From a bacterium (GTDB lineage: Bacteria; UBA9089; CG2-30-40-21; SBAY01): a stretch of 64,000 nt of DNA. The notes below the pieces were generated by a model that saw only the letters and a list, made by a program, of their open reading frames with translations, did not search any database and was not told where the DNA came from. Location of the stretch: NCBI GenBank assembly GCA_040757115.1, contig JBFLYA010000001.1, forward strand, positions 6,526 to 70,525, given 5' to 3'. This document shows positions 1 through 64,000 of the stretch, one piece after another. The first letter of the stretch is position 1. Every line of letters starts with the position of its first letter. Made by a program: the position numbers and the translations under genes.

Positions 1-3000
1 GTAAAGGTAGTAATGAATTTACCATTTGGTTCTGTCGTTACTTTAGTAATAGTCCTGGTAGTCCCAAAGTCAATCTGGATAAGTTCAGTCGCATAAAATC
101 CTGTGCCAATAATACTAACAATAGTCCCTACTGTCCCCCTATCTGGACTTACCACAGCAATTTCCTGGAAGATAAAGATATATCTTGTATCCTGTTTGCC
201 TGAATCAAGTCCCATAGGTGTAACCGAAGTTGTCCCATAAACCTGGGTATCAATGGTAAATGTAGTATAGAATCTTCCCTGTGCATCTGTTGAAATTGTA
301 GTAATAGTTAATGTCCTACCAAAATCAATTTGAATAAGTTCTGGTTGTGCAGGATTACTTTCTGGATTATATCCTTTCCCTTCTATAGTAATGATTGTTC
401 CCACTGTTCCTTCAGTTGGAGCAAGTAGAGAGATACCAGGTCTGATAAGGAAAGAGGTATAGGCACATTCTTCTGAAGGAATACCTCTAACAGTTACGGT
501 AATCCTACCCGATTGTTCATCAACGGTGAAATTAGCAATAAATTCACCAATGCCATTGGAGGTAGAAGTAGTAATAGTAAGTGTCGTACCAAACTGGACA
601 AATATATCCTCAGTCGCACCATAACCATTACCCCTTAGAGTAACAACAGTTCCCACTGGACCACTATCATACCAGATACTGGTTACATTACCTCTAACTG
701 CAAAGAAGTTTGCGGCGGAAGTATTCTTATCTCTCGCCACAACCGTCTTTGTAGCGGCAATCTGAGTATCGATAGTAAATGTGGTTCTAAATTGACCATT
801 CCAATCAGATGAGGTAATAGTAATGGTAGAATGTGTACCAAAATCTATACCAATTAACTCACTGACACCATACCCCGTGCCTTCTATAGTAACTATACTA
901 CCAACCGACCCTTGTGAAGGTGAAACAACCGTTACCCGACCTGTAATCGTAAATGACCCTAATGCGACTAAAGTGGTCTCAGAACCTGTAGCCTTAATTG
1001 TTGTTCGACCATAAGGCTGAGTATCTACGGTAAATGTAGTTGAGAATGTTCCCAAACTATTAGTCAAACCAATTCCTACAGTTCTACTGGTTCCAAAATC
1101 AATATAAATCGTCTCCGTCCTGCCAAATCCATCGCCTACAACGGTAACAATAGTTCCCAATGAACCCGAAGTAGGTGTAACCTTAATAATATTTCCATAA
1201 ATGAACAATGTCTTTTCATTCACCAGCCCCATTCTTAATCCAGTTGCCCGAACAGTAGTGCTTCCGGCAGGTTGTGTATCAATGGTAAATGTCGTGGTAA
1301 AAGTCCCTCTGATATTTGTTGTCACCGTAGTTATGGTTAGGAATGTTCCAAAATCAATCTGGATAAGCTCACTGGCATCAAAACCATTACCTCTCACGAT
1401 AATCTTTGTTCCCACAGAACCTCTATCTGGTGAAACTAAACTAATCTCGCCAACAATGAAGAAATTCTCCACAAAAATGTATCCTGCATTCCCTGTAGTA
1501 TTTCCACGATCAGTAATAGTCTTGGTTCCTGCAGGTTGTGTATTAACCGTAAATGTAACCGCATAGGTTCCAAAATTACTACAGTTAGTTTTGACAATAT
1601 AATTGCTATAAGGTGACTGATATGCATGATCAAAAATACCAAAGAAAAGTTTTACCTCTTCATTCTCCTTCCAGTGACCATTTCCAACCACCGTAACGAT
1701 GCAGCCAACAGAACCACGATTAGGTGTTACTAAAACAATTCTTGGGGTAACAAAGAACAGTCCTTGTTTAACACTTGCCTGCCCGGTGAAGATACCTGTA
1801 GCGACAATAGTGTTGAGATAATAAAGTTGCGTATCCACGCTAAATGTAGTCTCAAATTCACCACGATAATTAGAAGAAGTAAGAGCAATCGTCACCGTTG
1901 TCCCAAAACTTATTCTCACAAGTTCTGACTTTCCATATCCATTTCCTTTTACGGTAACAACTGTCCATGCAGGACCTTTTGTCGGTGTAATAAAGGTAAT
2001 TTCTGGAATAATCACAAATGGGTCCTCGGCAATTTGACCCGAACCTTCACCAGTAGCAATGATACTTGTCGTGCCATAAATCTGGGTATCAATACTAAAC
2101 ACCACCGTAAACGAACCAATCGTATCCGTAGTAGTTATTGTCATTGTCTTAGTTGTGCCAAAATCGATAAATATTCGCTCCTGCACACCATAGCCATTAC
2201 CTGCAACAGTAACAAACGACCCTACTGTTCCAGAAGGCGGTGAAATCAGAGTAATATTTCCTGTAATAACCATGAAATTCAAAGTCTCTTGAAGTGATGC
2301 ACCAGCACCTTTGGCAAAAATCGTTGTTGTGCCAAAAGGTTGAGTGGTAACGGTAAATGTGGTGGAGAAAGTCCCACCCAGCTGAGTTGGGGTAGCAGTA
2401 GTCGTCCCCACAAAATATTGCGTGGAAGTTCCTTTACCAAAATAAACACCTACATTCTCATTAGCACTATAACCATCACCCCAAATAATAACAATTGTTC
2501 CTACACTACCACTCGTAGGTGAGACTTGGTAAATTCGACCAACTATTCTGAAGTAATTGAACTTCTGTTGAGAAAAACTCGAAGCACATATAGTTGTAAA
2601 ACCATAAATTTGGGTGTTGACTGTAAATGCAGTTGAAAATGTCCCTGTAGGTGTAGTCCATGTTTTCACAATTGCTGATATCTCTCCAAAATGAATCATT
2701 ACTTCTTCTGATGCTTTATACCCATCACCTTTGACCGTGACAATTGTTCCAATTGTTCCTGATTCTGGACTAACTAAAATGATATTACCTACGAGAGTAA
2801 AATCAGGACTAAGTGTTATCGTTCCTGAAGAAATATACCCAAATATACTTATTGTCTTTGCACCATACACCTGGGTATCAACCGTAAAGGTCACCCGGAA
2901 AGAACCATCATTTGAAGAAGTTGTCGTTGCAATTGGTAATGTAGTTCCAAATTTAACTTCAATCGTCTCTGAACCACTAAATCCACAACCTTCTATAGTT

Positions 3001-6000
3001 ACTATTGTTCCTACACTACCATAGGTAGGTGAATATAATGTTATGCCACGATTAATCACAAAATAGACTGTATCTTTATTTTGCGTCGTCAATCCTGTTA
3101 CCATAACAGTAGTCGTTCCTGAAGGTTGAGTATCGACAGTAAAAGTTAAACTAAATGTCCCTAATGTACTTGAAGTTACTGTAGTTATAGTCTTATTTAT
3201 CCCAAAATCAACTCTGACAGATTCTCTCTCTCCAAAACCATTACCTTCTATAGTCACCGTTTCCCCGACTAACCCTGATGTTGGATAGAAGTAAATAATT
3301 TTACCATCTATATAGAAGGTATTCTTATAATAAGGATTATTCAGTGTTGTGGAACCCATATTTCTTCCAACTACAGTAATCGTTACCGTCCCACCTATCT
3401 GGGTATTAACCGTAAATGAATAAGCGAATGTTCCTCCTACTGATATTTGGAACGGATTATTTTGAATGGGCTTAAAAGTACCAAACATAACAAGGACAGA
3501 TTGACCGTTTCCCATATGTGAACAATACCCATCTCCAAAGACAGTAATTAGCGTCCCAACAATCCCATGCGATGGAGAAACAAGAGATACCCTACTCAAA
3601 ATTCTGAATGTTACCGAATATGACCCGGTTGAATTTACTCCTGATGCGGTCACAGTTTTAGAACCCCAGGTACCTTCCACTAAGGTTGCTGGTTGAGTAT
3701 CAACCGTGAAATAAGTAGAGAATGTCCCGTAGGCATTTGTGGTTGCAAAGGCTATACTTACCGTACTACCAAAACTAATCCTTACCTGCTCTGTCGCACC
3801 ATATCCATCACCGACCACCGTTACTCGAGTCCATTCTATCGGTCCTGACTTAGGCGTTAAGGTAATAATCTTGGAAAGGATAAAGAAGGTATCACACGCC
3901 TCCCGCGTTCGAGAAGGATCATCACCCTCACTCTTCCATACATTCCACGCAAGTATTGTCGTTAGACCATAAGGTTGTGTATCTATAATAAAGTTAAATG
4001 TAAAGACACCTTTACTATCTACTTGCACTTCTTTATATTCTATCTGAGGAACAGTACCAAAATCAACCTTTACATACTCAGAGGCGATAAATCCATCACC
4101 CATAACCGTAATGTATGTTCCTACAGTGCCTATATTAGGTGAAACTAAAATAATATGTGGGGTTATCTTAAATTTCAAGTAGTCATATCCAGGACTATAT
4201 GAATTAATTACCTGACCTGAATTCAAACCTCGGACTTCCATCGTCTTTGTCCCATAAGGTTGAACATTTATCGTAAATATAGTTGTCCATGAACCATACG
4301 CATTAGTGGTAACTAAATTAATCGTCGGCGTATTTCCTAAACTTATACGGATAGTTTCAGTTGCTCCAAATCCTGTCCCTTCAATCGTTACATAAGTTCC
4401 TACACTACCTATTCTTGGAGTATATAAGGTAATCTCGGGAATTATCTTAAAGGTAGTCTCTCTTACTTGCTGTGTCTTTATCCCGATAACTTTAATAGTC
4501 GTAGTGCCATAGATTTGTGTATCAACCGTAAATTCAGCACTAAACTCACCACTAACATTTGTTGTCGTAGAAACAATAGTAACCGTCGTGCCAAAATCAA
4601 TTTGAATTACTTCACTCAAACCATAACCATTACCTGTTACCATAACTCGAGTATTTACTATTCCTTGAGCAGGATTAACCTGGGTAATATTAGGTCTAAT
4701 ATGGAAGAAATTAATACTATATTCCCTATGAGTATTTCCTGTAACTGTAATAGTTGTCGTCCCATACGGCTGAGGGATATTTGGATTAAATTCAATATCA
4801 CTCCGTTCACCTATCACTGAAACCTCATATGGAGAACCCCCAACACTAATTAAAGTTCCAAAATCAACTTGCACCTGCTCTTCTATCCCATAACCGGTTA
4901 CAGCTATTCGTATCTTATAATTACCAATTGTTCCATACATAGGAGTAACAGATGGAATAGATGGTATGATACGGAAATAGTCGTGCTGGTCTTCCCCTGA
5001 AATGATACCAAAAACTCTAACTGTCTTTGTTCCTAAATACTGCGTATCCACCGTAAATGTTGCTGCGAACACTCCATCATTATTTGAGCTAACTAAGGTA
5101 ATACTTCTGGTTGTCCCAAAATCAATCTGGATAGTTTCACTTATGCCATAACCATTACCGGATATGCTTATCATCGTACTTACCGAACCTATTCTCGGTG
5201 CAAGATAGGTCAATGATTTATAAATCACAACTGTAGTTATTGTGCTGGCAAAGCTATTTAACCCAATACCAGTAACCGTAGTTGTTCCAGCAGGTTGGGT
5301 ATCAATCGTAAATGATACGGTAAATGTCCCGATTTCATTACTTGTAGTCCTCGTAATAGTCGAAGTCCTACCAAAATTAATCACTACTGGTTCCAACTTA
5401 TCATACCCTGTCCCAAATACTGTAACTATCGTACCTACACTTCCCTCTACAGGCTGAACAAATATCTTTGGCATAATCATAAATGAAACCTCTCTCTCGA
5501 ACTGACCACCCCTGGCTATGACAGTCTTTGAACCATATATTTGAGTATCAACCGTCCATACTGTCCAGAATGTTCCTAATTCATTAGTTTTAGTTCCAGC
5601 TTCGGTATATGGTTTTCTATCTCCAAACCAAATATCAATACTTTCTGTTACTCTATACCCTGTCCCATGCAGGCTAACAAGGCTACCTACCGTCCCGGCA
5701 ACTGGTGAAATAACAATATTAGGTAAAACACGATAAGATGTATCTTCTGCAAATTTATTGCTTTCATCACTTGCCGTTATCTTTACTGAACCATAAGGCA
5801 CATCTTGTGAAGTAAATGTAGTGGTAAAGGAACCTGTATTATCCGCCGAAGTCTGTGTAATCGTTAGATAATGTCCAAAATCTATCCTTATGGTATGATT
5901 GGGACCAAAACCGGTTCCTTTAACCATAATAATCGTCCCAATTGTGCCTTCACCTGGCGAAACTAAAGTAATACCTTGAACTATCTCAAAGAAATTAATC

Positions 6001-9000
6001 GCACAGACACCTGATGGTGTGCCCTTAGCTGTAATAGTATTCGTGCCGTTCGACTGTGGTTGAATCTCAAATGATGTATTAAATTCACCATCAAAATTAG
6101 AAGTAGTTGTTGCCATTGGTATAAGATTCTGTGGCCAATAAACCTCAACTAATTCTGATGACCCATAACCATTACCTTGAACACTAACTATTGTCCCTAC
6201 AGGTCCTTGAACAGGTGAAACAATGGTTATCTTTGGACCAATAGTGAAATAATTAACGGCTTCCTGTTTTGGAGCATTCACCTCATAAGCCAATACCGTT
6301 GCTGTTCCAGCAGGTTGTGTATCAATAGTAAATGTTACTGTAATAGTCCCATTACCTGAAGACGTAGTATTAGCCTTATCCATAACCGTATTATGCGGGT
6401 CTATCTCTGTCCCAAATTGAATCTTGACCGGTTGATTATTTCTATAGCCACTACCATATACTGTTACTACTAATCCAACTGTACCAGAAGATGGTGAAAT
6501 CCTATAGATATTAGCAATAATCTTAAATGATGCTGTGGCTACCTCTAAAGAAAGCGTCCCTGTCGCCATAACTAATTTAGGAGAATGCGAACTATCCACA
6601 GGCTGTGTATCTACGGTAAAGATAGTATCAAATGACCCATTATGAATTGTCGAAACAGTCGTAATCGTTCGTGTCCATCCAAAACCTATGACTACTAACT
6701 CTGATGCACTGTAACCATTTCCTTTAATGGTTACAACAGTAGTTACTGGACCAGTAGTCGGTGTAATTAAATAAATATTAGATTTAATAGTCAGTGTGCC
6801 ATAAGGATTACTGCCTGAATCTATTCCCGTTGCCCGCACTGTTGTTATTCCAACGGGTTGGGTATCGATAGTAAATGTCGTGTTAAAGTAACCTGCCGCA
6901 TCGGTACTGGTAACATTTATACTCTTTGTCGTCCCAAAATCTATCCGTATACACTCACTACCTCTAAATCCATCCCCTTGCACGATAATTATAGTTCCCA
7001 CAGTGCCGGTCTTTGGCGAAATTACCTTTACGGTTGCCTGAACGGTAAAGGTTCCACTTGCCTCTTTACTGGTATTTATTCCAACTGCTTTAATCGTAGT
7101 TATCCCTACTGATTGGAGATCAACCGTGAAAACTGCAGTGAACGAACCATAGGCAGTAGTTGTAATAAAGGTAATCGTAGGTGTTGTGCCAAAGTGAATA
7201 TGTATTGGCTCTGTTGCACCAAATCCATTCCCTCTTACCATGACAGGTATTCCTATTGTCCCATCTTTAGGCTGAATCAGGATAATATTAGGCAAGATAG
7301 TGATCGTGCCTACTGCCTCTTCACTTCCCTTTGCCTTGACGGTAGTTACGCCATAAGGTTGGGTATTAATGGTAAAGGTAGTTGTCCAGCTTCCTTCTGC
7401 CACGCTGGATGCCAATCGAATATTAGAGTTAGTCCCAAAATCTATATGAATTGTCTTGGATGCCCCATAACCATTTCCACTTAGAGTTATGATTGTCCCT
7501 ACTGTTCCTTCTTTTGGAGTAATGGAAATGATATTGGATGAAATACTAATTGTGCCTTTATCTGAAATCCCATCTCCAGAAGCAACAATCGTTGTTATAC
7601 CATAAGGCTGGGTATCTATGGTAAAGGTAGTGGTAAATGAACCCTCGGCATAAGCAGATACAAATTGAATACTCCTTGTCGTCCCAAAGTCTATTTGAAC
7701 CGTTTCAGATGCTCTATATCCATTACCTCGTAAAGTAATAATTGTCCCTATCGTTCCTTCGGTTGGCGAGATAAAGATAATCTTTGGTTCAATTCTAAAT
7801 TTAACCTCGTAGGTAATCGTTCCTCCACACGCCCTAACTGTGGTCCAGCCATAAGGTTGGGTATTAATCGTAAAGGTAGTTGTAAAACTGCCACCTGCAC
7901 TGGTAGAAACAGTGGTTATAGTTTGTGTCGTCCCAAAATTAACATAAACCGTATCATTCCCACAATAACCATCTCCAGATACGGTAACTATTATTCCTAC
8001 TGTGCCGGAGGTTGGAGTAATATACACTAAGTTCTGTTTAATAAATGTATTATCAATGGCAAATATACCCAGGGCATCATTATAGGCTATAATAGTCGTC
8101 CGTCCATAAGGTTGGGTATTAATGGTGAATGTGGTTGAGAAACTGCCGTAGGCATCTGTTGAGGTAAAGGTAATACTTGGTGTCGTGCCAAATTTTATAC
8201 GAATAGTTTGACTGGCTCCAAATCCATTACCGGTTATGGTTACGATTAACCCTACCGTTCCTTCTGTTGGTGTAACTCCTGTAATAGCAGGTTCTATTCT
8301 GAAAGTAATATAAGCCGGATAATTCGAGTTCAATCCTGTTGCTTTAATCGTTGTCGTCCCATATTTCTGGGTATCGATAGTAAAGGTAACCGTAATTGAC
8401 CCTGATTCTACGGCAGTAACTGTATTAATGGTCAGGGTAGTTCCAAAATCTATCTGCACTAATTCATTACTCAGATAACCATTTCCATAGAGAGTAACTA
8501 TCGTGCCTACAGTTCCCGCGGTGGGAGTAATCTGGACTAACTTCGGTGCTATCTTAAACAGTAACGAATATGCCGATGTGCCGGTATTTATTCCCCAGAC
8601 GGTAATAGTAGTCGTCCCAATTCGTTGAACATCTACGGTGAAGGTAGTTGAGAACGACCCACATCCTTCTGAAGTAATCATAGTAATAGTCTGATTAGTT
8701 CCAAATTGAATTTGCACTGACTCATTACCACCAAATCCATTACCTGCTACCGTAACCACACTACCAACTGTTCCTTCTGTTGGTGTAACTAAAATAATAT
8801 TCGGTCCAATAAAATAGGTATTGCTTGCAGATACATCTCCCTCTTCCATATCAACGGCAACAACCGTTGTCGTTCCATAAGGTTGAGTATCAACTGTAAA
8901 TGTCGTTGAGAAACTACCTTGTGCATAAGTTGAGGTCATAGTAATAGTCTTATTTGTCCCAAAGAGAATATGAATGGTATGACTGGCGCCAAAACCATTA

Positions 9001-12000
9001 CCGGTTACCGTCACTGTAGAACCAACGGTGCCATTAGGTGGTATAACTGTAGTAACCTTTGGTTTTATGGTAAATGTCTCGATTGCAGAATTGAGTGGAC
9101 AGGTCGCCTTGATTGTAGTAACCCCACTTTGTTGGGTATTAACCGTAAAGGTAATTGTCCATGTCCCTGAAGCGTTAGCAGAAACCGTTGTAATTGACCT
9201 GGTAGTTCCAAAATCAATCCGCACGGTTGAAGCAGAACCAAAACCATCACCTTCTAATGTTACTATTGTCCCCACTGTGCCTTCTTTGGGTGTAGAGGTA
9301 TAGATTTTTGCCATTACATAGAAGATATTTGATGCTCGCTTTTCGTATTCAAGCATTTGTGCATATTTATATGAATTCCAGGCAGTAAATGTAGTTGTTC
9401 CTGCTGGCTGTTGAATATTAAAGTCATAGACCAAACTAAATGTCCCTGCCTGACTGGCATAAGTACCACCATAAGGAGGTGCTGGTGGTGTTACACTAGA
9501 ATCCGTACCATATATTGTCCCAAAATCAACATAAATCCCTTGACTTGCCGCATAGCCTGTGCCAAAGAGGGTAATTTGACTTCCCACCGTCCCTTTAGTC
9601 GGTGAAACCCAGACTAACTCTGGAATTATCTTGAATAAATCATCTACACCACCTGTATCATCATCTTCAAAACAAGAAGTTGTATCTGTGCCATAGATAG
9701 TCTTTGTTCCATAGGATTGGGTATCAACTGTCCATGTGCCATTAAATTCACCTCTATCCGTTGCCGTCGTAATCGCAATTGTTCGTGTCCAGCCAAATCC
9801 AATCAGCACCTCACCACCACCGGTATAACCATTACCCGAAACGGTAACTATAGTCCCTACCGTTCCCTTAATTGGAGTAATGCTAACAATATGTGGTACT
9901 ATTCGTAAGGTATCTGTAGCTTGTTCACGACCTGTAGGTTCTTTCGGACCGATAGCCATCGCTGTCGTTGTTCCAAAGACTTGAATGTCAATGGTAAATG
10001 TTTTCGTAAATGTCCCTGAGGCATTAGTCGTAGCAATAGTAATGGTGGAATTATTACCAAAGGCAATACGGATATTGCTATTTTCAGTATAACCTCTACC
10101 TTCAATCGTAATTGTTGTTCCTACGGTAGCAGACTTAGGTGTAAGTGTAGTAATTATCGGTAAGATAAAGAAGTAATTGCGTGCCCATTGTGCTGTGCTC
10201 AGACCAATAACCTTAATAGTTGTCGTGGCAAAAGGCTGAGGTATAGAAACTACACTCTGATCGAATTTTGCAGTAAATGTCCCTTCTGGAGAGACTCTCG
10301 GGTGAGTATCTGGCTCAATAATCACAAATCCCGTATTAGCAACTAAACCATACTCTGTCCCATAATCAATTGTTATATTTTCTCCATTTACACCATCTCT
10401 ACCAAAACCTGTTCCCTTAATAGTAATTATAGTTCCTATTGTCCCTGTAGTTGGACTAACCACAGTAATTTCTGGAATAAGAACAAAATATCTATACTGG
10501 TCAGGTCCTTTATTCCAGTATTCACCCCACTTATCTACTTCCTGAGTGTTAAGTCCTGTAGCCACAATCGTCTTGGTGCCAAAGTATTGGGTATTAACCG
10601 TAAAGATAGTAGCAAATGTCCCGGCATTGTTAGTTGAAACTGTGGTTATAGTTAAGGTTGTGCCTAAATCTATCTGCACTACCTCATTAGCACCATAACC
10701 ATCACCCTGAATAAGAATTGTATCTCCTACCTGTGCCTTCCATTTATCTGGCACATCAAAATGTGGCACTTCTACTTGCCGACTGATTAGTGTAATATGT
10801 GAATTTATCTTAAATAAGTCATCACTGCGATGATTATCCAGATCAAAGACATCAGCCGCCACAATTGTATGTGTCCCTGCCGGCTGTGTATTTACCGTAA
10901 AGGTAATACTGAATGTTCCACAGGCATTTGTCTTTGTTTCGGTAATAGTGGTAGTCTGACCAAATGTTACCCGCACGGTAGCCGTAGCCGCATAACCATC
11001 ACCAGCTATAGTTACAATTGTTCCTACAGACTGTGCCCTTGGTGTAACCAACCAGATATGCGAAATTATCTTAAAGGAATCTACATCCCTATATTCATCT
11101 TTATCAAAGTCATTGTATCCCATCCCTCCTGGTATCATACGAAATGCCTTAATAGTTGTCGTCCCATAAGATTGTGAATTAACATTAAATGTAATTGAAA
11201 ATGTCCCATTATAATTTGCAGTCTGTTGGATTATTGCCCAGCTAGTCCCAAACTCTATCGTTACTGTCCCCTGACGATGATAACCATTTCCATAAACTGT
11301 AATTGGCAATCCTACCGTCCCCACAGTAGCGGTAACATAAACAATATTATGCGTAATCTTGAAATAAGTATGATATTGTGTAGTAGTCCGTTCCCCGACT
11401 GCATTGACCGTATGTGTTCCATAGCATTGTTCATCAACCGTCCATTGTGTTATAAAACTACCATTGCCTGCTGCAGTTACCGTTGTAATACTCATATTTG
11501 TCCCAAATTCTATACGAATAAGTTCACTACCACCATAACCTGTTCCACTTACCTCTACTACAGTTCCCACTGTTCCGGTAAGAGGTGTAATACTAATTCC
11601 AGGGATAATTATAAAGTAATCATAATCCTTTGTAATCTGACCTGTGGCTGTAATAGTAGTTGTTCCCACAGGTTGAGTATCAACCACAAATGTGGCACTA
11701 AATGTTCCATTAGGTCCGGCAGTAGACATAGTAATACTTATATGTGTTCCAAAATCAATCTGGACAATTTCACTTGCCAGATAACCACTTCCTATGATAG
11801 TAACTTGAGTCCCTACTTGCCCTGAAGGAGGAATTACACTTATAATTTCTGCCTTTATAAAGAAGTTATTAAATGCCTCTTGTTTAGACATACCTTCAAG
11901 TGTTCCTCTACTTCTTACCGTAGTAGTTCCTGCTGGTTGAGTATTAATAGTGAATATATAAGTAAACTGTCCAATACCATTACATGTAGTTATTATATTA

Positions 12001-15000
12001 AATTCAACTGTAGTTCCAAACTTAATTTTTAGCTCATCCCCTGCATCATAACCATCACCATAAATTGTTACCCGACTTCCTACTGTCCCTTGTGTTGGCG
12101 AAACGGTATGAATCCTGGCGATAATGGTGAAACTACCCATCAAAACTCGCCCTGATGTGAGTCCTGTTACCACAACACTCTTTGTCCCAAAAGTCTGCAC
12201 ATCAACCGTAAATGTCAATGAGAAACTACCGTATGCATCTGAAGTGGTAATAGTTATAGTCGAATTAACCCCAAACCTGACATGAATGGTCTCTGTTGCT
12301 TCAAATCCATCACCCGTAATAGTAACCACTGTCGTTACTGTCCCTATGGTTGGGGTAAATAGTGTAAATTGCGATAAAATATTAAATGTCCCGCTTGCCT
12401 GCTGACCTGTATTTATGCCTCTTGCAGTAATCGTTGTCCAGCCATATCGTTGAGGATTGATAGTAAATGTAGTGCTAAATGAACCTGAATCAGTCGTCCT
12501 GGTAACAATGATACTCACCGTCGTTCCAAAATCAACCTGTATCTCTTCACTCGCTCCAAACCCACTACCGGCTACTGTAACGATTGACCCAACAGTATTG
12601 GCTTGTGGCTCAACCTTGAATATCTCTGGCTTGATAACTATCAACCGATAATCTTGCACCAAATCAACCTCATTTATATCTGTGGCAATAATGGTTGTCG
12701 TGCCGTAAGGTTGCGTATTGATTGTGAAGGTAATTGTCCATGAACCCTGCGGTTTAGAGATAACCGTTGTAATCGTCTTTGTCGTTCCAAAGTCAATCTG
12801 AATAGTATGAGTTGCACCAAATCCATTACCGCTTACCATAATAATCGTTCCTACTGTGCCTTCTATTGGACTGTAATAAATAATTTGTGGCAAAATAGTA
12901 ATGGTAGCAATTGCCTCCTCACTTCCTCTTGCCTTGATAGTCGTAATTCCATATCTCTGTGTATCGATAGTAAATGTAGTTGTAAAGCTGCCTTCGGCAT
13001 AAGTTGAGGTAACTTGAATACTTGGCGTTGTCCCAAAGTCAAGATGAACTATCTTGTATGCCCCATAACCATTGCCTTTAACCGTGATAATTGCACCGAC
13101 AGTCCCTGATGTTGGTGTAAGAGAGATAACATTTGACTCGATACTTAAAGTCCCTTCTGCCTTTATTACTTTACTATCGCTATGAGCAACAACAGTAGTA
13201 ATTCCGTAGTGTTGGGTATCAATGGTAAAGGTAGTAGTGAAGCTACCTTCGGCATAAGTTGAGGTAGTTTGAATAGTTAGTGTTTTTCCAAACTCTATCC
13301 GAATGATGGTTGAGGCATCGTAACCATTACCTCTAATAGTAATTATCGTCCCTACAGTTCCAGAGGTAGGTGAAATAAGAATGATATTCGGTAGAACAGT
13401 TACACTGCCATAGCGATGTAATCCCTGGTCATCTCCATGAGCACCTACTGTCGTTGTGCCATAAGGCTGCGTATCAATAGTAAATGTTGTGGAGAAACTT
13501 CCTTGTGCATAGGTTGAGGTAAGTTGAATAGTCGGTGTAGTTCCAAATTCTATCCTTATTGTCCTTGAGTTGCCATAGCCATTACCACAAATAGTAATGA
13601 TTGTTCCAACCGTGCCTTGCGTTGGTGACAGGTAGATGATATTGGGTAATATAGTAAGAGTCTTTTCTGCATTAATACCATCGCCATGTCCCTTTACTGT
13701 AGTTGTCCCATAGGGTTGAGTATCAATAGTAAATGTGGTAGTGAAGCTACCTTCGTCATAAGTTGAAGTAAGTTTAATAGTTGGTGTTCTCCCAAACTCT
13801 ATACGAATCCTTCTATAAGCCTCAAAACCATCACCCCTCACTATAACTACCGTTCCAACTGTCCCTGTATTTGCGGTAACATAAACGATATTTGGCAGGA
13901 TAAAGAATGTCAGGTTATCGGCATCGGCACCGGTAGTCATACCTGTTGCTTTAATCGTTGTCACACCATAAGGTTGTGTATTGATGGTAAAGGTAGTAGT
14001 GAAGCTACCTTCTAACTCTGCTGTCACAGTGGTAATCGTCATTGTCGTGCCAAAATCTACCTGGATTAACTCACCTGCTTTATATCCACCACCGCGTAAT
14101 GTAACTACTACACCGACAGTTCCTTGAGTTGCAGTTACTGACACTAATTGCGGCTTAATCACATACTCAAACTTCCAACTGCTCTTGCCAGTCATAACCC
14201 CAATTGCCTCAATAGTCGTCGTGCCTATCGGTTGAGTATCAACCGTAAAAGTAGTGGTGAAGCTACCGCAGTATTCTGCAGAAACTAAGGTAATTGTCTC
14301 TGTCGTTCCAAACTTAATTCTTACTAACTCACTTGAACCATAACCATTACCTCTAACTGTAACTACACTTCCTACTATGCCTTCTTTTGGCGTAATTAGT
14401 ATAATCTCTGGAATAATTCTGAGTCTATCATCATCTGAGGCAATATCTCCTGCAATAGCCTGGACATCCACTGCCACAATGGTCGTCGTGCCATAAGGCT
14501 GTGTATCAATGGTGAAGGTGGTTGAGAAACTACCGTGTGCATAAGTAGAAGTCATAGTAATCGTTTGATTAGTTCCAAAGAGAATATGAATGGTATGACT
14601 GGCGCCAAAACCATTACCTGTAACCGTAACTATTGTCCCTACTGTAGCTACCGCAGGAGTAACTGAAGTAATAACAGGTTTAATTCTAAATGATTCCGTA
14701 GCAAAGTTAAGTGGACAGGTAGCAGTAATTAAGGTATTACCACTCTGTTGCGTATTAACCGTAAAGGTAATGGTAAATGTTCCTGAGGCATTAGCAGAAA
14801 CCGTAGTAATAGACCTGGTAGTTCCAAAATCAATCCGCACGGTTGTAGCAGACCCAAAACCATCACCTTCTAATGTTACTATCGTCCCCACTGTGCCTTG
14901 TTTCGGTGTAGATGTATAGATTTTTGCCATCACATAGAAGATATTCGATGCCTTCTTATCATCACCTTGTGGTATCGCGTGAGTATATGAATTCCAGGCA

Positions 15001-18000
15001 GTAAATGTGGTAGTGCCTGCCGGTTGCTGAATTCTGAAATCATACACACTACTAAATGTTCCCGCCTCACTGGCTGTTCCATAAGCAGGCAGGAGATGAT
15101 CTACCTCCCAGTCTTCATCCTTATCTGTTCCAAAATCAACATAAATTCCTTGACTTGCCGCATAGCCTGTGCCAAATAATGTAATTTGTGTTCCTACAGT
15201 TCCCTTAGTCGGTGATACCCAGACTAACTCAGGAATTATCTTGAACAGGTCATCTACTCCACCCAGGTCATTATCTTCTACACCAGAAACAGTATCAGTA
15301 GCATAAATAGTCTTTGTCCCATAGAATTGAGTATCAACTGTCCATGTCCCATTAAATTCACCCGTTGGATTTGCCGTTGTAGTTGTAATCGTCCGTGTCC
15401 AGCCAAATCCAATCAGCACCTCGCCACCACCGGTATAACCATTACCATAAAGTGCAACTCTCGTTCCCACCGTCCCTTTAGTCGGTGTAATACTAACAAT
15501 ATGTGGCACTATTCGTAAGGTATTTGTAGCTTGTTCACGACCTGTAGGTTCTTTCGGACCAATACCCGTCGCTGTCGTTGTTCCAAAGACCTGAACATCA
15601 ATGGTAAATGTCTTTGTCCATGTGCCTGAAGAATCTGTGCTCGCCATAGCAATCGTTTGATTATTACCAAAGGCAATGCGAATGATAGCATTTTCTGAGT
15701 AACCTTTACCTTCGATCGTAATTGTTGTTCCTACAGTGGCGGATTTCGGTGTAAGTGTTGTAATCTTCGGCAGTATAAAGAAATAATTTTGTGCAAACTG
15801 TTTGGTACTGCTACCATAAACGACAATAGTCGTTGTCCCAAATGGTTGGGGAATATCTACTATGTTTTGTAAAAATGCTACAGTAAATGTTCCTTCTGAT
15901 GAAACTCGAACTGGTTCATAAGGAGGTTCGATACCCTCTACTCCATATTCAATATGAATCAATGTCCCATAATTAATCTCTAAATATTCACCATTTCCTA
16001 ATTCATCTCGATGACCATAACCTGTTCCACACACAGTAATAATTCTTCCTACGGTTCCGGTAGTTGGAGTAACTACAGTAATTTCCGGGATAATGACAAA
16101 GTATCTGTATTGGTCAATACATTTTTGCCAATATTCACCCCATTTATCGACTTCCGAAGTTGTAACTCCGGTAGCAACAATTGTTTTTGTTCCAAAGTAT
16201 TGCGTATTTACCGTAAATGTGGTGCTAAATGTCCCTGCATAATTAGTGGTTACCGTTGTTATTGTCAATGTTGTTCCTAAATCTATTTGAACCATTTCTG
16301 TCGCACCATAACCATCTCCAGTAATGAGAATAACATCTCCAACTTGTGCCTTCCATTTATCTGTTACCACAAAATGTGGTATCTCTGAAGTCCTACTAAC
16401 TAAGGTGATATGTGAGGTTATTCTGAATTCATCGTTATCACAATGATTATCCAGATCAACTAAATCAGCCGCAGTTATGGTATGACTACCTGCTGGTTGT
16501 TCATTCACGGTAAAGGTAACACTAAATGTCCCGCAGACATTTGTTGAGACTTGAGTGATAGTAGTTGTCCAGCCAAAATTTATCCGAACTAAAGCCAAAC
16601 TCGCATAACCATCACCAGCAACTGTAACAATTGTCCCCACTGACTGTGTCTTTGGTGTTACCATCCAGATATGTGAAATTATCTTAAAGCAATCAATATC
16701 ACTATAATCTGGTGTATCCCATAAATCTTGTAATCCTGCTGGTCGGTCACGCTGAGCAATAATTGTCGTTGACCCATAAGGTTGGTCATTAACCGTAAAG
16801 GAAATGCTAAATGTCCCATTAATATTTGCCAACCGTTGTATCATTATTGGCACAGTGCCAAATTTTATCGTAACGGTGCCATTTCGATGATAGCCATTAC
16901 CATAAACCGTAATTGGTAATCCAACCGTGCCTACCGTAGCAGTTACATAAACGATATTATGTGTAATCCTAAATTCCTTATTGAATGAAGTGTTTGATGG
17001 TGCACCAACAGCAGTTACAGTATGTGTGCCATAACATTGTTCATCAACCGTCCATTGTGTGCTGAAATAACCTGATGCCTGTGAAGTTATAGTCGTAATT
17101 GTTCGATTTGTGCCAAATTCTATGCGGATAAGTTCACTGCTACCATATCCAGTTCCACTTATCTGGACTATTGTTCCTACTGTTCCAGTTTCTGGGGTAA
17201 TGATAATTCCAGGTGTAATGACAAAATATTGATATGCACCAGTAATCTGACCCGTTGCTTTCACCGTTGTCGTTCCCACCGGTTGAGTATCAACCGTAAA
17301 TGTAGTACTAAATGTCCCATTTGGTCCTGAGGTAACCGTAGTAATCGTCAGATGCGTGCCAAAATCAATCGTGATAAGTTCTGCTGCCTTATATCCAGTT
17401 CCTTGAACCGTGACGGGTGTTGACACGGGTCCAGAAGATGGCACAACTGATGTAACTTCGGCCATAATAAAGAAATAATTATATGCTAACTCTTTAGACT
17501 TATTTGTCCCTCTACTCCTAACAGTTGTTGTTCCTGCTGGTTGAGTATTAACTACAAATGAATGGAGAAATTGTCCGTTAGAATTAGATGATTGAACCTC
17601 TGTAGATTCTTCATCCGTTCCAAATTTAAGGACTATATCTTCTATGGCAGAATATCCATCTCCTCTTATTGTAACAACTGTCCCTACCGTCTGACGATAT
17701 GGAGTAACCTCATATATTCGCGCAATAATCTTAAATTTACCATAATCTACAACACCACTGGTTAATCCTTTTGCACTTATCGTCTTAGTTCCATAAACCT
17801 GGGTATCAACCGTAAATGTCATTGAGAAACTACCATAAGCATCTGTTGTTGTCATCGTAATAGTGCCAGTATTACCAAATCCAATACAAATCCCCTCGGT
17901 TGCACCATAACCATTTCCAGTTACCGTCACGATGCTATATATCTTTTCACCAGTAGTTGCCACAATAAGAGCTTCTACTACCCCAGATGTAGGTGTAATA

Positions 18001-21000
18001 AGTGTAATCCTTGGTAAGATAGTAAATGTGGATGTAGCAATAACATTTTCCGCTGCTGATAATGTTGATGTTCCACTTGCTTTAATTAATGTCGGTCCCT
18101 GTTGTTGAGTATCCACAGTAAAACTGATACTGAATGCCCCCAATTTATCAGTTCTGGTAATAATTCTGGGTCTTGTTGTCCCAAAATCAATTTGTATCCC
18201 TTCACTTATCCCAAAACCATTACCGGCTACTGTCACCTCACTACCAACAGTTCCTGATTGAGGACTAACTAAAATAATATTCGGTAGTATCTTCACGGTA
18301 AATGTTGCATCTTGTGCGCCGCTATTCACACCAATAACTCTAATTGTTGTTGTGCCATAAGATTGCGTATCAATTGTAAATGAGTATTCAAATTCACCTT
18401 TATAATCACTATTATACCAGATAGTTCTGGTTGGATTATTCCCAAACTCTACTCGTATTGGTTCCACTCGACCGAAACCGCTACCTTTTACTGTCACGGC
18501 ACTACCTACACTTCCCGCATAAGGTGCCACTGAATCAATATGTGACAAGATAGTAATAAATGTCGAAGTCCCATCTTGTGAACTCATACCGATAGCAAAA
18601 ATAGTTGTTGTCCCATAAATTTGGGCATTAATCGTAAATGTCGTGCTAAATGACCCATTATTTTCTGCCTGGGCAATAGTTGCTGTATTTGTAGTCCCAA
18701 ATAATATATGGACTTGCTCATTAGAATAATAGCCATTACCTCGAACAGTAATTATTGTGCCAACTATCCCCTGGGTTGGAGTAACAAAGATAATCTCTGA
18801 CCTTATCTTGTAAATATATCTTTCATAAGACTGCCCGGTGGATGACCCTACGGCTATAATACTTGTAGTTCCATAAGATTGAGTATTAACGGTAAATATG
18901 GCGGTAAAGCTACCCGAGGCAGTGCTGGTAACCGTAGTAATAGTCCGTTCCGTCCCAAAGATAATACTAATCATTTCAGTAGCACCAAACCCATTACCCG
19001 CAACTGTAACCCAACTACCAACAGTTCCTTCCGTAGGAACTATAGAGACAATATTAGACAGGATAACAAAAGTAGAAGTTGCTGTAGCTGGAGATGTTAC
19101 TCCTGGAGTAGAATCAACATCCGTCGCTATAATCGTCGTTGTCCCATAAGGTTGAGTATTAATTGTAAATGTAACGGTAAATGACCCACCGCTTTTCATA
19201 TTCATCTGGGTAATATTAATTGTTGTTCCAAAATGAATACTGGCACCATTTGCCGGATAATTAAATCCATTACCATAAACAGTAACTACTTTTCCAACCG
19301 TTCCAGAAGTTGGGGTAACATAAACTATCTTAGGTAAGATTTCGTAACCCAGAGAAACTTGTTTAGATACACTACTTTCATCTTTTGCCCAAACCTCTCT
19401 TAGTGGATAATGCATCTGTTCTGGAACTGTAAATATGGTTGAGAAACTTCCATGTGAATAAGAAGATGTTAGAGTTATGGTTGCTAAATCAACTCCAGTT
19501 ACACCAAATAATATCGCTATCGTCTTAGAGGCATTAAACCCATTTCCTGCGATTGTTACTTTACTTCCTACTATTCCGGATTGTGGTGTAAAGACAATGA
19601 TATTGGGTTCTATCTTAAATTCATGCCTGGCAATAATTCCTTTAGAATCAATAGCAGTTATCGTTGTTGAGCCATAAGGCTGGGTATCGATGGTAAAGAT
19701 AACTGTGAATAAGCCATTTCCATCAGTTGATATACAAGTAATACTCAATGTCGTTCCAAAATCTACTCTTACATAATCGGTCCCTGTAAAACCATCACCG
19801 CTCATTGTCACTATAGTTCCTACTGTGCCCTGATTAGGACTAACATCAATTATCCTTGATAATATCCTGAAGAAGACGGTAGCAGTAGTTCCTGTATTCA
19901 CACCTTTAGCTATAACTGTTGTTGTTCCTACAGGTTGCCCATTAACAGTAAATGTCGTACTGAATGAACCATAGTCCCCATCAATATTAACCAGTGGAAC
20001 AATAGTTACTGTCGTCCCAAATGAAATCAGGATTTTCTCATTTGGAGCACCACCAAAACCATTACCCGCAATTGTCACCGTCGTACCTACAGTTCCATCA
20101 CTCGGGTTAAATACCGTAATATTAGGTCTTATCTTAAACTTATCCTCTGCAGATATATTCTGTGCATCCTTAGCTTTAATCTTACAAGCATCACCACTTG
20201 CATAGTCTCCGTATGCATCAGCCCGCTGAGTATTGACCGTAAATGTAGTTGTCCAGCTACCATACGCTGTTGAGGTAACGGTTGTAATTGACGAATGCAT
20301 ACCAAATTGTATGACAATAGGACTTGTGGCATTAAATCCATTCCCACTCAAAGTAACTATCGTTCCGACTGACCCTGTTTGTGGGCTGACATAGATAATC
20401 TTTGGCAGTATCTTGTAGGTATTGCTCGCAGAGCCTAAACTACCGTAGCCAGTAATCGTTGTTGTGCCGTAAGGCTGGGTATTAATGGTAAATGAAACGC
20501 TAAATGTGCCATTGACATTAGCAGATACAGTCTGAATCGTCGGTGTCGTGCCAAAGCCAATCCACACCAACCCTTCTTTCGGATACCCATTGGCAGTAAT
20601 CGTTACCACACTCCCAACCGTGCCTTCACTCAACTCTACCTTCCAAATAGCAGGTAGTATGGTGAATGTCCCATAATCTGTCTCTTGTGATGATCCTGAA
20701 TATCTTGCTTCTACTGTTGTTGTTCCACCTGGCTGAGCATCTACCGTAAATCTTACCGAGAATGTCCCATCTGTGCTTAGCTCTTTTTCAGCTATCCAAC
20801 CTGGTCGTATTCCAAAGATTATCTTTATGAAATCACCTGGATTGTTATATGGATATCCATTCCCTTCTACGGTAACAAAACTACCTACTGTCCCGGCTGG
20901 CGGACTAATCAATGTTATCTCTTGCGTCACCGTAAATGTAGCCTTTGCACTTGCTCCGGAGGTAGTTCCTGTCCCAACTATCCATTTCTCTCCATATTTC

Positions 21001-24000
21001 TGCGTATCTACGGTAAACACTGCCTGTAATACACCCAGTCTATTCACCTGACTAACTAATATCGTTGGTGTCTTACCAAATCCTATCACTACTTGCTCTG
21101 ATGCCCCATATCCATTACCACACACCGTTACCATACTCCCTACGGTCCCGTATAGCGGTGAAACGGAAACAATATTGGGTATAATCCCAAACTCAGTCGA
21201 GGTCACTCTCTGTTCCAAATCTAAAACACTTATTCCTATTATAGTCGTTGTCCCATAAGGTTGAACATCTACCGTAAAGGTAGTGGTAAATGACCCCGTT
21301 ACTTCTACTATCAAAGTCTTCCTTGTTGGTGTCTCGCCAAAGGCTATCCGTATATTCTCGCTCCTCCCATACCCTGTTCCTTGAACTGTCACTACACTAC
21401 CTACCCTCCCTCTGGTCGGTGTTACTTTAAATATCTCTGGTATTATCTTAAAGAACTTATACGCACTCTGCTCTGCCTCCTGACTCAACCCAAATACCCT
21501 TATCGTCGTAGAACCATAAGGTTGTGTATTTACTACAAAATAAGTAGTAGTAATCGTAAATGTCCCATCTGCACTACTGTTACCACCTCCAGAACAACTT
21601 TGCAAACTACCAAAATCATAATATATAGGTATTCCCTGACCATAACCATTAACATCTACCCTCACTGGTGTCCCGACTGTCCCTATGGATGGTGTAACTA
21701 ATATTATCTCCGGCATTACCTTGAAATACCTTATATCCTCTTGCTCTATACTCATCCCTCTGGCGATAACTGTCTTTGTCCCGTAAATCTGTGTATCTAT
21801 AGTAAATGTCGTCCCAAATGTCCCTACTCCATTTGTAGATATAGTTGTAATGGTATTCTTATTCCCAAAACTTATCCGAATCAATTCACTCGCTCCATAC
21901 CCATCTCCGGTAATCGTCACAAAACTACCTACTGTCCCTTTTGTCGGCGTGCTTGCTGTTATATTTACCTCTATCCTGAATGACCGGCTATATTGATGGT
22001 TATCTCTGTCATATAGCCCATATCCGGTAACTGTCCTTGTCCCATAAAATTGAGTATCTACGGTAAAGGTAATATTGAATGTCCCTCGTTCACTACTCCT
22101 ACCCGTAGTTATCGTCTCTGTCGTCCCAAATTTTATCTGTATCTCCTCTGTTACAGCATATCCTGTCCCAATTACCGTGACTATCTTCCCTACTGACCCG
22201 GCAGTTGGACTAATCAATATCTCTGATGTAATCACAAATATTTCATCATCTGTGGGAGATGGAGTGAAATCAACTCCTTTTACTATCACACTTGTTGTCC
22301 CATAGGCTTGTGAATTTACAGTAAAGTAAACGGTAAATGTCCCATCTGTTGATGCCTCTAAATAATCATTTATTGGTTTACCTTCATATTCATAATCTGG
22401 ATCTAATCCAAACTGTATCCAGATATCATCATTTGCCCTATATCCATCTCCTGATACGGTTACCCGTGTTCCTACTGTCCCTGTATCTGGTGTAATATCA
22501 AAGATATGTGGTAATATGTTGAACTCATCTGTATCCACTGCCCCTGAATTAATTCCATATGCCCGAATAGTATGTGTCCCATATCTCTGACTATTTACTG
22601 TAAATACAGCCGTAAATGAACCCATCGCATCTGAAGTAGCCGTAGTAATAGTTGATGTCGTCCCAAAGTCTATCTGAATTAATTCTGTGGCATTATACCC
22701 ATTACCTCTAACGGTTACTACAGTCCCTACTGTCCCTTCCTTTGGTGTAACCTCGGTTATCCCTGTCTTAATACTAAATGTCCCGGTATCTTGTGTAGTT
22801 GAATTAATCCCATAAGCACGGATGGTGGTTATCCCTACTGGTTGGGTATTAACGGTAAATACCACACTAAATGTCCCGTTAATATTAGCACTAATGGTAT
22901 TAATCGTCAAGGTCGTGCCAAAATCTATTTGCACTAATTCTGACTGCCCAAACCCATCACCGCTTACGGTTACCTGTGAATTTACTACCCCTTCTCTCGG
23001 ATATATGCTGGTAATATGTCCGATTATCTTAAATTGTTTATATGCTTCTTCTAATTCATTACCTTTGCTGGGTAGTTGATATTTACCATAGGCTCGCACA
23101 CTCGTAGAACCATAAGGTTGTGTATTAACTACAAATGAATGGGTAAATGTTCCACCAGGTCCTTGTATGTGCATCAAACTTACTATCTGGCTACTACTAC
23201 CAAAATCTATCCAGACATACTGCTCACCACCTCCACTATATCCATCTCCTGATACCGATACTAATGTCCCTACACTGCCAATTGTCGGTGTAATCAATAT
23301 CCGAGGAATAACTTTGAATTTAGTCTCTACCTGCCGCCCAGAACTCATCCCACTTATTATCACTGACTTCGTCCCATAATCCTGTATATCTACGGTAAAT
23401 TTAGTTGAAAATGAACCATAGACATCGGTAGTAGTTATCGTCAGTGTCTTTGTCGTCCCAAATTCTATATGTATCGCCTCGGTCTGCCCAAATCCATTCC
23501 CGGCTATCGTTATTTCAGTTGTTACTACCCCTATAGTTGGTGTAAAGGTGATTAATTGTGAAAGTATATTAAATGTCCCTACTGATTCTTGTCCTGTATT
23601 TAATCCAGCTGCCTTAACTGTCGTTATCCCATACCTCTGGGTATCTATCGTAAATGTGGTTGAAAAACTACCTCGTTCAGATGTCCTTGTCGTAATAATC
23701 GTCTTTGTCGTCCCAAAGTCTATCCTTATTTCCTCGGTTGCTCCATATCCTGTCCCTAATACCGTAACTATCGTCCCTATTACACCCTCTGTTGGTGAAA
23801 TCCACACGATGACCGATTTAATGGTAAATGTCGCATATAACTGCTCGGCTACATTCACATCGATTATTGTCATCGTTGTTGTCCCATAAACTTGCGTATC
23901 TACCGTAAATGTAGTTGAGAATGACCCATACGCCGTGCTACTTATCGTTGTTATCGTTGCCTCTAATCCAAAACTTATTCGTATCAGACTGCTCGCACTA

Positions 24001-27000
24001 TACCCATTACCGGCTACACTTACTATCGTCCCTACTGTCCCCAAACTCGGTGTCCACTGGATAATGGCTGGCTTAATATCAAATGTCTCCGTTTGCTTAC
24101 CAGCATCTCCAGATGTTACACCTCTTATGACTATAGTGGTTGTTCCATAAGGTTGGGTATTGACGGTAAATGTAGTTGCAAATGACCCACTCTCATTTGC
24201 CCTTGTCGTGGTAATCGTATTAATCGTCCCAAATGATACCCTGATTACCTCTGAAGCTGAATAACCATTACCAGTTACCGTTACTATAGTCCCTACTATC
24301 CCTTGTTTTGGTGTAGTTATTATCTGCGTGGTAATCGTAAATGTATTTGCCGCCTCTGCCCGGGTTGTGCTTCCTATAGCTACTATCGTCGTAATTCCTA
24401 TCGGCTGAGTATTTATAGTAAATGTTGTTGAGAAACTACCCTGTGCATAACTTGAAGTTGTAGTTATCGTCCTTGTCGTCCCAAAATGGATATTGACTAA
24501 TTCACTTGCCCCATATCCATTACCTGCTATGGTAACTATTGTCCCTACTGTCCCTGTCTTCGGTGTAACTAAGAATATAACTGGATTTATCTTTATTGAT
24601 TGAAAAGCTGATATAGTTATTCCTAATGTCCTATATGCCTTTATCGTAGTCGAACCATACGGTTGAGTATTGATAGTAAAGGTAGTGCTAAAACTACCTT
24701 CTGCAGATGCTCCAGGACAAACGATTATACTCGTTATCCCAAAATCTACTATCACATCTTCATTCCCAAAATATCCATTTCCTGCTATCGTTATTATCGT
24801 CCCTACTGTCCCCTCTGTTGGCGATACATACCAGATATGCGGCATTATCTTAAAGATATTATTCTTCTGTGCACTTGCACCTGCCTCAGTCTGTGACTGG
24901 GCTATAATGGTCGTCGTCCCATAAGGTTGAGTATCTACGGTGAATGTAGTAGTGAATGAACCATACATAGTGCTGGTGACTGACTGAATTGCCCCTGCCC
25001 GTGTCCCAAATTTAATATCTATCCCACTACTGGCTGGATAACCATTACCTCGAACCGTCACTAAACTACCGATACTGCCAGAAGTAGGCGTTATCTCGAT
25101 TATCTCGGAGAGGATAAATACCGTCAAATTCTCTGCTGAGCCTCTTGAAGTTATCCCTTCGGCAATAATCGTCGTTGAACCATACGGCTGTGTATCGATG
25201 GTAAAGGTAGTTGTGAAGCTTCCTTCCAGTGTCGCAAAAGTCGTAGTAATTGTCTGTGTTCTCCCAAATCCAATTCGCACTTCCTCATTGCTCAAATACC
25301 CACTACCCTGTAATGTTACTATTGTCCCGACTGTCCCTCTATCCGGCGTTACATACACTAATTTCGGAACTATCTTGTATTCCCACTTCAAGACTGGATA
25401 GTTTGAACTCATCCCTCTAGCAATAATGGTCGTCGTGCCCAAACTCTGTGTATTGACTGTAAATCTCGTGCTGAAACTACCTATACCATCACTGCTCGTC
25501 ATCGTTATCGTCCCACATGTCCCAAAAACAATATGCACTAATTCACTGGCACTATATCCATTACCTGCAACAGTAACGATACTCCCTACTGTCCCTTCTT
25601 TAGGTGATATAACGATTATCTCTGCCAGGATACTCAATGTCCCACCCGCCTGAATACTATCTCCATAAGCCGTGATACTGGTGGTGCCATAAGGTTGCGT
25701 ATCTATTGTCCAGGTAGTCGTCCAACTCCCTTCTGCGTAGGTAGAGGTTAGTTGGATAGTCCGTGTCGTGCCAAAGGCCAGCCGCACCTGCTCTGAGGCA
25801 TTAAATCCATTACCACGAATAGTGATTACCTTCCCTACTGTCCCTTCGGTTGGGCTAATCATAATGATATTTGCCAGAATCGTCAATGTCCCAAATGAAC
25901 TTATTCCCTCTGTCCCATAAACCGTAATGGTGGTCATCCCATAAGGTTGGGTGTTAATCGTAAAGGTTGTGGTAAAGCTTCCCTGAACATCGCTCGATGT
26001 CATTTGAATCGTTCTGGTCGTCCCAAAGTTGAGCCGCAATCGCTCCTGACTATGATACCCCGTGCCTCTGATGGTAATCACCTCACCTACTGTCCCGGTT
26101 GCTGGAACAACTAAGATAATGACTGGTTTGATGGTAAATGTGCCACTGGCATTCACATTATCGCTATCTGTTGCCTTCACTGTGGTTATGCCATAAGGCT
26201 GCGTATCTACGGTAAATGTAGTGGTGAAACTCCCTTCGCCATAACTTGAGGTAATCTGAATTGTTCCTATTGTCCCAAAATCTATCCGAATCGTCTTTGA
26301 TGCACCAAATCCATTCCCTCGCACAGTTACTATCGTCCCCAGTGTCCCTTCGCCTGGTGTTATCAGAATGATATTGGGTAGAATGGTGTATGTCCCGATG
26401 GCTGATTCATCTCCCCTTGCCTTGATAGTGGTGATACCGTAAGGTTGCGTATCGATGGTAAAGGTAGTCGTAAATGACCCTTCTGCATAAGTTGAGCTAG
26501 TTTGAATGGTTAGCGTTGTGCCAAAGTCTATCTTCACTATCTTCCCTGCTCCATAACCATTTCCTCGCACCGTCACCAGACTACCTACTGTCCCTTGTTT
26601 TGGCGTAATCAAGATAATATTGGGCAGGATACTTACTGTCCCTTCTGCAAATACCTCACTGCCTTCATGCCAGGCCTTAATCGTAGTTATGCCATAGGGC
26701 TGGGTATCGATAGTAAAGCTGGTGGTAAAGCTTCCTTGTGGATAACTTAAAGTCGTCTGAATTGTGCCAACTATACCAAAGTTAATGCGGATGAGTTTGG
26801 TCGCTCCATACCCATTCCCACTGACTACTATGATTGTCCCTACTGTCGCCTGTTTGGGTGAGATGTAGATAATATTTGGCTGGATAAAGACCGTTAGATT
26901 GGCAGAACTGTAGCCTGAATTTACACCTACTGCCTTAATTGTAGTTGTCCCATAAGGTTGTGTATCAATCGTCCAGGTGGTTGTCCAGCTACCTTCTTGA

Positions 27001-30000
27001 GCCGCTGAAACTACGGTAATTGTTTGGGTCGTGCCAAAATCTATCTGCACTAACTCCCCTGCTTTATACCCACCGCCTCGTAAGGTCACTACTGTGCCTA
27101 CTGTGCCTTTGTCTGGTGTTACACTGACTAATTGCGGTCGTATCTGGTATGTGGCTGAAGCAAATTGTTGACCTGTTTGAATACCTACGGCGGTAATGGT
27201 CGTTATGCCTAAAGATTGCGTATCAACGGTAAACACTGTCGTCCACGAACCATAAGCCTCACTCGTGGTTATACTTATCGTCCGGGTATTCCCAAAATGA
27301 ATATGTATTACCTCTGTCCTGCCATATCCATTACCACGCACCAGCACTTCACTCCCAACTGTCCCTTCTGGTGGCTGAATAAGAATGATATTTGGTGTAA
27401 TGACAACGCTCTGAGTTGCCCGCACATCCTCTGTCAGACTCACATCTACAGCCGTAATTGTCGTTGTGCCATAAGGCTGAGTAGTGATAGTAAATGAGGT
27501 AGTCCATGAGCCAAAGGCAGTCGTAGAAACGGTAACTAATGTTGGTGTCGTGCCAAAATCTATCCGCACCGAAGTGGCACTACCATACCCATTCCCACTC
27601 ACCGTAACTATTGTTCCTACTGTTCCTGTTTGTGGGCTGACATAGATAATGTTGGGCAATATCTTGTAGGTATTGGTAGCAAAGCCAAGTGCGCCGTAGC
27701 CAGTAATCGTGGTTGTGCCGTAAGGCTGAGTATTGATGGTAAATGAAACACTAAATGTGCCGTTAACATTTGTTGATGTCGTCTGAATCGTCGGTGTCGT
27801 GCCAAAGCCAATCCGCACCAACCCTTCTTTCGGATACCCATCTGCCTTAATCGTTACCACACTCCCCACCGTGCCTTCAGTCAACTCTACCTTCCAGATA
27901 GCCGGCAGAATGTTGAAGCAACCAGTATCTGATTCGAGAGAAGAACTAACATTTTGTGCCTTCACCGTCCTTATCCCACCAGGTTGAGTATCTACGGTAA
28001 ATGTAGTTGAAAATGTCCCATTTGTTGTAGTAACAATATCTTTCCGAACTTCTGATACTCCAAAGTATATCCTTATATCCAAAGCCACTGATGCATATCC
28101 ATTACCTTCTACAGTGACTATTGTTCCTACTGTTCCTTGAGGTGGTGAAATTACTGTAATCTTTGCGGTAATCTTAAATGTATTGGTAGCAGCGGATTCA
28201 CCACAGATAGCACCTGTGCCTACGATAAGCTTACCATCATAACTCTGGGTATCTACCGTAAATACAGCAACAAGCAATCCTACCGCATCTGTAGTAGCAA
28301 TCGTAATAGTTCTTGTTTTACCAAAACCTATTAGAACCTGTTCTGATACAGAATAACCGTTACCTGTTATTGTAATTTGAGTTCCTACTGACCCACTTGT
28401 TGGAGATACACTTATAATATTAGGTTTGATTGAGAAGAAGAAAGTAGTGCTTGTTGCCCTTTGCTCAGGACGAGATATACTTATACCTATAATCGTTGTT
28501 GTGCCATAAGGTTGGGTATCTACTGTAAATGTAGTTGTGAACGAACCACTTACTTCTGAAGTAAGAATAGTAATCGTTGAATTGATACCAAATGCAATTC
28601 TTAATGCCTCACTCTTACCAAATCCATTACCATAGACTGTAACTTGACTCCCTACTGTTCCCAAAGTAGGATAAACATTGGTAATTTTAGGCAGAATCTT
28701 AAACCAACTAAATGCTGAATGTTGTGTTTGTTGCCCCTTTGCCTCTACAGTAGTAGAATCATACGGTTGAACATCGACATTAAACCTAGTAGTAAATGTT
28801 CCTATTAAAGAACTCCTATCTAAGCTCTGATTAATATTAACTCCTGTGTAACCAAAGTCAATCTGTATCAATTCTGTAGCACCAAAACCATTCCCTTCCA
28901 CTGTAACATTAGTCCCTACAGTGCCCAAAGATGGTGTAACCAATATAATGTTAGGTATTATCTTATAGGATTTAGTTACCTGCTGGGATGTATTTTGACC
29001 TGTCATAGTAACTGTCTTTGTGCCATAGATTTGGGTATTAACGGTAAAGGTAGTAGCATAAGTTCCATCTACAGTAGTAGAAACAGTAGTAATACTTTCT
29101 GTATTACCAAAATCTATTCTGACTAATTCACTGGCGCCATATCCTGTTCCTTGGATAGTAACAAAACTCCCTACTGTGCCCTCTGTAGGTGTAAATATAG
29201 GTATATCTACCTCTATTCTGAACCACTCATCTGCCTTATGTTTTTGCATATCATTCAATCCATAACCAGTGATTGTCTTTGTCCCATAGTATTGTGTATC
29301 TATAGTAAAGATAGTGGTAAAGGTTCCATCTTGATTGGTAGAAGTCATAGTAATAGTTGTGGTTTTACCAAAGTCAATTCGGATTTGTTCATTAGCCGCA
29401 TACCCTGTCCCTTGAACAGTTACTATGCTTCCCACCGAACCATTATTTGGTGTAATTACTATCTTAGAGGTAATCACAAAAACAGTTTCATCTGCTATCA
29501 TTGGAAGACTTTCTCCCTCAACTTTAACAGATGTAGAACCATAAGGTTGAGAATTAACCGTAAAGTAGATAGTAAATGTCCCATTTGGAGATGCGTTTGA
29601 ATATCCATCTATGGGTTGACCTTCGTATGGCCAGTTGGTTTCGTTTCCAAAATAAAGTCTAATCTGGTCTGATACTTTATATCCATCACCCATAACAGTA
29701 ACTCTTGTTCCCACTGTTCCTGCAGAAGGTGTGATATAGAATAAATGTGGTAAAATCTTGCAAGAATTATAAGCCTCTACGGTTGAAGTAATCCCATAAG
29801 CCCGAATGGTATGAGTTCCCCAGCGTTGTTTATCTATGGTAAAGATAGCGGTAAATGTTCCAAAACTATCAGGTGTTGCGGTAGTAATGGTTAAAGTATT
29901 ACCAAAGTCTATCTGGACTGTCTCACTGGTCTGATAACCCATACCTCTTACGGTAATGGATGTCCCCACCGTTCCTTGCTGTGGTGAAACAAAGAAGATA

Positions 30001-33000
30001 GTAGGTTTAACCGTAAATGTTCCGGTATTTGAAGTTTGTGAGGTAACTCCATAAGCACGAATAGTGGTTATGCCTTGCGGTTGCGTATCTACAGTAAAGA
30101 TAGCAGTAAATGTGCCTTTGACATTAGCAGTTACAGTAGTAATAGTCCTGGTAGTGCCAAAGTCAATTTGCACAAGTTCACTGCTTCCAAATCCATCCGC
30201 AGTGATAACTACTTGAGAACCTATCGTCCCAGCACTTGGCGCTACCGTAAGGATATGACCGATTATCTTAAAGTAATTGTAGGCGGTAGGTATCCCAAAA
30301 GGTTTTACAGATGCTGAGTAATAGTTTTGGGCAGTTATTGTTGTGCTACCTGCAGGATCCTGGAGAATAATAAATGTAGTAGTAAATGTCCCATATTGAC
30401 CCACATTGTCAGAAAATTCCTTATATTGACTACCACACCAAAGTTTAATCGAATTACCTCCACCTTCATAACCATCTCCCCATACCGTTACTAAAGTACC
30501 CACAGTACCATCTTGAGGAGAAACAATAAATATCCTTGGAATTAGAGTAAATGTTCCTATTACCTCTCGGTTAGAATTACTGCCTTTAACCTTTATATCC
30601 TTTTCTCCATAATTTTGGGTATCGACCGTGAATATTGTAGAGAAGGAACCATAGGCATCTGTAGAAGTAATTGTTATAGTTTTTGTCGTTCCAAAATCTA
30701 TCACAATCTGTTCTGTCCTATCAAATCCATTACCAGTAATAGTAATAATCGTTGTGATAGGTGCTGTATTAGGACTGATAAGGGTAATATTAGAAAGTAT
30801 ATCAAATAATCTTATGGCAGTCTGACCTGTAGTTAGCCCTTGAGCAGTAATAGTTGTAGTCCCATATCGCTGCGTATCAATTGTAAATGTAGTTGAGAAC
30901 GAACCATAGGCATCTGTAGAGGTATATGTAATCGTTTGGGTAGTGCCAAAATGGATATGGATTGCTTCGGTTCCACCAAACCCATTACCGGCAACGGTAA
31001 TAATCTTTCCTACTGTTCCTGTAGATGGTTCTACTTGCCAGATTGCCGGCAGGATAGTAAATGTAGCTTCATCTATTACTGTAGGTTGCGTGGTATCAAT
31101 TGCCTTGATAGTCGTTGTGCCATACTGTTGCGTATCAATAGTAAATGTCATTGTCCAGCTTCCTTCAGCATAAGTAGAGGTAATCTGAATAGTCTGTATT
31201 GTGCCAAAATTAATCTGGATTAATGCACTTGCCCCATATCCATTACCTCTAACAGTAACTATTGTTCCTACCGTCGCTTTATCTGGAGTAACTGATATAA
31301 TATTAGGTAGAATGGTAAATGTGCCATAGGCAGGATAATCAGATATCTGTCCTGTTGCCTTGATAGTAGTTACACCATAAGGTTGAGTATCTATGGTAAA
31401 TGTAGTGGTAAATGAACCTACTGGACTTGCCGTTATACTCTTGATATTAAAAGTAGTCCCAAAGTCAATGTATATATTCTCATCTGCTTTAAACCCATCA
31501 CCTTCTAATCTCACAATAGTACCCACTGTGCCTGTATTCGGACTGATTGATGTAATCACCGTAACTATCTTAAACCAAGAAGTATCTGTCCCGACTGGAG
31601 AAATAGCAAGTATGGTAGTAGAACCTATTGGTTGGGTATCTACCGTAAAACTAACCGTAAATGTCCCATAGACATCTGTAGAGGTAAGGACAATACTAAC
31701 TGTGGTGCCAAAGTTAATTTGGATAGGTTGACTAGCTCCAAATCCATCACCTTTTACCGTTACAATAGTCCTCACCGGACCTTCTGAAGGAGAAACAGAG
31801 AAGATATGTGATTGAATAAAGAAAGTATTATATGCAAAAATGTTGGGGTCGTTCTGTCCAATTGCGGTAATAGTTCTAATCCCATAAGGCTGTTTATTTA
31901 TAGAGAAGACAGCGCTGAACGTCCCTGCTATCCCGTCAACCCGTGGATTAGGAACAACTATTCCCTCTTTAGTTCCAAAGTCAATCCTTACATACTCATT
32001 AGTCCGATACCCATTCCCCGCAATTGTAATCATTGTCCCCACTGTTCCTTCCGAAGGTGTTACTAACCAAACCGCCGGTTTTATCTTGAAGGTATAGGTA
32101 GCAAATAGGGCTGGATTATATGTATCGGTTACCTTTACTGTATGCGTACCATAAGGTTGAGTATTAGCTGTAAATACGGTTGAGATGGAACCATTAACCG
32201 CACTCTGGATAGTAACACTCAAAGTCTGCCCAAATTCTATGACTATATCCTTACTTGAACTAAAGCCATTACCCATAACCGTAATCGGTGTGCCTACTGT
32301 TCCAGAGTTAGGTGTATATAAAAATACCTTATGGAGAATCTTGCACGAGATTGTAGCTGGACTGGAAGATATAAGTCCTGTTGCCATAACCGTAGTCGTG
32401 CCGTAGGCTTGCGCATCAATGGTAAAGGTAGTGCTGAATGAACCATAGGTATTGGCTGTAACTGTAGTTATCGTCTTGTTTGTGCCAAAGTCTATTCTTA
32501 CCAGCTCACTGCCACTAAAACCATCAGCGGTAAGCATAACTACTGCCCCAACTGTTCCTTCGGTAGGAGTAATGCCGGTTAGTTTGGTTAATATTCGATA
32601 CTCAAATCTTTCAGAAGAAACAAAAACATTCATCCCCACTGCCTTAATAGAGGTTGTGCCATAAGGTTGTGTATCAACGGTAAATGTTGTCGTCCAACTC
32701 CCGTGGGCATAAGTTGAAGTGGTAATAATTGTTGGTGAACTACCAAACAGAATATGGATTAAATCACTTGCCCCAAATCCATTACCTCGCACAGTCACAA
32801 AACTCCCTACTGTGCCTGAAGTTGGAGTAATGGAGATGACATACGCATTTATCGCTACCGTGCCTTTAGCGAATACCCCTGTTAATCCAAAAGCCTGAAT
32901 AGTAGTAATCCCACACGGCTGAGTATCTATGGTAAAGGTGGTGCTGAAACTACCTTCGGCATAGGTTGATGTCCGTTGAATCGTTGGAGTAGTCCCAAAG

Positions 33001-36000
33001 GCTATACGAACAAGTGTGCTGGCATTAAACCCATTGCCTCTGATAGTAATAATCGTCCCTACACTTCCATCGGTAGGGCTGATATAAATAATGTTTGGCA
33101 GGATAGTAAATGTGCCCTCTTTAATTGCATAACCACTTGAAGCCTTAATGGTAGTTATTCCCCATCTTTGTGTATCTACCGTAAATGTAGTGGAGAAACT
33201 ACCCTCTGCATAAGTAGATGTCAGACGAATATCCGTTTTGTTGCCAAAGTGGATACTAATAGTTGTCGAAGCCTCAAATCCATTGCCAGTAATGGTAATG
33301 GTTGTTCCCACCGTTCCTTCTGTCGGCGTAATCAAGGTAATATTAGGCAGGATAGTAAATGTGCCAGAAGCATCTTCACTACCGTGTGCCTTAATTGTCT
33401 TCACAGAGTATGATTGAGTATCTACCGTAAATGTGGTTGTCCAGCTACCTTCGGCATAAGTAGAAGTAGATTGAATACTTGCAGTCCTTCCAAAATCTAT
33501 CCAGATAGTCTTTGATGCCCCAAAACCATTACCTCTCAAGGTAACTATTGTTCCCACTGTCCCTGTCTTTGGACTAATCTGAATAATGTTTGGCGTAATT
33601 GCAATCGTGCCCCAATCAGACTCATCGCCATGAGCAACAACCGTAGTTATGCCAAAAGGCTGGGTATCAATGGTAAATGTGGTGGTAAAGCTACCTTCGG
33701 CATAAGCAGAGGCTAACTGAAGTGCAGGTGTAGTTCCAAAGGCAATAGTTATCGTCTTTGAAGCACCAAAACCATTACCCCTGATAGTGATAATCGTTCC
33801 TACTGTCCCTGTAGTTGGTGATAAATAAATAATCCTTGATTTAATAAAGAATGTCTTTTCTGCCTGAGTGACAGTTCCATAGCCGGTAACAGTTGTGCTA
33901 CCATAGGGCTGGGTATCAATAGTAAAGGTGGTGGTGAAACTACCCTCGATAGATGTCTGTGTAGTCTGGATAGTTGGGCTTCTACCAAATCCTATACGAA
34001 TATCTTCATTTGCCTTAAACCCATCACCTCTAACCGTAACTACAAGCCCTACTGTGCCTTCAGATGGGGTAACATAAACAATATTAGGTTTAATGAATAC
34101 CTCAAAGTTCTCTGCCCCGAATCCTGATGAGCACCCGGTTGCTTTGACAGTCGTCGAACCATACGGTTGGGTATCAATGGTAAATGTTATGGTAAAGCTT
34201 CCTTGTGCCACGGCAGAGACTACCGTAATCGTTTGCCTTGTGCCAAAATCTATTCTCACTAATTCATTTGCCTGATACCCACCACCGCGCAAGGTTACGA
34301 TTGTCCCAACAGTGCCTTGCGTTGGAGTAACTGAAACCAATCTTGGCGTAATACGGAAGGTAACTGTAGCTACCTGTTGCCCTGTAGATATACCAACCGC
34401 AGTAATAGTTGTTGTCCCTAAACCTTGAGTATCAACGGTAAATGTAGTGGTAAATGACCCATAGGCTTCAGTTGAAATAATGGTAATAGTCTTTGTCGTG
34501 CCAAAGTGGATGTGTATCCCTTCAGATGCCCCAAAACCATTACCTCTAACCGTAACTCTACTTCCTACCGTCCCGGATAGTGGGGTAACCAATATAATAT
34601 TTGGTTTAATGGTAAATCTATTTGTCGCACTTACTAACTCACCATCTATCGTCTCAAAACCAGTGATAGTTGTAGTTCCGTAAGGTTGTGTAGTAATAGT
34701 AAAGGTGGTAGTGAAGGAACCATAGGCAGTTGTAGAAACTGTTCTCAGCCCCAGCGTTGTGCCAAAGTCAATCCGCACCGTAGTTGCACTTCCGTAACCA
34801 TTACCCCTAACCGTAACAATTGTCCCTACTATTCCTTCTGTAGGTGTAACTGAGAAGATAGCCGGCAGTATCTTGAATGTATTCGTCGCAAAATCTAATC
34901 TGCCATAGCCGGTAATGGTAGTTGAGCCGTAAGGTTGGGTATTGATGGTAAATGTGGTGCTGAAACTACCATTGACATTGGCGGAAACCTGAGTAATAGT
35001 TGGTGTTGTGCCAAAGGCTATCCGCACCGTCTCTGATGAAGAGAATCCTGTTGCTTCTATGGTAATTACTGTGCCGACAGTCCCTATCTTTGGACTTACA
35101 AACCAGATTTGCGGGAGAATATAGAAACTACTATATGCATTTCTCTCACTATTATTTGGATATCCTCTTTCATAGGCTTGAATAGTTGTTGTCCCACCAA
35201 ATTGAGTATCTACGGTAAAGTAATGTATAAATTCACCCGTTGCAGTTGTTGTCCCTTGTAAGAATGGGTCATTAATCTTCTCTGTTCTATTACCAAAGAA
35301 AACAAGGATTTGGACACTTGCGGCATAACCATTACCTTTAATAGTTATGGGGGTACCAACCGTTCCTCTATCTGGACTTACTGAATAGACATTTGGTAAT
35401 ATCTTAAATGAGCCTGTTCCTATCTCTTGAGAAGTAGTTCCTGTTGCAACGATAAGTTTGGTATCATAAGGTTGGGTATTCACAGTAAATGAGCCATTTA
35501 ACTCACCTCTATCTAGGCTGGCTTTAATCGTAGCAATACTCTGGGTATTGCCAAAACTAATCTGGACATTCTCTCCTCTCACATAGCCATTCCCATAAAG
35601 TGTAATCTTACTTCCTACTGTTCCTTGGAAAGGAGTAACATAGACTAATTTAGCCTTAATACAGAAAGTAATGGTCGCTCGATGTAAATTCGGTGCCGCC
35701 AATCCAACACTTACTATCGTCGTTGTTCCGTAACCCTGGGTATCAACAGTAAATACTGCCTCAAATGAACCATTATCTCCTGTTGAGACAACAGTAATAC
35801 TTGTATGAAGGCCAAACTCTATTCTTACTAATTCACTTCTACCATAACCATTACCTGTTACCGTTATCTGGGAGCCAACTGTCCCTGAGATAGGGGTAAC
35901 TTGAGTAAGGTTTGAGATAATATTGAATGTCCCAGTATCAGACATAGGAACATCATAACACCAGGCTACTATCGTGGTAATTCCATATGGCTGTAGATTA

Positions 36001-39000
36001 ACATTAAAGTAAGAGGTAAAGGTACCATTCTGGCTTGTTTGTTCATCGCCACCACCTAATAACTGAATTGTTGGCGTAGTACCAAAACTAATCTCTATAT
36101 GCTTTTGACTCCCATACCCTGTTCCACTAATAGTTACCGTTATTCCTACTGACCCAGAAGTTGGTGTAATTAAGATAATATCAGGAATAATCTTGCACGA
36201 GTGAATATACCACTTACCAGAAGATAACCCTGTTGCAATAATAGTATGCGTGCCATAAACTTGCGTGTTAATAGTAAAGGTAGTGGAAAAAGTACCGGCT
36301 ATACTGGTGCTAACTTTAGTAATCGTAGTAGTATTCCCAAAATCTATCTGCACTAACTCGTTTCCACCGTATCCAGTGCCTTCTACAGTAATCACACTAC
36401 CTACTATGCCAAATGTTGGGCTAACTGATGTAATCTGCACATCTATCCAGAAGCGCCAATCATCCCCTACTGAGCGATGTCCTAAACTATCCTCTGCCTG
36501 AATAGTCTTTGTCCCAAAGTATTGAGTATCTACCATAAATATTGTTGTAAATGTACCCATAGCATTTGTAGTTACTATGGTTATGGTTCGATTTTCACCA
36601 AATTCTATTCTTATCTGTGATGTTGCCGCATATCCATTACCGGTAATAGTCACCGGGCTACCAACTGTTCCTGAAGATGGACTAATTGAAGTAATCCTGG
36701 CAAGAATAGTAAATGTTCCATAATCAAATACCTGCTGATCAACTTTCCTCCCATCAGCACAAATTGTAGTAATTCCATAGGGTTGAATATTAACATCGAA
36801 TTTACTCTCGAATGTCCCTTTATTGGTAGAAGACCCTGTAAAGATATAATAAGTATTCCCAAAATGAATATATATATCACCACTGGCATAATATCCATTA
36901 CCATATACAGTTACCTCACTTCCTACTGTTCCTTCAGAAGGAGTCACCAGGGTAAATCTTTGGGTTATCTTAAAGGAAGATGTTGCCGAGGCACCTGATA
37001 CTATACCTATGGCTAAAAGTGTCTTTGAACCATAAGCCTGTATATTAACCGTAAAGGTGGTAGTAAATGAACCGTAACCATCTGCCGTAGTAGTAGTAAT
37101 AGTAGTAGTATCCCCAAAGGCTATCCGAATCGACTCTGATGTTTGATAACCAACACCCCTTATAGTTACCGTACTACCTACCGTTCCGTCCGCTGGGGTT
37201 ACCAAAACAATACTTGTCTTGATAAAGAATGAGTTTTGGGCAGAGGTAATTTGACCATGAACAGTAATTGTGGTTGAACCATAACCTTGGGTATCTACAG
37301 TAAATGTGCCATTAAAGTATCCTAATCCATTTGTGGTGATAGTAGAAATCGTTCGAGTTGTACCAAATTCTATTTGGAGAGGTTCTGACTCACCAAATCC
37401 ATTACCTGTTATTGTAACCACACTACCTATTGTTCCCTCTGAAGGATTAACTGATATAACCTTCCCTATAATCCCAAATGTATTTGTGGCAAACTCACCA
37501 GATGAATCCCACTTAGACAAGGCACAAATCGTAGTTGTGCCTGCTGGTTGTAAATCAGTAATGGTAAATATGGCACTAAATGTTCCTATGTTGGCAGTGG
37601 GAATTTGAACTGTGTCTTCTACAACACCACCCGGTTCACCATAAACGAGTGTAATCGTTCGAATTGTCCCAAAATGAATTGCTATTCTATTCGGACTAGC
37701 GTAATAATTCGGAGCTTTATAATTGCGATATCCATCACCCCAAACAGTTACTACTGTTCCAATCGTTCCTGAAGTTGGACTCACCGTACGTATCCTCGGA
37801 ATTATCCGGAAGAACCTATTATGCTTCATCGTAGAACTACCTGGAACAATACTAATGGTATGTGTCCCATAATATTGTGTATCTACCGTAAAGGTCAATG
37901 AGAAACTTCCTACCGCATCAGTAGTAGAGGTAGTAATCGTTCGATAGGAAACACCAAATACAATGGTAATGGTTTCACTTATCCCAAATCCATTTCCTGT
38001 AATGGTAACCTCTGTAGAAACAACTCCACCTGCAGGCGAGCAAAGGGTAATGTTAGATTCAATGAAGAAAGTTGCAGTTGCAGCCATTCCACTTGTCTTA
38101 CCTGTCGCCACAAAGGTTGTGCTGCCAAAGGCTTGAGTATTTACCGTAAAGGTAATTGTAAATGAACCCGCAGGTGTTGTCTTGACTACGGCAGAGGTTG
38201 GAACAGTCTGGGTTGTTCCAAACCTAAGATGTATCTCTTCAGAATTGCCATAACCTGTCCCAATGATAGAAATTAATGTCCCCACCGAACCTTTTGATGG
38301 GGTTAATAAATGGATATTAGGCAGAAGAGTGAATGTAGCAGAGTTCGTAATCATTGATATATCTGTCGCCTTTATGGTCTTAAGCCCATAGGTTTGGGTA
38401 TCTACCGTAAATACCGCAGTGAACGAACCTGAATTGGCAGAGGTAGTAAGAGTAATACTTGCCCTTATCCCAAAATCAATCTGGATGGAAGAACTTTGTG
38501 AGAATCCATTCCCGGCTACCGTCACATTCATCCCTACTGTCCCTTGTGATGGTATAATCAGCCAGATATTTGGCAAAATGATAATTTTCTCAATCTGGCT
38601 CTCTGTACTCGTCTTAATATCTTTGACTATAATCGTGGTCGTGCCATAGGGTTGGGTATCAATAGTAAATGTTGTGGTAAATGAACCAACTGAAGAGACA
38701 CTAACAACAGTAATACTTCCCCTTGTTCCAAAATCTATCTTCACTCGCTCATTGGCTGTAAACCCTGAACCCTGGATAGTAACTATCGTCCCTACTGAAC
38801 CCCTCTTTGGTGTAATATCTACGATATACGGAATTATCTTAAAGAAGATTGTCTGGGTGCCATCCTGTAATAGTCCTATAGCCAGAATAGTTTTTGTACC
38901 CAATGGCTGGGTATCAACCGTAAATATAGCAGTTAAACTCCCTAAGTCATTTGTTGTTACCAGAGTGATACTCTGTGTGCTACCAAAATCAATCTGAATT

Positions 39001-42000
39001 CCTTTGCTCGCTTCATAACCATTACCCAATACCGTAATCTGGGTCCCTACCGAACCCTGCGCAGGTATAACCCAGGTATTTGGCTTGATAAAGAATGTCC
39101 CGGTAGCAATAGTATTCGTCTGCGTAGCTATAACCGTTACAGTTCCATAAGGTTGAACCTTAATTTTATCGGACCACAGGCTCCCAAATTCACCTAAATT
39201 ATTCGACACGACATAATTGTCTACTCCATACGAGGTAATACCAATCGTAATATAAATATCTCCACTTCCCTTAAACCCATTCCCATTGATACTGATAGTT
39301 GTTCCAATTGTTCCCTCAGCTGGACTAATAAAGAATAGGTGTGGCAAAATGCCAAAACTACGGGTAGCATAAACATTCGGGTTTCCTGTATCTGTAGCAG
39401 TAATGGTAAATGTCCCAAACGGCTGAATCGGTGCTGTAAATGTAGCAGAGAACGAACCATAGGCAGTTACCGAATGTGTCCCTAATTCTATAGTTTGTGG
39501 ATTATTGTTTATATCCACCCCTGCCCAGGTTAATTGCACATAACTCCCTGTCCCAAACCCATTGCCAGCAATCGTTACTATTGTCCCTACCGTGCCTTGT
39601 GCTGGAGTTATTTGATAGATATTGGGCAGGATAGTAAATGGCCTTGATGTTGAGATAGGATTGCCCTGATATGCTGTCACTGTCGTTGTCCCGTAAGGTT
39701 GGGTATCTACGGTAAAGGTAGTCGAGAAACTACCTTCGGCATAAGTCGAGGTCAGGGTCAAAGTCGGTGTTGTGCCAAAGATAATGCGGATGGATTGACT
39801 TGCACCATAGCCATTACCCGCAATAGTAACGATACTCCCTACTGTGCCTGATGTTGGTGTCAATACAATAATCCCCTGCAATATCCTCACCGTCAGGTTA
39901 TCTGCCACCCCTTGTGAACTACAACCTGTTGCCCGAATAGTTGTCGTGCCATAAGGTTGGGTATCAATGGTAAAGGTGGTAGTCCAGCTACCTGCAGTAT
40001 CTGCCGAAACCATAGTAATACTTATCGTCCTACCAAAGTCAACCCTGACTAATTCATTTTCTTTGTAACCAATACCGCGTAAAGTAACAATTGTCCCTAC
40101 CGTCCCTTCGGTGGGCGTAACTGAGTCTAACTGCGGGCTAATGACAAAGTAGGTTTGGGTAGCGGCTTGCGTCTGCATACCAACCGCTAAGACAGTGGTT
40201 GTCCCGAGTGGTTGAGTATTTACCGTGAATGTGGTTGAGAACGAACCAAAGACAGTTGAGGTAACTTTTGTAATCGTCCCCGTAGTGCCAAATAGTATAT
40301 GTATTGACTCACTTGCCCCATAACCATTACCTGAAACCGTAACAGTCCGCCCTATTGTACCAGTCGATGGAATTAGAGTAAATATCTGAGGCAGTATCTT
40401 GAAGGTATTGGTAGCCGGGTCTAATCTGCCAATACCCGTAATCGTAGTTGTGCCATAAGGTTGGGTATTGATGGTAAAGGTTGTGCTGAAACTACCATTG
40501 ATATTGGCAGAAATCTGAGTAATCGTTGGTGTTGTGCCAAATGCTATGCGCACCGTCTCTGATGATGAATATCCGGTTGCCTTAATAGTAATTACCGTGC
40601 CTACAGTTCCTTGCTGTGGACTTACAGACCAGATTTGAGGAAGGATATAGAAAGTGTTGTAGGCATCTTTCCCTTGACCTACATCTTCGTATGCCATTAC
40701 TGTCGTTGTGCCTCCTGACTGGGTATCAACCGCAAACGAATAGATGAATACACCTGAGGTAGTAGTAACCGTACTTAATTGTGGTGGATTTACACCAAAC
40801 CTCTTGCCAAAATTAACAATTATCCCCACAGAATTAAGGTAACCATTACCACAAACCGTGATTATTGTCCCTACTGTCCCTCTATCAGGCGTTACCAAAT
40901 AAATATTTGGAATAATGGTAAATGTCCCTACACCTACTTGAGCAGAAATAGTTCCTGTGCCTCTAATAGATTTAGGATCCGGGTCTCGTGGTTGAGTATC
41001 TGGAGATATAGTGCCGTATAATTCACCACGATAATTGGTGGTAATTGTCCCTCTATTCTGGATTGTGCCAAAACTTATCTGAACTGCTTCTGTCTTTCTA
41101 TAGCCATCTCCATAGATAGTAATCGCACATCCCACCGTGCCTTGAGTTGGTGAAATACGGTATATCCTCCCCAAGATACAGAATTTGGTATTAGTGGCGC
41201 GATGATTTATCTCATCTTGTATCCCAATGGCTACAATTGTTGTTGAGCCATAACTCTGGATATCAACCGTGAATACGGCACTGAATACACCATTATTCCC
41301 CGCAGAGACATAAGTAATACTTGCATTAGTGCCAAAGGCTATCCTTACCGTTTCACTACTACCATATCCATCACCACTAACTGTAACCGCGCTACCTACT
41401 GTCCCAGACAATGGTGTTACCTCATAGATTCTTGAAGTAATATTAAATGTTCCCCAGTCATATTCTGGTGTCACATCACCCCTTACTTTAATTGTAGTTA
41501 TTCCATAGGGTTGCGGATTAACAGTAAAGCAGGCGGTAAATGTCCCATTAAGAGATGATAGGATAACATCTGGCTCAGTAGGAATTGTTCCTATTGTCCC
41601 AAAATCAATGCGGATTATCTCCGGGGGAGAGGCTTTATAGCCAGTTCCAGAAACAGTTACCCTTGTTCCCACTACACCTGTTGTAGGCGAAATAAGAATA
41701 ATATCAGGAATAATCCTGAATTCGTCTATATCTGACCTGGCAATAGTCATACCTAACGCCTTGATAGTATGAGAACCATAGACCCGGGTATTTACGGTAA
41801 ATGTGGTGCTGAATGTCCCTTTCAGACTTGCGGTAATCGTAGTAATCGTAAAGGTATTACCAAAATCAATCTGAATTAACTCACTCTCACCATAACCATC
41901 ACCCGTTACTGTAACCATACTCCCTACCGTGCCAAATATGGGAGAAACTGAGGTAATATGCACCTCTATTCGGAATTTCCACTTCTCTTCAGATGTATGT

Positions 42001-45000
42001 CCTATGGCATCTACCACATCTATTGTCTTTGTTCCAAAACACTGTGTATCTACAGTAAATAAGGTTGTAAATGTGCCATTTACATTTGCCGTAACCATAG
42101 TAATAGTGCGATTCTCACCAAATTCAATCCTCACTAATTCACTTGAAGCATAACCATTACCCCAGATACTAATAATTGTTCCTACTGTCCCTGCTGATGG
42201 GGTTAAATAATTTATCTTGGAAAGAATCCTGAATTCTGTAAAGTCGCTACCTGTTGGAGAAGTTTGCCCATAAACTCTCACGGTAGTTGAACCATAAACC
42301 TGTTCATTTACCGTAAATAAAATAATAAATATCCCATCCTTATTTGCCTGTCTACCATCTGCAACCATATCCTGAACATTCCCAAATTCTAATCTCAGCG
42401 TCTCAGAGGTAATATAGCCATTCCCATATACGGTTACCTGGCTACCTACAGTTCCTGCTGTGGGTGTCAGGTAGGTAAGGTTACGGAGAATATCAAAGTA
42501 GGCTCTTGCACTTGTAGCGGATAAAATACCTGTCGCTAAAATTGTCCTGGAACCAAAAGCCTGCTCATTTATAGTAAATATAGTGGTAAATGAACCACAA
42601 TTTTCAGCCGTAACGGTGGTAATAGTCTGCGTTGTTCCAAAATCTATCTGAATAAGCTCACTGCCTTGATACCCTACACCCCTTACCGTGACATAAGTCC
42701 CTACTGTCCCTGATAATGGTGAAATTAAAATAATACTTGTCTTTATCCTGAAGTAGGTAGTGGCGGTAGTAATATTACCCCAGGCAATGATAGTTGTTGT
42801 GCCTACAGGTTGGGTATCGACAGTAAATGTCACCTCAAAACTACCATTACCAACTGTACTTATAGTCGTAATGGTCTTTGTCGTGCCAAAATCTATCTGC
42901 AATAACTCAGAAGCACTAAATCCGTTACCTTTAAGGGTAACTATGCTACCAACAGTCCCTTCTGTTGGTGTAATATCATAAATTCTGCCTTTAATCACAA
43001 AATTTGTTGTCGTCGCTGAAGCATAATACCAATCTGTCGTTTCAGCTATAATGGTTGTTACCCCTGCAGGTTGAGTATCTACCGTAAAGGCAATGGCGAA
43101 TGTTCCATAAATAGATGCCTTCTGCCCAGAAACTATATTTGGATTTGTTCCAAATTTAACCTGTATTTGTTGCTGCTGAGCCGGGTAAGTTTGATAATAA
43201 CTATATCCATCACCCCAGATAGTAATTACAGTTCCCACTGTTCCTACTGCAGGGCTAACCTGCCATATCCGTGCCTTAACAAAGAAGAACAATATCTGCG
43301 TTTCTGAAGAAACAGACCATTTTACCGTAATCGTCCTTGTCCCATAAATCTGCGTATCAACAGTAAAGGAAAGTGTCCAGGAACCATTCACCTCTGAAGA
43401 GGTCGTAGCAATAGTCATAGTCGTCCCAAAATCTACAAAGATAGTCTCTGACCCTCCAAAACCATTACCCCGTAAGGTAACGATAGTGCTAATTATTCCC
43501 GTTTGTGGGGTATAGAGAATAATATTAGGCTTGATAAAGAAGATTTGTGTGATTGAGCCCGCAGTATTTACTCCTCTAACTACAACCGTAGTTGAACCAT
43601 ATCGTTGCGTATCTACAGTAAATGTAGTGGAAAAAGAACCATTATCAGTAGTCGTGGTTATGGCTATAGTCCCTGTGTTGCCAAAGAGAATATGAATTTG
43701 CTCACTGGCACCAAACCCTGTTCCCGTAATACTCACCCTTGTATTTACTGTTCCTACATTTGGCGTGAGAAGATGAATATTAGGTAGAATAGTAAATGTC
43801 CCTACTGCACTTACTACACTCCCTTCATGCCAGGCACAAATAGTAGTAATACCAGAAGCCTGGGTATTAATAGTAAAGGTAGTGGTAAATGAACCTTGAG
43901 CCACTGAACTAACTACTACAATACTTACAGTTTTACCGAAGTCAATCTGCACTAATCTACTCGCCCCAAACCCATTACCTTGAATAGTAATTACCCTGCC
44001 TACTGTTCCTTCTGAAGGTGAGATAAGAATAATATTAGGTAAAATACAGAAATCTCGATATGCACTCGAGCAAGAACTTACATCTACTGCCGTAACAGAC
44101 TTTGTCCCATAGGATTGAGTATCCACAGTAAAGGAAACCGTAAATGACCCACTTTGGTCTGCTGTAATGGTAGTAATAGATGTATTTACTCCAAACTGAA
44201 TCCTGACTAATCCACTACTGGTATAACCATTACCACTTAAGGTAATCTTTGTACCTACTGTCCCCCTTGTCGGTGTCATTTCAACTATCTGTGGCACAAT
44301 CACAAAATAAGAGGTTGAAGGACCGGCAATCAACCCGGTAGCGGTAATAGTAATCGAGCCTAATCTCTGGAGATTAACTGTAAATGTAGCACTAAATGTC
44401 CCTAACGAATTAGCACTAGCACAAACGATACTCATAGTCGTCCCAAAATCTATTTGAATATTATCTGTTCTACCATAGCCATCGCCAAAAACCGTTACCC
44501 GTGTTCCTACTGTCCCACTTGAAGGTGAAACTTTATAAATTTGCGGTAAGATAGTGAATGTCCCATAAGCCTTAACTGTAGCAGATTGACTTCCTATAAT
44601 AGTCGTAGTCCCATAGGGTTGTTGTGTAACGGTAATTGTATAAGGATATTGGAATGTCCCCATTCCAGTTGCAAAAATCGTACCCTTACTTTCTATCCCA
44701 AATATGATTTCACAATCACCCACACTAAATCCATTCCCATTAATAACTACCTCTGTTCCTACTGTGCCTGATAGCGGGGTAATCGAGAATAGATTAGGAA
44801 TAATGCCAAAACTTCTTGTAGCAAAGATATGATAGGTAGTATCTGTGGCCATAACGATATGTGGACCATATTGTTGCACCGGTGCGGTAAAGGTAGTGGA
44901 GAATGAACCAAAGGCAGTTGCCTGAGTTGTAGTTCGAAGGTCACCACCAAACTCTATCCGAATCAAACTTCCTGTCCCAAACCCATTGCCAGCAATAGTT

Positions 45001-48000
45001 ACTATCGTCCCTACAGAACCCTGCGCTGGTGTTAATTCAATGAGGTTAGGCAGGATAGTAAATGTGGCTATTTGTGAGATGGGATTACCCTGATAAGCAA
45101 TCACTGTTGTCACACCATAAGGTTGTGTATCTACTGTAAATGTGGTTGAGAAACTACCTTCGGCATAGGTTGAGGTCAGGGTCAAAGTCGGTGTTGCACC
45201 AAAGATAATGCAGATTGATTGTGTGGCACCATAACCATTACCCGCTATGGTAACTCTAGAACCTACTGTGCCTGATGTAGGTGTAAATAAAACAATGTTG
45301 GGTAGTATCCTGACCGTTAGGTTATCTGCCCAGCCATCTGAGGCAATCCCTGTTGCCTTAATCGTGGTTGTTCCATAAGCCTGGGTATCAATAGTAAAGG
45401 TAGTAGTCCAGCTACCTTCTGGACTGACTGAAACAGTAGTAATCGTTCGCGTAATTCCAAAATCTATCTGCACTAATTCTGATGCCAGATACCCAACTCC
45501 ACGCAAGGTGACTACCGTTCCTACCGTTCCTTCGGTTGGAGTGATTGAGTCAAGTTGTGGTTTAATCACAAATAAGTTAGAGGCAGATGCCCCTGTCCTT
45601 GTGCCTACCGCAATAATAGTTGTCGTCCCCAAAGATTGCGTATCTACTGTAAATGTAGTTGAGAACGACCCAAAAGCAGTAGAAAGTGTTCGGGCAATAG
45701 TGGGTGTTGTCCCAAATTGAATACAAATCCACTCGGTTGCTCCGTAGCCATTACCATAAACAGTAACCACCCTGCCTACTGTTCCACTCGTTGGAATTGG
45801 ATCAAATATCTGAGGCAGTATCTTGAATGTATTAGTCGCTGGCTCTAATCTGCCATAACCGGTAATCGTAGTAGAACCATACGGTTGTGTATCAACAGTA
45901 AATGAAACCGTAAATGTTCCATCAGCATAAGTTGAAATAAGAGTAATTGTTTCTGTAGTCCCGAAGGCTATCCTGACTGACTCTGTCCCTCCAAACCCAT
46001 CTGCTTTAATGGTTACTACTGTCCCTACTGTTCCTGAAGTTGGACTAACAGAATAAATATGTGACAGGATATAGAATGTTGTTTCCTTCTTATTCACCTC
46101 AAGACTTTGCTTCGCAATAATAGTAGTACTTCCTTGTGGTTGACTATCAACCGTATAATTATAGACAAAGTTACCACTCAAAGTAGTTATAGTAGCCGCA
46201 TTGCCCCAATTTATCTGGACCCGACCAAAGGATATGAATATCTCAACTGAAGAATTATACCCTGTTCCAAGAATACTTATTACTGTCCCTACACTACCTC
46301 GTGTTGGCGTAACCCAGAAATTAGGCATAATCACAAATTGGGTATTGGTGGCTTGTTGATTAATATTTAAATCATTTATTGCCACAATAGTTGTCGTGCC
46401 ATAACCTTGCGTATCTACGGTAAATGTTACGGTAAATGTTCCTGAAGAAGTAGTAGTAACTTGAGCTATCGTATTGGTAGTCCCAAACGCTATCCTCACC
46501 TTAACCGTAGCACCATAACCATTACCATATACCGTCACTATGTTACCTACTGTTCCTGTGGTAGGCGTAATTTGAGTAATATTTGAGGTGATATTGAATG
46601 TTCCGCTATGTGGTTCTTTTGAAGTATTGCCATAGGCAGTAATAGTTGTAATCCCGTAGGGTTGGGTATTAACGGTAAATGTTGTGGAAAAAGTGCCCTT
46701 ACTACTCGCAGTTGAATAAGTAATCGTGGATAATTTACCAAATAGAATTTGCACACCTTCATTCATCCCATAGCCATTACCATAGATAGTCACTATCGTT
46801 CCTACATTACCAAATTGCGGTGTAACTTGAGAAATATTGCCAATAACCTTGAAATATGCTAATGCAGATTCATTAGGTGGATATGGATTAGATGCCGTTA
46901 TAGTAGTTGTCCCATAAGGTTCTTGATTAACGAGTGCAATTTGATCGCTAAAAGTTCCATCTATTGTAGTTGTTCCACTAATTGAAATTTGATAAGTAGA
47001 ACCAAAATATATACTTATATATGCTCCTCCTGAATAACCATTACCGCTTATAGTTACCGTAGTCCCAATTGAACCTGAATTTGGGGTTAACTCAATAATA
47101 TTAGGAGAGATAGTAAATGTGCCTTCATCATAACTTGAGTTTCTACCAGAGGCAACAATTGTCTTTTGCCCAACACTTTGCGTATCAACTGTAAAGGTAA
47201 GGGTAAATGTCCCTTTATTACCCGCAGAGGTTGTAGTTATAGTATTTGATTTACCAAAGTCTATTTGGATATCATCCAACGAGGCATAACCCGTTCCTTT
47301 AATCGTAACTATTGTGCCGACACTACCAGTAATTGGTGATAGATAGATAATATCAGGTATTATCTTAAACTCTGCCGTGCTTGAACCATTACTGCTAATT
47401 CCTGTGGCTAAAATAGTTTTAGAACCATAAGTTTGGGTATCAATGGTAAAGGTAACATTAAACTTAGCATAGACATTATCCGTAGTAGCGGTAGTAATAG
47501 TATTTGTTACCCCAAAATCAATCCTGACCTCTTCACTGGCACCATAGCCATGCCCTTCTACCGTAACTATAAATCCAACCGTCCCATAAACAGCCGGGTT
47601 AACAATAATATTTGGTTTCAAAATAAAGAATTGGCTATCGGTTACTGCTGGAGATATACCTGGATTTATAGCAGTAATCGTTACCGAACCCATAGGATAA
47701 TCTATCATAACCATATTAAGAGAAGAAATTGTAAAACTTCCTCCTCCACTACTCTCTACACTTCCTCTCCCCATCCCATCAAGCTGTCTATTACCAAAAT
47801 CAATTCTTACATTCCAGGTGGCGACAAAACCATTCCCCATAACCGTTATTTTAGTTCCTACGGTTCCAGAAGATGGTGTAACTAAGGTTATATGAGGCAA
47901 AATCTTAAAGTTACCTTCAGCGGTAGTATTAGAATTACTACCTATTGCTTGAATCTGAGTATCTCCATACGGTTGAGTATCAACACTAAATATTACCGTA

Positions 48001-51000
48001 AATGAACCTGAATATTCTGAAGTAGTTGTAGTAATAGTTCGATTAGTTCCAAATAAGATGGATACTACCTCCGTAGGTGCATAACCATCTCCACGCACCG
48101 TAACAAGAGTTCCCACAGTTCCCTCTATAGGTGTAATCAAAGTAAGTTGTCCAACTATGCAGTAGAATGATATATCCGTAGCACCTGTCGATGAGCCAAT
48201 AGCAGTAATGGTGACACTACCGAATGTTTGTGCGATAACTGTGAACACCCCGGTAAATTGTCCTTTGTCATTGGTAGTAGTAGTAGTTACGGTTGTATCT
48301 TTGCCAAAAATAATATTTACCTCCTCAGAACTTCCATAACCATTTCCTGTCACGGTGACTATGTTTCCTACTGAACCTTGTGATGGATTTACGGAAGTTA
48401 TCTTCCCTAAAATAAAGAATGTCCATCTATTATCTTCCTTGTGATAAAATTGTCCTTCAACATAGACAGTTTTTGTTCCATAAGGTTGAGTATCAATTGC
48501 AAATGTAGTTGAAAATGTTCCATCACCAGTTGCATTAGTAGTTATTGTCAAACCAACCCCGAAAACAATCCTTATCTGTTCACCATTTCCAAATCCATCA
48601 CCTCGCACATTAACAGAACTTCCTACTATCCCTCTTGTTGGAGTTACCTCTACTACCTGCACTAATATCTTAAATTCTTTACTCGCTGATTTATTCAAAT
48701 CATTAAATTGAACGCCCGTAACTGTCTTGCTCCCATAATGTTGTGTATCAACAGTAAAGGTAAGGGTAAATGTGCCATCGCTATTAGTTGATATTTGGGT
48801 AATAGTGGGTGTTTTACCAAAGGCAATCCGAATACCAGTTGTGGCATCAAATCCAGTACCAATAACGGTAATCATTGTCCCAACTGTTCCTGATATAGGT
48901 GTAATAATAATCTCAGGACTAATCTTAAAGGAGGTTAATAAACTTGAAGTTGCTCGTTCTTGTGACATTAGACCAACAGCTATAATAGTGGTAGTGCCAT
49001 AAGGTTGAGAATTTATCGTAAAGGTAACTGCAAATGTCCCTAAATCCGTAGAGGTAACAATAGCAATAGTCAATGTTGTCCCAAAATGTATATGAATACC
49101 TTCTGAGATACCAAATCCATTACCTTTTACTGTTACTGAAGAACCAACCGTTCCTGTCTGAGGATTAACATCTATAAGTTGACCTTTAATATAGAAATAA
49201 TTAACTATGGCACTCCCGCCTCCACCATTATCTGTTGCTTCAATAGTTCTACTCCCCGCCGGTTGAACATCAACAGTAAAGGTATAACTAAATGTCCCAT
49301 TTAGATTTGGGATAGGTCTTGATTCTGTCGGGTGGTCTGTAATCCCAAATTTAATATTAACTGCTAGTGAAGCACTAAAACCATTACCTTCTATTGTCAC
49401 CCAGCTACCTACTGTGCCAGATGAAGGAGTAACTGAAATAACCTTTGGTAAAATCTTGAATAGTCGATATGAATATGAACCATATTCCTGACTGGAGGTA
49501 GCACAACTTATAGCTACCTGTGATGTCTGAGTTCCTCTGGCAGTAATAGTGGTTACAAAGGTATAGGCTTGCGTATCCACTGTAAATGCTACCTGGAATT
49601 TACCCTGATAATCAGTTGAACTAAAGGCAATAGTTGGATGAGTGCCAAAATTTACCTCAATATTTTCACTCTTGCCAAAACCATTGCCATAGACTGTAAT
49701 CAAAGTGCCAACACTACCTTTGTTTGGCGAAACTCGATAAATAGCCGGGACAATGGTAAATATCTCCTGGCTACTAGCTCTTGTATTTACATCTCTGGCA
49801 ACAATCGTAGTTGTCCCATAAGGTTGGGTATCTACGGTAAAGGTAACCGAGAAACTACCACCAAACTCACTGGCAGTAGTAGCCGTAATAGTCATCGTCG
49901 TGCCAAATTGTATTTCTACCCGACCATTAAGACTATAACCACTACCATTCACCGTGACCATAGTTCCAACACTGCCGGTAACGGGTGTAATTGAATCAAT
50001 CACTGCTAAGACAGCAAAGTGATTGACCCCTTCTGTCCTACTTGTTTGACCAATAGCAGTAATAGTTCTCGTTCCAGACTGGGTATCAACCGTAAAGGTA
50101 GTAGTAAATGAACCATACCAATTTGAAGATGTCGTAGTAATAGTCTTTGTCGTCCCAAAATGAACATAAATTTCCTCTGAGACATAATATCCATTACCGT
50201 GAATAGTGATGATAGTTCCTACGGTTGCCTGTTGTGGCGTGACCCACTCTACCTGCGGGTTAATTCTAAACAGGAAGAAAGAATCTACATCACCAGCACC
50301 ATGCGGCGCATCTCCATATCCAGTGGTAGTTGTTGTTCCCCACGGTTGAGTATCAATTGTAATTGTCACCGAGAAGGTACCTGATAAATTAGTTGATGTA
50401 ACAATCGCGGTAGTAACTCTACCAAACTCTATCCGAATCGTCTCTGTCGCTTTATATCCTGTCCCTTTAACCGTAACAACTTTACCTACTGTCCCCTCTC
50501 CTGGCTCTACCCAGAGATTTGAAGTAATACACATCGTATTGGTAGCAGAAAGGTCTGACGATTGACCACGAACTACTATTGTTGTTGTCCCATGCGGTTG
50601 AGAATTAACCTCAAAGATAAGACTAATCTGTCCATCTGAATCTGCTGAATCACCTATTATAGGAACTGTAGGTATAGTCCCAAAATTTAGGGTCAAATTT
50701 TCATTAGATTTATAACCATTTCCATATATTGTTATAGACGCTCCTACTGTCCCACGCGAAGGTACAACATTATAAATTCTCGGTATAATAAAGAAACTCT
50801 TCCTGGCGGTAATTTGTTGTGGGTCATCAGTATAAACAACTACTGTCTTAGAACCAGCAGGTTGAACAGTTACATTGTGTGTTATGGTAAAAGAGCCCTC
50901 AGGAGAAACTGCTACTCCTTTTGCCACGCTCGCATCTTCACCAAATTTAATCCATATATTATAATTGGCGGGATAACCATTTCCATGAACAGTAAACATA

Positions 51001-54000
51001 CTTCCTATTATCCCTTGTTGAGGTGTAACATATTCTACTTGTGGCAAAATCTTAAAGGTATGTGTTGCTCGTTCAGAAGAAATAAATCCTATAGCAATTA
51101 TCGTTGTGCTACCATAAGGTTGAGTAGTAATAGTAAATGTCATAGTAAAAGAACCTTCTGCTACTGAAGTAATAGTATTAATAGTAGGATGAGTACCAAA
51201 ATTGATATAAATTAATTCTGTGGCTTTATAGCCATTTCCATATACAGTAATAATATGCCCTACAGTGCCTTGTTGTGGTGTAACAAGAAAGATATTTGCC
51301 TTTATAGTAAATAATTCATCATCTACATTAGCTGTATTTTTATCTACCTCAGAAGCTTTAATCGTCGTTATTCCTGCTGGTTGGGTATCAATCGTAAAAG
51401 TAATCTGAAACACTCCATTAACATCTGTCGTGGCAACAGTGATACTCCGCGTCGAACCAAAATCAATTCTAATCTCTGCTGTTGGACTATATCCAGCACC
51501 ATTTACTGTAATTATAATTCCTACTGTTCCCACCTTAGGATTAATCCACCTGATTCCTGCCTTGACATAAAACCCTATAGAAGCTACTGCCTGTGTTTGA
51601 CTTCCAGTAGCGGTAATAGTTTGTGGACCAACAGGGTATCCTTCAGGAACAGTAAAAGCACTGGTAAATGTACCAAAATTTGTTGTAGTCACAATACCTG
51701 CCGTTATGACGGTAGCTCCAAAAACAATCTTTATCTGTTCAGTTACGCCATATCCAGTTCCTAATATCAATATATCCGAACCTTCTGGTTTCTCCGGAAT
51801 ACTACTTAGAACCTGTTTTGTTTCTGGATCTAAATGCACAAGATGTGGCAATATCTTAAATTGATTAGTCTGTGTAGCATTAGTAATCAATCCTGCCGCC
51901 ATAATTGTTGTTGTCCCATATTTTTGGGTATTAATGGTAAATATAACTGTAAATGAGCCGTATGCAGTCGAGGTAATAAAGGCAATAGAAGAAGTTAATC
52001 CAAAATCAATCTTTATCTTTTCTGTCGCTCCATAACCATTACCCGATACAGTAACATTACTTCCTACTGTTCCTTCAGATGGAGTAACTGAAAATACCTT
52101 AGGTAATATAGAAAACTGGGTATTGCTTGCTGATTCACCTAAATTGCCTATAGCAATGATAGTAGTTGTCCCATATTTCTGAGTATCTACGCTGAAACTA
52201 ATGGTAAATGAACCATATTCAGTAGCGGTTGTAGTAATGATATTTACTGTAGTCCCAAAGTTAATCCTTACTTGTTTAGAGGCAGTAAAACCATTACCTA
52301 TTACAGTAATTTCGCTTCCTACTGTCCCGGATGTTGGTGTAACAGAGGTAATGAAAGGTAGAATAGTAAATGTTCCTTTAGGAAAGTAAGCGTCACTGAT
52401 ACCACCTATTCCATGTGCTTGAATAGTAGTCACTCCATATCCCTGAGTATCAACGGTAAAGGTAGTGGTAAAAGAACCAATCTCATCTGCCGAAATAACT
52501 GTAATAGTTCTAATAGTCCCAAAATGTATCTCTATCCCTTCTGTTACTCCATAACCATTGCCTTTAACAGTAACAATTGTTCCTACTGTTCCTTCTTTTG
52601 GAGATATAGAGAAAATTTGAGGTCTTATCTTAATCGTCCCGTTTTTACCTGCAGAAGCTGCACCTGAATTAAAACCATAACCGTTAACTATGGTATCACC
52701 GTAAGGTTGGGTATCAACAGTAAAGGTACTCGAGAAAGAACCAAACTCACTAGATAGAATAATAGTAATTGTTCTTGAATTACCAAACTGAATTCTTACA
52801 TTTTCATTGGCTCCATAACCATTACCCCTTACCTCTACTACATCTCCTACATAATTCTCAATGCCACCAAGTGTAGGATAAATTATTTTTGCTTTCATAT
52901 ATGTATATGTTCCTGCATTAACACCTGTGGTTAATCCATAAACAGTAATTGTAGTTGTCCCATAGGGTTGAGTATCAATAGTAAATTGCACCGTAAATGA
53001 CCCAAAGGCGGTGGTCTTACGGTCTGTACTTATAGTTATACTTCCTACTGTTCCAAAATGTATCCTTATCGTTTCAGTAGCACCAAAACCATTACCACTT
53101 ATCCCCGCGCCATATCCTTCCCAACAATAATTTTGGTTCCCATAAGTTATCAAATCTGCATCAAGCCAAATAATATTTGGTTTAATCTCAAATGTAGTGG
53201 TTGCTGAGAAACCGTAGGCAACAGATGTAAGTCCAGTTGCTTTGATAGTCGTTGTGCCTGCTGGCTGAGTATTTACCTTGTAACTAACACTAAATGTGCC
53301 GTTTATTGTCGTTGTGCCAATAGTAATGCTCTCAGTCGTCCCAAAATCTATCTGCACATATTCTGACGCCCCAAACCCATCACCAAAGACCGTAATAAGC
53401 CTCCCTACCGTCCCTACTGTCGGCGTAACATAAACCGCCGGGAGGATGGTAAAGGCCTCTACATCTATAACATTAGGAAAACCACTCGTAGTAACTGTAA
53501 TACTTGTTGTACCCACAGGTTGCGTATTTACTGTAAAAGAATAAGTAAAAGTACCATTACTACCCGCAGAATACCACATTTGTTTCATCCCAAAATCAAT
53601 TATTAATGCTTGTCCACCCACATAACCATTTCCTTCTAATGTTACCCACGAACCAACTGTCCCAGAAGAAGGTGAAACCGATGTAATATTCGCCGTTATA
53701 GTAAATGTCCCACTTGCTGATATATTAGTAACACTACCATAAGCATTAATAGTTTTTAAACCATAGTCCTGTGTATCAATAGTAAATGTAGTTGTAAATG
53801 AACCTATATTATCTGTAGTTGTTCTTGTAATTGTAGGATGATTCCCAAATGCGATACGAATTCCCTCAACGCATCCAAAACCATTGCCTTTTAAAGTAAT
53901 AATTGTCCCTACTGTTCCAGATGAAGGTGTAATTAAGATAATATTAGGACAAATCCTATAAAATTCCCACTTTATTTGCCCACCACCATACACTTTAATC

Positions 54001-57000
54001 GTCTTTGTTCCATAGAATTGTGTATCTACGGTAAAGGTAGTTGTAAATGAACCATTGGCATCTGAACTAACCGTTGTAATACTTCCCTTTGTTCCAAAAT
54101 CAATAAATATATCCACACTTGAATTAAATCCATCTCCTTGAACCATAACCAAACTACCGACTGTGCCACTGGTTGGTGTGATAGATATTCTACTGGTAAT
54201 ATTAAATGTGGCGTAAGAGAAATTGCTCGTACCGTTAGTGAAACCGTAAGCAACAATCGTAGTTATACCAATTGACTGAACATTTACTGTAAAACTAACA
54301 CTAAATGACCCGGCTGCTTTTGTCTGAACAGAAGTAATACTTGGAGTTGTCCCAAAATGTATATAAATAGTTTCCGTCGCCCCATAACCATCACCCCAAA
54401 CTGTTACAATAGTTCCTACATTCCCTTCAGTAGGAGTAATCATAAGAATCTTCTGAATTATCTTAAATTCTATATAATTCTCACCTTGGGTTGACAACCC
54501 TGTAGCCTTTATAGATGTAGTCCCAAATCGTTGGGTATCAATAGTAAAGATAGCTGAAAAAGTTCCATTAGCATTACTACTGGCTATAGTTATTGTTCTA
54601 TAATTACCAAAGTTAACTCTTATTTCTTCACTTGCCCCGTATCCATCACCAGTAATAGTAATAATAGTTCCTATGGTTCCAAAAGTAGGAGTAACAGAAG
54701 TAACCTTTGGTAAAATAGTAAAGAGTCTATCTCTTTCGAGACAAATCTTATGTCCATATACATTTGCAGTTCGTGTCCCTAATGGTTGAGAATCAATCGT
54801 AAAACTAGTAGTAAATGTTCCTCCAAGTTTCAAACTTGAATCAGTAATTCCAGTACTCATTATAACCATAATACTTGGTGTTGACCCAAAGTTAATTCTA
54901 ATGGTTTCAGTAGTATCATATCCTGTTCCTGTAATAGAAACAATACTTCCTACTGTACCTCTATCAGGTGTAATAGTAACATCAGGCATAACTTTAAACC
55001 AACTATAGATATATTGCCCTGATGCAAAACCACGCGCAAGCAAGGTTTTAGTGCCGTATGGATACTCTTTTAATGTAAAACTTTGTTCAAAACTTCCATC
55101 ATTACCATTACTCCCAAATACTCCAGTCTGTTGTATCAACTCATCATTAATTACAAAATAAATCCGCATTCCTTCTTCCCCAGAACTAGCACCTTCATTT
55201 CCAAAACCATTACCTCTTACCAAAATAGTATCTCCTACCGTCCCAAAACTTGGAGTAACTAATGTAATATTACCTATTATTCTAAAAGAAGCAGTTCCTA
55301 TTACCTGAGATGTAACTCCCGTAGCTTTAATTTCCTTATTTCCATAAAACTGTTGATTAGATGTAAAAGTAATTGTAAAAGATCCACCAGAAATAGTTTG
55401 AGCAATAACAATTGAAGGTCTATTACCAAAATCAATTTGAACCGACTCATTTGCTTTATATCCTGTCCCATCAATAGTTATAGTAGTGCCTACACTCCCT
55501 ATTGTAGGTGTAACTCTAATTACTGGTGTAATCGTAAAAGACCCTACACATAACATACTTATCTTTCCTTCAACTTCGATAGTAGTAGTTCCATAAGGTT
55601 GAGTATTGATAGTAAATGTAATTGAAAAAGTACCACTTGCACTTGTAGTAGTAGTCGTAATAGTTCGAGTATTACCAAAACCTATTCTAATCTCATCAGC
55701 TGCCCCATATCCATTACCTTTTAGAGTAACGCAACTCCCTACACTACCAGAAATTGGCGTTATTTCAATAATATTAGCCAGTATCTTAAAACTTTGTGTC
55801 CCAAAATGTCCAGAACTAACACCTAAAGCTAAAACAGTAGTACTCCCATAAGGTTGTGGAATATTTATAACAAATGATTTAGAAAATGTTCCATAACTAT
55901 TAGATGTAAGATCCGAAGATTGAACTACATGCGGTTCTGTCCCAAAATCAATTTGAATTCCTTCACTTTTACCAAATCCATTACCCCTAACTGTAATTGT
56001 AGTCCCTATTGTACCTAAGGTAGAAGTAATCATAATCTTCCCTATCACTATAAAAATCTCTGATGTAAATTCTGTTGGATCACTTACATTAGTCGCAGTT
56101 ACCGTAGTAGTTGCAGGTTGTTCTTGAATAGTAAATGTAGTAGTAAAAGACCCCGTATTATCTGTAGTAGCCTGAGTGATTGTTCTAATATCTCCAAAAT
56201 CAACTCGAACTAATGTATTTGTCGCATATCCAATTCCATTTATTGTTACTATAGTCCCTACTGTCCCATTATTAGGTTGAAGGCTAATCCTTGGTGCAAC
56301 TATAAAATAACTTTCTCCATAAATATTATTTGTAAGTCCCCAGGCAACTATCGTTTTCCTCCCTGAAAATTGTCCTAATGGCACAGTAAAGGTAGTACTA
56401 AATGTACCTCCTAAACCATCAGCAAAATCTACAATTCCACTACTTGTAACAATAGCAATAGTTGAAATATCACCAAAATGAATATGAATAACCTCTTCTA
56501 ATCCATAACCATTACCTTTTATAAGTACTCTTGTAATCCCAGGAGGACCAGATTGAGGAGATATTAAAATTATATTTGGTAGAATTGTAAAATAATTAAC
56601 TGCTAATTTCTCACCAGGATCCCAACCTTTTACTTCAACAGTCTTTGTCCCATATGGCTGAGAATCAACAGTAAATATAATACTAAATGTACCATAAGCA
56701 GAAATTTCTTCATTCACTGTGCTCTTGTAAAAATTGTTTCCAAAATTTAATGTCATTGAATCATTGGAAGAATACCCATCACCTTTTACAGTCACATATG
56801 TCCCTACTGTACCAGATGAAGGAGTTACTATTTTAACCCTTGGCGTAATAAAAAACCACTCCATTGTATGTGTCCCCAGCGGACCTGAAATCGCCGATGT
56901 CCCACACTGCATCCCATAGGCATTTAGTGTAGTCAAACCATAGGGTTGGGTATCGATACTAAATTGAACTGTAAATGACCCCATGACATCGGTTGTTGTC

Positions 57001-60000
57001 AACGCTATCGTCTTATTTGTCCCAAAGATTATCCGAATTTGCTCATTAGCCATATAACCATTACCCTGCAAGATTACCAGTGTATCTACGGTCCCGGTAG
57101 TTGGCGTGAACGAAATTATCCGCTGACGAATATGGAAATAATAAATAGCCGATGTCCCTGTCCTTATTCCAAACCCGGTAATCGTTGTCGTGCCATAAGG
57201 TTGGGTAGTAACTGTAAATGTGGTCGTGAATGAACCAAATTTAGTCGAAGTTATTGTCGTCACGGTCTTTGAAGTCCCAAAGAGGATATGCACCATCTCC
57301 GACGCCCCATAACCATTACCAGAAACCGTCACCATACTCCCTACCGTGCCTATGGTTGGGGTAACAAAGACAATCCGTGGCTGGATGGTTAATGTCTGGG
57401 TAGCAAAGACTGTTTCCTCAGGGATATTAACATCCGTTGCCTTAATCGTAGTCGTTCCAAAAGGCTGGGTGTCAATGGTAAAGGTAGTGGTGAACGACCC
57501 TTCGGCATAGGTTGAGGTAGTCTGAATAGTAACAATTGTCCCAAAATCTATTCTTATTAAATGCGTCGCCCCAAATCCATTACCGCGTAAAGTGATTATA
57601 GTCCCTACCGTGCCATAATTCGGTGAGACAAGTATAATATTCGGCAGAATCTTTAATCTGTTACTGGCGTTGACGGTTTCATCCTGACTGTAGGCAATAA
57701 TCGTAGTTGTGCCAAACGGTTGTGTATCAATAGTAAATGTGGTTGTCCATGTCCCTTCAGCATAAGTTGATGTTGTCTGAATAGTCCGCGTAGTCCCAAA
57801 TTCAATCCGCACCGTTACCGATGCCTCATACCCTGTCCCACGAATAGTAATAATAGTGCCCACCGTTCCTTGCGTGGGAGTAACATAGAATAATTCTGGT
57901 AAAATTGTAATCGTGCCATACGCCTTTATCCCAATATCATCCTGATGAACAGTAATTGTCTTTAGACTATACGGCTGACTATCTATCGTAAATGTGGTTG
58001 TCCATGACCCTTCTGCATAAGTCGAAGTTGTCTGAATAGTGCTATTTGTCCCAAATTCTATCCTGACCGTATTTGAAGCACTATAGCCATTGCCACTGAT
58101 AGTAATTACTGTGCCTACTGTCCCTGAAGTTGGTGAGATATAGATAATATTTGGTAAGATAGTCGTGCTACCATAAGCCACTACTACCCCCACCGCAAAT
58201 TCTATATCTTCTGCCATAATCGTTGTCGTCCCATACGGCTGGGTATCTATGGTAAATGTGGTTGTCCATGAACCTTCAGCATAAGTCGAGGTTGTCTGAA
58301 TAGTCTGAGTCCTCCCAAAATCTATCCGAATCGTATGTGATGCCCCATAACCATTACCCCTAACCGTGATTATACTTCCTACCGTTGCCTGTTTAGGTGT
58401 AACTAAAATGATATTGGGCAGAATAGTAAATGTGCCATCTGATTTTATACCTATATTATCTTGATGTGCGGTGATAGTTGTAATCCCATATCTTTGTGTA
58501 TCAATGGTAAAGGTGGTAGTAAATGAGCCGTGGAGTGTGCTTGTCACCATCACGATAGTAGGTGTAGTGCCAAAGGCTATGCGTATCGATTTTGATGTGC
58601 TATAACCATTCCCACTGACTGTAACCTTTGTTCCCACCGTTCCTTCTTGAGGGAAAATCCAGATAATATTTGGCTGGATAGAGAAGGATAGGTCATCATC
58701 CGAAATCGTAGATTCTGTTCCGTAAGCAATGATAGTAGTCGTTCCATAAGGCTGAGTATCTACGGTAAATTTAACTGTAAACGACCCAAGCCCATTGACA
58801 TGAGTGGTAGTAATCGTCCGTGTCGTTCCAAAATGTATGGCTACTGTCTCCGATGTCTTATAACCATTTCCTTTAACCGTAACCCAACTTCCTACTGTGC
58901 CTGTAGTTGGTGTAACCGAAATAATCCGTGCTATAATCGTGAAATAATCCCAGTTTAAAACACCTGTTACACTTCCCACCGCCGTAATAGTTGTTGACCC
59001 ATACATCTGTGTATCGACGCTAAACCAGGTCGTAAATGAACCATAAGCCTCAGTAGTTGTTGTATTTATTGTCTTAGTTGTCCCAAAATGTATATAAATC
59101 TTCTCCGTCGCACCAAATCCATTACCTCTAACCGTAATCCTATCTCCCACTACACCAGTTAGAGGCGTAACCAAAATAATCCTGGGTAAAATACTCACTG
59201 TCCCTTCTGCCTGGATATGCGGGTCATATCCATGGGCAATTACCGTTGTCGTTCCATAAGGCTGGGTAGTAATGGTAAAGGTGGTGGTAAATGACCCTTC
59301 GTAGGCAGAGGTGACAAATTGGATACTGGAAGTCGTCCCAAATTCTATCATCACCGTATCTGATGCCTCATAACCATTACCAGAAATAGTAATTACTGCC
59401 CCGACGGTGCCTGATTTGGGTGTAATCTGAATAATATTTGGTAAGATGGTATAAGTTCCAACAGCCTCTTCACTACCATGTGCCTTAATCGTAGTAATCC
59501 CCCACGGCTGGGTATCAATGGTAAAGGTAGTAGTAAAACTACCGTATTCCTGGGTTGAGGTAAACTGAATACTTGTAGTTCTGCCAAAATCTATGGTTAC
59601 GGTTTTTGAGGCGCCAAATCCATTACCGCTGACCGTCACTATTGAACCTACTGTGCCTGATTTAGGAGTAATCAAGATAATATTGGATTCAATACTCAAT
59701 GACCCGTAACGATGTAAATCCTGGTCATCACCATGAGCACCAACCGTAGTTGTCCCATAAGGTTGCGTGTCTATTGTCCAGGTAGTGGTAAATGACCCCT
59801 CAGCATAAGTCGAAGTTATCTGAATAGTCCTATTTGTCCCAAATTCTATCCGTATCGTCCTTGAAGCAGCATAACCATTCCCGGCAATAGTAATTATTGA
59901 ACCTACTGTTGCTGATTTAGGTGTAATCAGGATAATATTGGGTAGAACGGTTATCGTCCCTTCACAATGCAGGTTCTGGTCATCACCATGGGCTTTGACA

Positions 60001-63000
60001 CTGGTGGTGCCATAAGGTTGGGTATCGATGGTAAATGTCGTAGTCCATGAACCCCGGGCATAGGTTGAGGTAAATTGAATAGTAGGTGTTGTCCCAAACT
60101 CTATCCGAATCGTCCGACTTGCCCCATAACCATTACCACGAATAGTGATGATTGTTCCAACTGTGCCTTGTGTAGGTGTAATCACGATAATATTTGGCAG
60201 AATAGTTACAGTGCCCGCAGAGTTAATTATCTCTGTCCCTGTTCCTTTTCCGTAGGCAGTAAAGGTAGTAATACCATATTGTTGGGTATCTATGGTAAAT
60301 GTAGTGGTGAAACTACCCTGTGCTACAGATGTAACCGTCTGAATTGTCCGACTGGTCCCAAAATCTATACGAATGCTATCCGTAGCAGAATAACCATTCC
60401 CGCTAATGGTAATCACCGTTCCTACCGAACCTTGAGTTGGAAAGATGTAAATAATATTAGGTGTGATAGTAAATGACCTGTCAAAAGCTGATTCACCAGG
60501 AATACCTCTATCTCTACCAGTGATAGTAGTCGAGCCATAAGGTTGTGTAGTGATAGTAAAGAAAGTGGTAAATGAACCATGATGATAGGTAGAGGTAATA
60601 ATTAGTGAAGGTGTAGTGCCAAAATCTATCTGAACCAGGTTGGTGGCACTATAGCCATTACCTCTAACCGTAACCAATGAACCAACACTCCCTGCCCTCG
60701 GTGTAACCAGAATAATATTTGGCTTAATGAAGAAGGTTTGAGTATATGACCCACCACTATCTATCCCGGTAGAGATAACCGTAGTTGAACCTGCTGGCTG
60801 GGTATCGATAGTAAAGGTAGTAGTAAATGAACCGGTGTAATCAGCCGTAGTTACTGCGATAGTAAATGTCCTGCCAAAACTCACCCGAATAGTCTCACTT
60901 GCCTTGTATCCCTGTCCATTGACTGTCACCTCTTTTCCTACCGTGCCAAAAGTAGGTGTAATGGTTAATCTGCTGGTAATAGTAAATGTAGCTGAAGCAT
61001 CTGGCCAGGTAAAATAGGTTCTAAGTTTATGGCCCATTGCCTTGATTGTAGTTATACCTACTGGCTGAATATTTACGGTAAACTGAGTAGTAAATGTCCC
61101 ATCCTCTGTTGTAGTTATTCCCGTAGTAATACTATGGGTCGTGCCAAAATCCAGCTTAATTGTTTCGGTTGCCCCATATCCCGCACCCTCTACCGTCACT
61201 ACCGTGCCTACAGAACCTGATAAGGGTGTAGTGACTAATAAACGAGGGATGATGATGAATGTGCTTGTGGCCCTAATATCAGATATTCCTATTGAATAAA
61301 CGACTACAGCAGTAGTTCCCGCCTGTTGTTGATCCACAGAAGGTATCGGTTGAATGTATGACTCACCATCTAAAGGTGCCTTGCCTCCATAGACTCCAAT
61401 CTTTTTCCCAAAATCATAACGAAGATCATCATTTCGGAAATAACCATCATAATAAATTGTAATGTTAGTTCCAACAGTTCCTATTGAAGGTGACACTTCT
61501 CTAATCCTCTGGATTATCTTAAAATCACTCTGGAGACTTCTACCACTTTGGACACCAGATACAGTAATCGTTGTGCTTCCGTAAGGTTGGGTATCTACAG
61601 TAAAGGTAGTAGCAAATGTCCCAAATCTATTAGAGGTGACTGTGGTAATCGTCCCCTTAATCCCAAATGCTACCTCTATCTTCTCTGATGCCCCATAGCC
61701 ATTTCCTTGCACGGTCACAATCGTGCTTACCGTCCCAGTAACCGGTGAAACTAAAGTAAGTTTCTCTGTAATCACAAAAGTCCAGGTGCCGTGTCCCTCC
61801 CCCGTTTCCCAGTCACCATACCACGGATAGGAATTGAGCCCAATACCAACAATAGTCGTTGTTCCATAAGGTTGTTCATTTACCGTCCAACTCACTGTAA
61901 ATGTCCCATCTGATGATGGAGTAGTGATTGTAATTGTTCCCGTAGTCCCAAATAATATATGCACCTGTTCATTACTCCCATAACCATTTGCCGTAATAGT
62001 AACCTTAGAACTAACGGTTCCCTCAGGAGGAGCGACATTAGTAATCTTTGGCATAATCACATATAAGAACTTCTCCGATTGACGACCAGAACCCTGACCT
62101 ATAACTACAATAGTTTTGGTCCCAAAACATTGTATATTAACATCAAAAGCAACTGTAAATGAGCCGGAAGAAGTAGCCGTAGCCCCAGTTGGATATAATT
62201 GTGCTCCAACAAATTCTGAAATACCAAATTTAACCTTTAGCGATTCTCCTCCTTGATATCCATCACCATATAATGTAACTCTACTTCCAACTGTTCCTGA
62301 GGAAGGCGTAACCTCAAAGATGCGAGGTAAGACATAAAATGTTGCCGTAGAAAAGACACCAGAAACTAAATCTATTGCCCATATAGTTGTCGTTCCTGGC
62401 TGGGTATCTACAGTAAAGGTAATCGTAATTGAACCAGAAGAAAGGGCGGTTACCGTGGTAATCGTCTCTGTTGTCCCAAACTTTATCTGCACAAGCGAAC
62501 TACCACTATAACCATTCCCATAAACGGTTACAATCGTCCCTACTGTGCCTTGGGTAGGGGTAATAGAAACGATATTAGGCAAGATAAAGAAAGAAGATGT
62601 AGCCGGATAATCAGAAATAAGCCCTCGGGCAATAATCGTGGTTGAACCATCGGATTGGGTATCTACCGTAAAGGTAATAGTAAATGTGCCACCATGATAT
62701 GTTTCTGGATTTCTTGAGCTAGATGTTACTAAAGTAATAGTAATAACAGCACCGAATTGAATCCTTATCATTTCCCCTATCCAAAAACCGTTACCACGGA
62801 TAGATACAATACTACCAACTGTCCCTTGCATAGGTGTAGTTGAAATAATCTTAGGTAATACAAAAAATCCCCTTGTATTTCTAGCAACCACAGGACTAAC
62901 ATCTCTCATAATAATAGTTTTTGTCCCATATGGCCGCTCATCTATCGTAATAACTGTAGTAAAAGAACCATTTGAAGGTGAAGGATTTATTTGTATCATA

Positions 63001-64000
63001 TACTCATTTTCATCGATTTCAATAACTACCTCCTCATTAGGATACCCTGTGCCACTGATAGTTATATTTGTTCCTACCGTTCCTCTTGTCGGCGTAAATA
63101 AGGTTATTTGCGATTTTATCATAAATGTATTAGGCGAGGTTCGAGTTGCAACCGCACCTGTATCAGACCCATAGGCCACAATATCCGTATATCCATACTT
63201 TTGCGTATCCACTGTAAATGTAGTTGTCCATGAACCGTAGTATCCAGGGCTTGTAGGGTCAGTAGAAACTAAAGTAATCGTCGCATTAGTCCCGAATTTA
63301 ATCCTGACTAATTCATTTTGACCATAACCATTACCCCTTACCGTAACAACACTCCCCACCACTCCTTCTGTTGGCGTAACTAAAATAATATTTGCCGTTA
63401 TACAAAAAGTGCCTTCCTCAGATAGATAAGGAGAACTATGCAACGCTTTAATAGTCTTTATTCCATAAAATTGGGTATTTACTGTAAAAGTAATTGTAAA
63501 TGAACCATAGTCAGTACTTGAACCTGTGGTAATCCCTTGCATTCCTCCCTGAGCTGGGTCACCAAAGTCAATTCTCACCGTATCACTTGCCCGATACCCA
63601 TCACCTCTTACCGTAACAATAGTCCCCACTGAACCTGAGGTAGGAGTAACAAATACAACCCTCTGTCTTATACTAAATGTCCCCCTGGCAGAAATATTAT
63701 AATTTTTATCCGTATATGGGTATCCCTGGCTCTTCCATACCGCAGTTATAGAGGTTATCCCGTAAGGTTGTGTATCAACTTCAAATACTAATCTTATTAA
63801 ACCCTTATTATAGTCTGATGACATACTCCTGATATGCCATTCCCACTCGTCATCAGCCCATGATGGAGATGATGCTCCTGCTGCCCCTTGCACTGTTCCA
63901 AAATCTATCGCTATATACCCCGTAGATGGATAGCCTGTTCCTTCTACCGTTACTGAAGTCCCTACCGTCCCCGTAGTAGGTGAAACAAGAATAATATTAG
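1..64000 (-). CDS. Internal segment of one giant ORF, partial at both ends, encoding at least ~21,300 aa of tandem Ig-like (IPT/TIG-like) ~83-aa domains; probably a giant extracellular fibrillar or adhesin-type protein
   Basis: The reverse-complement frame (plus-strand codons starting at positions divisible by 3) was checked by hand at positions 243, 1560, 7608, 8367, 9420, 11040, 15027, 20226, 33909, 43350, 47433, 49824, 52179, 55599, 60018 and 63201 and is always the same. Translations made by hand at four locations are all coherent repeat-domain sequence. At 7591-7870: INTQPYGWTTVRACGGTITYEVKFRIEPKIIFISPTEGTIGTIITLRGNGYRASETVQIDFGTTRSIQFVSAYAEGSFTTTFTIDTQPYGITT. At 59995-60250: AGTVTILPNIIVITPTQGTVGTIITIRGNGYGASRTIRIEFGTTPTIQFTSTYARGSWTTTFTIDTQPYGTTSV. 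At 1560-1760: KIVLVTPNRGSVGCIVTVVGNGHWKENEEVKLFFGIFDHAYQSPYSNYIVKTNCSNFGTYA. At 20470-20650: ILPAIWKVELSEGTVGSVVTITANGYPKEGLVWIGFGTTPTIQTVSANVNGTFSVSFTINTQ. The ORF track has no long minus-strand ORF, and all 14 short minus-strand ORFs share one off-frame (codon start position leaves remainder 2 on division by 3). Unit lengths and indels between paralogous copies are multiples of 3. Amino-acid conservation exceeds nucleotide conservation between paralogous copies. Confidence 0.88.
7100..12650 (-). repeat. Copy A of a ~5.6-kb tandem segmental duplication (higher-order module of ~22 Ig-like units)
   Basis: Aligned by eye to 12700-18280 at a constant offset of ~5605-5620 nt. Matching points are 7290/12895, 8881/14498, 9301/14921 and 11821/17431. 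The core 8.9-11.8k versus 14.5-17.4k is roughly 80-90% identical at nucleotide level; the flanks are more diverged. Confidence 0.8.
12700..18280 (-). repeat. Copy B of the ~5.6-kb tandem segmental duplication
   Basis: See copy A. Relative to copy A near 12320, copy B carries an in-frame insertion of about 11-12 codons near 17930-17990. Confidence 0.8.
12950..14300 (-). repeat. Homogenised array of near-identical ~250-nt (83-aa) Ig-like units
   Basis: Units start at about 12958, 13211, 13465, 13717, 13975 and 14235. They share long identical strings such as ggttgggtatcaatggtaaaggtagtagtgaagctaccttcggcataagttgagg. Confidence 0.75.
20403..27652 (-). repeat. Higher-order module (~7.25 kb, ~29 Ig-like units) bounded by a recurring marker domain
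   Basis: A marker domain starting tttggcagtatcttgtaggt at 20403 recurs at 27653. The internal order of diverged units is collinear with the next module, for example 21970-23100 with 29220-30350, 20650-21300 with 27900-28560, and 20221-20400 with 27481-27650. Confidence 0.7.
25430..27250 (-). repeat. Homogenised array of near-identical ~250-nt Ig-like units
   Basis: Units start at about 25447, 25687, 25935, 26200, 26445, 26697 and 26957. All carry ...ccataaggttg(g/c)gtatc.at.gtaaaggt.gt.gt.aa... followed by gcataagttgagg. Confidence 0.75.
27653..34862 (-). repeat. Higher-order module (~7.2 kb) paralogous to 20403-27652
   Basis: The same marker domain recurs at 27653 and 34863, with a collinear series of unit types between. 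The LRGGGY-type unit at 27065 matches the one at 34275. Confidence 0.7.
32650..34100 (-). repeat. Homogenised array of near-identical ~250-nt Ig-like units
   Basis: Units start at about 32665, 32915, 33165, 33415, 33660 and 33905, with the same core motif as the 25.4-27.25k array. Confidence 0.75.
34863..40397 (-). repeat. Higher-order module (~5.5 kb)
   Basis: Marker domain at 34863 and 40398. The stretch 36181-36700 aligns to 41690-42230 at an offset of ~5510, roughly 80% identical by eye. Confidence 0.7.
40398..45811 (-). repeat. Higher-order module (~5.4 kb) paralogous to 34863-40397
   Basis: Marker domain at 40398 and 45812. The stretch 39200-40700 aligns to 44700-46100 at roughly 85% identity, with a 27-nt in-frame length difference at 39480-39540. 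Confidence 0.7.
57190..60560 (-). repeat. Longest homogenised array (~13-14 near-identical ~255-nt Ig-like units)
   Basis: Units start at about 57200, 57465, 57715, 57975, 58235, 58490, 58755, 59255, 59505, 59765, 60020 and 60285. Each encodes a close variant of the sequence hand-translated at 59995-60250 (...PNIIxITPxxGTVGTIITIRGNGYxASxTIRIEFGTTPTIQFTSTYAxGSWTTTFTIDTQPYGTT...). Confidence 0.8.

Follow-up and report, generated by a model that had tools for sequence, protein, structure and literature searches.

Does the 64,000-nt stretch of DNA analysed here (the window) lie entirely within one gene, and what kind of protein would such a gene encode? A six-frame count gave no stops in the 21,332 codons of one minus-strand frame (3..63998; first full codon 63998-63996, last 5-3; a partial codon at each window edge), compared with 831, 880, 1,598, 1,642 and 2,764 stops in the remaining five frames. 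At the lowest stop rate of any other frame (3.9% per codon), chance predicts ~830 stops, and the open frame is therefore no accident. This continuous ORF is the internal part of a gene; for the visible part of the protein the mass is 2.26 MDa and the pI 5.3. Codon bias in the open frame is strong (position 1, A 41% and G 31%; position 3, T 41%), in a window with a GC content of ~40%. The original prediction had placed the window wholly inside one reverse-frame gene of at least 64 kb, with the short minus-strand ORFs in one other frame and the TIDTQPYG motif in a single frame. The six-frame count confirmed the reverse frame, 14 of 14 such ORFs of at least 60 aa were in one other frame (0 in the third), and all 19 occurrences of the motif were in the open frame. 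The long minus-strand ORF was indeed missing from the accompanying ORF track, where ORFs of at least 110 aa were on the plus strand only, because the listing omits ORFs that run off the window ends.

The statement that the window has no start codon, promoter or terminator was loosely worded, since the open frame has in-frame ATG codons (144 Met) and consensus matches exist, but these matches do not exceed shuffle expectation. Across 1-60000, promoter-like (sigma-70-like consensus) sites numbered 48, 51 and 52 versus 66.7, 58.9 and 65.4 expected, and terminator-like sites 5, 9 and 10 versus 10.9, 10.9 and 11.8. Searches of the window for Rfam families and tRNAs returned none. The window also contained no signal-peptide-like or hydrophobic segment (maximum Kyte-Doolittle 19-residue mean 1.84), and no transmembrane-like segment, GGxGxD/RTX or LPxTG motif was present in its 21,332 residues.

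Using our own unit HMM, an 85-position profile, we found that 244 tandem units of ~86 aa each tile the translation in one frame and phase, with no gap above 40 aa and no linkers. All features described here are on the minus strand. The N-terminal-most unit in view, unit 0 (63663..63998, aa 1-112), starts at unit position 1 and has a loop insertion, without start-codon context or signal peptide. The last, unit 243 (3..164), is cut by the window edge at profile position 54 of 85, and the gene must therefore run on beyond coordinate 1. The HMM also revealed two N-terminally truncated units: unit 46 (51558..51785), which lacks the first 12 profile positions and is in frame, and unit 203 (10473..10739; profile 12-76), which is followed by a ~15-aa spacer.

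A 1,000-aa piece of the array matched Pfam TIG (PF01833) at 118.9 bits, above the gathering score, and 35 of 120 single units matched TIG individually; CGTase domain D (1cyg 499-540) was a further, weak profile match. AlphaFold2 modelling of a representative 85-aa unit (32076..32330) predicted a 7-strand Ig-like beta-sandwich with a pLDDT of 94.3, and three consecutive units modelled together (32586..33344) gave a string of three beta-sandwiches without linkers (pLDDT 94.7, pTM 0.82). The three-unit model matched Ig/FN3/MG strings in Foldseek, including fibronectin, titin FnIII, the 6xi3 adhesin repeats and invasin. The most conserved unit residues were G22 and G48 (100%), G34 (98%), and F33 and Q59 (96%), and the Thr content was 18.5%, with a threonine-rich surface. 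Together, the profile matches and models indicate that the units are IPT/TIG-type Ig-like beta-sandwich domains of a divergent subfamily. By strand order, the most conserved loops GTVG, FGT and DTQPYG would lie at one end of the domain and GNGYG at the other.

The units are old and diverged. Their median pairwise identity is 41%, TRF detected almost no DNA-level tandem repeats in the window, and exact DNA repeats reach at most 44 bp (8959-9002 and 14575-14618). This longest repeat is inside a segmental duplication in which units 179-188 (copy A, 14409..17210) correspond to units 200-209 (copy B, 8802..11600), copy B being the one that includes the truncated unit 203. Units 21 apart in the two copies are 68-88% identical, and over 924 codons the copies have an aa identity of 75%, a dN of 0.18, a dS of 0.88 and a dN/dS of 0.21. 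A smaller duplication relates units 68-71 (45048..46061) to units 89-92 (39624-40637) with 72% aa identity and a dN/dS of 0.22, and an older one relates units 112-118 (32844..34601) to units 140-146 (25623-27392) at a lag of 28 units, with 62% aa identity and a dN/dS of 0.12. The most similar unit pair of the window is unit 138 (27654..27902) and unit 166 (20403-20651), at 89% aa identity, a dN/dS of 0.20 and a dS of 0.37. The dN/dS between intragenic duplicates was 0.11-0.22.

Two relatives allowed the same comparison between genes. The closest relative found, L014 (JBFLZA010001214.1, a 1.5-kb NCBI MAG contig), is 91% identical in aa to 25107..26648 (aa 12451-12964), with a dS of 0.19 and a dN/dS of 0.28. 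An independent JGI metagenome scaffold, L022 (Ga0181613_1000757, nt 1-9304), is collinear unit for unit with 3..9395 (aa 18202-21332) at 66-67% aa identity, with a dN of 0.16-0.30 and a dS of ~1.0-1.15. The match covers the last 3,131 residues in view and reproduces the order of 36 consecutive units, and the L022 array carries more units past the window edge. Over old and recent comparisons alike dN/dS was 0.11-0.28, so selection acts on the protein and the units are under purifying selection. Collectively, these results establish that the whole 64-kb window is the interior of one intact, selected protein-coding gene that spans 64 kb or more.

Two readings would deny the locus this status. The contig could be a chimeric or expanded assembly of mis-joined repeats from several shorter TIG-repeat genes, and related arrays in short-read MAGs are indeed fragmented with odd junctions: L023 lacks ~25 aa inside a unit and the L022 scaffold has a gap of 10 N. 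Against this, exact repeats of at most 44 bp and ~41% unit identity leave little for assemblers to confuse, TRF found essentially no DNA tandem repeats, all 244 units share one frame and phase without a stop, and L022 gives the same 36-unit order independently; we regard such an artefact as highly improbable. Alternatively, the window could be a repeat expanse that was inactivated recently or never expressed and is still open. In L022 one in-frame TGA occupies the position of an invariant glycine and a ~40-nt deletion breaks the frame, and at least this relative may be decaying or mis-assembled. The window, by contrast, has no stop over 64 kb where stops make up at least 3.9% of codons in other frames, its dN/dS is low throughout, and the structural residues are kept across units, which makes a relic just as hard to credit. 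Old, diverged units under purifying selection and a collinear independent contig thus render mis-assembly or a pseudogene very unlikely.

The window shows neither end of its own gene, the gene ends are absent from L014 and L022, and an attempt to chain L021 or L022 to the window gave no join. The relatives that do show ends have arrays 36-41% identical to that of the window. At the N-terminus, L025 reads 'MEPSSFKKKLKVLAGGVCLFVISGIFAPREASG' with units directly after, and P0121 has a signal peptide too. At the C-terminus, three relatives (L019, L021 and L027/P0111) have ~125-aa repeats, a second and unannotated repeat type, followed by a tail that passes TIGR04183, the T9SS type A sorting domain (23.6 and 29.6 bits; cut-off 23). 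A T9SS type A domain closes each of the three C-termini recovered for long arrays built from this TIG unit. A porV-family gene is directly downstream in L019 (NF033709, 141 bits; cut-off 90) and L027 (PF19572), and in L021 the start of the gene is present. At least 12 shorter proteins with the same TIG unit have a related sorting domain at their C-terminus. Among more than 120 homologs with Pfam annotations, PF18962 is the recurring C-terminal module, and none is annotated with RTX, SLH, LPXTG or PEP-CTERM. Of the anchoring modules that the original prediction had listed, the T9SS C-terminal domain was thus found, in relatives, while RTX and LPxTG are absent from the window.

The T9SS, classically associated with Bacteroidota (PMC12618676, PMC10994853), relies on a Sec signal peptide, a C-terminal domain and a shuttle protein, and shuttles are genetically linked to large adhesins (PMC12618676, PMC9143113). 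We consider it fairly probable that this internal gene part, which encodes at least 244 TIG domains, belongs to a fibre or adhesin that is exported by the T9SS and anchored at the surface. We extrapolate from relatives in giving the gene a signal peptide, a sorting domain and a porV neighbour, and this assignment is conditional. By analogy with these, the full protein would comprise, from N- to C-terminus, a Sec signal peptide, the TIG array at once, a block of ~125-aa repeats and, last, a sorting domain of T9SS type A. It would be exported by Sec, pass through the T9SS, be handed over to the PorV-family shuttle encoded immediately downstream and be fixed to the outer surface through its C-terminus. 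The linkerless array may act as a semi-rigid stalk and, judged by its architecture, could serve as a long-reach tether, adhesive fibre or surface coat; no binding or enzymatic module is visible in the window. With ~3.5-4 nm assumed for each Ig-like domain, the visible part would be ~0.85-1 micrometre long, and the product is most likely a micrometre-long cell-surface fibre. To our knowledge, no characterised T9SS cargo is of such size.

A real giant secreted Ig-like array could instead have another export, anchoring or role, for instance as a fibre of the T1SS 'RTX adhesin' type (MpIBP/SiiE/LapA), as part of an S-layer or sheath around the cell, or as a shed extracellular matrix protein. Nothing in the window fixes the secretion route with the ends out of view, and the TIG unit is found in many different architectures alongside NHL, beta-propeller, beta-helix, cohesin and dockerin domains. 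The missing GGxGxD, LPxTG and transmembrane-like segments, the type A domain and porV-family gene of the long-array relatives, and the annotations of the homologs all argue against these options, which we judge possible but rather unlikely. A T9SS-exported surface fibre is the reading we prefer.

The core of the original prediction, a gene of at least 64 kb for a giant repetitive surface-type protein, is supported, and its comparison with Chlorobium and Omnitrophota-like genomes gives way to Candidatus Desantisbacteria, to which most named homologs belong. The window probably derives from an uncultivated, Desantisbacteria-like bacterium; MAG names of the form '_40_xx' would agree with its GC content of 40%, provided that their first number stands for GC%. 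Its rank among the largest prokaryotic genes is dated, as proteins of 85,804 aa (bioRxiv 10.1101/2023.11.21.568195) and of 147,155 aa have been reported, the latter in a study that clustered the sequences of 5,761 proteins, each 10 kaa or longer (bioRxiv 10.64898/2026.06.07.730766). With at least 21.3 kaa visible, the protein is 'large' (10-30 kaa) and not yet 'giant' (at least 30 kaa) by published definitions (bioRxiv 10.1101/2023.11.21.568195). Single-domain giants have already been described, and the gene belongs to a known class of giant repeat proteins and sets no size record; its remarkable features are size and monotony.

Like IPT/TIG domains (PF01833, the E-set Ig-like fold of plexins, Met, EBF, NF-kB and CGTase domain D), the window units are 7-strand beta-sandwiches with the characteristic N-terminal 'sP..G..gG..vtv.G.gF' pattern. 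They differ in their own conserved 'TFTVDTQPYGTTTI' motif, in the threonine-rich surface and in occurring as at least 244 copies in a row, compared with a handful in known proteins. Titin has roughly 300 Ig and FN3 domains together, and the same-kind domains here are of the same order as that total. In titin, cyanobacterial SwmB and the RCC1-type giants of Oscillospiraceae (bioRxiv 10.1101/2023.11.21.568195), too, a single domain type fills the visible length, the putative role is extracellular and structural or adhesive, and the copies have diverged at the DNA level, so that the array is old and stable. Here, however, the domain is IPT/TIG rather than RCC1, Ig-I/FN3 or SwmB repeats, the gene probably comes from a Desantisbacteria-like lineage and the putative C-terminus is of T9SS type. 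The Omnitrophota giants (West-Roberts et al. 2023; Nielsen & Lui 2026, bioRxiv 10.64898/2026.06.07.730766) also come from uncultivated groundwater-type bacteria, with genes of tens of kb and repeats 'dissolved' at the nucleotide level, and are fragmented in short-read assemblies. They are mostly multi-domain or multi-enzyme proteins with many transmembrane helices, a top reported single-Pfam copy number of 41 and lengths reaching 85,804-147,155 aa, in contrast to the single domain type and absence of transmembrane segments here. The T1SS calcium-stiffened adhesins (MpIBP/'Lap' extender repeats 6xi3, SiiE 2yn3) share long strings of ~90-100-aa Ig-like domains as extender; their sequence family is BIg rather than TIG, and neither the window nor the C-termini of the relatives contain RTX repeats or a T1SS signal. 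Flavobacterium johnsoniae SprB is ~6,500 aa long, less than a third of the visible part of the window protein. The relatives of the window gene resemble SprB (PMC12618676, PMC9143113) in their Sec signal peptide, long repetitive Ig-like body, C-terminal T9SS sorting domain and adjoining gene for a PorV/PorQ/PorP-type outer-membrane shuttle, but their sorting domain is type A (TIGR04183) rather than type B, the neighbour is of the PorV/PorQ family rather than PorP/SprF, and the organism lies outside Bacteroidota.

Six-frame translation of the window revealed no stop codon among the 21,332 codons of one minus-strand frame (codons 63998 to 3), whereas the remaining five frames contained 831-2,764 stops each. 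At the lowest of these stop rates, chance alone would yield ~830 stops. The codon-position composition of the open frame was strongly periodic. The original prediction of one continuous minus-strand frame was thus borne out, as was its observation that short minus-strand ORFs share one other frame (14 of the 14 ORFs of ≥60 aa). The TIDTQPYG motif, which it expected to keep to a single frame, occurred 19 times, each in the open frame. The long ORF was missing from the ORF track, as had been supposed, because the track omits ORFs that leave the window and lists only short plus-strand ones. The prediction also held that the window has no promoter or terminator; consensus matches to such elements do occur, but over 1-60000 they did not exceed the shuffle expectation. 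No Rfam family or tRNA was detected in the window. The plus-strand ORFs, namely 11226-11825 (+) and 11 others of 113-150 aa, were considered as antisense genes and rejected. They encode at most 199 aa of Cys/Arg/Ser/Asn-rich, low-complexity-looking sequence, the four longest had no Pfam match, and they seem to be a side effect of the coding strand's strong codon bias. GC content rose locally to 0.46 at 20001-28000 (window mean 0.40), where the GC and AT skews were also more negative; this stretch lies inside the same ORF, and the amino acid composition of its units showed no noticeable difference.

Using a profile built from the window's own sequence, we resolved the translation into 244 head-to-tail units, of which 243 are full and one is cut by the window edge. 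The full units are 74-112 aa long (median 86), and together the units tile the translation from end to end, leaving no gap of more than 40 aa. A 1,000-aa piece (30999-33998) matched the IPT/TIG family PF01833 in seven stretches with 118.9 bits (gathering score 20.9 bits). One unit on its own scored 27.5 bits; of 120 units, 35 matched at E ≤ 0.01. Another 1,000-aa piece gave no Pfam match at this threshold, which argues that the subfamily is divergent. AlphaFold2, supplied with the units as alignment, predicted a single unit to be a 7-strand β-sandwich (pLDDT 94.3), and three consecutive units were predicted to form a linkerless string (pLDDT 94.7, pTM 0.82). The units are IPT/TIG domains by HMM and have the 7-strand β-sandwich of Ig-like (E-set) domains. 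Matches to F5/8 type C and NedA-like domains in the last 1,000 aa were below cut-off in a region fully tiled by TIG units, and the apparent kinship to enediyne chromoproteins (2mcm; NF040680, 22 bits against a cut-off of 86) was dismissed as generic β-sandwich likeness.

The visible part of the protein has a mass of 2.26 MDa and a pI of 5.3, and contains 18.5% Thr, 11.5% Gly and 0.34% Cys. The best-conserved positions are glycines, core aromatics and the loop motifs GTVG, GNGY/F-G, FGT and (D/N)TQPYG. When the loops were placed by eye from the strand order in the model, GTVG, FGT and (D/N)TQPYG appeared to lie at one end of the domain and GNGY/F-G at the opposite end, an arrangement consistent with a conserved domain-domain interface. 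The reading frame is intact in two units, at 51558-51785 and 10473-10739, that lack the first 11-12 profile positions, probably as a result of old in-frame deletions or unequal recombination. The latter unit sits within a segmental duplication of 21-unit lag.

The median pairwise identity between units was 41% and did not drop with distance along the array. Neighbouring units were 43% identical compared to 42% for distant ones, and the block identity matrix was flat at ~0.41, with no subfamilies along the array. At the DNA level, tandem repeats were almost absent (TRF), and the longest exact repeat in the 64 kb was 44 bp. Judged from these sequences, the units are old. Segmental duplications were recognised between units 179-188 and 200-209, units 68-71 and 89-92, and units 112-118 and 140-146 (units numbered 0-243 from the N-terminus), together with a duplication linking units 138 and 166. 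Across these intragenic duplicates, Nei-Gojobori dN/dS was 0.11-0.22. The same method gave a dN/dS of 0.28 against the closest relative (L014, JBFLZA010001214.1), and dN of 0.16-0.30 with dS of ~1 against the ortholog L022 (the independent JGI scaffold Ga0181613_1000757). Collinear unit-for-unit, the latter shares 66-67% identity with window aa 18202-21332. Since orthologous units are far more alike than paralogous ones, the array keeps a stable order and is not undergoing homogenisation. A chimeric mis-assembly of shorter repeat-containing genes had been raised as an alternative. The divergence of the units, the scarcity of exact repeats, the dN/dS values and the collinearity with L022 together make both this and a dead relic very unlikely. 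The encoded protein strings at least 244 Ig-like domains together without linkers and is under selection.

Some relatives carry damaged arrays. In L022, ~40 nt are deleted within a unit at ~6800-6840 and a scaffold gap of 10 N at 10660-10669 shifts the frame; in a further related locus, L023, ~25 aa are missing at a junction at ~9554-9597. Gene callers break both arrays into several 'partial' proteins, and the breaks may be real lesions or faults of short-read assembly. In-frame TGA codons were seen at two unit glycines that are 100% invariant, G48 in L022 (2014-2016) and G22 in the related locus L001 (7548-7550). These could reflect nonsense mutation from GGA, sequencing error or rare recoding. 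The coincidence of TGA with glycine is weak, because GGA accounts for 35% of one-step TGA precursors. Recoding of UGA to glycine was rejected for the window itself, which has no TGA in 21,332 codons against 2,446 glycines.

The unit at 3-164 is cut mid-domain by the window edge, and the gene therefore continues past the window. At the opposite edge, the first codon is also the start of a unit, and no signal peptide is visible. In L022, TIG units run on for ~2,500 aa beyond the window edge within the DNA analysed, and the gene call extends to the scaffold end (21,796 bp), ~4,160 aa beyond that edge. This extension of the ortholog suggests that the full gene encodes at least about 25,500 aa. An attempt to chain the window through L022 to the C-terminus in a further relative, L021, failed, as the array of L021 and the tail of L022 are not collinear.

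Homologs were found as dozens of 'partial hypothetical proteins' on 2-5-kb contigs, mostly of Candidatus Desantisbacteria MAGs, the signature of a repeat gene shattered by short-read assembly. Such genes are consequently under-counted in a systematic way. Among 1.84 billion representative proteins searched with the profile, 5,660 carried the unit and none came near 244 copies. No protein identical to the window product was found in two word-index searches and the exhaustive profile search, and no array near the window's size was present among the proteins searched. Sequence from the two window ends (100-mers) had no match in the genome, metagenome and viral contigs searched, where family-level scans returned relatives only, none of them viral. 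The best-scoring protein, P0121, has 4,177 aa, and the longest one listed, P0129, is a more distant TIG array of 7,284 aa with 72 matched stretches. Both P0129 and the 4,377-aa P0135 are distant, Ala/Ser/Thr-rich TIG arrays with PKD-like repeats and a membrane anchor at the C-terminus; the richness in these residues suggests high-GC source genomes. Their architecture indicates that similar arrays arise independently with other anchoring solutions. L014, a 1,548-bp contig whose translation is 91% identical to aa 12451-12964, is binned in a 'Cyanobacteriota' MAG and is most likely mis-binned. Long arrays were also seen in other assemblies. The two longest contigs of the MAG 'bacterium Yes70-11' (JASEHA01; L007, L017, L010 and L019), NODE_1 of 57 kb (JASEHA010000001.1, 79 units in 20 kb) and NODE_2 of 33 kb (JASEHA010000002.1, 63 units in 16 kb), are pure TIG array over the lengths analysed, as is the 56-kb contig JAHIZN010000456.1 (46 units in 11.7 kb). 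Coverage was similar, ~20-25x, for NODE_1, NODE_2 and the contig holding a C-terminal end, and ~16x for one other array contig; in view of this similarity, Yes70-11 may carry a gene of at least 100 kb or several giant genes.

A conserved C-terminal end was present in three relatives (L019, L021 and L027/P0111). In each, TIG units are followed by ~10-13 copies of a ~125-aa repeat, located between the TIG array and a type IX secretion system (T9SS) sorting domain at L019:1862-7180, L021:11011-14781 and L027:~900-5093. The repeat consensus resembles PVLSWxGExGYxxDGVxPxxG..FxFxVxYxDxDxxxPxxGYPKVxI, has no match in Pfam or among PDB sequences, and is also interspersed in P0121. The ~90-aa tail after these repeats scored above the cut-off of 23 for the T9SS type A sorting domain (NCBIfam TIGR04183), with 23.6 bits in L019 and 29.6 bits in L021, and P0111/L027 shares this tail. 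A gene for a PorV/PorQ-family outer-membrane protein begins 12-165 bp downstream of the stop of the giant gene, at L019:7267-8325 (NF033709, 141 bits against a cut-off of 90) and L027:5105-6037 (PF19572), with a PorV/PorQ-family-like ORF at L021:14946-15172, of which the first residues only are visible. By analogy with the sprB-sprF linkage, this arrangement suggests that the giant cargo has its own dedicated shuttle. The encoded outer-membrane protein also implies a diderm envelope. Signal-peptide-like sequences, judged by eye, were found at the N-termini of L025, where TIG units follow immediately, and of P0121, where NHL repeats follow.

Based on these relatives and on the T9SS literature (PMC12618676, PMC9143113), the window's gene product would be exported by Sec and pass through the T9SS. 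A dedicated PorV-family shuttle would then recognise its C-terminal domain, and the C-terminus would attach the protein to the cell surface. The array may form a semi-rigid stalk, the visible part of which would span ~0.85-1 µm assuming ~3.5-4 nm per domain, and which could serve as a long-reach tether, adhesive fibre or surface coat. Binding might be provided by a specific ligand-binding module outside the window or by the threonine-rich surface itself. The main rival, less probable but quite possible, is a giant secreted array that takes another secretion route or has another role. The sorting domain, the adjacent PorV-family gene and the signal-peptide-like sequences all come from relatives and point to T9SS export and attachment to the cell surface. 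It is possible, if less likely than not, that the full-length product is a single chain of well over 25,000-30,000 residues, made almost solely of more than 300 IPT/TIG domains. If true, this would be the longest single-domain array known in any organism, above titin's total domain count, and the Desantisbacteria lineage would gain its first described giant gene. It would also be a T9SS-like cargo outside Bacteroidota, several times larger than any known T9SS substrate, with a dedicated PorV-type shuttle. Two questions would follow: how Sec and the T9SS translocon let through a cargo that is a micrometre long and exceeds 2.5 MDa, and how folding avoids misfolding between ~43%-identical neighbours.

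Within the window, the gene is an extreme of the giant-gene phenomenon, with at least 244 copies of one small Ig-like domain in succession and nothing else, each under purifying selection for long enough that identity has reached just ~41%. It offers a natural experiment in how very long tandem-domain proteins escape misfolding and recombinational collapse, and, if the T9SS link holds, a test of how large a protein Sec and the T9SS can export. The named homologs indicate a Desantisbacteria-like affiliation, and the gene extends giant genes to such a lineage; in the literature searched, we found no paper on giant genes or the T9SS in Desantisbacteria. The gene, with its 21,332 stop-free codons, is 'large' by the published definition of a single ORF of ≥10,000 aa, 'giant' being ≥30,000 aa (bioRxiv 10.1101/2023.11.21.568195). 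The original prediction placed the window inside a giant surface-type gene, an interpretation that our results support, but its rank among the largest was overstated, given documented genes of 85,804 aa (bioRxiv 10.1101/2023.11.21.568195) and 147,155 aa (bioRxiv 10.64898/2026.06.07.730766). Giants built from a single repeating domain are also already described, such as the Oscillospiraceae RCC1-type proteins, SwmB and titin (bioRxiv 10.1101/2023.11.21.568195). The gene thus joins a known class, and its length of at least 21.3 kaa is no record. In contrast to the Omnitrophota giants, in which the top reported copy number of one Pfam is 41, at least 244 copies of one domain occur here. The window consists of TIG units only and has no transmembrane-like segment, SecA-DEAD domain or multi-enzyme module of the Omnitrophota type, and the homologs named by source are Desantisbacteria. 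Unlike the T1SS RTX adhesins MpIBP, SiiE and LapA, the product has no RTX (GGxGxD) motif in 21,332 aa, and the C-termini of its relatives are of T9SS type. It also differs from Gram-positive sortase-anchored adhesins, as the window contains neither an LPxTG motif nor a transmembrane-like segment. The likely T9SS-type anchoring, judged from its relatives, would operate here at several times the scale of known T9SS cargo.

Follow-up and report, generated by a model that had tools for sequence, protein, structure and literature searches.

The IPT/TIG domain is among the stalk domains recognised in fibrillar adhesins, the class of Monzon and Bateman (PMC9210967). RTX giant adhesins with BIg extenders (MpIBP RII, LapA/Lap and SiiE) are a second system for comparison; in MpIBP RII, four repeats measure 190 angstroms and 120 of them reach ~0.6 micrometre (PMC4083281). 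Giant genes have also been described in uncultivated bacteria, in particular the Omnitrophota (West-Roberts et al., 2023; 2026 complete-genome preprint), where products exceed 10,000 aa and fragmentation obscures the genes in public assemblies.

The window (the whole stretch of 64,000 nucleotides analysed here) shares features with the fibrillar adhesins and with the giant genes. Its source is best read as a Desantisbacteria-like uncultivated bacterium. As in fibrillar adhesins, there is a long tandem array of the TIG stalk domain, the stalk that marks this class being present as 244 consecutive units, and relatives of the window protein have both an export signal and an anchor at the C-terminus; unlike typical members, which are one to two orders of magnitude shorter, the window protein is known from its repeat array alone, and any head or anchor would lie outside the window. 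With the Omnitrophota giants it has in common a length above 10,000 aa, a candidate phylum as its source and fragmentation in public assemblies, but it comes from a different phylum and is a pure single-domain array, with 244 copies of its domain where the 2026 preprint quotes at most 41 for any single Pfam family. Neither West-Roberts et al. (2023) nor the 2026 complete-genome preprint mentions Desantisbacteria or TIG.

The minus strand of the window, a strand that the first-pass annotation had not named, is a single reading frame with 0 stops in 21,332 codons that continues past both window edges, while the five remaining frames contain 831-2764 stops each and no stop-free stretch longer than 208 codons. 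The window is an internal part of one giant minus-strand gene, and the encoded piece by itself amounts to 2.26 MDa with a pI of 5.3. Two plus-strand open reading frames of at least 150 aa were rejected as genes, being chance frames antisense to the giant gene, and Rfam and tRNA searches on both strands of the window returned no RNA gene and no tRNA.

An HMM trained on units of the window itself resolved 244 tandem, in-register units that account for 21,030 of the 21,332 residues (98.6%), the last of them interrupted by the window edge. Every unit scored at least 27.9 bits, as compared to at most 1.9 bits in shuffled and reversed controls. The first-pass annotation had been close in estimating ~250 copies, and slightly low in giving the unit ~83 aa: the mode is 85, the median 86 and the mean 87.6 aa (range 72-111). 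All three of the motifs it had described recur in the unit consensus: firstly, xPxIxxxTPxxGTVGTxVTVxGNGY in the first part; secondly, xAxExIxIxFGTT in the middle; thirdly, GSFTTTFTVDTQPYGTTTI in the C-terminal half, with a Gln that is 97% conserved. The composition is likewise as it had described, rich in T (18.5%), G (11.5%), I (10.7%) and V (8.3%) and very poor in C (0.34%). Its acidic linker inserts were borne out in part: a handful of units do carry acidic insertions (WADDEWEW in U1, DKDEDWEVD in U187, FEDDDTGGVDD in U207), but inserts of 6 aa or more mostly fall outside the linkers, in the loops that follow unit positions 39 and 43. Coordinates of the units and segments discussed here are collected in the table.

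Table. Features of the window, in window coordinates.
Feature	Coordinates	Strand	Extent	Basis or remark
Giant-gene frame, only TIG-type units	3..63998	minus	21,332 codons, 244 units	
U1	63669..63998	minus	110 aa	17-aa insert including WADDEWEW
U15, canonical unit	59946..60200	minus	aa 1267-1351, 85 aa	Query of single-domain structure prediction
U15-U18	59190..60200	minus	aa 1267-1603	Query of four-unit model
U111-U119, copy A, 28-unit lag	32850..35117	minus		Identity to U139-147
U139-U147, copy B, 28-unit lag	25629..27908	minus		Identity to U111-119
Nearest public-genome relative found	25107..26648	minus	Residues 12451-12964	91% aa identity to L005 (JBFLZA010001214.1)
U179-U195, older-looking copy A, 21-unit lag	12894..17465	minus		Identity to U200-216
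U187, paralog of U208	14931-15236	minus		DKDEDWEVDHLLPAY where U208 has PPAPPYGG
U200-U216, copy B, 21-unit lag	7296..11855	minus		Identity to U179-195
U208, variant singled out in the first-pass annotation	9315..9626	minus	104 aa	PPAPPYGG insert, loop after position 43
Segment collinear with L001	3..9395	minus	Residues 18202-21332	tblastn

Sequence comparison supports IPT/TIG as the best family match for the unit, although the match is borderline by Pfam. Among 150 single units searched, PF01833 (IPT/TIG) was the commonest family, found in 53 at E<=1, with the next family at 15. U15 scored 23.4 bits and the stretch 15618-15923 scored 21.3 bits, both above the gathering cut-off of 20.9 bits. 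U208 searched alone had no Pfam match, neither the unit consensus nor chunks of 1,666 aa and 1,001 aa matched TIG, and NCBIfam returned nothing meaningful. The lack of a TIG match for the consensus and the 1,666-aa chunk suggests a divergent TIG subfamily with a C-terminal half of its own. Profile comparison places the units as homologs of undisputed TIG arrays: the window-derived unit HMM recovered 27 periodic domains (E 9e-42) in P0094, a canonical TIG array (Pfam TIG E 1e-248, 27 stretches), and a phmmer search with the first 2,000 aa of the window frame matched the same protein at E 1.8e-17. Against the sequences of solved structures, the best match of the unit profile was the TIG-type domain D of cyclodextrin glucanotransferases. 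The class proposed at first pass is therefore upheld by the Pfam hits and by P0094; the missing cysteines, which had been offered as a distinction from TIG, are not one, as the units of the bacterial TIG protein P0094 that were inspected also have no Cys. Bacterial TIG arrays such as P0094 share with the window the N-terminal half motif P-x-I-x-x-[IV]-[ST]-P-x-x-G-x-x-G-T-x-[VI]-T-[VI]-x-G-x-G-[FY], a period of ~85 aa, a seven-strand sandwich and profile-detectable homology. What sets the window units apart from the TIG family is their C-terminal signature and the fact that Pfam sees only about one third of them, at E<=1. An alternative identity as a Thr-Gln ester-bond domain, raised by the conserved DTQ motif, was rejected: PF18202 was found in one of 150 units (E 0.008), and His makes up 0.86% of residues and leads at no well-conserved unit position.

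Structure prediction agrees with this assignment. The first-pass annotation had made its Ig-like unit depend on a beta-sandwich being predicted, and AlphaFold returned a seven-stranded Ig-like sandwich for U15 (pLDDT 94), so that the unit fold is modelled as an Ig-like (E-set) seven-strand beta-sandwich. In a four-unit model (U15-U18; AF2 pLDDT 91.0, pTM 0.72), the gap between the last strand of each unit and the first strand of its successor is ~2 residues. Foldseek matched this model to multi-Ig rods in the PDB with TM of only 0.2-0.32, values that are not decisive for geometry. Conservation is highest in the loops at the domain poles, where units join: the A-B, C-C' and E-F loops have an entropy of 1.45 bits as compared to 2.27 bits in strands, and at the opposite pole G24, Y/F25 and G50 are invariant, which places conservation on both sides of every junction. 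Calcium or RTX stiffening of the array was rejected, as a motif search of the window frame found no GGxGxD, no DxDxDG and a single 8-aa stretch with at least five D/E; the suggestion that acidic linkers bind calcium finds no support in the same search. Motifs of this type stiffen the giant adhesins studied best, and their absence here counts against the fibre-shaft reading favoured below. In this the window differs from the RTX giant adhesins, having neither an RTX nonapeptide nor an acidic Ca2+ linker, a comparison that covers an internal piece of a protein whose C-terminal part lies outside the window. A chain of beta-sandwiches with ~2-residue linkers and stereotyped, conserved junctions would make a slender fibre, of which the window part alone could reach about 0.85-1 micrometre. 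The path of the chain may instead be zig-zag or superhelical, which would shorten the fibre. By analogy, an extracellular fibre of ~1 micrometre is plausible.

The divergence of the units shows them to be old and distinct: paired with one another they are on average 42% identical, unlike the near-identical repeats of MpIBP. Block duplications can still be traced: U179-195 match U200-216 at a lag of 21 units with 61-92% amino acid identity unit by unit and ~76% DNA identity over ~3 kb, the same lag recurs in U69-72 versus U90-93, and U111-119 match U139-147 at a lag of 28 units (63-72% identity). Recent repeat amplification was rejected and repeat-driven misassembly is unlikely, because no exact DNA repeat is longer than 44 nt and DNA identity between units is only ~60-70%.

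A positional ortholog, L001, on the JGI metagenome contig Ga0181613_1000757, is collinear with residues 18202-21332. By tblastn it is 66-67% identical in register and ~40% identical to the rest of the array, and 30 of 35 units are nearer to their L001 counterpart than to any paralog. Over 3,076 globally aligned codons, identity is 67-68% and dN/dS about 0.23; at the columns most variable among paralogs, which correspond to unit-specific surface residues, dN/dS is 0.42. Since the ortholog is collinear and under purifying selection, the order of units is non-redundant, and the first-pass claim to that effect stands. L001 extends at least 4,160 aa beyond the window, and from it we judge that the full product probably exceeds 25,000 aa. 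The L001 contig contains one in-frame stop (TGA) and two frameshifts, which, if real, would argue for decay in the ortholog's lineage. These lesions, together with the fact that public relatives are almost all fragments, could be taken to mean that the window is an assembly artefact of the repeat or a decaying pseudogene; we consider this very improbable given 0 stops in 21,332 codons, the dN/dS of 0.23 against L001, and the other loci L008, L011 and a 23.5-kb contig, which are likewise filled by the window-type unit.

The relatives are mostly fragmentary Candidatus Desantisbacteria proteins. L008 and L011 (loci in metagenome-assembled genomes, up to 17 kb) are each one open frame of the window-type unit from end to end, and two such genes, of 5,854 and 1,987 aa, take up the 23.5-kb contig. 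Searches were directed at the ends of the giant gene or at its downstream part: genome and metagenome contig searches with the N-terminal 500 aa of the window frame gave no match; a profile search with a 12-unit alignment found relatives, none at or beyond either end; a metagenome contig search with the window/ortholog alignment gave no match; and a homolog search seeded with the downstream part of the ortholog returned paralog-level matches that were already known and none that were new. Ends are visible in relatives. P0008 has a signal-peptide-like N-terminus with units directly after it; P0006 runs from a signal peptide through a beta-helix and units to type IX sorting domains (CHU_C/Por_Secre_tail by Pfam); P0044 has the same layout by sequence and precomputed Pfam list, and such lists place a type IX sorting domain (PF18962 / CHU_C) in P0044, P0042 and P0048. 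Complete long TIG arrays elsewhere combine a signal peptide with a C-terminal transmembrane anchor or type IX sorting domain. The relatives thus point to Sec export with a type IX or membrane anchor, not to the type I secretion of RTX giant adhesins.

On balance we favour the reading that the window encodes the shaft of a giant surface fibre or fibrillar adhesin, a chain of IPT/TIG domains. Export, anchoring, extended geometry and adhesive function are features that we infer, the surface location by analogy with these relatives. Export would use the Sec pathway, directed by a signal peptide at the N-terminus; a type IX secretion sorting domain or membrane anchor at the C-terminus would keep the protein on the cell surface, and the fibre would serve as a shaft (extender) holding whatever sits at its N-terminus, or domains of its own, far from the cell. 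The 21,332 aa of the window frame hold no head or other non-repeat domain anywhere, and the array is longer than a typical cell diameter; both observations would also suit a scaffold of the cell envelope or matrix in which the chain runs along, around or between cells and forms a coat, a sheath or an S-layer-like or biofilm-matrix element made mechanically resilient by its many distinct domains, and the conservation of individual units is equally compatible with position-specific contacts and with a shaft. We regard such a scaffold as rather unlikely, since relatives with known ends are adhesin-like in layout (distal enzyme or binding domain, TIG stalk, C-terminal anchor) and no lattice-forming or self-association feature was identified.

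Proteins of the same or related uncultivated bacteria combine the window-type unit with cohesin, dockerin, beta-helix, propeller and M23 peptidase domains. A role like that of the Omnitrophota giants, as a long tether or a platform for docking in episymbiosis, predation or partner display, would accord with these partners, with the ties of giant genes in other uncultivated phyla to attack on cells (10.1101/2023.11.21.568195), and with purifying selection on unit-specific surface residues (dN/dS 0.42). It is nonetheless a doubtful proposition: the window contains no cohesin, dockerin or enzyme domain, and among the Omnitrophota giants the architectures are multi-enzyme or built on other repeats, not TIG arrays.

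The fibre shaft remains our preferred reading; a more far-reaching one, in which the array is more than a spacer, can be entertained as speculation. Titin is a chain of a few hundred diverged Ig-like and FN3 domains with short linkers and position-specific conservation; it is intracellular and includes a kinase and unique regions. The window protein could be its bacterial, extracellular counterpart as a calcium-independent, junction-stiffened filament with ~290+ individually maintained positions, an addressable scaffold or ruler on the micrometre scale, although titin is eukaryotic, its lineage and domain family are unrelated, and the resemblance is an analogy only. In such a filament position-specific surfaces may bind partners or order extracellular structure, and it may be the dominant surface structure of the phylum.

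Because the domain type and the general architecture were already known, this is a finding of scale, not of principle. In copies of one domain the window stands far above any protein found: arrays among 1.84 billion representative proteins reach at most 72 stretches, which the window exceeds more than threefold, and the highest single-Pfam count quoted for the Omnitrophota giants is 41. If expressed, the product would be among the largest bacterial proteins outside the Omnitrophota, with at least 4,160 residues implied by the ortholog beyond the 2.26 MDa encoded here. The array is a natural case of a single chain holding several hundred Ig-like domains that have diverged and are each conserved, useful for the study of calcium-free fibre stiffening and of how very long arrays avoid recombination and misfolding. 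Together, these results suggest that fragmented Desantisbacteria assemblies conceal very large surface-protein genes.

Six-frame translation of the window revealed not a single stop codon in the 21,332 codons of one minus-strand frame (window 3-63998); the remaining five frames contain 831-2764 stops each, and their longest open stretch is 208 codons. No ORF of at least 200 aa lies entirely within the window, and neither Rfam nor ARAGORN found RNA genes on either strand. The window thus lies wholly inside one gene, which runs past it on both sides. The encoded piece (2.26 MDa, pI 5.3) has a high content of T, G, I and V and 0.34% Cys, in DNA of ~40% GC, and consists only of repeat units, with no head, enzyme or low-complexity spacer in frame.

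A unit HMM trained on 132 regularly spaced window units resolved 244 in-register tandem units (U1-U244) covering 21,030 of the 21,332 residues, the final unit being truncated by the window edge; all units scored at least 27.9 bits, as compared to at most 1.9 bits in shuffled and reversed controls. Unit length has a mode of 85 and a median of 86 aa (range 72-111), and the consensus, xPxIxxxTPxxGTVGTxVTVxGNGYxxxExIxIxFGTTxTIxxxxxxxxGSFTxTFTVDTQPYGTTTIxAxG, contains all three motifs that the first-pass annotation had described. The Gln at position 61 (motif DTQPYG) is 97% conserved across the 244 units, which is atypical for an Ig-like domain; it belongs to the E-F loop, on the pole where units join, and loop cap, junction contact and cross-link are candidate roles. 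One variant paralog pair, U187 and U208, shares the altered motif IPELVWVSP...VYDF.IQQPAGTTTF, and the two carry different inserts at the same loop, one acidic (DKDEDWEVDHLLPAY), the other proline-rich (PPAPPYGG).

AlphaFold2, given an alignment of 150 units, predicted the canonical unit U15 to be a seven-strand sandwich (pLDDT 94.4, pTM 0.83), the beta-sandwich expected of the proposed IPT/TIG class, and a Foldseek search of this model against the PDB returned weak, generic Ig-like matches only. TIG (PF01833) is the most frequent Pfam match, found in 53 of 150 single units at E<=1 (best E 3e-7), followed by Big_6 (15 of 150). U15 passes the curated cut-off (23.4 against 20.9 bits). These sequence matches are nevertheless borderline: Pfam reports no TIG match for a 1,666-aa chunk or for the unit consensus, presumably owing to composition-bias correction of a Thr-rich repeat. 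Two independent ties link the unit to TIG: firstly, the best solved-structure sequence matches of the unit profile are to domain D of cyclodextrin glucanotransferases (E 0.003); secondly, when applied to the database protein P0094, the HMM derived from the window picks out 27 periodic domains (E 9e-42); P0094 is a canonical array in which Pfam finds 27 TIG domains (E 1e-248). We conclude that the unit represents a diverged subfamily of IPT/TIG; its N-terminal half is typical TIG and its C-terminal half (GSFTTTFTVDTQPYGTTTI) is subfamily-specific. The lack of cysteines, put forward earlier as a distinction, does not set it apart from bacterial TIG domains, because the displayed P0094 units are without Cys too.

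A model of four consecutive units, U15-U18 (pLDDT 91, pTM 0.72), places ~2 residues between the last strand of one unit and the first strand of the following unit. When conservation was mapped onto the strands, the best-conserved positions proved to be in the loops at the poles rather than in the core (entropy 1.45 bits in pole loops versus 2.27 bits in strands). The conserved positions of the C-terminal pole (P9, G12, V14, G15, F35-G36 and D59-T60-Q61-P62-Y63-G64) and of the N-terminal pole (G22-N23-G24-Y/F25 and G50) make up the two opposing surfaces of each junction. We infer that the junction is stereotyped and probably stiff. Foldseek matches of the four-unit model to known rods have a TM of only 0.2-0.32. 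Calcium-binding linkers had also been suggested; the window has neither RTX nor DxDxDG motifs and just one 8-residue stretch that is strongly acidic, so a calcium-linker mechanism of the MpIBP type is unsupported. MpIBP repeats measure ~45 angstroms each (PMC4083281), and the present domain is shorter; at an assumed rise of 3.5-4 nm per unit, the 244 units would extend up to ~0.85-1.0 micrometre, an upper bound.

The units are old and individually distinct. Mean pairwise identity among the 244 is 42%, with few pairs above 70%. Their copies are ~60-70% identical at the DNA level and exact direct repeats in the 64 kb reach 44 nt at most, which makes both recent amplification and repeat-driven misassembly unlikely. 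Two old segmental duplications, one with a lag of 21 units and the other with a lag of 28, are listed in the table. Window residues 18202-21332 are collinear with L001, the positional ortholog locus on JGI metagenome contig Ga0181613_1000757, at 66-67% identity by tblastn and 67-68% by global codon alignment, as compared to ~40% elsewhere in the array, and 30 of 35 units are nearer to their L001 ortholog than to any window paralog. Between the two loci dN/dS is ~0.23, with dS (~1.1) near saturation; it is 0.42 at the 27 columns most variable among paralogs and 0.15 at the remaining columns. Even those 27 columns are 50% identical between orthologs, versus 13% between random paralogs. Unit order and identity were therefore in place before the two organisms diverged and are under purifying selection, in agreement with the earlier proposal of an array that is more than simply redundant. 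Downstream, L001 continues with further units to the locus end; its ORF runs for at least 4,160 aa past the C-terminal edge of the window before it meets the end of the contig. The complete protein is probably longer than 25,000 aa, with more than 290 units.

In L001 the gene is split into four gene calls by one in-frame TGA and two frameshifts, all within the same giant gene. The TGA, a single case, replaces the codon of the invariant unit glycine G50 and may reflect an error of sequencing, a mutation in a pseudogene or a UGA codon translated as Gly; the frameshifts probably arose as errors of short-read assembly.

In the databases, the best relatives match at the level of paralogs (35-44% identity) and are nearly all "partial" proteins filling short contigs of Candidatus Desantisbacteria or unclassified "bacterium" MAGs; the ~40% GC of the window agrees with several of these MAG names. 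The nearest one found, a 1.5-kb contig (JBFLZA010001214.1) with 91% identity to residues 12451-12964, has been assigned to the bin Cyanobacteriota bacterium MAG099, probably wrongly. Another family fragment, P0017, is labelled Woesearchaeota archaeon, and mis-binning seems to affect short contigs of this gene family that hold only repeats. Other MAG loci consist, over their full length, of one frame of this unit. In the 16-kb part of JACQYP010000058.1 that we examined, a continuous open frame holds 63 units. On JAHIZN010000456.1 and JASEHA010000001.1 the same TIG-type unit fills every locus fetched; each may be one giant gene of comparable size, judging from loci outside the contig middles. 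Among 1.84 billion representative proteins, a profile search gave 8,050 matches, the longest array having 72 matched stretches in 7,284 aa; every array found has less than a third of the copies present here.

Features of the repeat array, of its ortholog L001 and of related contigs
Feature	Position or size	Detail
Gln 61 codon in U15	window 60018-60020	
U187	window 14931-15236	variant paralog
U208	window 9315-9626	variant paralog
In-frame TGA	L001 2014-2016	GGA at window 7392-7394 (residue 18869)
Frameshift	L001 ~6830	
Frameshift	L001 10629-10711	
Segmental duplication, 21-unit lag	U179-195 vs U200-216	up to 92% aa, ~76% DNA identity
Segmental duplication, 21-unit lag	U69-72 vs U90-93	
Segmental duplication, 28-unit lag	U111-119 vs U139-147	
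JACQYP010000058.1	23.5 kb	filled by two called genes, 5,854 + 1,987 aa
JAHIZN010000456.1	55.8 kb (55,768 b)	loci L008 + L013, 66 and 56 units
JASEHA010000001.1	57.2 kb (57,225 b)	loci L011 + L014; 67 units in one locus

Relatives offer clues to export. The N-terminus of P0008 is signal-peptide-like, with units directly after it. The complete relative P0006 carries a signal peptide, then a right-handed beta-helix and units, and ends in sorting domains that Pfam assigns to CHU_C/Por_Secre_tail, and P0044 has the same layout (own sequence and precomputed Pfam list). Other relatives pair the unit with propellers, FG-GAP, M23 peptidase, cohesin or dockerin domains, and complete long TIG arrays of other lineages have a signal peptide and a C-terminal transmembrane anchor or type IX sorting domain. 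By analogy, the fibre would most likely be exported by Sec, with its C-terminus as the anchor. Among the stalk domains recognised in fibrillar adhesins is TIG (PMC9210967).

The searchable giant-gene literature, which covers Omnitrophota, makes no mention of Desantisbacteria or of TIG arrays. Genes such as this one would tend to be annotated automatically as "hypothetical protein", as are most of the database relatives. The observation and main interpretation of the first-pass annotation stand; its fibre function and fibre length are putative. The architecture is of an already known kind, that of giant fibrillar-adhesin stalks or the BIg extenders of RTX adhesins. The protein differs from these in that its domain is a distinct TIG subfamily, it is without calcium motifs, its units are diverged and individually conserved rather than near-identical, and, by analogy with its relatives, it would probably use Sec with type IX secretion or a membrane anchor.

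Follow-up and report, generated by a model that had tools for sequence, protein, structure and literature searches.

The 11-domain repeat of titin matches the 43-nm period of the thick filament. According to the layouts given in reviews (e.g. PMC3859903), titin carries 7- and 11-domain Ig/Fn3 super-repeats in the A-band and 6- and 10-domain tandem-Ig super-repeats in the I-band. Among bacterial proteins, long tandem extender arrays that hold the distal part of the molecule off the cell are found in giant RTX/fibrillar adhesins (region II of MpIBP/MpAFP, MhLap, LapA and SiiE); in MpIBP the extender repeats are near-identical copies of one 104-aa unit (PMC5550230, PMC3492233). Giant genes have also been described from Omnitrophota and the PVC group by West-Roberts et al. 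(bioRxiv 10.1101/2023.11.21.568195), as has a "tandem-repeat scaffold" class of giant genes (bioRxiv 10.64898/2026.06.07.730766); a super-repeat period is described in neither of these two studies. Giant bacterial genes are usually presented as monotonous arrays or as domain mosaics. The gene analyzed here, which fills a stretch of 64,000 nucleotides of bacterial DNA (the window), has a second level of order: an old 21-domain "sentence" is repeated seven times and can be recognized in another lineage.

A giant gene of tandem Ig-like domains

Our analysis revealed a single uninterrupted reading frame on the minus strand (positions 3..63998, frame 2 of the reverse complement), with no stop in 21,332 codons, as compared to 831–2764 stops in the other five frames. 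Both the start and the stop of the gene lie beyond the window, so that the whole window is an internal piece. The gene probably belongs to the candidate phylum Desantisbacteria or to a lineage close to it. An HMM trained on the gene's own units divides the entire window into 244 tandem domains of ~87 aa (mean length 87.4 aa), a number that is a lower bound for the protein, since the window is part of a longer gene. The order of units on the plus strand is the reverse of their order in the protein, and the words "preceded" and "followed" in the first-pass annotation of this DNA refer to the plus strand. Units resemble each other at a background identity of 0.416 ± 0.064 (~42%) at the protein level and of ~52% at the nucleotide level, and Tandem Repeats Finder reported only one small array in the window. 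In comparisons of the module copies described below, dN is far below dS across the open frame.

The units are Ig-like domains of the E-set, IPT/TIG-like kind. The AlphaFold2 model of a unit (pLDDT 95.8) is a seven-strand beta sandwich, which can be superposed on E-set/BIg domains and also matches the extender domains of giant adhesins. The Pfam family TIG (PF01833) was matched weakly, by 23 of the 61 single units at E ≤ 1 (best E 1.5e-6), and was not matched by three multi-unit segments compared with Pfam; some homologues bear a precomputed PF01833 annotation, and a profile search matched the E-set domain of CGTase at E 0.002. This Ig-like unit is the sole domain class over all 21,332 residues. 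The homologues in databases are almost all partial, on contigs of 2–6 kb. One complete protein of 1608 aa that contains the same unit also has a signal peptide, a beta-helix, a dockerin and a type IX secretion (T9SS) C-terminal sorting domain; smaller paralogues carry a T9SS sorting domain and a dockerin, where RTX adhesins have an N-terminal retention module, C-terminal ligand-binding domains, RTX repeats and a T1SS signal. We infer an extracellular fibre on the micrometre scale as the gene product, with ~4 nm contributed by each domain.

Seven modules with a common order of units

The first-pass annotation had proposed a second level of repetition of ~5.4–7.3 kb above the unit ladder, visible as secondary diagonals, and both are clearly present: the number of exact 14-mer matches rises to 117 at an offset of 5610 nt, 97 at 5616, 68 at 7251 and 52 at 5424, against 25 or fewer at most other offsets and 39 at the unit-ladder offset of 255 nt. 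DNA word matches peak at 5424, 5526, 5610–5616 and 7251 nt. When domains are compared one by one, identity is highest at lags of exactly 21 (z = 15.5) and 28 (z = 6.1), and sums of these periods (lags 70, 77 and 98) likewise stand out in the unit identity matrix. The module size, previously given as 22–29 domains, is therefore to be corrected to 21 and 28.

Seven modules, A–G, extend from window position 46064 down to ~7300 and comprise 21, 21, 28, 28, 21, 21 and (21) domains, each of them opened by an 83-residue marker domain. All are encoded on the minus strand. Module A (units 68–88, 40641..46064) is the most N-terminal one, and a DNA diagonal at offset 5424 (39547–40642) ties it to module B (units 89–109, 35115..40640). 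Module C (units 110–137, 27906..35114) has seven extra units, placed among the consensus-like ones that lie between positions 2 and 10, and its partner at lag 28 is module D (units 138–165, 20655..27905). In module E (units 166–186, 14928..20654) the tail (175–186) pairs with module F, while the head past the marker has diverged. Module F (units 187–207, 9312..14927) is tied to both E and G by diagonals at 5604–5616, which cover roughly 8900–12200, with a few matches from 7618; in module G (units 208–228, 3876..9311) only the head (208–215, 7293–9311) is clearly colinear with F, and the tail has decayed. Units 0–67 on the N-terminal side (46065..63998, minus strand), which include a homogenised array of consensus-like units 13–24 (57381–60461), have no module phase, in agreement with the earlier remark that the structure ends above 46 kb. 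Units 229–243 on the C-terminal side (3..3875, minus strand) show no module colinearity, and the order score is not significant for either flank.

In Needleman-Wunsch alignments of unit order, every pair of modules among A–F scored z = 5–12, and none of 300 shuffles reached the observed score for any of these pairs; F–G scored z = 6.7 and G against the other modules ~2.5. Position-matched identity (0.45–0.66) is higher than the shifted-by-one control (0.37–0.42) for all module pairs, and it gives a nested module tree, ((A,B),(C,D)),(E,F), with identities of 0.58 for A–B, 0.58 for C–D and 0.66 for E–F. The same grammar becomes visible when unit clusters are mapped along the gene, as the first-pass annotation had recommended, and its claim that unit types follow each other in the same order from module to module holds for A–F. 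Changes in unit number are confined to the variable stretch, where neighbours resemble each other.

The marker and other position-specific units

The reference for the 83-aa marker at position 1 is unit 166 (20406..20654, minus strand), recognized by peptide, DNA signature and motifs; further copies on the same strand lie at 45816–46064, 40392–40640, 34866–35114 and 27657–27905. The 62-residue marker peptide quoted in the first-pass annotation matches aa 14447–14508 exactly (window 20660–20477). A search for the signature GGCAGTATCTTGWAKGT with up to 2 mismatches, for which ~0.05 matches are expected by chance, returned five matches (20404, 27655, 34864, 40390 and 45814), just where five markers had been reported. 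The second half of the signature given in the first-pass annotation occurs only at 34896, 40422 and 45846. Marker units start at 46064, 40640, 35114, 27905, 20654, 14927 and 9311, and their spacings of 5424, 5526, 7209, 7251, 5727 and 5616 nt agree with the 5.4–7.25 kb estimated earlier. The diverged markers suggested near 14660 and 9040 correspond to units 187 and 208 (14679–14927 and 9063–9311, minus strand), which are position-1 homologues to judge by place, length and motifs, but they are only 42–54% identical to the five other markers, as against 88% to each other. A further copy thought possible near 3400, among units 229–243, is not supported: module colinearity is absent there and throughout the stretch below ~6.2 kb. 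The marker pairs 89/110, 138/166 and 187/208 are 88–89% identical.

The "LRGGGY"-type unit occupies module position 3/4 (cluster "C"); it is represented by unit 141 (26880..27137) and by units at 45303–45560, 39879–40136, 34089–34346 and 13896–14153 (all minus strand), which are 65–74% identical to one another. The exact motif named in the first-pass annotation is confined to units 113, 141 and 190; units 70 and 91 belong to the type but lack it. Positions 11–21 form a conserved block in which 11 different unit types follow one another in fixed order, located in module E at 14928..17978 and in the others at 40641–43529 (A), 35115–38057 (B), 27906–30794 (C), 20655–23561 (D) and 9312–12374 (F), all on the minus strand. 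Neighbouring units within the block are at background identity (0.37–0.42 in the shifted control, ~52% at the nucleotide level), and no other part of the module is as well conserved in the second lineage.

Age of the copies and a second lineage

Between module copies pS is 0.55–0.8 (saturation background 0.69), whereas pN is 0.1–0.3 (background 0.41), which means that position-specific protein sequence has been kept; dN/dS of module-copy pairs falls to 0.08–0.15 at some positions. With synonymous sites close to saturation and few differences in amino acids, we conclude from these sequence comparisons that the module duplications are old and that the copies are held by purifying selection.

Outside the window, the grammar was tested in the giant genes of two MAGs, Yes70-11 and Modern_marine.mb.176; the genes are orthologous (78% identity), and the two MAGs therefore count as one independent lineage. 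A 21-unit period was found independently in contig JASEHA010000001.1 (lag-21 z = 6.9), and the units of the second-lineage giant gene fit the 21 positions of the window in one phase only (z = 12 and 9), with the matched position ranking first for positions 1–3, 11, 13, 14, 16 and 17 in one or both of the two comparisons. Motifs common to both lineages include GTVGT with the second Gly lost (position 11), GYQxxE (position 14), a GD..NH tail (position 16) and QP(A/G)GTTT (position 21). The second-lineage modules are 0.38–0.46 identical to each other and 0.38–0.45 identical to the window modules. To judge from the sequences, the super-repeat is older than the separation of this lineage from at least one other. 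Over 5512 aligned codons the orthologous MAG genes show dN/dS of 0.21 and no gaps of 20 aa or more, with no unit gained or lost over 65 units at dS 0.72. The 21-unit phase was looked for and found absent in other Desantisbacteria fragments and in the remaining parts of these MAG genes. Further long proteins of the family have short repeats of 2–6 units or none, and a conserved grammar was not seen in them.

Origin of the super-repeat

We propose that, in a protein of at least 244 domains, the middle ~150 domains are an old super-repeat that was copied in blocks and is kept by purifying selection; we assign this account as a whole a probability of about 0.8. The ancestral block of ~21 domain types would have consisted, in protein order, of the marker, two or three fixed types including LRGGGY, a variable consensus-like stretch, and eleven types in fixed order. 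It would have been copied whole in tandem, presumably by unequal recombination in register, to yield seven modules, two of which have a variable stretch longer by seven domains, and a last round of copying or homogenisation would have given the neighbour pairs A/B, C/D and E/F. These pairs fit a duplicated block that ends C-terminally in the marker: the marker copies most alike are B1/C1, D1/E1 and F1/G1. Growth of the gene by whole-block duplication, already suggested in the first-pass annotation, is well supported by the exact 21/28 periods, the colinear unit types and the nested module tree. The accompanying suggestion that domain order is under constraint survives in part: the old copies do keep position-specific sequence, the same order is found in the second lineage, and selection on order itself is plausible, but inheritance of copied blocks together with ordinary purifying selection would give the same colinearity.

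The higher-order repeat could thus be purely historical, with old block copies under selection for folding, positions that are equivalent spacers, and an order kept as nothing rearranged it. The adjacent units of positions 11–21, being at background identity, make unit-level unequal crossing-over mechanistically unlikely, and the lack of shuffling there may be mechanistic because neighbours are too dissimilar in DNA for easy misalignment; unit number has changed only among the similar neighbours of the variable stretch, and the other long family members give no sign of a conserved grammar. On the other hand, non-consensus position-specific motifs are retained in the second lineage in spite of module identities of 0.38–0.46, the MAG genes show no unit indels, and dN/dS is very low at some positions, all of which speaks against equivalent spacers. 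We consider a purely historical origin rather unlikely, and the 21 positions are probably not interchangeable. Copying a block of dissimilar domains would lengthen the fibre without placing similar domains side by side, although an argument from avoidance of misfolding is weakened by the homogenised arrays elsewhere in the same protein, in which adjacent units are 60–73% identical.

The neighbour pairs and the 88–89% identical marker pairs might also reflect concerted evolution (gene conversion or unequal exchange) instead of three last duplications. An AA'BB'CC' pattern can be produced both by concerted evolution and by three separate duplications, and under pure duplication it needs three independent events. 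Moreover, three sharply bounded tracts of ~250–350 nt, with 80–98% nucleotide identity, sit exactly on marker pairs inside otherwise saturated module pairs (20350..20650 with 27601–27901, 34880–35110 with 40406–40636, and 9110–9320 with 14726–14936, minus strand); dS of the marker pairs is 0.37–0.56, as compared to at least 1 or saturation for most neighbouring units, which is consistent with gene conversion. Beyond these tracts, however, dS within the pairs is near saturation, so whole-module homogenisation, if any, would also be old, and concerted evolution as the source of the pairs is possible but doubtful. Genes of this kind fragment badly in short-read assemblies, as the mostly partial homologues illustrate, and mis-joined or duplicated repeat reads might in principle mimic modules. 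Such artefacts yield near-identical copies, whereas the modules differ at 30–45% of nucleotides with the frame intact through 64 kb, and the 21-unit period is also seen in independently assembled contigs; we regard an assembly artefact as extremely improbable.

Relation to titin, adhesins and other giant genes

Titin and the window protein are both giant and built of tandem beta-sandwich domains, with a super-repeat that block duplication would account for; in both, same-position domains are more alike than neighbours, adjacent domains share ~40% identity or less, and position identity is conserved between species (for the window protein, in one outside lineage). The window protein differs in being bacterial and presumably extracellular, in having a single domain class and a longer period (21 or 28 domains), and in lacking a known periodic partner such as titin has in the thick filament; there is no sequence relationship between the two past the general Ig-like fold. 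We therefore take the titin-type super-repeat as an architectural class, not a homologous family, in which the window protein can be placed by its fixed period, matched order and cross-species positions. By analogy, the 21-domain super-repeat might be a structural code, with its own geometry or binding partner for each position and a fixed period of ~85–90 nm, by which some periodic structure outside the cell would be measured out or scaffolded, as a bacterial counterpart of the A-band super-repeats of titin, but we think this improbable. Such a structure could be, for instance, a sheath, a cell–cell tether or a lateral bundle of fibres, and module sizes stepping by seven (28, 21, perhaps 14) would tune the period. 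If the period were structurally meaningful, this would be, speculatively, the first titin-like ruler outside eukaryotes.

With LapA, MpIBP and SiiE the window protein shares a long extender of tandem BIg domains, as indicated by its 244 units and their fold matches. The MpIBP extender has no higher-order grammar, whereas the window units are ~42% identical and fall into 21 ordered types. Near-identical repeats of the "periscope" type, with a copy number that varies between close relatives, are excluded by the ~52% nucleotide identity of units and by the absence of unit changes in 65 units at dS 0.72. Like the giant genes of Omnitrophota and the PVC group, the window gene is a single frame of tens of kb from uncultured groundwater or sediment bacteria, fragmented in short-read MAGs, with ancient repeats that have "dissolved" at the nucleotide level while the domain architecture persists. 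The proteins of those genes combine HEAT/TPR repeats with enzymes, dockerin and transmembrane segments in a mosaic, in contrast to the one domain family of the window; the Archaeovorin and Dockerin types (mosaics of HEAT/TPR, enzyme, dockerin/TSP3 and transmembrane parts) are excluded, as the Ig-like unit alone spans 21,332 residues.

The gene provides a concrete case for studying the growth of very long tandem-domain proteins through block duplication, and it allows testing whether such proteins avoid similar neighbouring domains and whether one domain of such a fibre can stand in for another. The 21 position-specific profiles can be used as landmarks to scaffold or check assemblies that shatter in short-read metagenomes. 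Another protein with the same unit type, P0143 (6156 aa), also has tandem block repeats, with blocks of 2, 3 and 6 units, and block duplication would be the mechanism in both; its blocks are short and many copies are near-identical and so recent, whereas the 21/28-unit block of the window is old, diverged and common to two lineages.

A giant reading frame of tandem Ig-like units

On the minus strand the window is read without interruption from 3 to 63998 (21,332 stop-free codons in frame 2 of the reverse complement), whereas the remaining five frames contain 831–2764 stops. It thus represents an interior segment of a single minus-strand giant gene, neither end of which lies inside, so that the gene exceeds 64 kb and is among the largest bacterial genes reported. 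The two plus-strand ORFs of at least 150 aa are antisense to this frame and probably meaningless. Exact 50-mers taken from the window had no match in the collections of genome and metagenome contigs searched. A profile HMM trained on six units taken from the gene itself covers the whole frame with 244 back-to-back domains (numbered 0–243 from the N-terminal side), with a mean length of 87.4 aa, a mean pairwise identity of 0.416 ± 0.064 and the consensus PNIILVTPTSGTVGTIVTVRGNGYGASELIRIDFGTTPTITTTSTNANGSFTTTFTVDTQPYGTTTITATG. Across all units, Thr56, Gln60 and Gly63 of the motif FT(V/I)DTQPYG are nearly invariant (at least 90%) and its Asp is widely conserved, against ~42% identity otherwise. 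Conserved Lys, His or Cys residues pointing to isopeptide, ester or disulfide cross-links were not found across the units.

The AlphaFold2 model of the unit is a seven-strand beta sandwich (pLDDT 95.8), and TIG (PF01833) matches 23 of 61 single units, albeit weakly. In a Pfam search of multi-unit segments no family passed the threshold, and weak matches to F5/8 type C and lectin domains were dismissed as noise. At E ≤ 0.001, 6572 of 1.84 billion cluster representatives belong to the unit family. One homolog, P0044 (complete, 1608 aa, paralogue-type), combines a signal peptide, a beta-helix, seven units of the window type, a dockerin and a T9SS sorting domain, and this composition shows that the unit is used outside the cell. 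In P0074, a complete secreted protein of 4177 aa, the unit appears alongside NHL-like and beta-propeller-like regions (judged by eye from the sequence). Judging from these two proteins, the giant gene looks like an extreme case of expansion of a domain that is in wide use among the surface proteins of the lineage.

A super-repeat of 21 or 28 units

Exact 14-mer matches within the window peak at offsets of 5610, 5616, 7251 and 5424 (52–117 matches each), against at most 25 at most other offsets and 39 at the unit-ladder offset of 255. These peaks, located at 8905–12220, 20338–21253 and 39547–40642, are the secondary dot-plot diagonals anticipated by the first-pass annotation, which had proposed that multi-domain modules, each with a distinctive marker domain, recur every 5.4–7.3 kb. 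At the protein level, the unit-by-unit identity matrix gives z = 15.5 at lag 21 and z = 6.1 at lag 28, with the sums 70, 77 and 98 also enriched. The marker peptide matches exactly at 20660–20477, and its DNA signature is present at exactly five sites (20404, 27655, 34864, 40390 and 45814; 0.05 expected by chance). Marker units 68, 89, 110, 138, 166, 187 and 208 open modules A–G of 21, 21, 28, 28, 21, 21 and (21) units, respectively, and their spacings of 5424, 5526, 7209, 7251, 5727 and 5616 nt agree with the earlier figures. The diverged copies proposed there correspond to units 187 and 208, which are homologs of position 1 by place, 83-aa length and motifs, but share only 42–54% identity with the other markers; a further copy suggested near 3400 fails the tests applied to the modules. 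Module sizes step by exactly seven units (28 against 21 in the window, possibly 14 in a related gene). A 7-unit sub-period (21 = 3 × 7, 28 = 4 × 7) was discarded as a level of repetition, because no lag-7 signal is seen inside the modules.

The modules were aligned as strings of units with double-centred identity scores, and 300 shuffles of the unit order served as the control. The same order recurs from module to module, as had been claimed: all pairs among A–F score z = 5–12 and none of the 300 shuffles reaches the observed score, while module G is colinear chiefly with F (z = 6.7). Colinearity with the modules was not significant in the shuffle test for the upstream units 47–67 and the downstream units 229–243, and outside units 68–219 no module grammar was found in window units 0–67 or 229–243. 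Clustering of the units at 50% identity yields the strings (EBCAW.X.AY.ZGI.aJNb.c) for module A, (EBCAW.OVOYdeGI.aJNbSc) for B, (EABCCAAAAAf.EgHAAK.GIhMJiFjk) for C, (EABCAAAAABC.EAllHKmGDhMJmFjk) for D, (Enig.DBE.oKpLqrstuvwx) for E and (yABCCAAAnHKpLqrstuvwx) for F. Read in protein order, a module thus mapped begins with the marker (position 1) and continues with fixed types at positions 2–4, among them the LRGGGY-type units 70, 91, 113, 141 and 190; a variable run of consensus-like units comes next, and eleven distinct types (positions 11–21) close the module. What the first-pass annotation called "before" and "after" follows the plus strand, and is hence opposite to protein order. The seven extra units of modules C and D (20655–35114) fall within the variable stretch.

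A trio of consensus-like units, 14–16 (59442–60197), recurs 46.3 kb away as units 192–194 (12891–13646), with 71–81% protein identity and saturated synonymous sites (pS 0.61–0.75). Units of this type also make up the N-terminal array (units 13–24) and occupy the variable stretch in modules C, D, F and G.

Age of the modules and probable gene conversion at the markers

Random pairs of units show pS of 0.69 ± 0.06, i.e. saturation, and pN of 0.41 ± 0.05. Between neighbouring modules, units at matched positions show pS of 0.55–0.8 but pN of only 0.1–0.3; units 182 and 203, for instance, share 82% protein identity at pS 0.65 and pN 0.11. Because synonymous sites are near saturation while pN is low, the module copies are old and maintained by purifying selection. 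The age of the copies combined with their low pN also rules out an assembly artefact.

Exceptions are short tracts of ~250–350 nt with 80–98% nucleotide identity (dS 0.37–0.56), which coincide exactly with the marker pairs B1/C1, D1/E1 and F1/G1 (34880–35110/40406–40636, 20350–20650/27601–27901 and 9110–9320/14726–14936) and are sharply bounded within module pairs otherwise saturated at synonymous sites, a pattern that probably reflects gene conversion. The module tree from position-matched identities is ((A,B),(C,D)),(E,F). The module bodies group as A/B, C/D and E/F, but the markers are closest between B1 and C1, D1 and E1, and F1 and G1. The best depiction of the duplicated block therefore puts the marker last.

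The module grammar in a second lineage

The closest matches among database proteins are fragmentary sequences from MAGs of Candidatus Desantisbacteria, whose 34–42% identity is no better than the background between units. The contigs that hold four of the homologs (P0003, P0007, P0016 and P0048) consist of pieces of such giant genes, and the seeming gene boundaries on them have the look of artefacts caused by frameshifts or N runs. In a pattern scan limited to one genome per species, two contigs from different MAGs turned up, JAHIZN010000456.1 (55.8 kb) and JASEHA010000001.1 (57.2 kb), the examined portions of which are open throughout and made of the window's unit. One stretch of each (L009 in the former, L013+L007 in the latter) is orthologous to the other over 5512 aligned codons, with 78% identity, dS 0.72, dN/dS 0.21, no gap of at least 20 aa and no unit gained or lost; the two therefore count as a single independent lineage (Yes70-11/Modern_marine).

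The gene of this lineage has a lag-21 signal of its own (z = 6.9), and its units fit the 21 positions of the window in a single phase (z = 12 and 9; all other phases at most 4). For positions 1–3, 11, 13, 14, 16 and 17, one or both of the two comparisons place the matched position at the top of the ranking. Motifs common to both lineages are G-x-V-T/S-T replacing GTVGT at position 11, GYQxxE at position 14, a GD..NH tail at position 16 and QP(A/G)GTTT at position 21. Modules of the other lineage are 0.38–0.46 identical among themselves, against 0.38–0.45 to those of the window, and form no separate clade, which indicates that the super-repeat is older than the split of the two lineages. No one-to-one orthology between the modules of the two lineages emerged: the best diagonals reach only 0.42–0.43 and recur every 21 units. 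A 14-unit module in the other gene is tentative; it is suggested by position classification (L013+L007 units 59–72; L009 units 39–52), while order alignments give inconsistent paths.

Elsewhere in the genes of the other lineage we found homogenised arrays or no phase in place of the 21-unit grammar, and related contigs L001, L002, L015, L019, L020, MM_b and Yes_2 likewise show only homogenised arrays of lag 1–5 or no clear phase. More distant members of the family have at most short repeats of 2–6 units. One of them, P0143 (6156 aa), has 2-, 3- and 6-unit blocks in numerous copies, many of them nearly identical; recent duplication of multi-unit blocks therefore occurs elsewhere in the family.

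Proposed growth and function

The comparisons establish block duplication in register, with old copies under purifying selection and a grammar conserved in a second lineage. By analogy to adhesin extender domains and titin, we infer an extended fibre as the product; with ~4 nm per domain, its length would be ~1 µm for the window alone and about 85–120 nm for one module. Duplicating a block of mutually dissimilar domains would lengthen the fibre while leaving the nearest similar domain still 21 units away. This would fit the known pattern that tandem domains next to each other usually remain below ~40% identity; adjacent units in the modules are 0.37–0.42 identical. Homogenised arrays elsewhere in the same protein have 60–73% identity between neighbours, so low neighbour identity is not an absolute rule. 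The order of units may itself be selected, or may be merely inherited and mechanically hard to scramble.

The super-repeats of titin are a works-alike architecture, although the window gene shares no homology with titin beyond the fold and has no known periodic partner. RTX adhesins differ in their near-identical extender repeats, unlike the diverged and ordered units described here, and the giant proteins of Omnitrophota are mosaic, unlike this gene. The literature searched yielded no account of super-repeats in giant proteins of bacteria, an absence that is no proof of novelty; the architecture is clean, well supported and somewhat unexpected.

In modules E and F (9312–17978) the units at positions 15–18 and 21 are unusually long (88–106 aa). 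Position 16 carries an extra strand-like terminal segment, NSHITL(V/I)SR..E, and position 17 is without the usual PxIxxVxP start, which suggests a remodelled domain junction particular to these two modules.

Follow-up and report, generated by a model that had tools for sequence, protein, structure and literature searches.

Genes for proteins built of ~90-aa beta-sandwich modules, such as titin and nebulin, have grown by in-frame tandem duplication of blocks of several modules. In bacteria, fibrillar adhesins carry stalks of Ig-like repeats (PMC8877628), and the Marinomonas primoryensis protein MpAFP/MpIBP contains ~120 identical 104-residue repeats (PMC4083281), an identity that points to recent amplification or homogenisation. 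Giant bacterial genes encoding more than 10,000 aa are a rare class, for which adhesion-type roles have been suggested (West-Roberts et al. 2023, bioRxiv 10.1101/2023.11.21.568195). We analysed a bacterial DNA stretch of 64,000 nt (hereafter the window) whose ORF exceeds 21,332 codons and so belongs to this class; unlike the Omnitrophota giants, which are mosaics of HEAT, TPR, dockerin and other domains, it consists, within the window, almost purely of one type of Ig-like unit. The gene encodes a long stalk of tandem Ig-like domains, with 244 units in the window. It resembles RTX-type and fibrillar adhesins in its very long tandem Ig-like run, presumably an extended extracellular stalk, and in growth by repeat duplication, and it differs from MpAFP in that no units exceed 87% nucleotide identity (mean 51.5%); any secretion signal, anchor or tip domain of the present gene would be encoded beyond the window. 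As in titin and nebulin, modules one block-length apart are more similar than neighbours; unlike in those genes, the host is a bacterium, there are no exons, the periods are local rather than array-wide, with three tandem block duplications of 21 (D1), 28 (D2) and 21 units (D3) in the window (Table 1), and every copy is old, with dS no lower than 0.5.

A six-frame stop map and translation revealed that the window, read on the minus strand, is the stop-free interior of one giant ORF (21,332 codons), which extends past both window ends, with both gene ends outside. Tiling with a self-derived HMM covered 21,215 of the 21,332 residues and resolved 244 contiguous ~85-aa Ig-like units, numbered u0 to u243 from N to C terminus. 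AlphaFold2 (AF2) predicted the unit as a seven-strand beta-sandwich of the E-set Ig-like type (pLDDT 89.1), Foldseek aligned it to Ig-like modules with TM scores of 0.6-0.69, though at E ≥ 0.016, and the best PDB profile match was the TIG-type domain D of cyclodextrin glucanotransferase (CGTase, E = 0.009). The closest domain family is IPT/TIG of the E-set type: TIG (PF01833) was the top family in Pfam, with matches at E ≤ 1 in 46 of 146 units (the best at 1e-6). A single unit of D3 scored 23.4 bits against the cut-off of 20.9; most units remained below threshold. When the whole 1,867-aa D3 copies were compared with Pfam, no TIG match was found at E ≤ 0.01, and the Rol_Rep_N and F5_F8_type_C_2 matches on these copies were sub-threshold and attributed to chance. 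The atypical long units of the D3 core were considered as another module type, which was rejected: a two-domain AF2 model of u182-183 (pTM 0.78) comprised two Ig-like domains with loop insertions. Globally aligned unit pairs shared 51.5 ± 4% of nucleotides, below the ~60% background assumed in the first-pass annotation, and the highest unit-unit identity anywhere in the window was 0.87. The gene most probably encodes an extracellular fibre or a stalk of the adhesin type, a function suggested by the surface context of relatives' proteins, which carry T9SS/CHU_C tails and cohesin, dockerin and beta-helix domains. A plus-strand ORF at 11,226-11,825 was dismissed as spurious because the paralogous position in D3 copy 1 contains 7 stops.

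Table 1. Positions of the giant ORF, the block duplications and smaller D3 features, in window coordinates
Feature	Position	Strand	Basis or remarks
Giant ORF, divergent IPT/TIG units	1..64000	-	Stop map, HMM tiling, AF2, Pfam
D1, u68-88 / u89-109, plus u110 as right flank	35106..46055	-	Nucleotide identity 0.62, NG86 dS 1.3
D2, u110-137 / u138-165, plus u166 as right flank	20640..35105	-	Nucleotide identity 0.60, dS saturated
D3 copy 1 (N-terminal), ~mid-u174 to mid-u195, 21 units	12736..18345	-	In-register similarity; right end = junction
D3 copy 2 (C-terminal), ~mid-u195 to mid-u216, 21 units	7125..12735	-	In-register similarity to copy 1
D3 core, copy 1, u177-188, well conserved	14403..17714	-	Identity to u198-209; includes atypical 92-106-aa units
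D3 core, copy 2, u198-209, well conserved	8796..12110	-	Identity to u177-188
Unit u195 at the D3 junction (normal length, 87 aa)	12621..12881	-	Three-way informative sites, maximum chi-square
12-codon in-frame insertion, copy 1 u176 (97 aa) vs copy 2 u197 (85 aa, ~12,332)	17937..17972	-	Protein and DNA alignments
Least diverged patch, copy 1 u184-187	14670..15761	-	Partner in copy 2, 9,054-10,151
Longest exact repeat, 44 nt	8959..9002	.	Exact-repeat scan; partner 14,575-14,618

D3 consists of two tandem collinear copies of a 21-unit, ~5.6-kb block at offsets of 5,604-5,616 nt, joined by blastn in a single in-register HSP of 5,182 nt, which bears out the tandem duplication at near-constant offset noted in the first-pass annotation; the interval given there (7,100-18,280) also lies near the mapped copies. 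The best out-of-register HSPs reached 64-66% identity. In an ungapped scan of offsets from 60 to 30,000, 5,610 nt ranked first, with 5,613 and 5,616 also high, and a repeat search returned pairs 5,610-5,616 nt apart with 75-83% identity over 300 nt. Each of 13 consecutive units (u176-188) had its rank-1 partner at a distance of exactly 21 units; the 12-unit D3 diagonal stood at z = 11 relative to random diagonals. The in-register partners of u191, u192 and u195 ranked only 42nd to 118th, and these units are assigned to the D3 event because the period is constant and because of where the junction maps. The outer ends were estimated by adding 5,610 nt to the junction for copy 1, whose left end is fuzzy, and subtracting 5,610 nt for copy 2. 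Both copies lack stop codons, and 13 of the 19 DNA gaps between them are multiples of three, the other six pairing to multiples of three. An in-frame insertion of about 11-12 codons had been reported and measured exactly 12, and the reported replacement of a linker with the frame kept corresponds to several short loop or linker replacements, all in frame. Compensated frameshifts were considered for the latter and rejected, since the three close pairs of non-3n gaps fall in low-identity stretches and are indistinguishable from alignment noise.

Informative sites placed the D3 breakpoint at ~12,735, in the middle of u195 and in phase (permutation P ≤ 0.0005). The 5' part of u195 resembles u216 and its 3' part leans weakly to u174; past the junction the left-flank pattern is preferred weakly (63 vs 51 sites), which leaves the N-terminal edge of D3 fuzzy. 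The junctions of D1 (~40,443, inside u89) and D2 (~27,624) also lie at in-phase points (P ≤ 0.0005 for each), and u89 clearly combines the sequences of the flanks on either side. The flanks of D1 (u68/u110) and D2 (u110/u166) retain an identity of 0.67-0.68, compared with 0.415 in the background, whereas those of D3 (u174/u216) are at background level (0.39). Because of this, homology-guided crossing-over at D3 is suggested by the parallel cases of D1 and D2 together with the in-phase junction. The unequal crossing-over proposed earlier is thus a reasonable candidate mechanism, given the in-phase junctions and the hybrid junction unit.

Across the full interval the D3 copies share 68.6% of nucleotides, well above the 51.5% background, the comparison that the first-pass annotation had set as its refuting check. 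The last third (u189-195 / u210-216) departs from this pattern, as its in-register identity (61%) does not exceed the identity of these 'canonical' units to many others. Identity in the core (14.5-17.4k vs 8.9-11.8k), estimated by eye at 80-90%, measured 75.0%, with only 150-nt windows peaking at 0.88-0.91; unit by unit, u177-188 and u198-209 share 73.2% of nucleotides and 72.8% of amino acids. The dN/dS calculation proposed at the same time gave omega of 0.14-0.25, indicating that both copies are under purifying selection, the same as on the rest of the gene.

D3 had been read as a recent duplication marking a gene that is actively expanding by unequal crossing-over, and as a likely site of copy-number polymorphism between strains or of collapse during assembly. 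Of the three block pairs, D3 has indeed diverged least (nucleotide identity 0.67 vs 0.62 in D1 and 0.60 in D2; NG86 dS 1.1 vs 1.3 and 1.9), and 'youngest large duplication' holds in that sense, although, among single pairs of units, the youngest is u138/u166 (dS ~0.35), which belongs to D2. The locally high 150-nt windows also favour such a reading, as do the relatives' genes of this family, mostly partial fragments on 2-5 kb contigs, which show that short-read assemblies break in such genes. However, synonymous divergence estimated by four methods amounted to 0.83-1.41 in the core and 0.51-0.74 in the least diverged patch, equal to or exceeding the dS of 0.58-0.74 obtained with the same methods for orthologous giant genes from two species-level MAGs (L001 and L002), and fourfold-site identity in the core was 0.50 compared with a saturated background of 0.33. 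D3 is therefore not recent, and the same values do not support active expansion. The longest stretch that recurs perfectly within the window measures 44 nt (16-17 nt in codon-shuffled windows), only 26 in-register exact runs of at least 16 nt occur between the D3 copies, and the 0.87 ceiling on unit identity applies throughout; a 44-nt match gives recombination little to act on and could not cause an assembly to collapse at k > 45. Between L001 and L002, one pair of relatives, 44 consecutive units match 1:1 in order and number, with no unit gained or lost. Recent, ongoing expansion is thus very unlikely, and a copy-number or assembly-collapse hotspot is not favoured.

Marginally less probable still is an assembly artefact, in which diverged alleles or paralogous segments from other strains or loci were misjoined head to tail. 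The sequence is probably metagenomic, and genes of this family assemble poorly in public MAGs, but the copies differ at ~31% of nucleotides, far above strain variation; the frame stays open through the junction, whose unit has a normal length and keeps the phase; two more block duplications of like anatomy lie in the same ORF; and no exact repeat longer than 44 nt is present that could have misled an assembler. Since D3 is old and selectively maintained, it should not be marked as a probable misassembly or as a hotspot of copy-number change, which corrects the attractive reading of a young, unstable expansion. It is extremely improbable that there was no block duplication and that convergent or parallel selection acted on equivalent positions of a structural super-repeat: the 21-unit period does recur (in D1, D3 and L001/L002), yet the similarity reaches synonymous and fourfold-degenerate sites (third-position identity 0.49-0.68 vs 0.365; pS 0.52-0.53 vs 0.69 in the background), which indicates common descent and not convergence, the copies have idiosyncratic insertions and exact runs of up to 44 nt in common, and there is no 21- or 7-unit periodicity across the window. 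D3 is a real, old and ordinary tandem block duplication. Within it, divergence is uneven, and the patch u184-187 / u205-208 (~1.1 kb; nucleotide identity 0.80, fourfold identity 0.63) is probably a later gene-conversion tract. The uneven dS could instead stem from synonymous constraint that varies along the block or from noise in sampling, and a single old duplication followed by independent divergence only, with constraint and mutational noise in place of gene conversion, would account for it; we regard this as unlikely. In its favour, u182/u203 retain 84% amino acid identity despite a saturated pS of 0.67 (omega 0.07), so constraint alone is able to hold protein identity high, and the silent-site samples are small (22-39 fourfold sites per unit). 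Against it, silent-site divergence is itself heterogeneous, both for pS (NG86, chi-square; P = 0.008 among core units, P = 7e-5 over the whole block) and at fourfold sites (P = 0.039 and 0.006, respectively), the tail units u191-192 are closer to units elsewhere (e.g., u192 to u14 at 81% amino acid identity), and the boundary units u89/u110 (D1) and u138/u166 (D2) have dS of 0.35-0.6 compared with > 1.3 for their blocks.

The history that we favour, and consider highly probable, is one old duplication of a 21-domain block in a giant Ig-like gene, with the copies kept under purifying selection. The block would have been duplicated once, long ago, by in-register unequal recombination between domain-coding units 21 units apart, an event that would have left the normal-length junction domain u195. 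Both copies have since stayed intact under purifying selection while drifting to ~69% nucleotide identity; later gene conversion between them has probably kept the ~1.1-kb patch less diverged, and the last seven 'canonical' units have lost their in-register similarity or been overwritten out of it. D1 and D2, which are older, would be products of the same process. Identical neighbouring domains carry a risk of misfolding (PMC4660218), and block duplication, by setting identical new domains 21 positions apart, would avoid it. The mapped junctions and the hybrid junction unit document that a gene of more than 21,000 codons grew through duplication of blocks of 21-28 domains, with every copy retained intact. 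This history sheds light on the origin of giant surface proteins and accounts for repeats that are diverged enough to assemble and, plausibly, to fold.

Among database sequences, the nearest proteins were partial IPT/TIG-like fragments from Candidatus Desantisbacteria MAGs, 32-53% identical, which equals the within-gene background, and no ortholog is therefore known. An exact 42-mer had no match among either genome or metagenome contigs. Scans with the D3-core alignment yielded two genome loci at ~38-39% and zero metagenome loci, with no D3 ortholog found. L001 and L002 were rejected as D3 orthologs, as their only match was to the generic ITVYGNGY pattern, with neither the DKWGEYW motif nor the atypical long units present, and no collinear run was detected between the window and L001. 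A 7-unit super-repeat, suggested by offsets of 21, 28, 49, 70, 77 and 98 units, was also rejected: all are multiples of 7 because they are sums of 21 and 28, and offsets of 7 and 14 are not elevated anywhere in the window. Outside the D1 and D3 pairs the window has no 21-unit periodicity, and for a common ancestral 21-unit super-repeat of D1 and D3 the best rotation (u68 to u187) was consistent but within the null. That the 21-domain length is not accidental, and reflects either a conserved structural or functional super-repeat of the fibre family or a crossing-over register that perpetuated itself from an ancestral 21-unit array, is a doubtful proposition; if true, a structural super-repeat would parallel, in a bacterium, the ruler-like super-repeats of titin. 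The 21-unit period occurs in L001 and L002 as well, where it appears to predate their split.

The stop map of the 64-kb window revealed 0 stops in the 21,332 codons of minus-strand frame 3 and 831-2,764 stops in each of the other frames; the window is the interior of a single reading frame, not a set of genes. This ORF is open past both window ends, so the complete protein exceeds 21,332 aa and is among the rare giant bacterial proteins. Its translation has a periodic pattern with abundant T, G, I, V and S. A self-derived profile resolved it into 244 contiguous units of ~85 aa (u0-u243, numbered from N to C) covering 21,215 of the 21,332 residues. AlphaFold2, run on an alignment of 146 units, predicted a seven-strand beta-sandwich (pLDDT 89.1), and Foldseek matched this model to generic Ig-like modules only (TM 0.6-0.69, E ≥ 0.016). 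The top Pfam family was IPT/TIG (46 of the 146 units at E ≤ 1, best 1e-6) and the top PDB profile match the TIG-type domain D of cyclodextrin glucanotransferase (E = 0.009). The repeat unit is a divergent Ig-like domain. The closest database proteins are partial sequences with 32-53% identity, found in Candidatus Desantisbacteria and in unclassified MAGs; they are no nearer to the units than the units are to one another. In some relatives the unit is joined with T9SS/CHU_C tails, cohesin, dockerin or beta-helix domains. Because the two ends of the gene fall beyond the window, we infer its function, which is likely that of an extracellular fibre or adhesin-type stalk.

The unit-by-unit identity matrix of the window contained three tandem block duplications, D1, D2 and D3 (see table). 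The first-pass annotation had described D3 as a recent tandem duplication with in-frame indels, and its tandem, in-frame nature and position were confirmed by several approaches. Comparison of 7,100-12,700 with 12,701-18,300 by blastn gave one collinear HSP of 5,182 nt, an ungapped scan of all offsets from 60 to 30,000 nt ranked 5,610 nt at the top with 5,613 and 5,616 close behind, and a repeat finder independently returned pairs 5,610-5,616 nt apart with 75-83% identity over 300 nt. At the unit level, the best window-wide match of each of u176-u188 lay exactly 21 units downstream, and the 12-unit diagonal had a mean identity of 0.70 compared to 0.415 ± 0.026 on random diagonals (z = 11). Nucleotide identity between the N-terminal copy 1 and the C-terminal copy 2 was 68.6% over the full interval, well above the background of globally aligned unit pairs (51.5 ± 4% nt, 41.5 ± 7% aa), and 75.0% in the core (8.9-11.8k vs 14.5-17.4k), short of the roughly 80-90% first estimated by eye, a level attained just by 150-nt windows (0.88-0.91). 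Among the 19 DNA gaps between the copies, 13 were multiples of three and the other six formed three close pairs summing to 3n. The in-frame indel, put at about 11-12 codons, measures 12 codons (copy 1 17,972-17,937, copy 2 12,332; u176 97 aa, u197 85 aa), and, where one linker replacement had been reported, several loops or linkers are swapped for unrelated sequence of similar length. The longest closed ORF of the window (plus strand, 11,226-11,825, 199 aa, TTG start) runs antisense to the giant gene here; it is almost certainly not a genuine gene, since its paralogous position in copy 1 carries 7 stops.

Block duplications, junctions and notable units in the giant ORF (window positions)
Feature	Units	Position	Strand	Remarks
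D1	u68-88 / u89-109	~46,055-35,106		period 21 units
D2	u110-137 / u138-165	~35,105-20,640		period 28 units
D3	u175-195 / u196-216	~18,345-7,125		period 21 units
D3 copy 1		about 18,345-12,736	minus	from mapped junction
D3 copy 2		about 12,735-7,125	minus	from mapped junction
Long D3-core units	u180-186 / u201-207	14,900-16,960 / 9,300-11,350		
D1 junction	u89	~40,443		
D2 junction		~27,624		
D3 junction	mid-u195	~12,735		head-to-tail
Anchor unit	u89	40,383-40,631		partner u110, 34,857-35,105
Anchor unit	u138	27,648-27,893		partner u166, 20,397-20,639

To date the duplication, we calibrated it against two loci of the same unit type, L001 (JASEHA010000001.1, 12,159-31,411) and L002 (JAHIZN010000456.1, 39,647-55,768), fully open ORFs on ~56-57 kb contigs of MAGs that are GTDB species representatives, which are orthologous over 4,011 aa at 77% aa identity. 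By four estimators, the D3 core (u177-188 vs u198-209) had a dS of 0.83-1.41 (omega 0.14-0.25), the whole block 0.88-2.98 and its least diverged patch, u184-187, 0.51-0.74, compared to 0.58-0.74 (omega 0.20-0.27) for the L001/L002 orthologs; since dS matches or exceeds this calibrator, the copies have diverged as much as between-species orthologs or more, and the description as recent does not hold. At fourfold-degenerate sites of conserved residues, core identity was 0.50, compared to 0.33 for random unit pairs and 0.28 expected from base composition. The copies are under the same purifying regime as the orthologs. D3 is the least diverged whole block (nt 0.67 vs 0.62 and 0.60; D1 and D2 are older), and in that respect is the youngest large duplication in the window, as had been proposed, but the youngest unit pair, u138/u166 (87% nt, dS about 0.35), lies outside it at the edge of D2. 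The D3 duplication is thus an ancient event, kept under purifying selection and accompanied by others of its kind; its mechanism is ordinary, and it adds one more case to a known growth route of giant modular proteins.

Divergence within D3 was uneven, with silent-site variation among units exceeding sampling both in the core (chi-square P = 0.008) and across the block (P = 7e-5). Units u184-187 were least diverged (pS 0.37-0.54), and u182 was saturated at silent sites (pS 0.67) yet retained 84% protein identity (omega 0.07). The core carries atypical 92-106-aa units that neither D1 nor D2 matches (z about 1.4); these long units share conserved idiosyncratic inserts (e.g. DKWKAQVGD, VDKWGEYW and IGPKEPTGREQAT), and constraint within the block is strongest in them, with omega down to 0.07. 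Pfam gave them weak TIG, Big_6 and Cadherin-like matches only, and a two-domain model of u182-183 (pLDDT 85.7, pTM 0.78) placed the extra residues in low-confidence loops of two sandwiches; the units are still Ig-like. The last D3 units belong to a 'canonical' subclass of 82-87-aa units (about u11-26, ~61,000-56,800; u110-119, u139-148, u187-194 and u208-216), which cross-match at 55-81% aa in any register with silent sites nearly saturated (pS ~0.6), and the in-register identity of u189-195 (61%) is therefore indistinguishable from that elsewhere; their silent-site divergence equals background. The pattern probably reflects an old duplication followed by patches of gene conversion between the copies, with canonical units perhaps overwritten from elsewhere in the gene (u192 and u14, about 46 kb apart, share 81% aa identity). 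Differences in synonymous constraint are a possible alternative source of the uneven silent divergence. Gene conversion would also explain why D1/D2 boundary units are much younger than their blocks: the anchor pairs u89/u110 and u138/u166 share 83-87% nt with a dS of ~0.35-0.6, compared to >1.3 for the blocks, which suggests that anchors separated by 21 or 28 units underwent later conversion. D1 and D2 are contiguous, and the same anchor unit type occurs at their boundaries (u68, u89, u110, u138 and u166).

Junctions were mapped by comparing boundary units with their partners one period upstream and downstream, followed by a maximum chi-square breakpoint test. The D3 junction (P ≤ 0.0005) separated an upstream part with the u215-216 pattern (96 vs 35 informative sites) from a downstream part leaning to u174-175 (63 vs 51), and u195, at 87 aa, has the usual unit length, therefore the domain register is kept across the join. 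The D1 and D2 pictures were cleaner than that of D3: u89 is mostly u110-like, with its final ten informative sites all u68-like, and is the kind of hybrid that unequal crossing-over of two similar flanks would leave. Protein identity of the flanking units was 0.67-0.68 for D1 and D2 compared to a background of 0.415, whereas that for D3 (u174/u216, 0.39) equals background. Because flank similarity persists only in D1 and D2, homology-guided crossing-over is well supported for these two blocks, and for D3 we infer it.

The first-pass annotation had also considered D3 a likely place for assembly collapse, which is at odds with the mere 44 nt (8,959/14,575) of the longest perfect match within the window; D3 itself has just 26 exact in-register runs of ≥16 nt. 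Efficient RecA-type recombination requires longer, far more similar tracts. These sequence features argue against instability of D3, and its copies would look unique to long reads or to assemblers with k above 45. In the one family comparison available, the 44 L001 units 31-74 paired strictly 1:1 with L002 units 3-46 at a dS of about 0.7, with no gain or loss of units. No ortholog of the D3 block was found in any genome, metagenome or protein collection searched. Public relatives are mostly partial proteins on 2-5 kb contigs, as are nearly all Candidatus Desantisbacteria homologs, in some cases with dozens per single MAG (matches P0001-P0118). This indicates that short-read assemblies fragment within genes of the giant Ig-repeat family.

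Neighbouring units averaged 43% identity, with 11 of 243 neighbour pairs above 60%. In tandem-repeat proteins, adjacent homologous domains are reported to be kept divergent, probably against misfolding (PMC4660218). Duplication of a 21-unit block would separate the two members of every newly made identical pair by 21 domains, and this spacing may be the reason that large-block growth is tolerated. Neither a 7-unit nor a window-wide 21-unit periodicity was present in the window, the best rotation of D1 against D3 fell inside the null for a common origin, and no collinear run linked the window to L001. A weak 21-unit internal period was detected in L001 (units 3-49) and L002 (units 2-42): the offset-21 diagonal of L001 had a mean of 0.43 vs 0.381 (z about 5), and the rank-1 partner lay at 21 in 9 of 54 units of L001 and 5 of 42 units of L002. 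The period appears to be common to both loci, with one pair clearly corresponding in position, and the 21-unit length recurs in D1, D3 and the distant relative L001.

Follow-up and report, generated by a model that had tools for sequence, protein, structure and literature searches.

How can one repeat of a giant, monotonous array share near-identical flanks with a paralogous repeat and carry, between those flanks, an 11-residue insert of equal length but different sequence? The question is raised by positions 9300-9720 of the window (the whole 64-kb stretch of DNA that was analysed), where the original prediction had placed an atypical, expanded unit containing a long non-Ig linker, and had read the variable insert as a sign of selection on length and frame or of a functional variable loop. 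Re-translation of 9300-9719 on the minus strand gives QSYGTKTIYGTDTTSCFEDDDTGGVDDLFKIIPELVWVSPTKG...NIFYVMAKIY without a stop or frameshift, so that the reading of this region as intact coding sequence was confirmed. The features on which the argument depends are listed in the table.

Features of the window, with positions on the forward strand
Feature	Position	Strand	Remarks
Giant ORF	3..63998	(-)	21,332 stop-free codons, open at both window ends (six-frame scan)
Downstream copy of the 21-domain duplication, holding unit 208	6807..12746	(-)	aa about 17085-19064
Upstream copy of the 21-domain duplication, holding unit 187	12399..18401	(-)	aa about 15200-17200
Unit 208, expanded TIG-like domain	9318..9629	(-)	aa 18124-18227; HMM match, AlphaFold2
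Enlarged C-to-E segment of unit 208, GTIYGTDSSVTPPAPPYGGTYASQ	9450..9521	(-)	segment-length census, AlphaFold2
Enlarged F-G loop of unit 208, NSYKYAQMLEYEKRA	9333..9377	(-)	divergent 11-codon patch 9336-9368
Acidic F-G loop of preceding unit 207, DTTSCFEDDDTGGV	9645..9686	(-)	between F and G strands in model
Unit 187, paralogue of unit 208	14934..15239	(-)	aa 16254-16355; reciprocal best match
C-to-E segment of unit 187, GTDKDEDWEVDHLLPAYGTASE	15066..15131	(-)	22 aa
F-G loop of unit 187, NSYTHAIPQGDDKKA	14949..14993	(-)	divergent patch 14952-14984

The window consists of a single minus-strand frame of 21,332 amino acids, and this frame is filled without gaps by 244 tandem IPT/TIG-like units recognised with a custom HMM, at a spacing of 82-112 aa (median 85). 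In an 801-aa sample around unit 208, Pfam PF01833 (TIG) was matched in seven stretches at E=7.3e-26, with 90.4 bits against a cut-off of 20.9; no domain other than TIG was found in the 21,332 codons of the window. The gene is longer than 64 kb and encodes at least 244 TIG domains in at least 21,332 aa, beyond the 10,000 aa taken as the lower limit for a single ORF dominated by one repeated Pfam domain. A census of segment lengths across all units showed that the A-B, B-C and E-F segments are of near-constant length and that the variation is greatest in the C-to-E segment (11-31 aa; 13 aa in 181 of 244 units) and in the stretch from strand F to the A strand that follows (20-37 aa; canonically 23 aa). 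Expanded or atypical units are grouped in one zone, comprising units 181-187 and 202-208.

The flagged domain is unit 208. As claimed it is atypical and expanded, at 104 aa against the median of 85, although it is not unique in this, being the fourth longest of 243. Its surplus of about 19 aa is due to two enlarged, solvent-exposed segments: 11 residues are added to the stretch linking strands C and E, and 7 to that from strand F to strand A of the following unit. The C-to-E segment measures 24 aa where 13 are canonical (fifth longest among the 244 units), and the F-to-next-A segment 30 aa instead of 23 (rank 14 of 236). The HMM built from the window's own TIG units scores the domain at 58.9 (E=1.8e-20; median of units 86). 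Searched alone, unit 208 gives no Pfam TIG match at E<=1, whereas the surrounding array does match, and the Pfam and NCBIfam searches of the unit returned nothing informative beyond TIG on its neighbours, a CoaZ repeat match remaining below threshold (17.5 bits against a cut-off of 30). The array's own start and core motifs (a start resembling PxxGxxGxxVTIxGxGF, FG after strand C and GxF in strand E) are nevertheless all present, reading SPTKGTVGSQITLFGTGY...VDFG...AGTFS, and the near-invariant columns P10, G13, G16, G23, F36, G37 and G51 are all retained.

The paralogous copy that had been proposed was recovered as unit 187, a domain of 102 aa lying 5.6 kb upstream, with the in-frame reading ...QQPAGTTTFTAWNSYTHAIPQGDDKKASNIFYVMAKIY. 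Units 208 and 187 are reciprocal best matches, with 147 bits and 74-75% identity; the next best unit scores about 60 bits, and no third copy of the subtype was found within the window. The peptides originally reported for the two copies were correct and their coordinates slightly off: GTWTVDT lies above 9719, and the peptide of the paralogue at about 14916-15029 rather than 14921-15030. The second copy is the product of an ancient tandem duplication that took in 21 domains. The two copies of the block are offset by about 1,870 aa and share 53-76% amino acid identity per tile, with the peak in the centre (tile BLAST), and 21 is also the most frequent offset between a unit and its best partner (55 units). 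Blocks of both 21 and 28 domains have been duplicated, and these super-repeats provide an internal clock: their synonymous divergence is 0.4-0.6 and their pN/pS 0.1-0.3. The array is therefore old, translated and selected, rather than a recent expansion or an artefact of assembly.

Comparison of the two copies showed where they differ. The two versions of the 11-residue patch in the F-G loop, KYAQMLEYEKR and THAIPQGDDKK, have 2 of 11 residues and 13 of 33 nucleotides in common, and the flanks are near-identical, in agreement with the pattern first described. In the C-to-E patch 30 of 51 aligned nucleotides differ between units 208 and 187, in addition to a 2-codon indel, and the segments differ in length (24 and 22 aa). 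Outside these patches the framework retains 95% amino acid identity despite about 45% synonymous divergence (pS 0.42, pN 0.047; 4-fold divergence 0.48), and over units 207-209 together pS is 0.42 and pN 0.088. In the loop patches pN is 0.50-0.57 and pS is saturated. This distribution is not peculiar to the pair: the C-to-E and F-G classes have the lowest conservation in each of the three super-repeat pairs (0.36-0.67 amino acid identity), at a nucleotide divergence near, not above, that of 4-fold sites. The equal length of the F-G insert does not require that length and frame be selected. All 21,332 codons stay in one frame, indels are lacking from 14 of the 18 F-G loops and from 16 of the 18 C-to-E segments in this duplicated block, and the other enlarged loop of the unit has changed length.

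Other origins for the divergent patches were considered and rejected. A compensated double frameshift as the source of a same-length, different insert would leave a shifted register; the nucleotide alignment has none, and its mismatches are scattered. Conversion of the patch from a third repeat was sought with blastn-short and blastp-short across the whole window, and the four loop sequences matched only themselves. A DGR variable region would show adenine-specific change, but all four bases are among those mismatched, in each of the copies (adenine at 9/20 and 9/30 mismatches in copy A, and at 6/20 and 11/30 in copy B); the entire window is TIG array, leaving no room for a reverse transcriptase gene.

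Both copies were modelled with their neighbours as three-domain fragments using AlphaFold2, with pLDDT of 91.6 and 92.1 and pTM of 0.82 and 0.83. In the models each copy is confidently predicted to be an Ig-like (E-set) beta-sandwich; that of unit 208 has strands A, B, C, E, F and G, with a loop in place of D, and the top fold matches of the model are tandem Ig-like arrays. The C-to-E segment of unit 208 contains no regular strand (pLDDT 54-73), the canonical D strand being replaced by an irregular excursion; in unit 187 the same segment has a pLDDT of about 55. In the model of unit 208 the F-G loop forms a short helix that joins strands F and G (pLDDT 76-84); in that of unit 187 it is mainly coil, apart from a single helical turn at model residues 184-186.

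Taken together, these results favour, with a probability of roughly 0.7, a reading in which unit 208 serves as a structural spacer whose surface loops are unconstrained, within a giant fibre that is probably extracellular. It would be a divergent IPT/TIG (Ig-like, E-set) domain, one of at least 244 arranged head to tail, whose extra residues (about 19) come from two solvent-exposed segments, the C-to-E connection and the F-G hairpin loop. Since the duplication its beta-sandwich framework has been under strong purifying selection, and the two enlarged loops, free of sequence constraint, would have drifted to near-saturation; near-saturated loops on a framework that is held may be all that is needed to place identical flanks around a wholly different insert. 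The equal length of the F-G insert would then mean no more than that no indel has occurred there, which is also true of most loops in the block. The fold, the duplication, the pattern of selection and the placing of the loops are direct results; the extracellular stalk or adhesin-like fibre, the role of spacer and that of the loops as surface decoration without a specific ligand are our inference.

An alternative is that the loops resemble CDRs and bind ligands under diversifying selection, units 187 and 208 being ligand-binding modules of different specificities on a conserved scaffold in the stalk. We regard this as unlikely, although part of the evidence points towards it. The two patches of unit 208 rank first and second for patch-minus-flank divergence among about 1,920 sliding windows in the 2,000-codon duplicated block, its framework is the best conserved of the block (0.95 amino acid identity), and the two units form a distinct subtype confined to this pair in the window; the framework conservation together with this contrast hints that unit 208 is more than a generic spacer. 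Further, the patches diverge at 0.59-0.61 per nucleotide against 0.38 at local 4-fold sites, and the pooled value of 50/84 gives a binomial P=6.6e-5 against the local 0.383. The patches were, however, chosen post hoc, and the excess is marginal when set against the synonymous divergence of the domain itself (pS 0.42, 4-fold 0.48; P=0.03 against 0.49). Nor is pN above pS inside the patches, and many ordinary loops of the block are equally diverged, at 0.21-0.46 amino acid identity. The loops in question are modelled at low confidence, and the two copies do not share a structure there. Against the spacer reading, on the other hand, stands the strong conservation of some other long loops in the block, such as the F-G loop of units 183/204; loops are therefore not uniformly free. 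It is likewise unlikely that the two units are paired recognition modules in the stalk, in which an unusually conserved Ig-like scaffold presents CDR-like loops driven apart by diversifying selection to give several specificities along one protein. Were diversifying selection on these loops real, they would point to candidate sites of ligand binding in a fibre that is otherwise monotonous.

The comparison of the loops is between two sequences. An exhaustive phmmer search of 1.84 billion representative proteins gave no orthologue (best identity at most 48%). A search for homologous proteins gave only two matches (37-39% identity) and a scan of genome contigs two loci (35-36%); no matching locus was found in the scan of metagenome contigs.

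Improbable, too, is a mosaic produced by gene conversion, in which short tracts that stop at or skip the heterologous loops homogenised the framework, with no need for selection on the protein. Identity within the block does peak near units 206-209, where 4-fold divergence is 0.29-0.48 against 0.5-0.7 further out, and runs of at least 8 identical codons are more numerous than permutation gives (P=0.017 to 0.0002). In its length, however, the longest such run is unexceptional (P=0.58, three units), and the rest of the window contains no donor for any of the four loops. At the framework of unit 208 the 4-fold divergence of 0.48 and the pS resemble those of the rest of the block, and it is the protein that has not diverged; from the 4-fold value, this framework is not recently homogenised DNA.

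It is very improbable that unit 208 interrupts the fibre as a hinge, as a long flexible linker or as a site of proteolytic processing, which was the first suggestion. In its favour are a segment rich in Pro, Gly and Ser, which is also of low confidence in the model, the acidic neighbouring loop, and the grouping of the atypical units. In both models, however, the variable 11-mer sits in the F-G hairpin of a compact sandwich, and strand G (RASNIFYV, with the core NIFYV) leads within two residues to the A strand of the next unit, KIYTST. The pTM values over three domains indicate a confident relative placement of the domains, and the low-confidence segment is a surface excursion within a domain rather than a connection between domains. 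The acidic FEDDDTGGVDD, taken at first for a linker, turns out to be the F-G loop of the preceding unit, between its F strand (model residues 65-73) and G strand (89-92), with a pLDDT of about 71; it is within the top three for acidity among 212 F-G loops and is 64% identical to the paralogue's DTVSGVEDNDLGGV. An inter-domain insert of some 17 residues is absent, the excess being that of the two intradomain segments, and no cleavage motif is common to both copies. The linker or hinge reading is thus corrected, as the models give it no support. A degenerate or pseudogenised repeat, or an array of non-coding repetitive DNA, might be argued from the low HMM score and from the failure of Pfam TIG to detect unit 208 alone, but this is refuted by the absence of stops and frameshifts and the purifying-selection signal (pN/pS about 0.1 between paralogues with substantial synonymous divergence), as well as by the confident fold prediction.

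By itself the flagged unit is of minor importance; it follows the familiar pattern of Ig-like repeats, conserved strands with drifting loops. The gene that contains it appears to come from a little-known lineage whose nearest kin are fragments from Candidatus Desantisbacteria. It belongs to a small subfamily: 284 representatives reach E<=1e-3 in the set of 1.84 billion proteins. The nearest relatives are incomplete proteins from MAGs annotated as Candidatus Desantisbacteria, and in short-read MAGs the subfamily occurs only as contig-filling fragments. Candidatus Desantisbacteria is listed with Omnitrophota in the PVC superphylum (PMC12057145). Because the ends of the gene fall beyond the window, it is from distant relatives alone that an extracellular role can be argued: their N-termini resemble signal peptides, and a T9SS sorting domain is present in one of them. 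The protein is probably an extracellular stalk or adhesin-like fibre.

Among known domains, unit 208 most resembles IPT/TIG (PF01833; for example the plexin IPT domains and domain D of cyclodextrin glucanotransferase): its neighbours match PF01833 and the model is a sandwich of the seven-strand Ig-like type. Plexin IPT3-6 are among the fold matches of the model, and the Ig-like domain D of CGTase 1cyg is the only PDB sequence match, a marginal one (E=0.0067, three-domain profile). Unit 208 differs from IPT/TIG in having a 24-aa irregular segment for the D strand, an enlarged F-G loop and no Pfam TIG match of its own.

The closest fold matches are extender domains of giant adhesins, namely Salmonella SiiE (2yn5/2yn3, E=1.8e-9) and the extender repeats 6xi3 and 5irb. 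SiiE, Marinomonas MpIBP and the LapA-type adhesins, like this array, are long and monotonous, with domains of about 85-100 aa and no linkers, and the presumed role of their extenders is to project the functional end away from the cell. The identity is only 12-15%, and the Pfam family is TIG here and BIg there. The window alone holds at least 244 units, compared with 53 BIg domains in SiiE and about 120 repeat units in MpIBP. Adhesins of the RTX/T1SS type are marked by RTX nonapeptide repeats and a T1SS secretion signal at the C-terminus, a retention module at the N-terminus, and acidic clusters that bind Ca2+ where domains join. The array has acidic F-G loops, such as EDDDTGGVDD of unit 207.

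The gene can also be compared with the tandem-repeat scaffold proteins of Omnitrophota and neighbouring phyla, which likewise span tens of kb and are dominated by one repeated domain (West-Roberts et al. 2023, bioRxiv 10.1101/2023.11.21.568195; bioRxiv 10.64898/2026.06.07.730766). In those genes, as in this one, the nucleotide repeats have decayed and the domain architecture persists. The repeat classes given for the scaffold proteins in the two preprints are HEAT, TSP3, dockerin, WD and RCC1, and the terms TIG, Ig-like and immunoglobulin are absent from the main text of both. Finally, the titin-like Ig/Fn3 arrays of eukaryotic muscle are unrelated in sequence and kingdom, and the present array differs from them in having two copies per block and no unique non-Ig insertions; the two are nonetheless alike in their higher-order periodicity, with the best partner at a fixed unit distance, and in the recurrence of position-specific atypical domains in each copy of the block.

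The stretch first picked out is a divergent TIG domain (unit 208) with two enlarged surface loops, copied via an old tandem duplication of 21 domains; its loops and those of its paralogue (unit 187, 5.6 kb upstream) have most likely diverged by drift at a roughly neutral rate. The original prediction of an expanded unit with a paralogue and a divergent insert is borne out, and this unit has the sharpest contrast between loop and framework in the duplicated block. Re-translation of the minus strand at 9300-9719 reproduced the predicted peptide without a stop. The paralogue also exists; the coordinates first quoted for it were a few bases off, and its in-frame sequence was recovered.

A six-frame scan found one reading frame of 21,332 codons without a stop and, as this is open at both window ends, the gene must exceed 64 kb. 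Residues T, G, I and V are abundant in the encoded protein. An HMM trained on units taken from the window resolves 244 consecutive units without gaps, spaced at 82-112 aa (median 85), and the 64-kb window is made up only of these tandem IPT/TIG units, whose identity was given by Pfam for an 801-aa sample (PF01833, E=7.3e-26). Nine antisense ORFs of 101-199 aa, the sole complete ORFs of at least 100 aa in 1-30000, are probably spurious.

Tile-wise BLAST revealed several segmental duplications within the array. The super-repeats comprise two tandem duplications of ~21 domains and one of ~28, at 50-76% amino acid identity. The dominant offsets between best partners are 21 units (n=55 units) and 28 units (n=27 units). 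The copies of the block that holds units 187 and 208 are 53-76% identical per tile, with the central tiles highest. Units 208 and 187 are reciprocal best matches at 147 bits, the next unit scoring ~60 bits, and form a separate subtype with just two copies within the window. Atypical units are grouped in one zone of the block (units 181-187 and 202-208). This zone is the best conserved part between the block copies and includes the F-G loops of greatest length and acidity; within it, the canonical PxxGxxG start of strand A is missing from units 183 and 204, and their long F-G loop, EVDKWGEYWxKxxDQYRYF, is ~85% conserved, in contrast to the loops of unit 208.

Positions of the features discussed, in window coordinates
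Feature	Residues (aa)	Position (nt)	Strand	Remark
Giant stop-free frame		3-63998	-	
Tandem duplication of ~21 domains with units 187 and 208	~15200-17200 vs 17085-19064	6807-18401	-	offset ~1,870 aa
Super-repeat pair	5800-8000 vs 7606-9833	~34500-46600	-	
Super-repeat pair	9400-12400 vs 11809-14824	~19500-35800	-	
Atypical units 181-187		~14934-16950		
Atypical units 202-208		~9318-11357		
Peak of block-copy identity, ~units 206-209	~16100-16480 vs 17970-18350	~8950-10090, 14560-15700		
Unit 208	18124-18227	9318-9629	-	104 aa
Unit 187		14934-15239	-	102 aa
Unit 208, F-G patch		9336-9368		diverged from unit 187
Unit 208, C-to-E patch		within 9450-9521		diverged from unit 187
Acidic loop of unit 207		9645-9686		EDDDTGGVDD
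Acidic loop of unit 186		15255-15296		EDNDLGGVDD
Antisense ORFs (two of nine)		11226-11825, 29151-29600	+	

Unit 208 is exceeded in length by units of 111, 106 and 105 aa. It scores 58.9 with the window-derived HMM against a median of 86 (about the fifth percentile), and by itself was undetected by Pfam TIG. Segment lengths were taken between conserved landmarks in all units of the array. The C-to-E segment, canonically 13 aa (181/244 units), has 24 in unit 208, the fifth longest, and 22 in unit 187; from the F strand to the next A strand both have 30 aa, where 23 is canonical (unit 208 ranking 14/236). Since the A-B, B-C and E-F segments are of near-constant length array-wide, the extra length lies at the array's two length-tolerant sites, as +11 and +7 aa respectively, and the predicted 17-residue insert between domains is absent.

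Units 207-209 were modelled with AlphaFold2 from an alignment of 118 further segments of this protein, each of three units (mean pLDDT 91.6, pTM 0.82), as was the paralogous segment around unit 187 (pLDDT 92.1, pTM 0.83); both models are three successive Ig-like sandwiches. After strands A, B and C, unit 208 runs for 27 residues without regular strand (pLDDT 54-73) and lacks the canonical D strand; strands E and F come after this irregular stretch. In the model the YKYAQMLEYEK insert forms a short helix (pLDDT 76-84), whereas its equivalent in unit 187 is mainly coil. The G strand, RASNIFYV, is followed two residues on by strand A (KIYTST) of unit 209, and FEDDDTGGVDD, taken previously for an acidic linker, forms the F-G loop in unit 207. 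On these strand positions every supposed linker is an intradomain surface loop; the models therefore argue against a long non-Ig linker, and show no flexible connection between domains that might serve as a hinge or processing site. The acidic loops of units 207 and 186, which precede the junctions with units 208 and 187, loosely resemble Ca2+-binding DxDxDG-type loops. The SiiE and MpIBP arrays are rigidified by junctional Ca2+ sites.

Divergence at 4-fold sites between the block copies (0.29-0.48 in the best-conserved part, 0.5-0.7 elsewhere) shows that the duplication is old, and pN/pS is 0.1-0.4 across the whole block. The framework of unit 208 (pS 0.42, pN 0.047) has a 4-fold divergence of 0.48, so its flanks are identical as protein through purifying selection and not recent DNA copying. 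The F-G patch (20/33 nt mismatches) has saturated pS and a pN of 0.50; the C-to-E patch (30/51, plus a 2-codon indel) has a pS of 0.66 and a pN of 0.57. Conservation is lowest for the C-to-E and F-G classes in 3/3 super-repeat pairs, where their nucleotide divergence nears, and never passes, that of 4-fold sites. Equal loop length, read earlier as selection on length, is the rule in the block: 14/18 F-G loops and 16/18 C-to-E segments are indel-free, which lends that reading no support.

A functional hypervariable loop is a possible but unlikely alternative. Pooled loop divergence (50/84) lies above a neutral proxy of 0.383 (P=6.6e-5), but against 0.49 gives just P=0.03, with patches picked post hoc. 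In a sliding-window scan of the block the two patches have the greatest loop-minus-flank contrast among ~1,920 windows, whereas their absolute divergence is merely in the top 2-3%. Loop identities within the block span 0.21-1.0 by domain, and the framework of unit 208 is the block's most conserved (0.95), which is the chief reason that the unit stands out. Patchy gene conversion between the copies is weakly hinted at: identical-codon runs of at least 8 are commoner than in permutations (P=0.017 to 0.0002), although the longest run is unexceptional. Block-copy identity also forms a gradient with its peak around units 206-209, where 4-fold divergence is 0.29-0.48 compared with 0.5-0.7 at the block edges; together with the excess of runs, this may point to patchy gene conversion or to a younger duplication nested in the block. 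No donor for the loop sequences was found in the window. DGR-like mutagenesis was ruled out by mismatches spread over all four bases, and pseudogenisation by the intact frame and a pN/pS of ~0.1.

No orthologue was found in the protein, genome-contig or metagenome-contig collections searched. An exhaustive search of 1.84 billion representatives gave 284 matches at E<=1e-3, with identity of at most 48%, and the named top matches are mainly partial, contig-filling proteins from Candidatus Desantisbacteria MAGs. In an unrelated MAG, a 9.7-kb contig (L001; JASEHA010000059.1, 1-9720, bacterium isolate Yes70-11) is one stop-free frame of 3,240 aa built of the same TIG unit type; short-read assemblies probably break up comparable giant genes. 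Three longer, distant relatives have N-termini that, judged by eye, are signal-peptide-like, and combine array units with an NHL beta-propeller (P0003), with peptidase M23 and FG-GAP (P0025), or with a beta-helix and a T9SS C-terminal sorting domain (P0016). Although Pfam TIG is unlisted for these proteins, the custom HMM detects as many as 26 units in them, and just 0.4% of their units reach 100 aa. These N-termini and accompanying domains support, by inference, a stalk- or adhesin-like role of the array outside the cell.

Omnitrophota and related candidate phyla are known to carry giant repeat-scaffold genes (bioRxiv 10.1101/2023.11.21.568195; bioRxiv 10.64898/2026.06.07.730766); TIG or Ig-like arrays are unmentioned in the main text of both papers. 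Candidatus Desantisbacteria is listed alongside Omnitrophota in the PVC superphylum (PMC12057145). The TIG domain of unit 208 is of a known kind and of low to moderate interest, and the >64-kb gene around it, with its TIG array, is the more notable object. By fold, the Foldseek matches in the PDB were tandem Ig-like arrays, best the BIg domains of SiiE (E=1.8e-9), then an S-layer protein, large-adhesin extender repeats, invasin and plexin IPT domains. The super-repeat organisation of the array is reminiscent of that of titin, and its 244 units in the window exceed the Ig-like units of both SiiE (~53) and MpIBP (~120).
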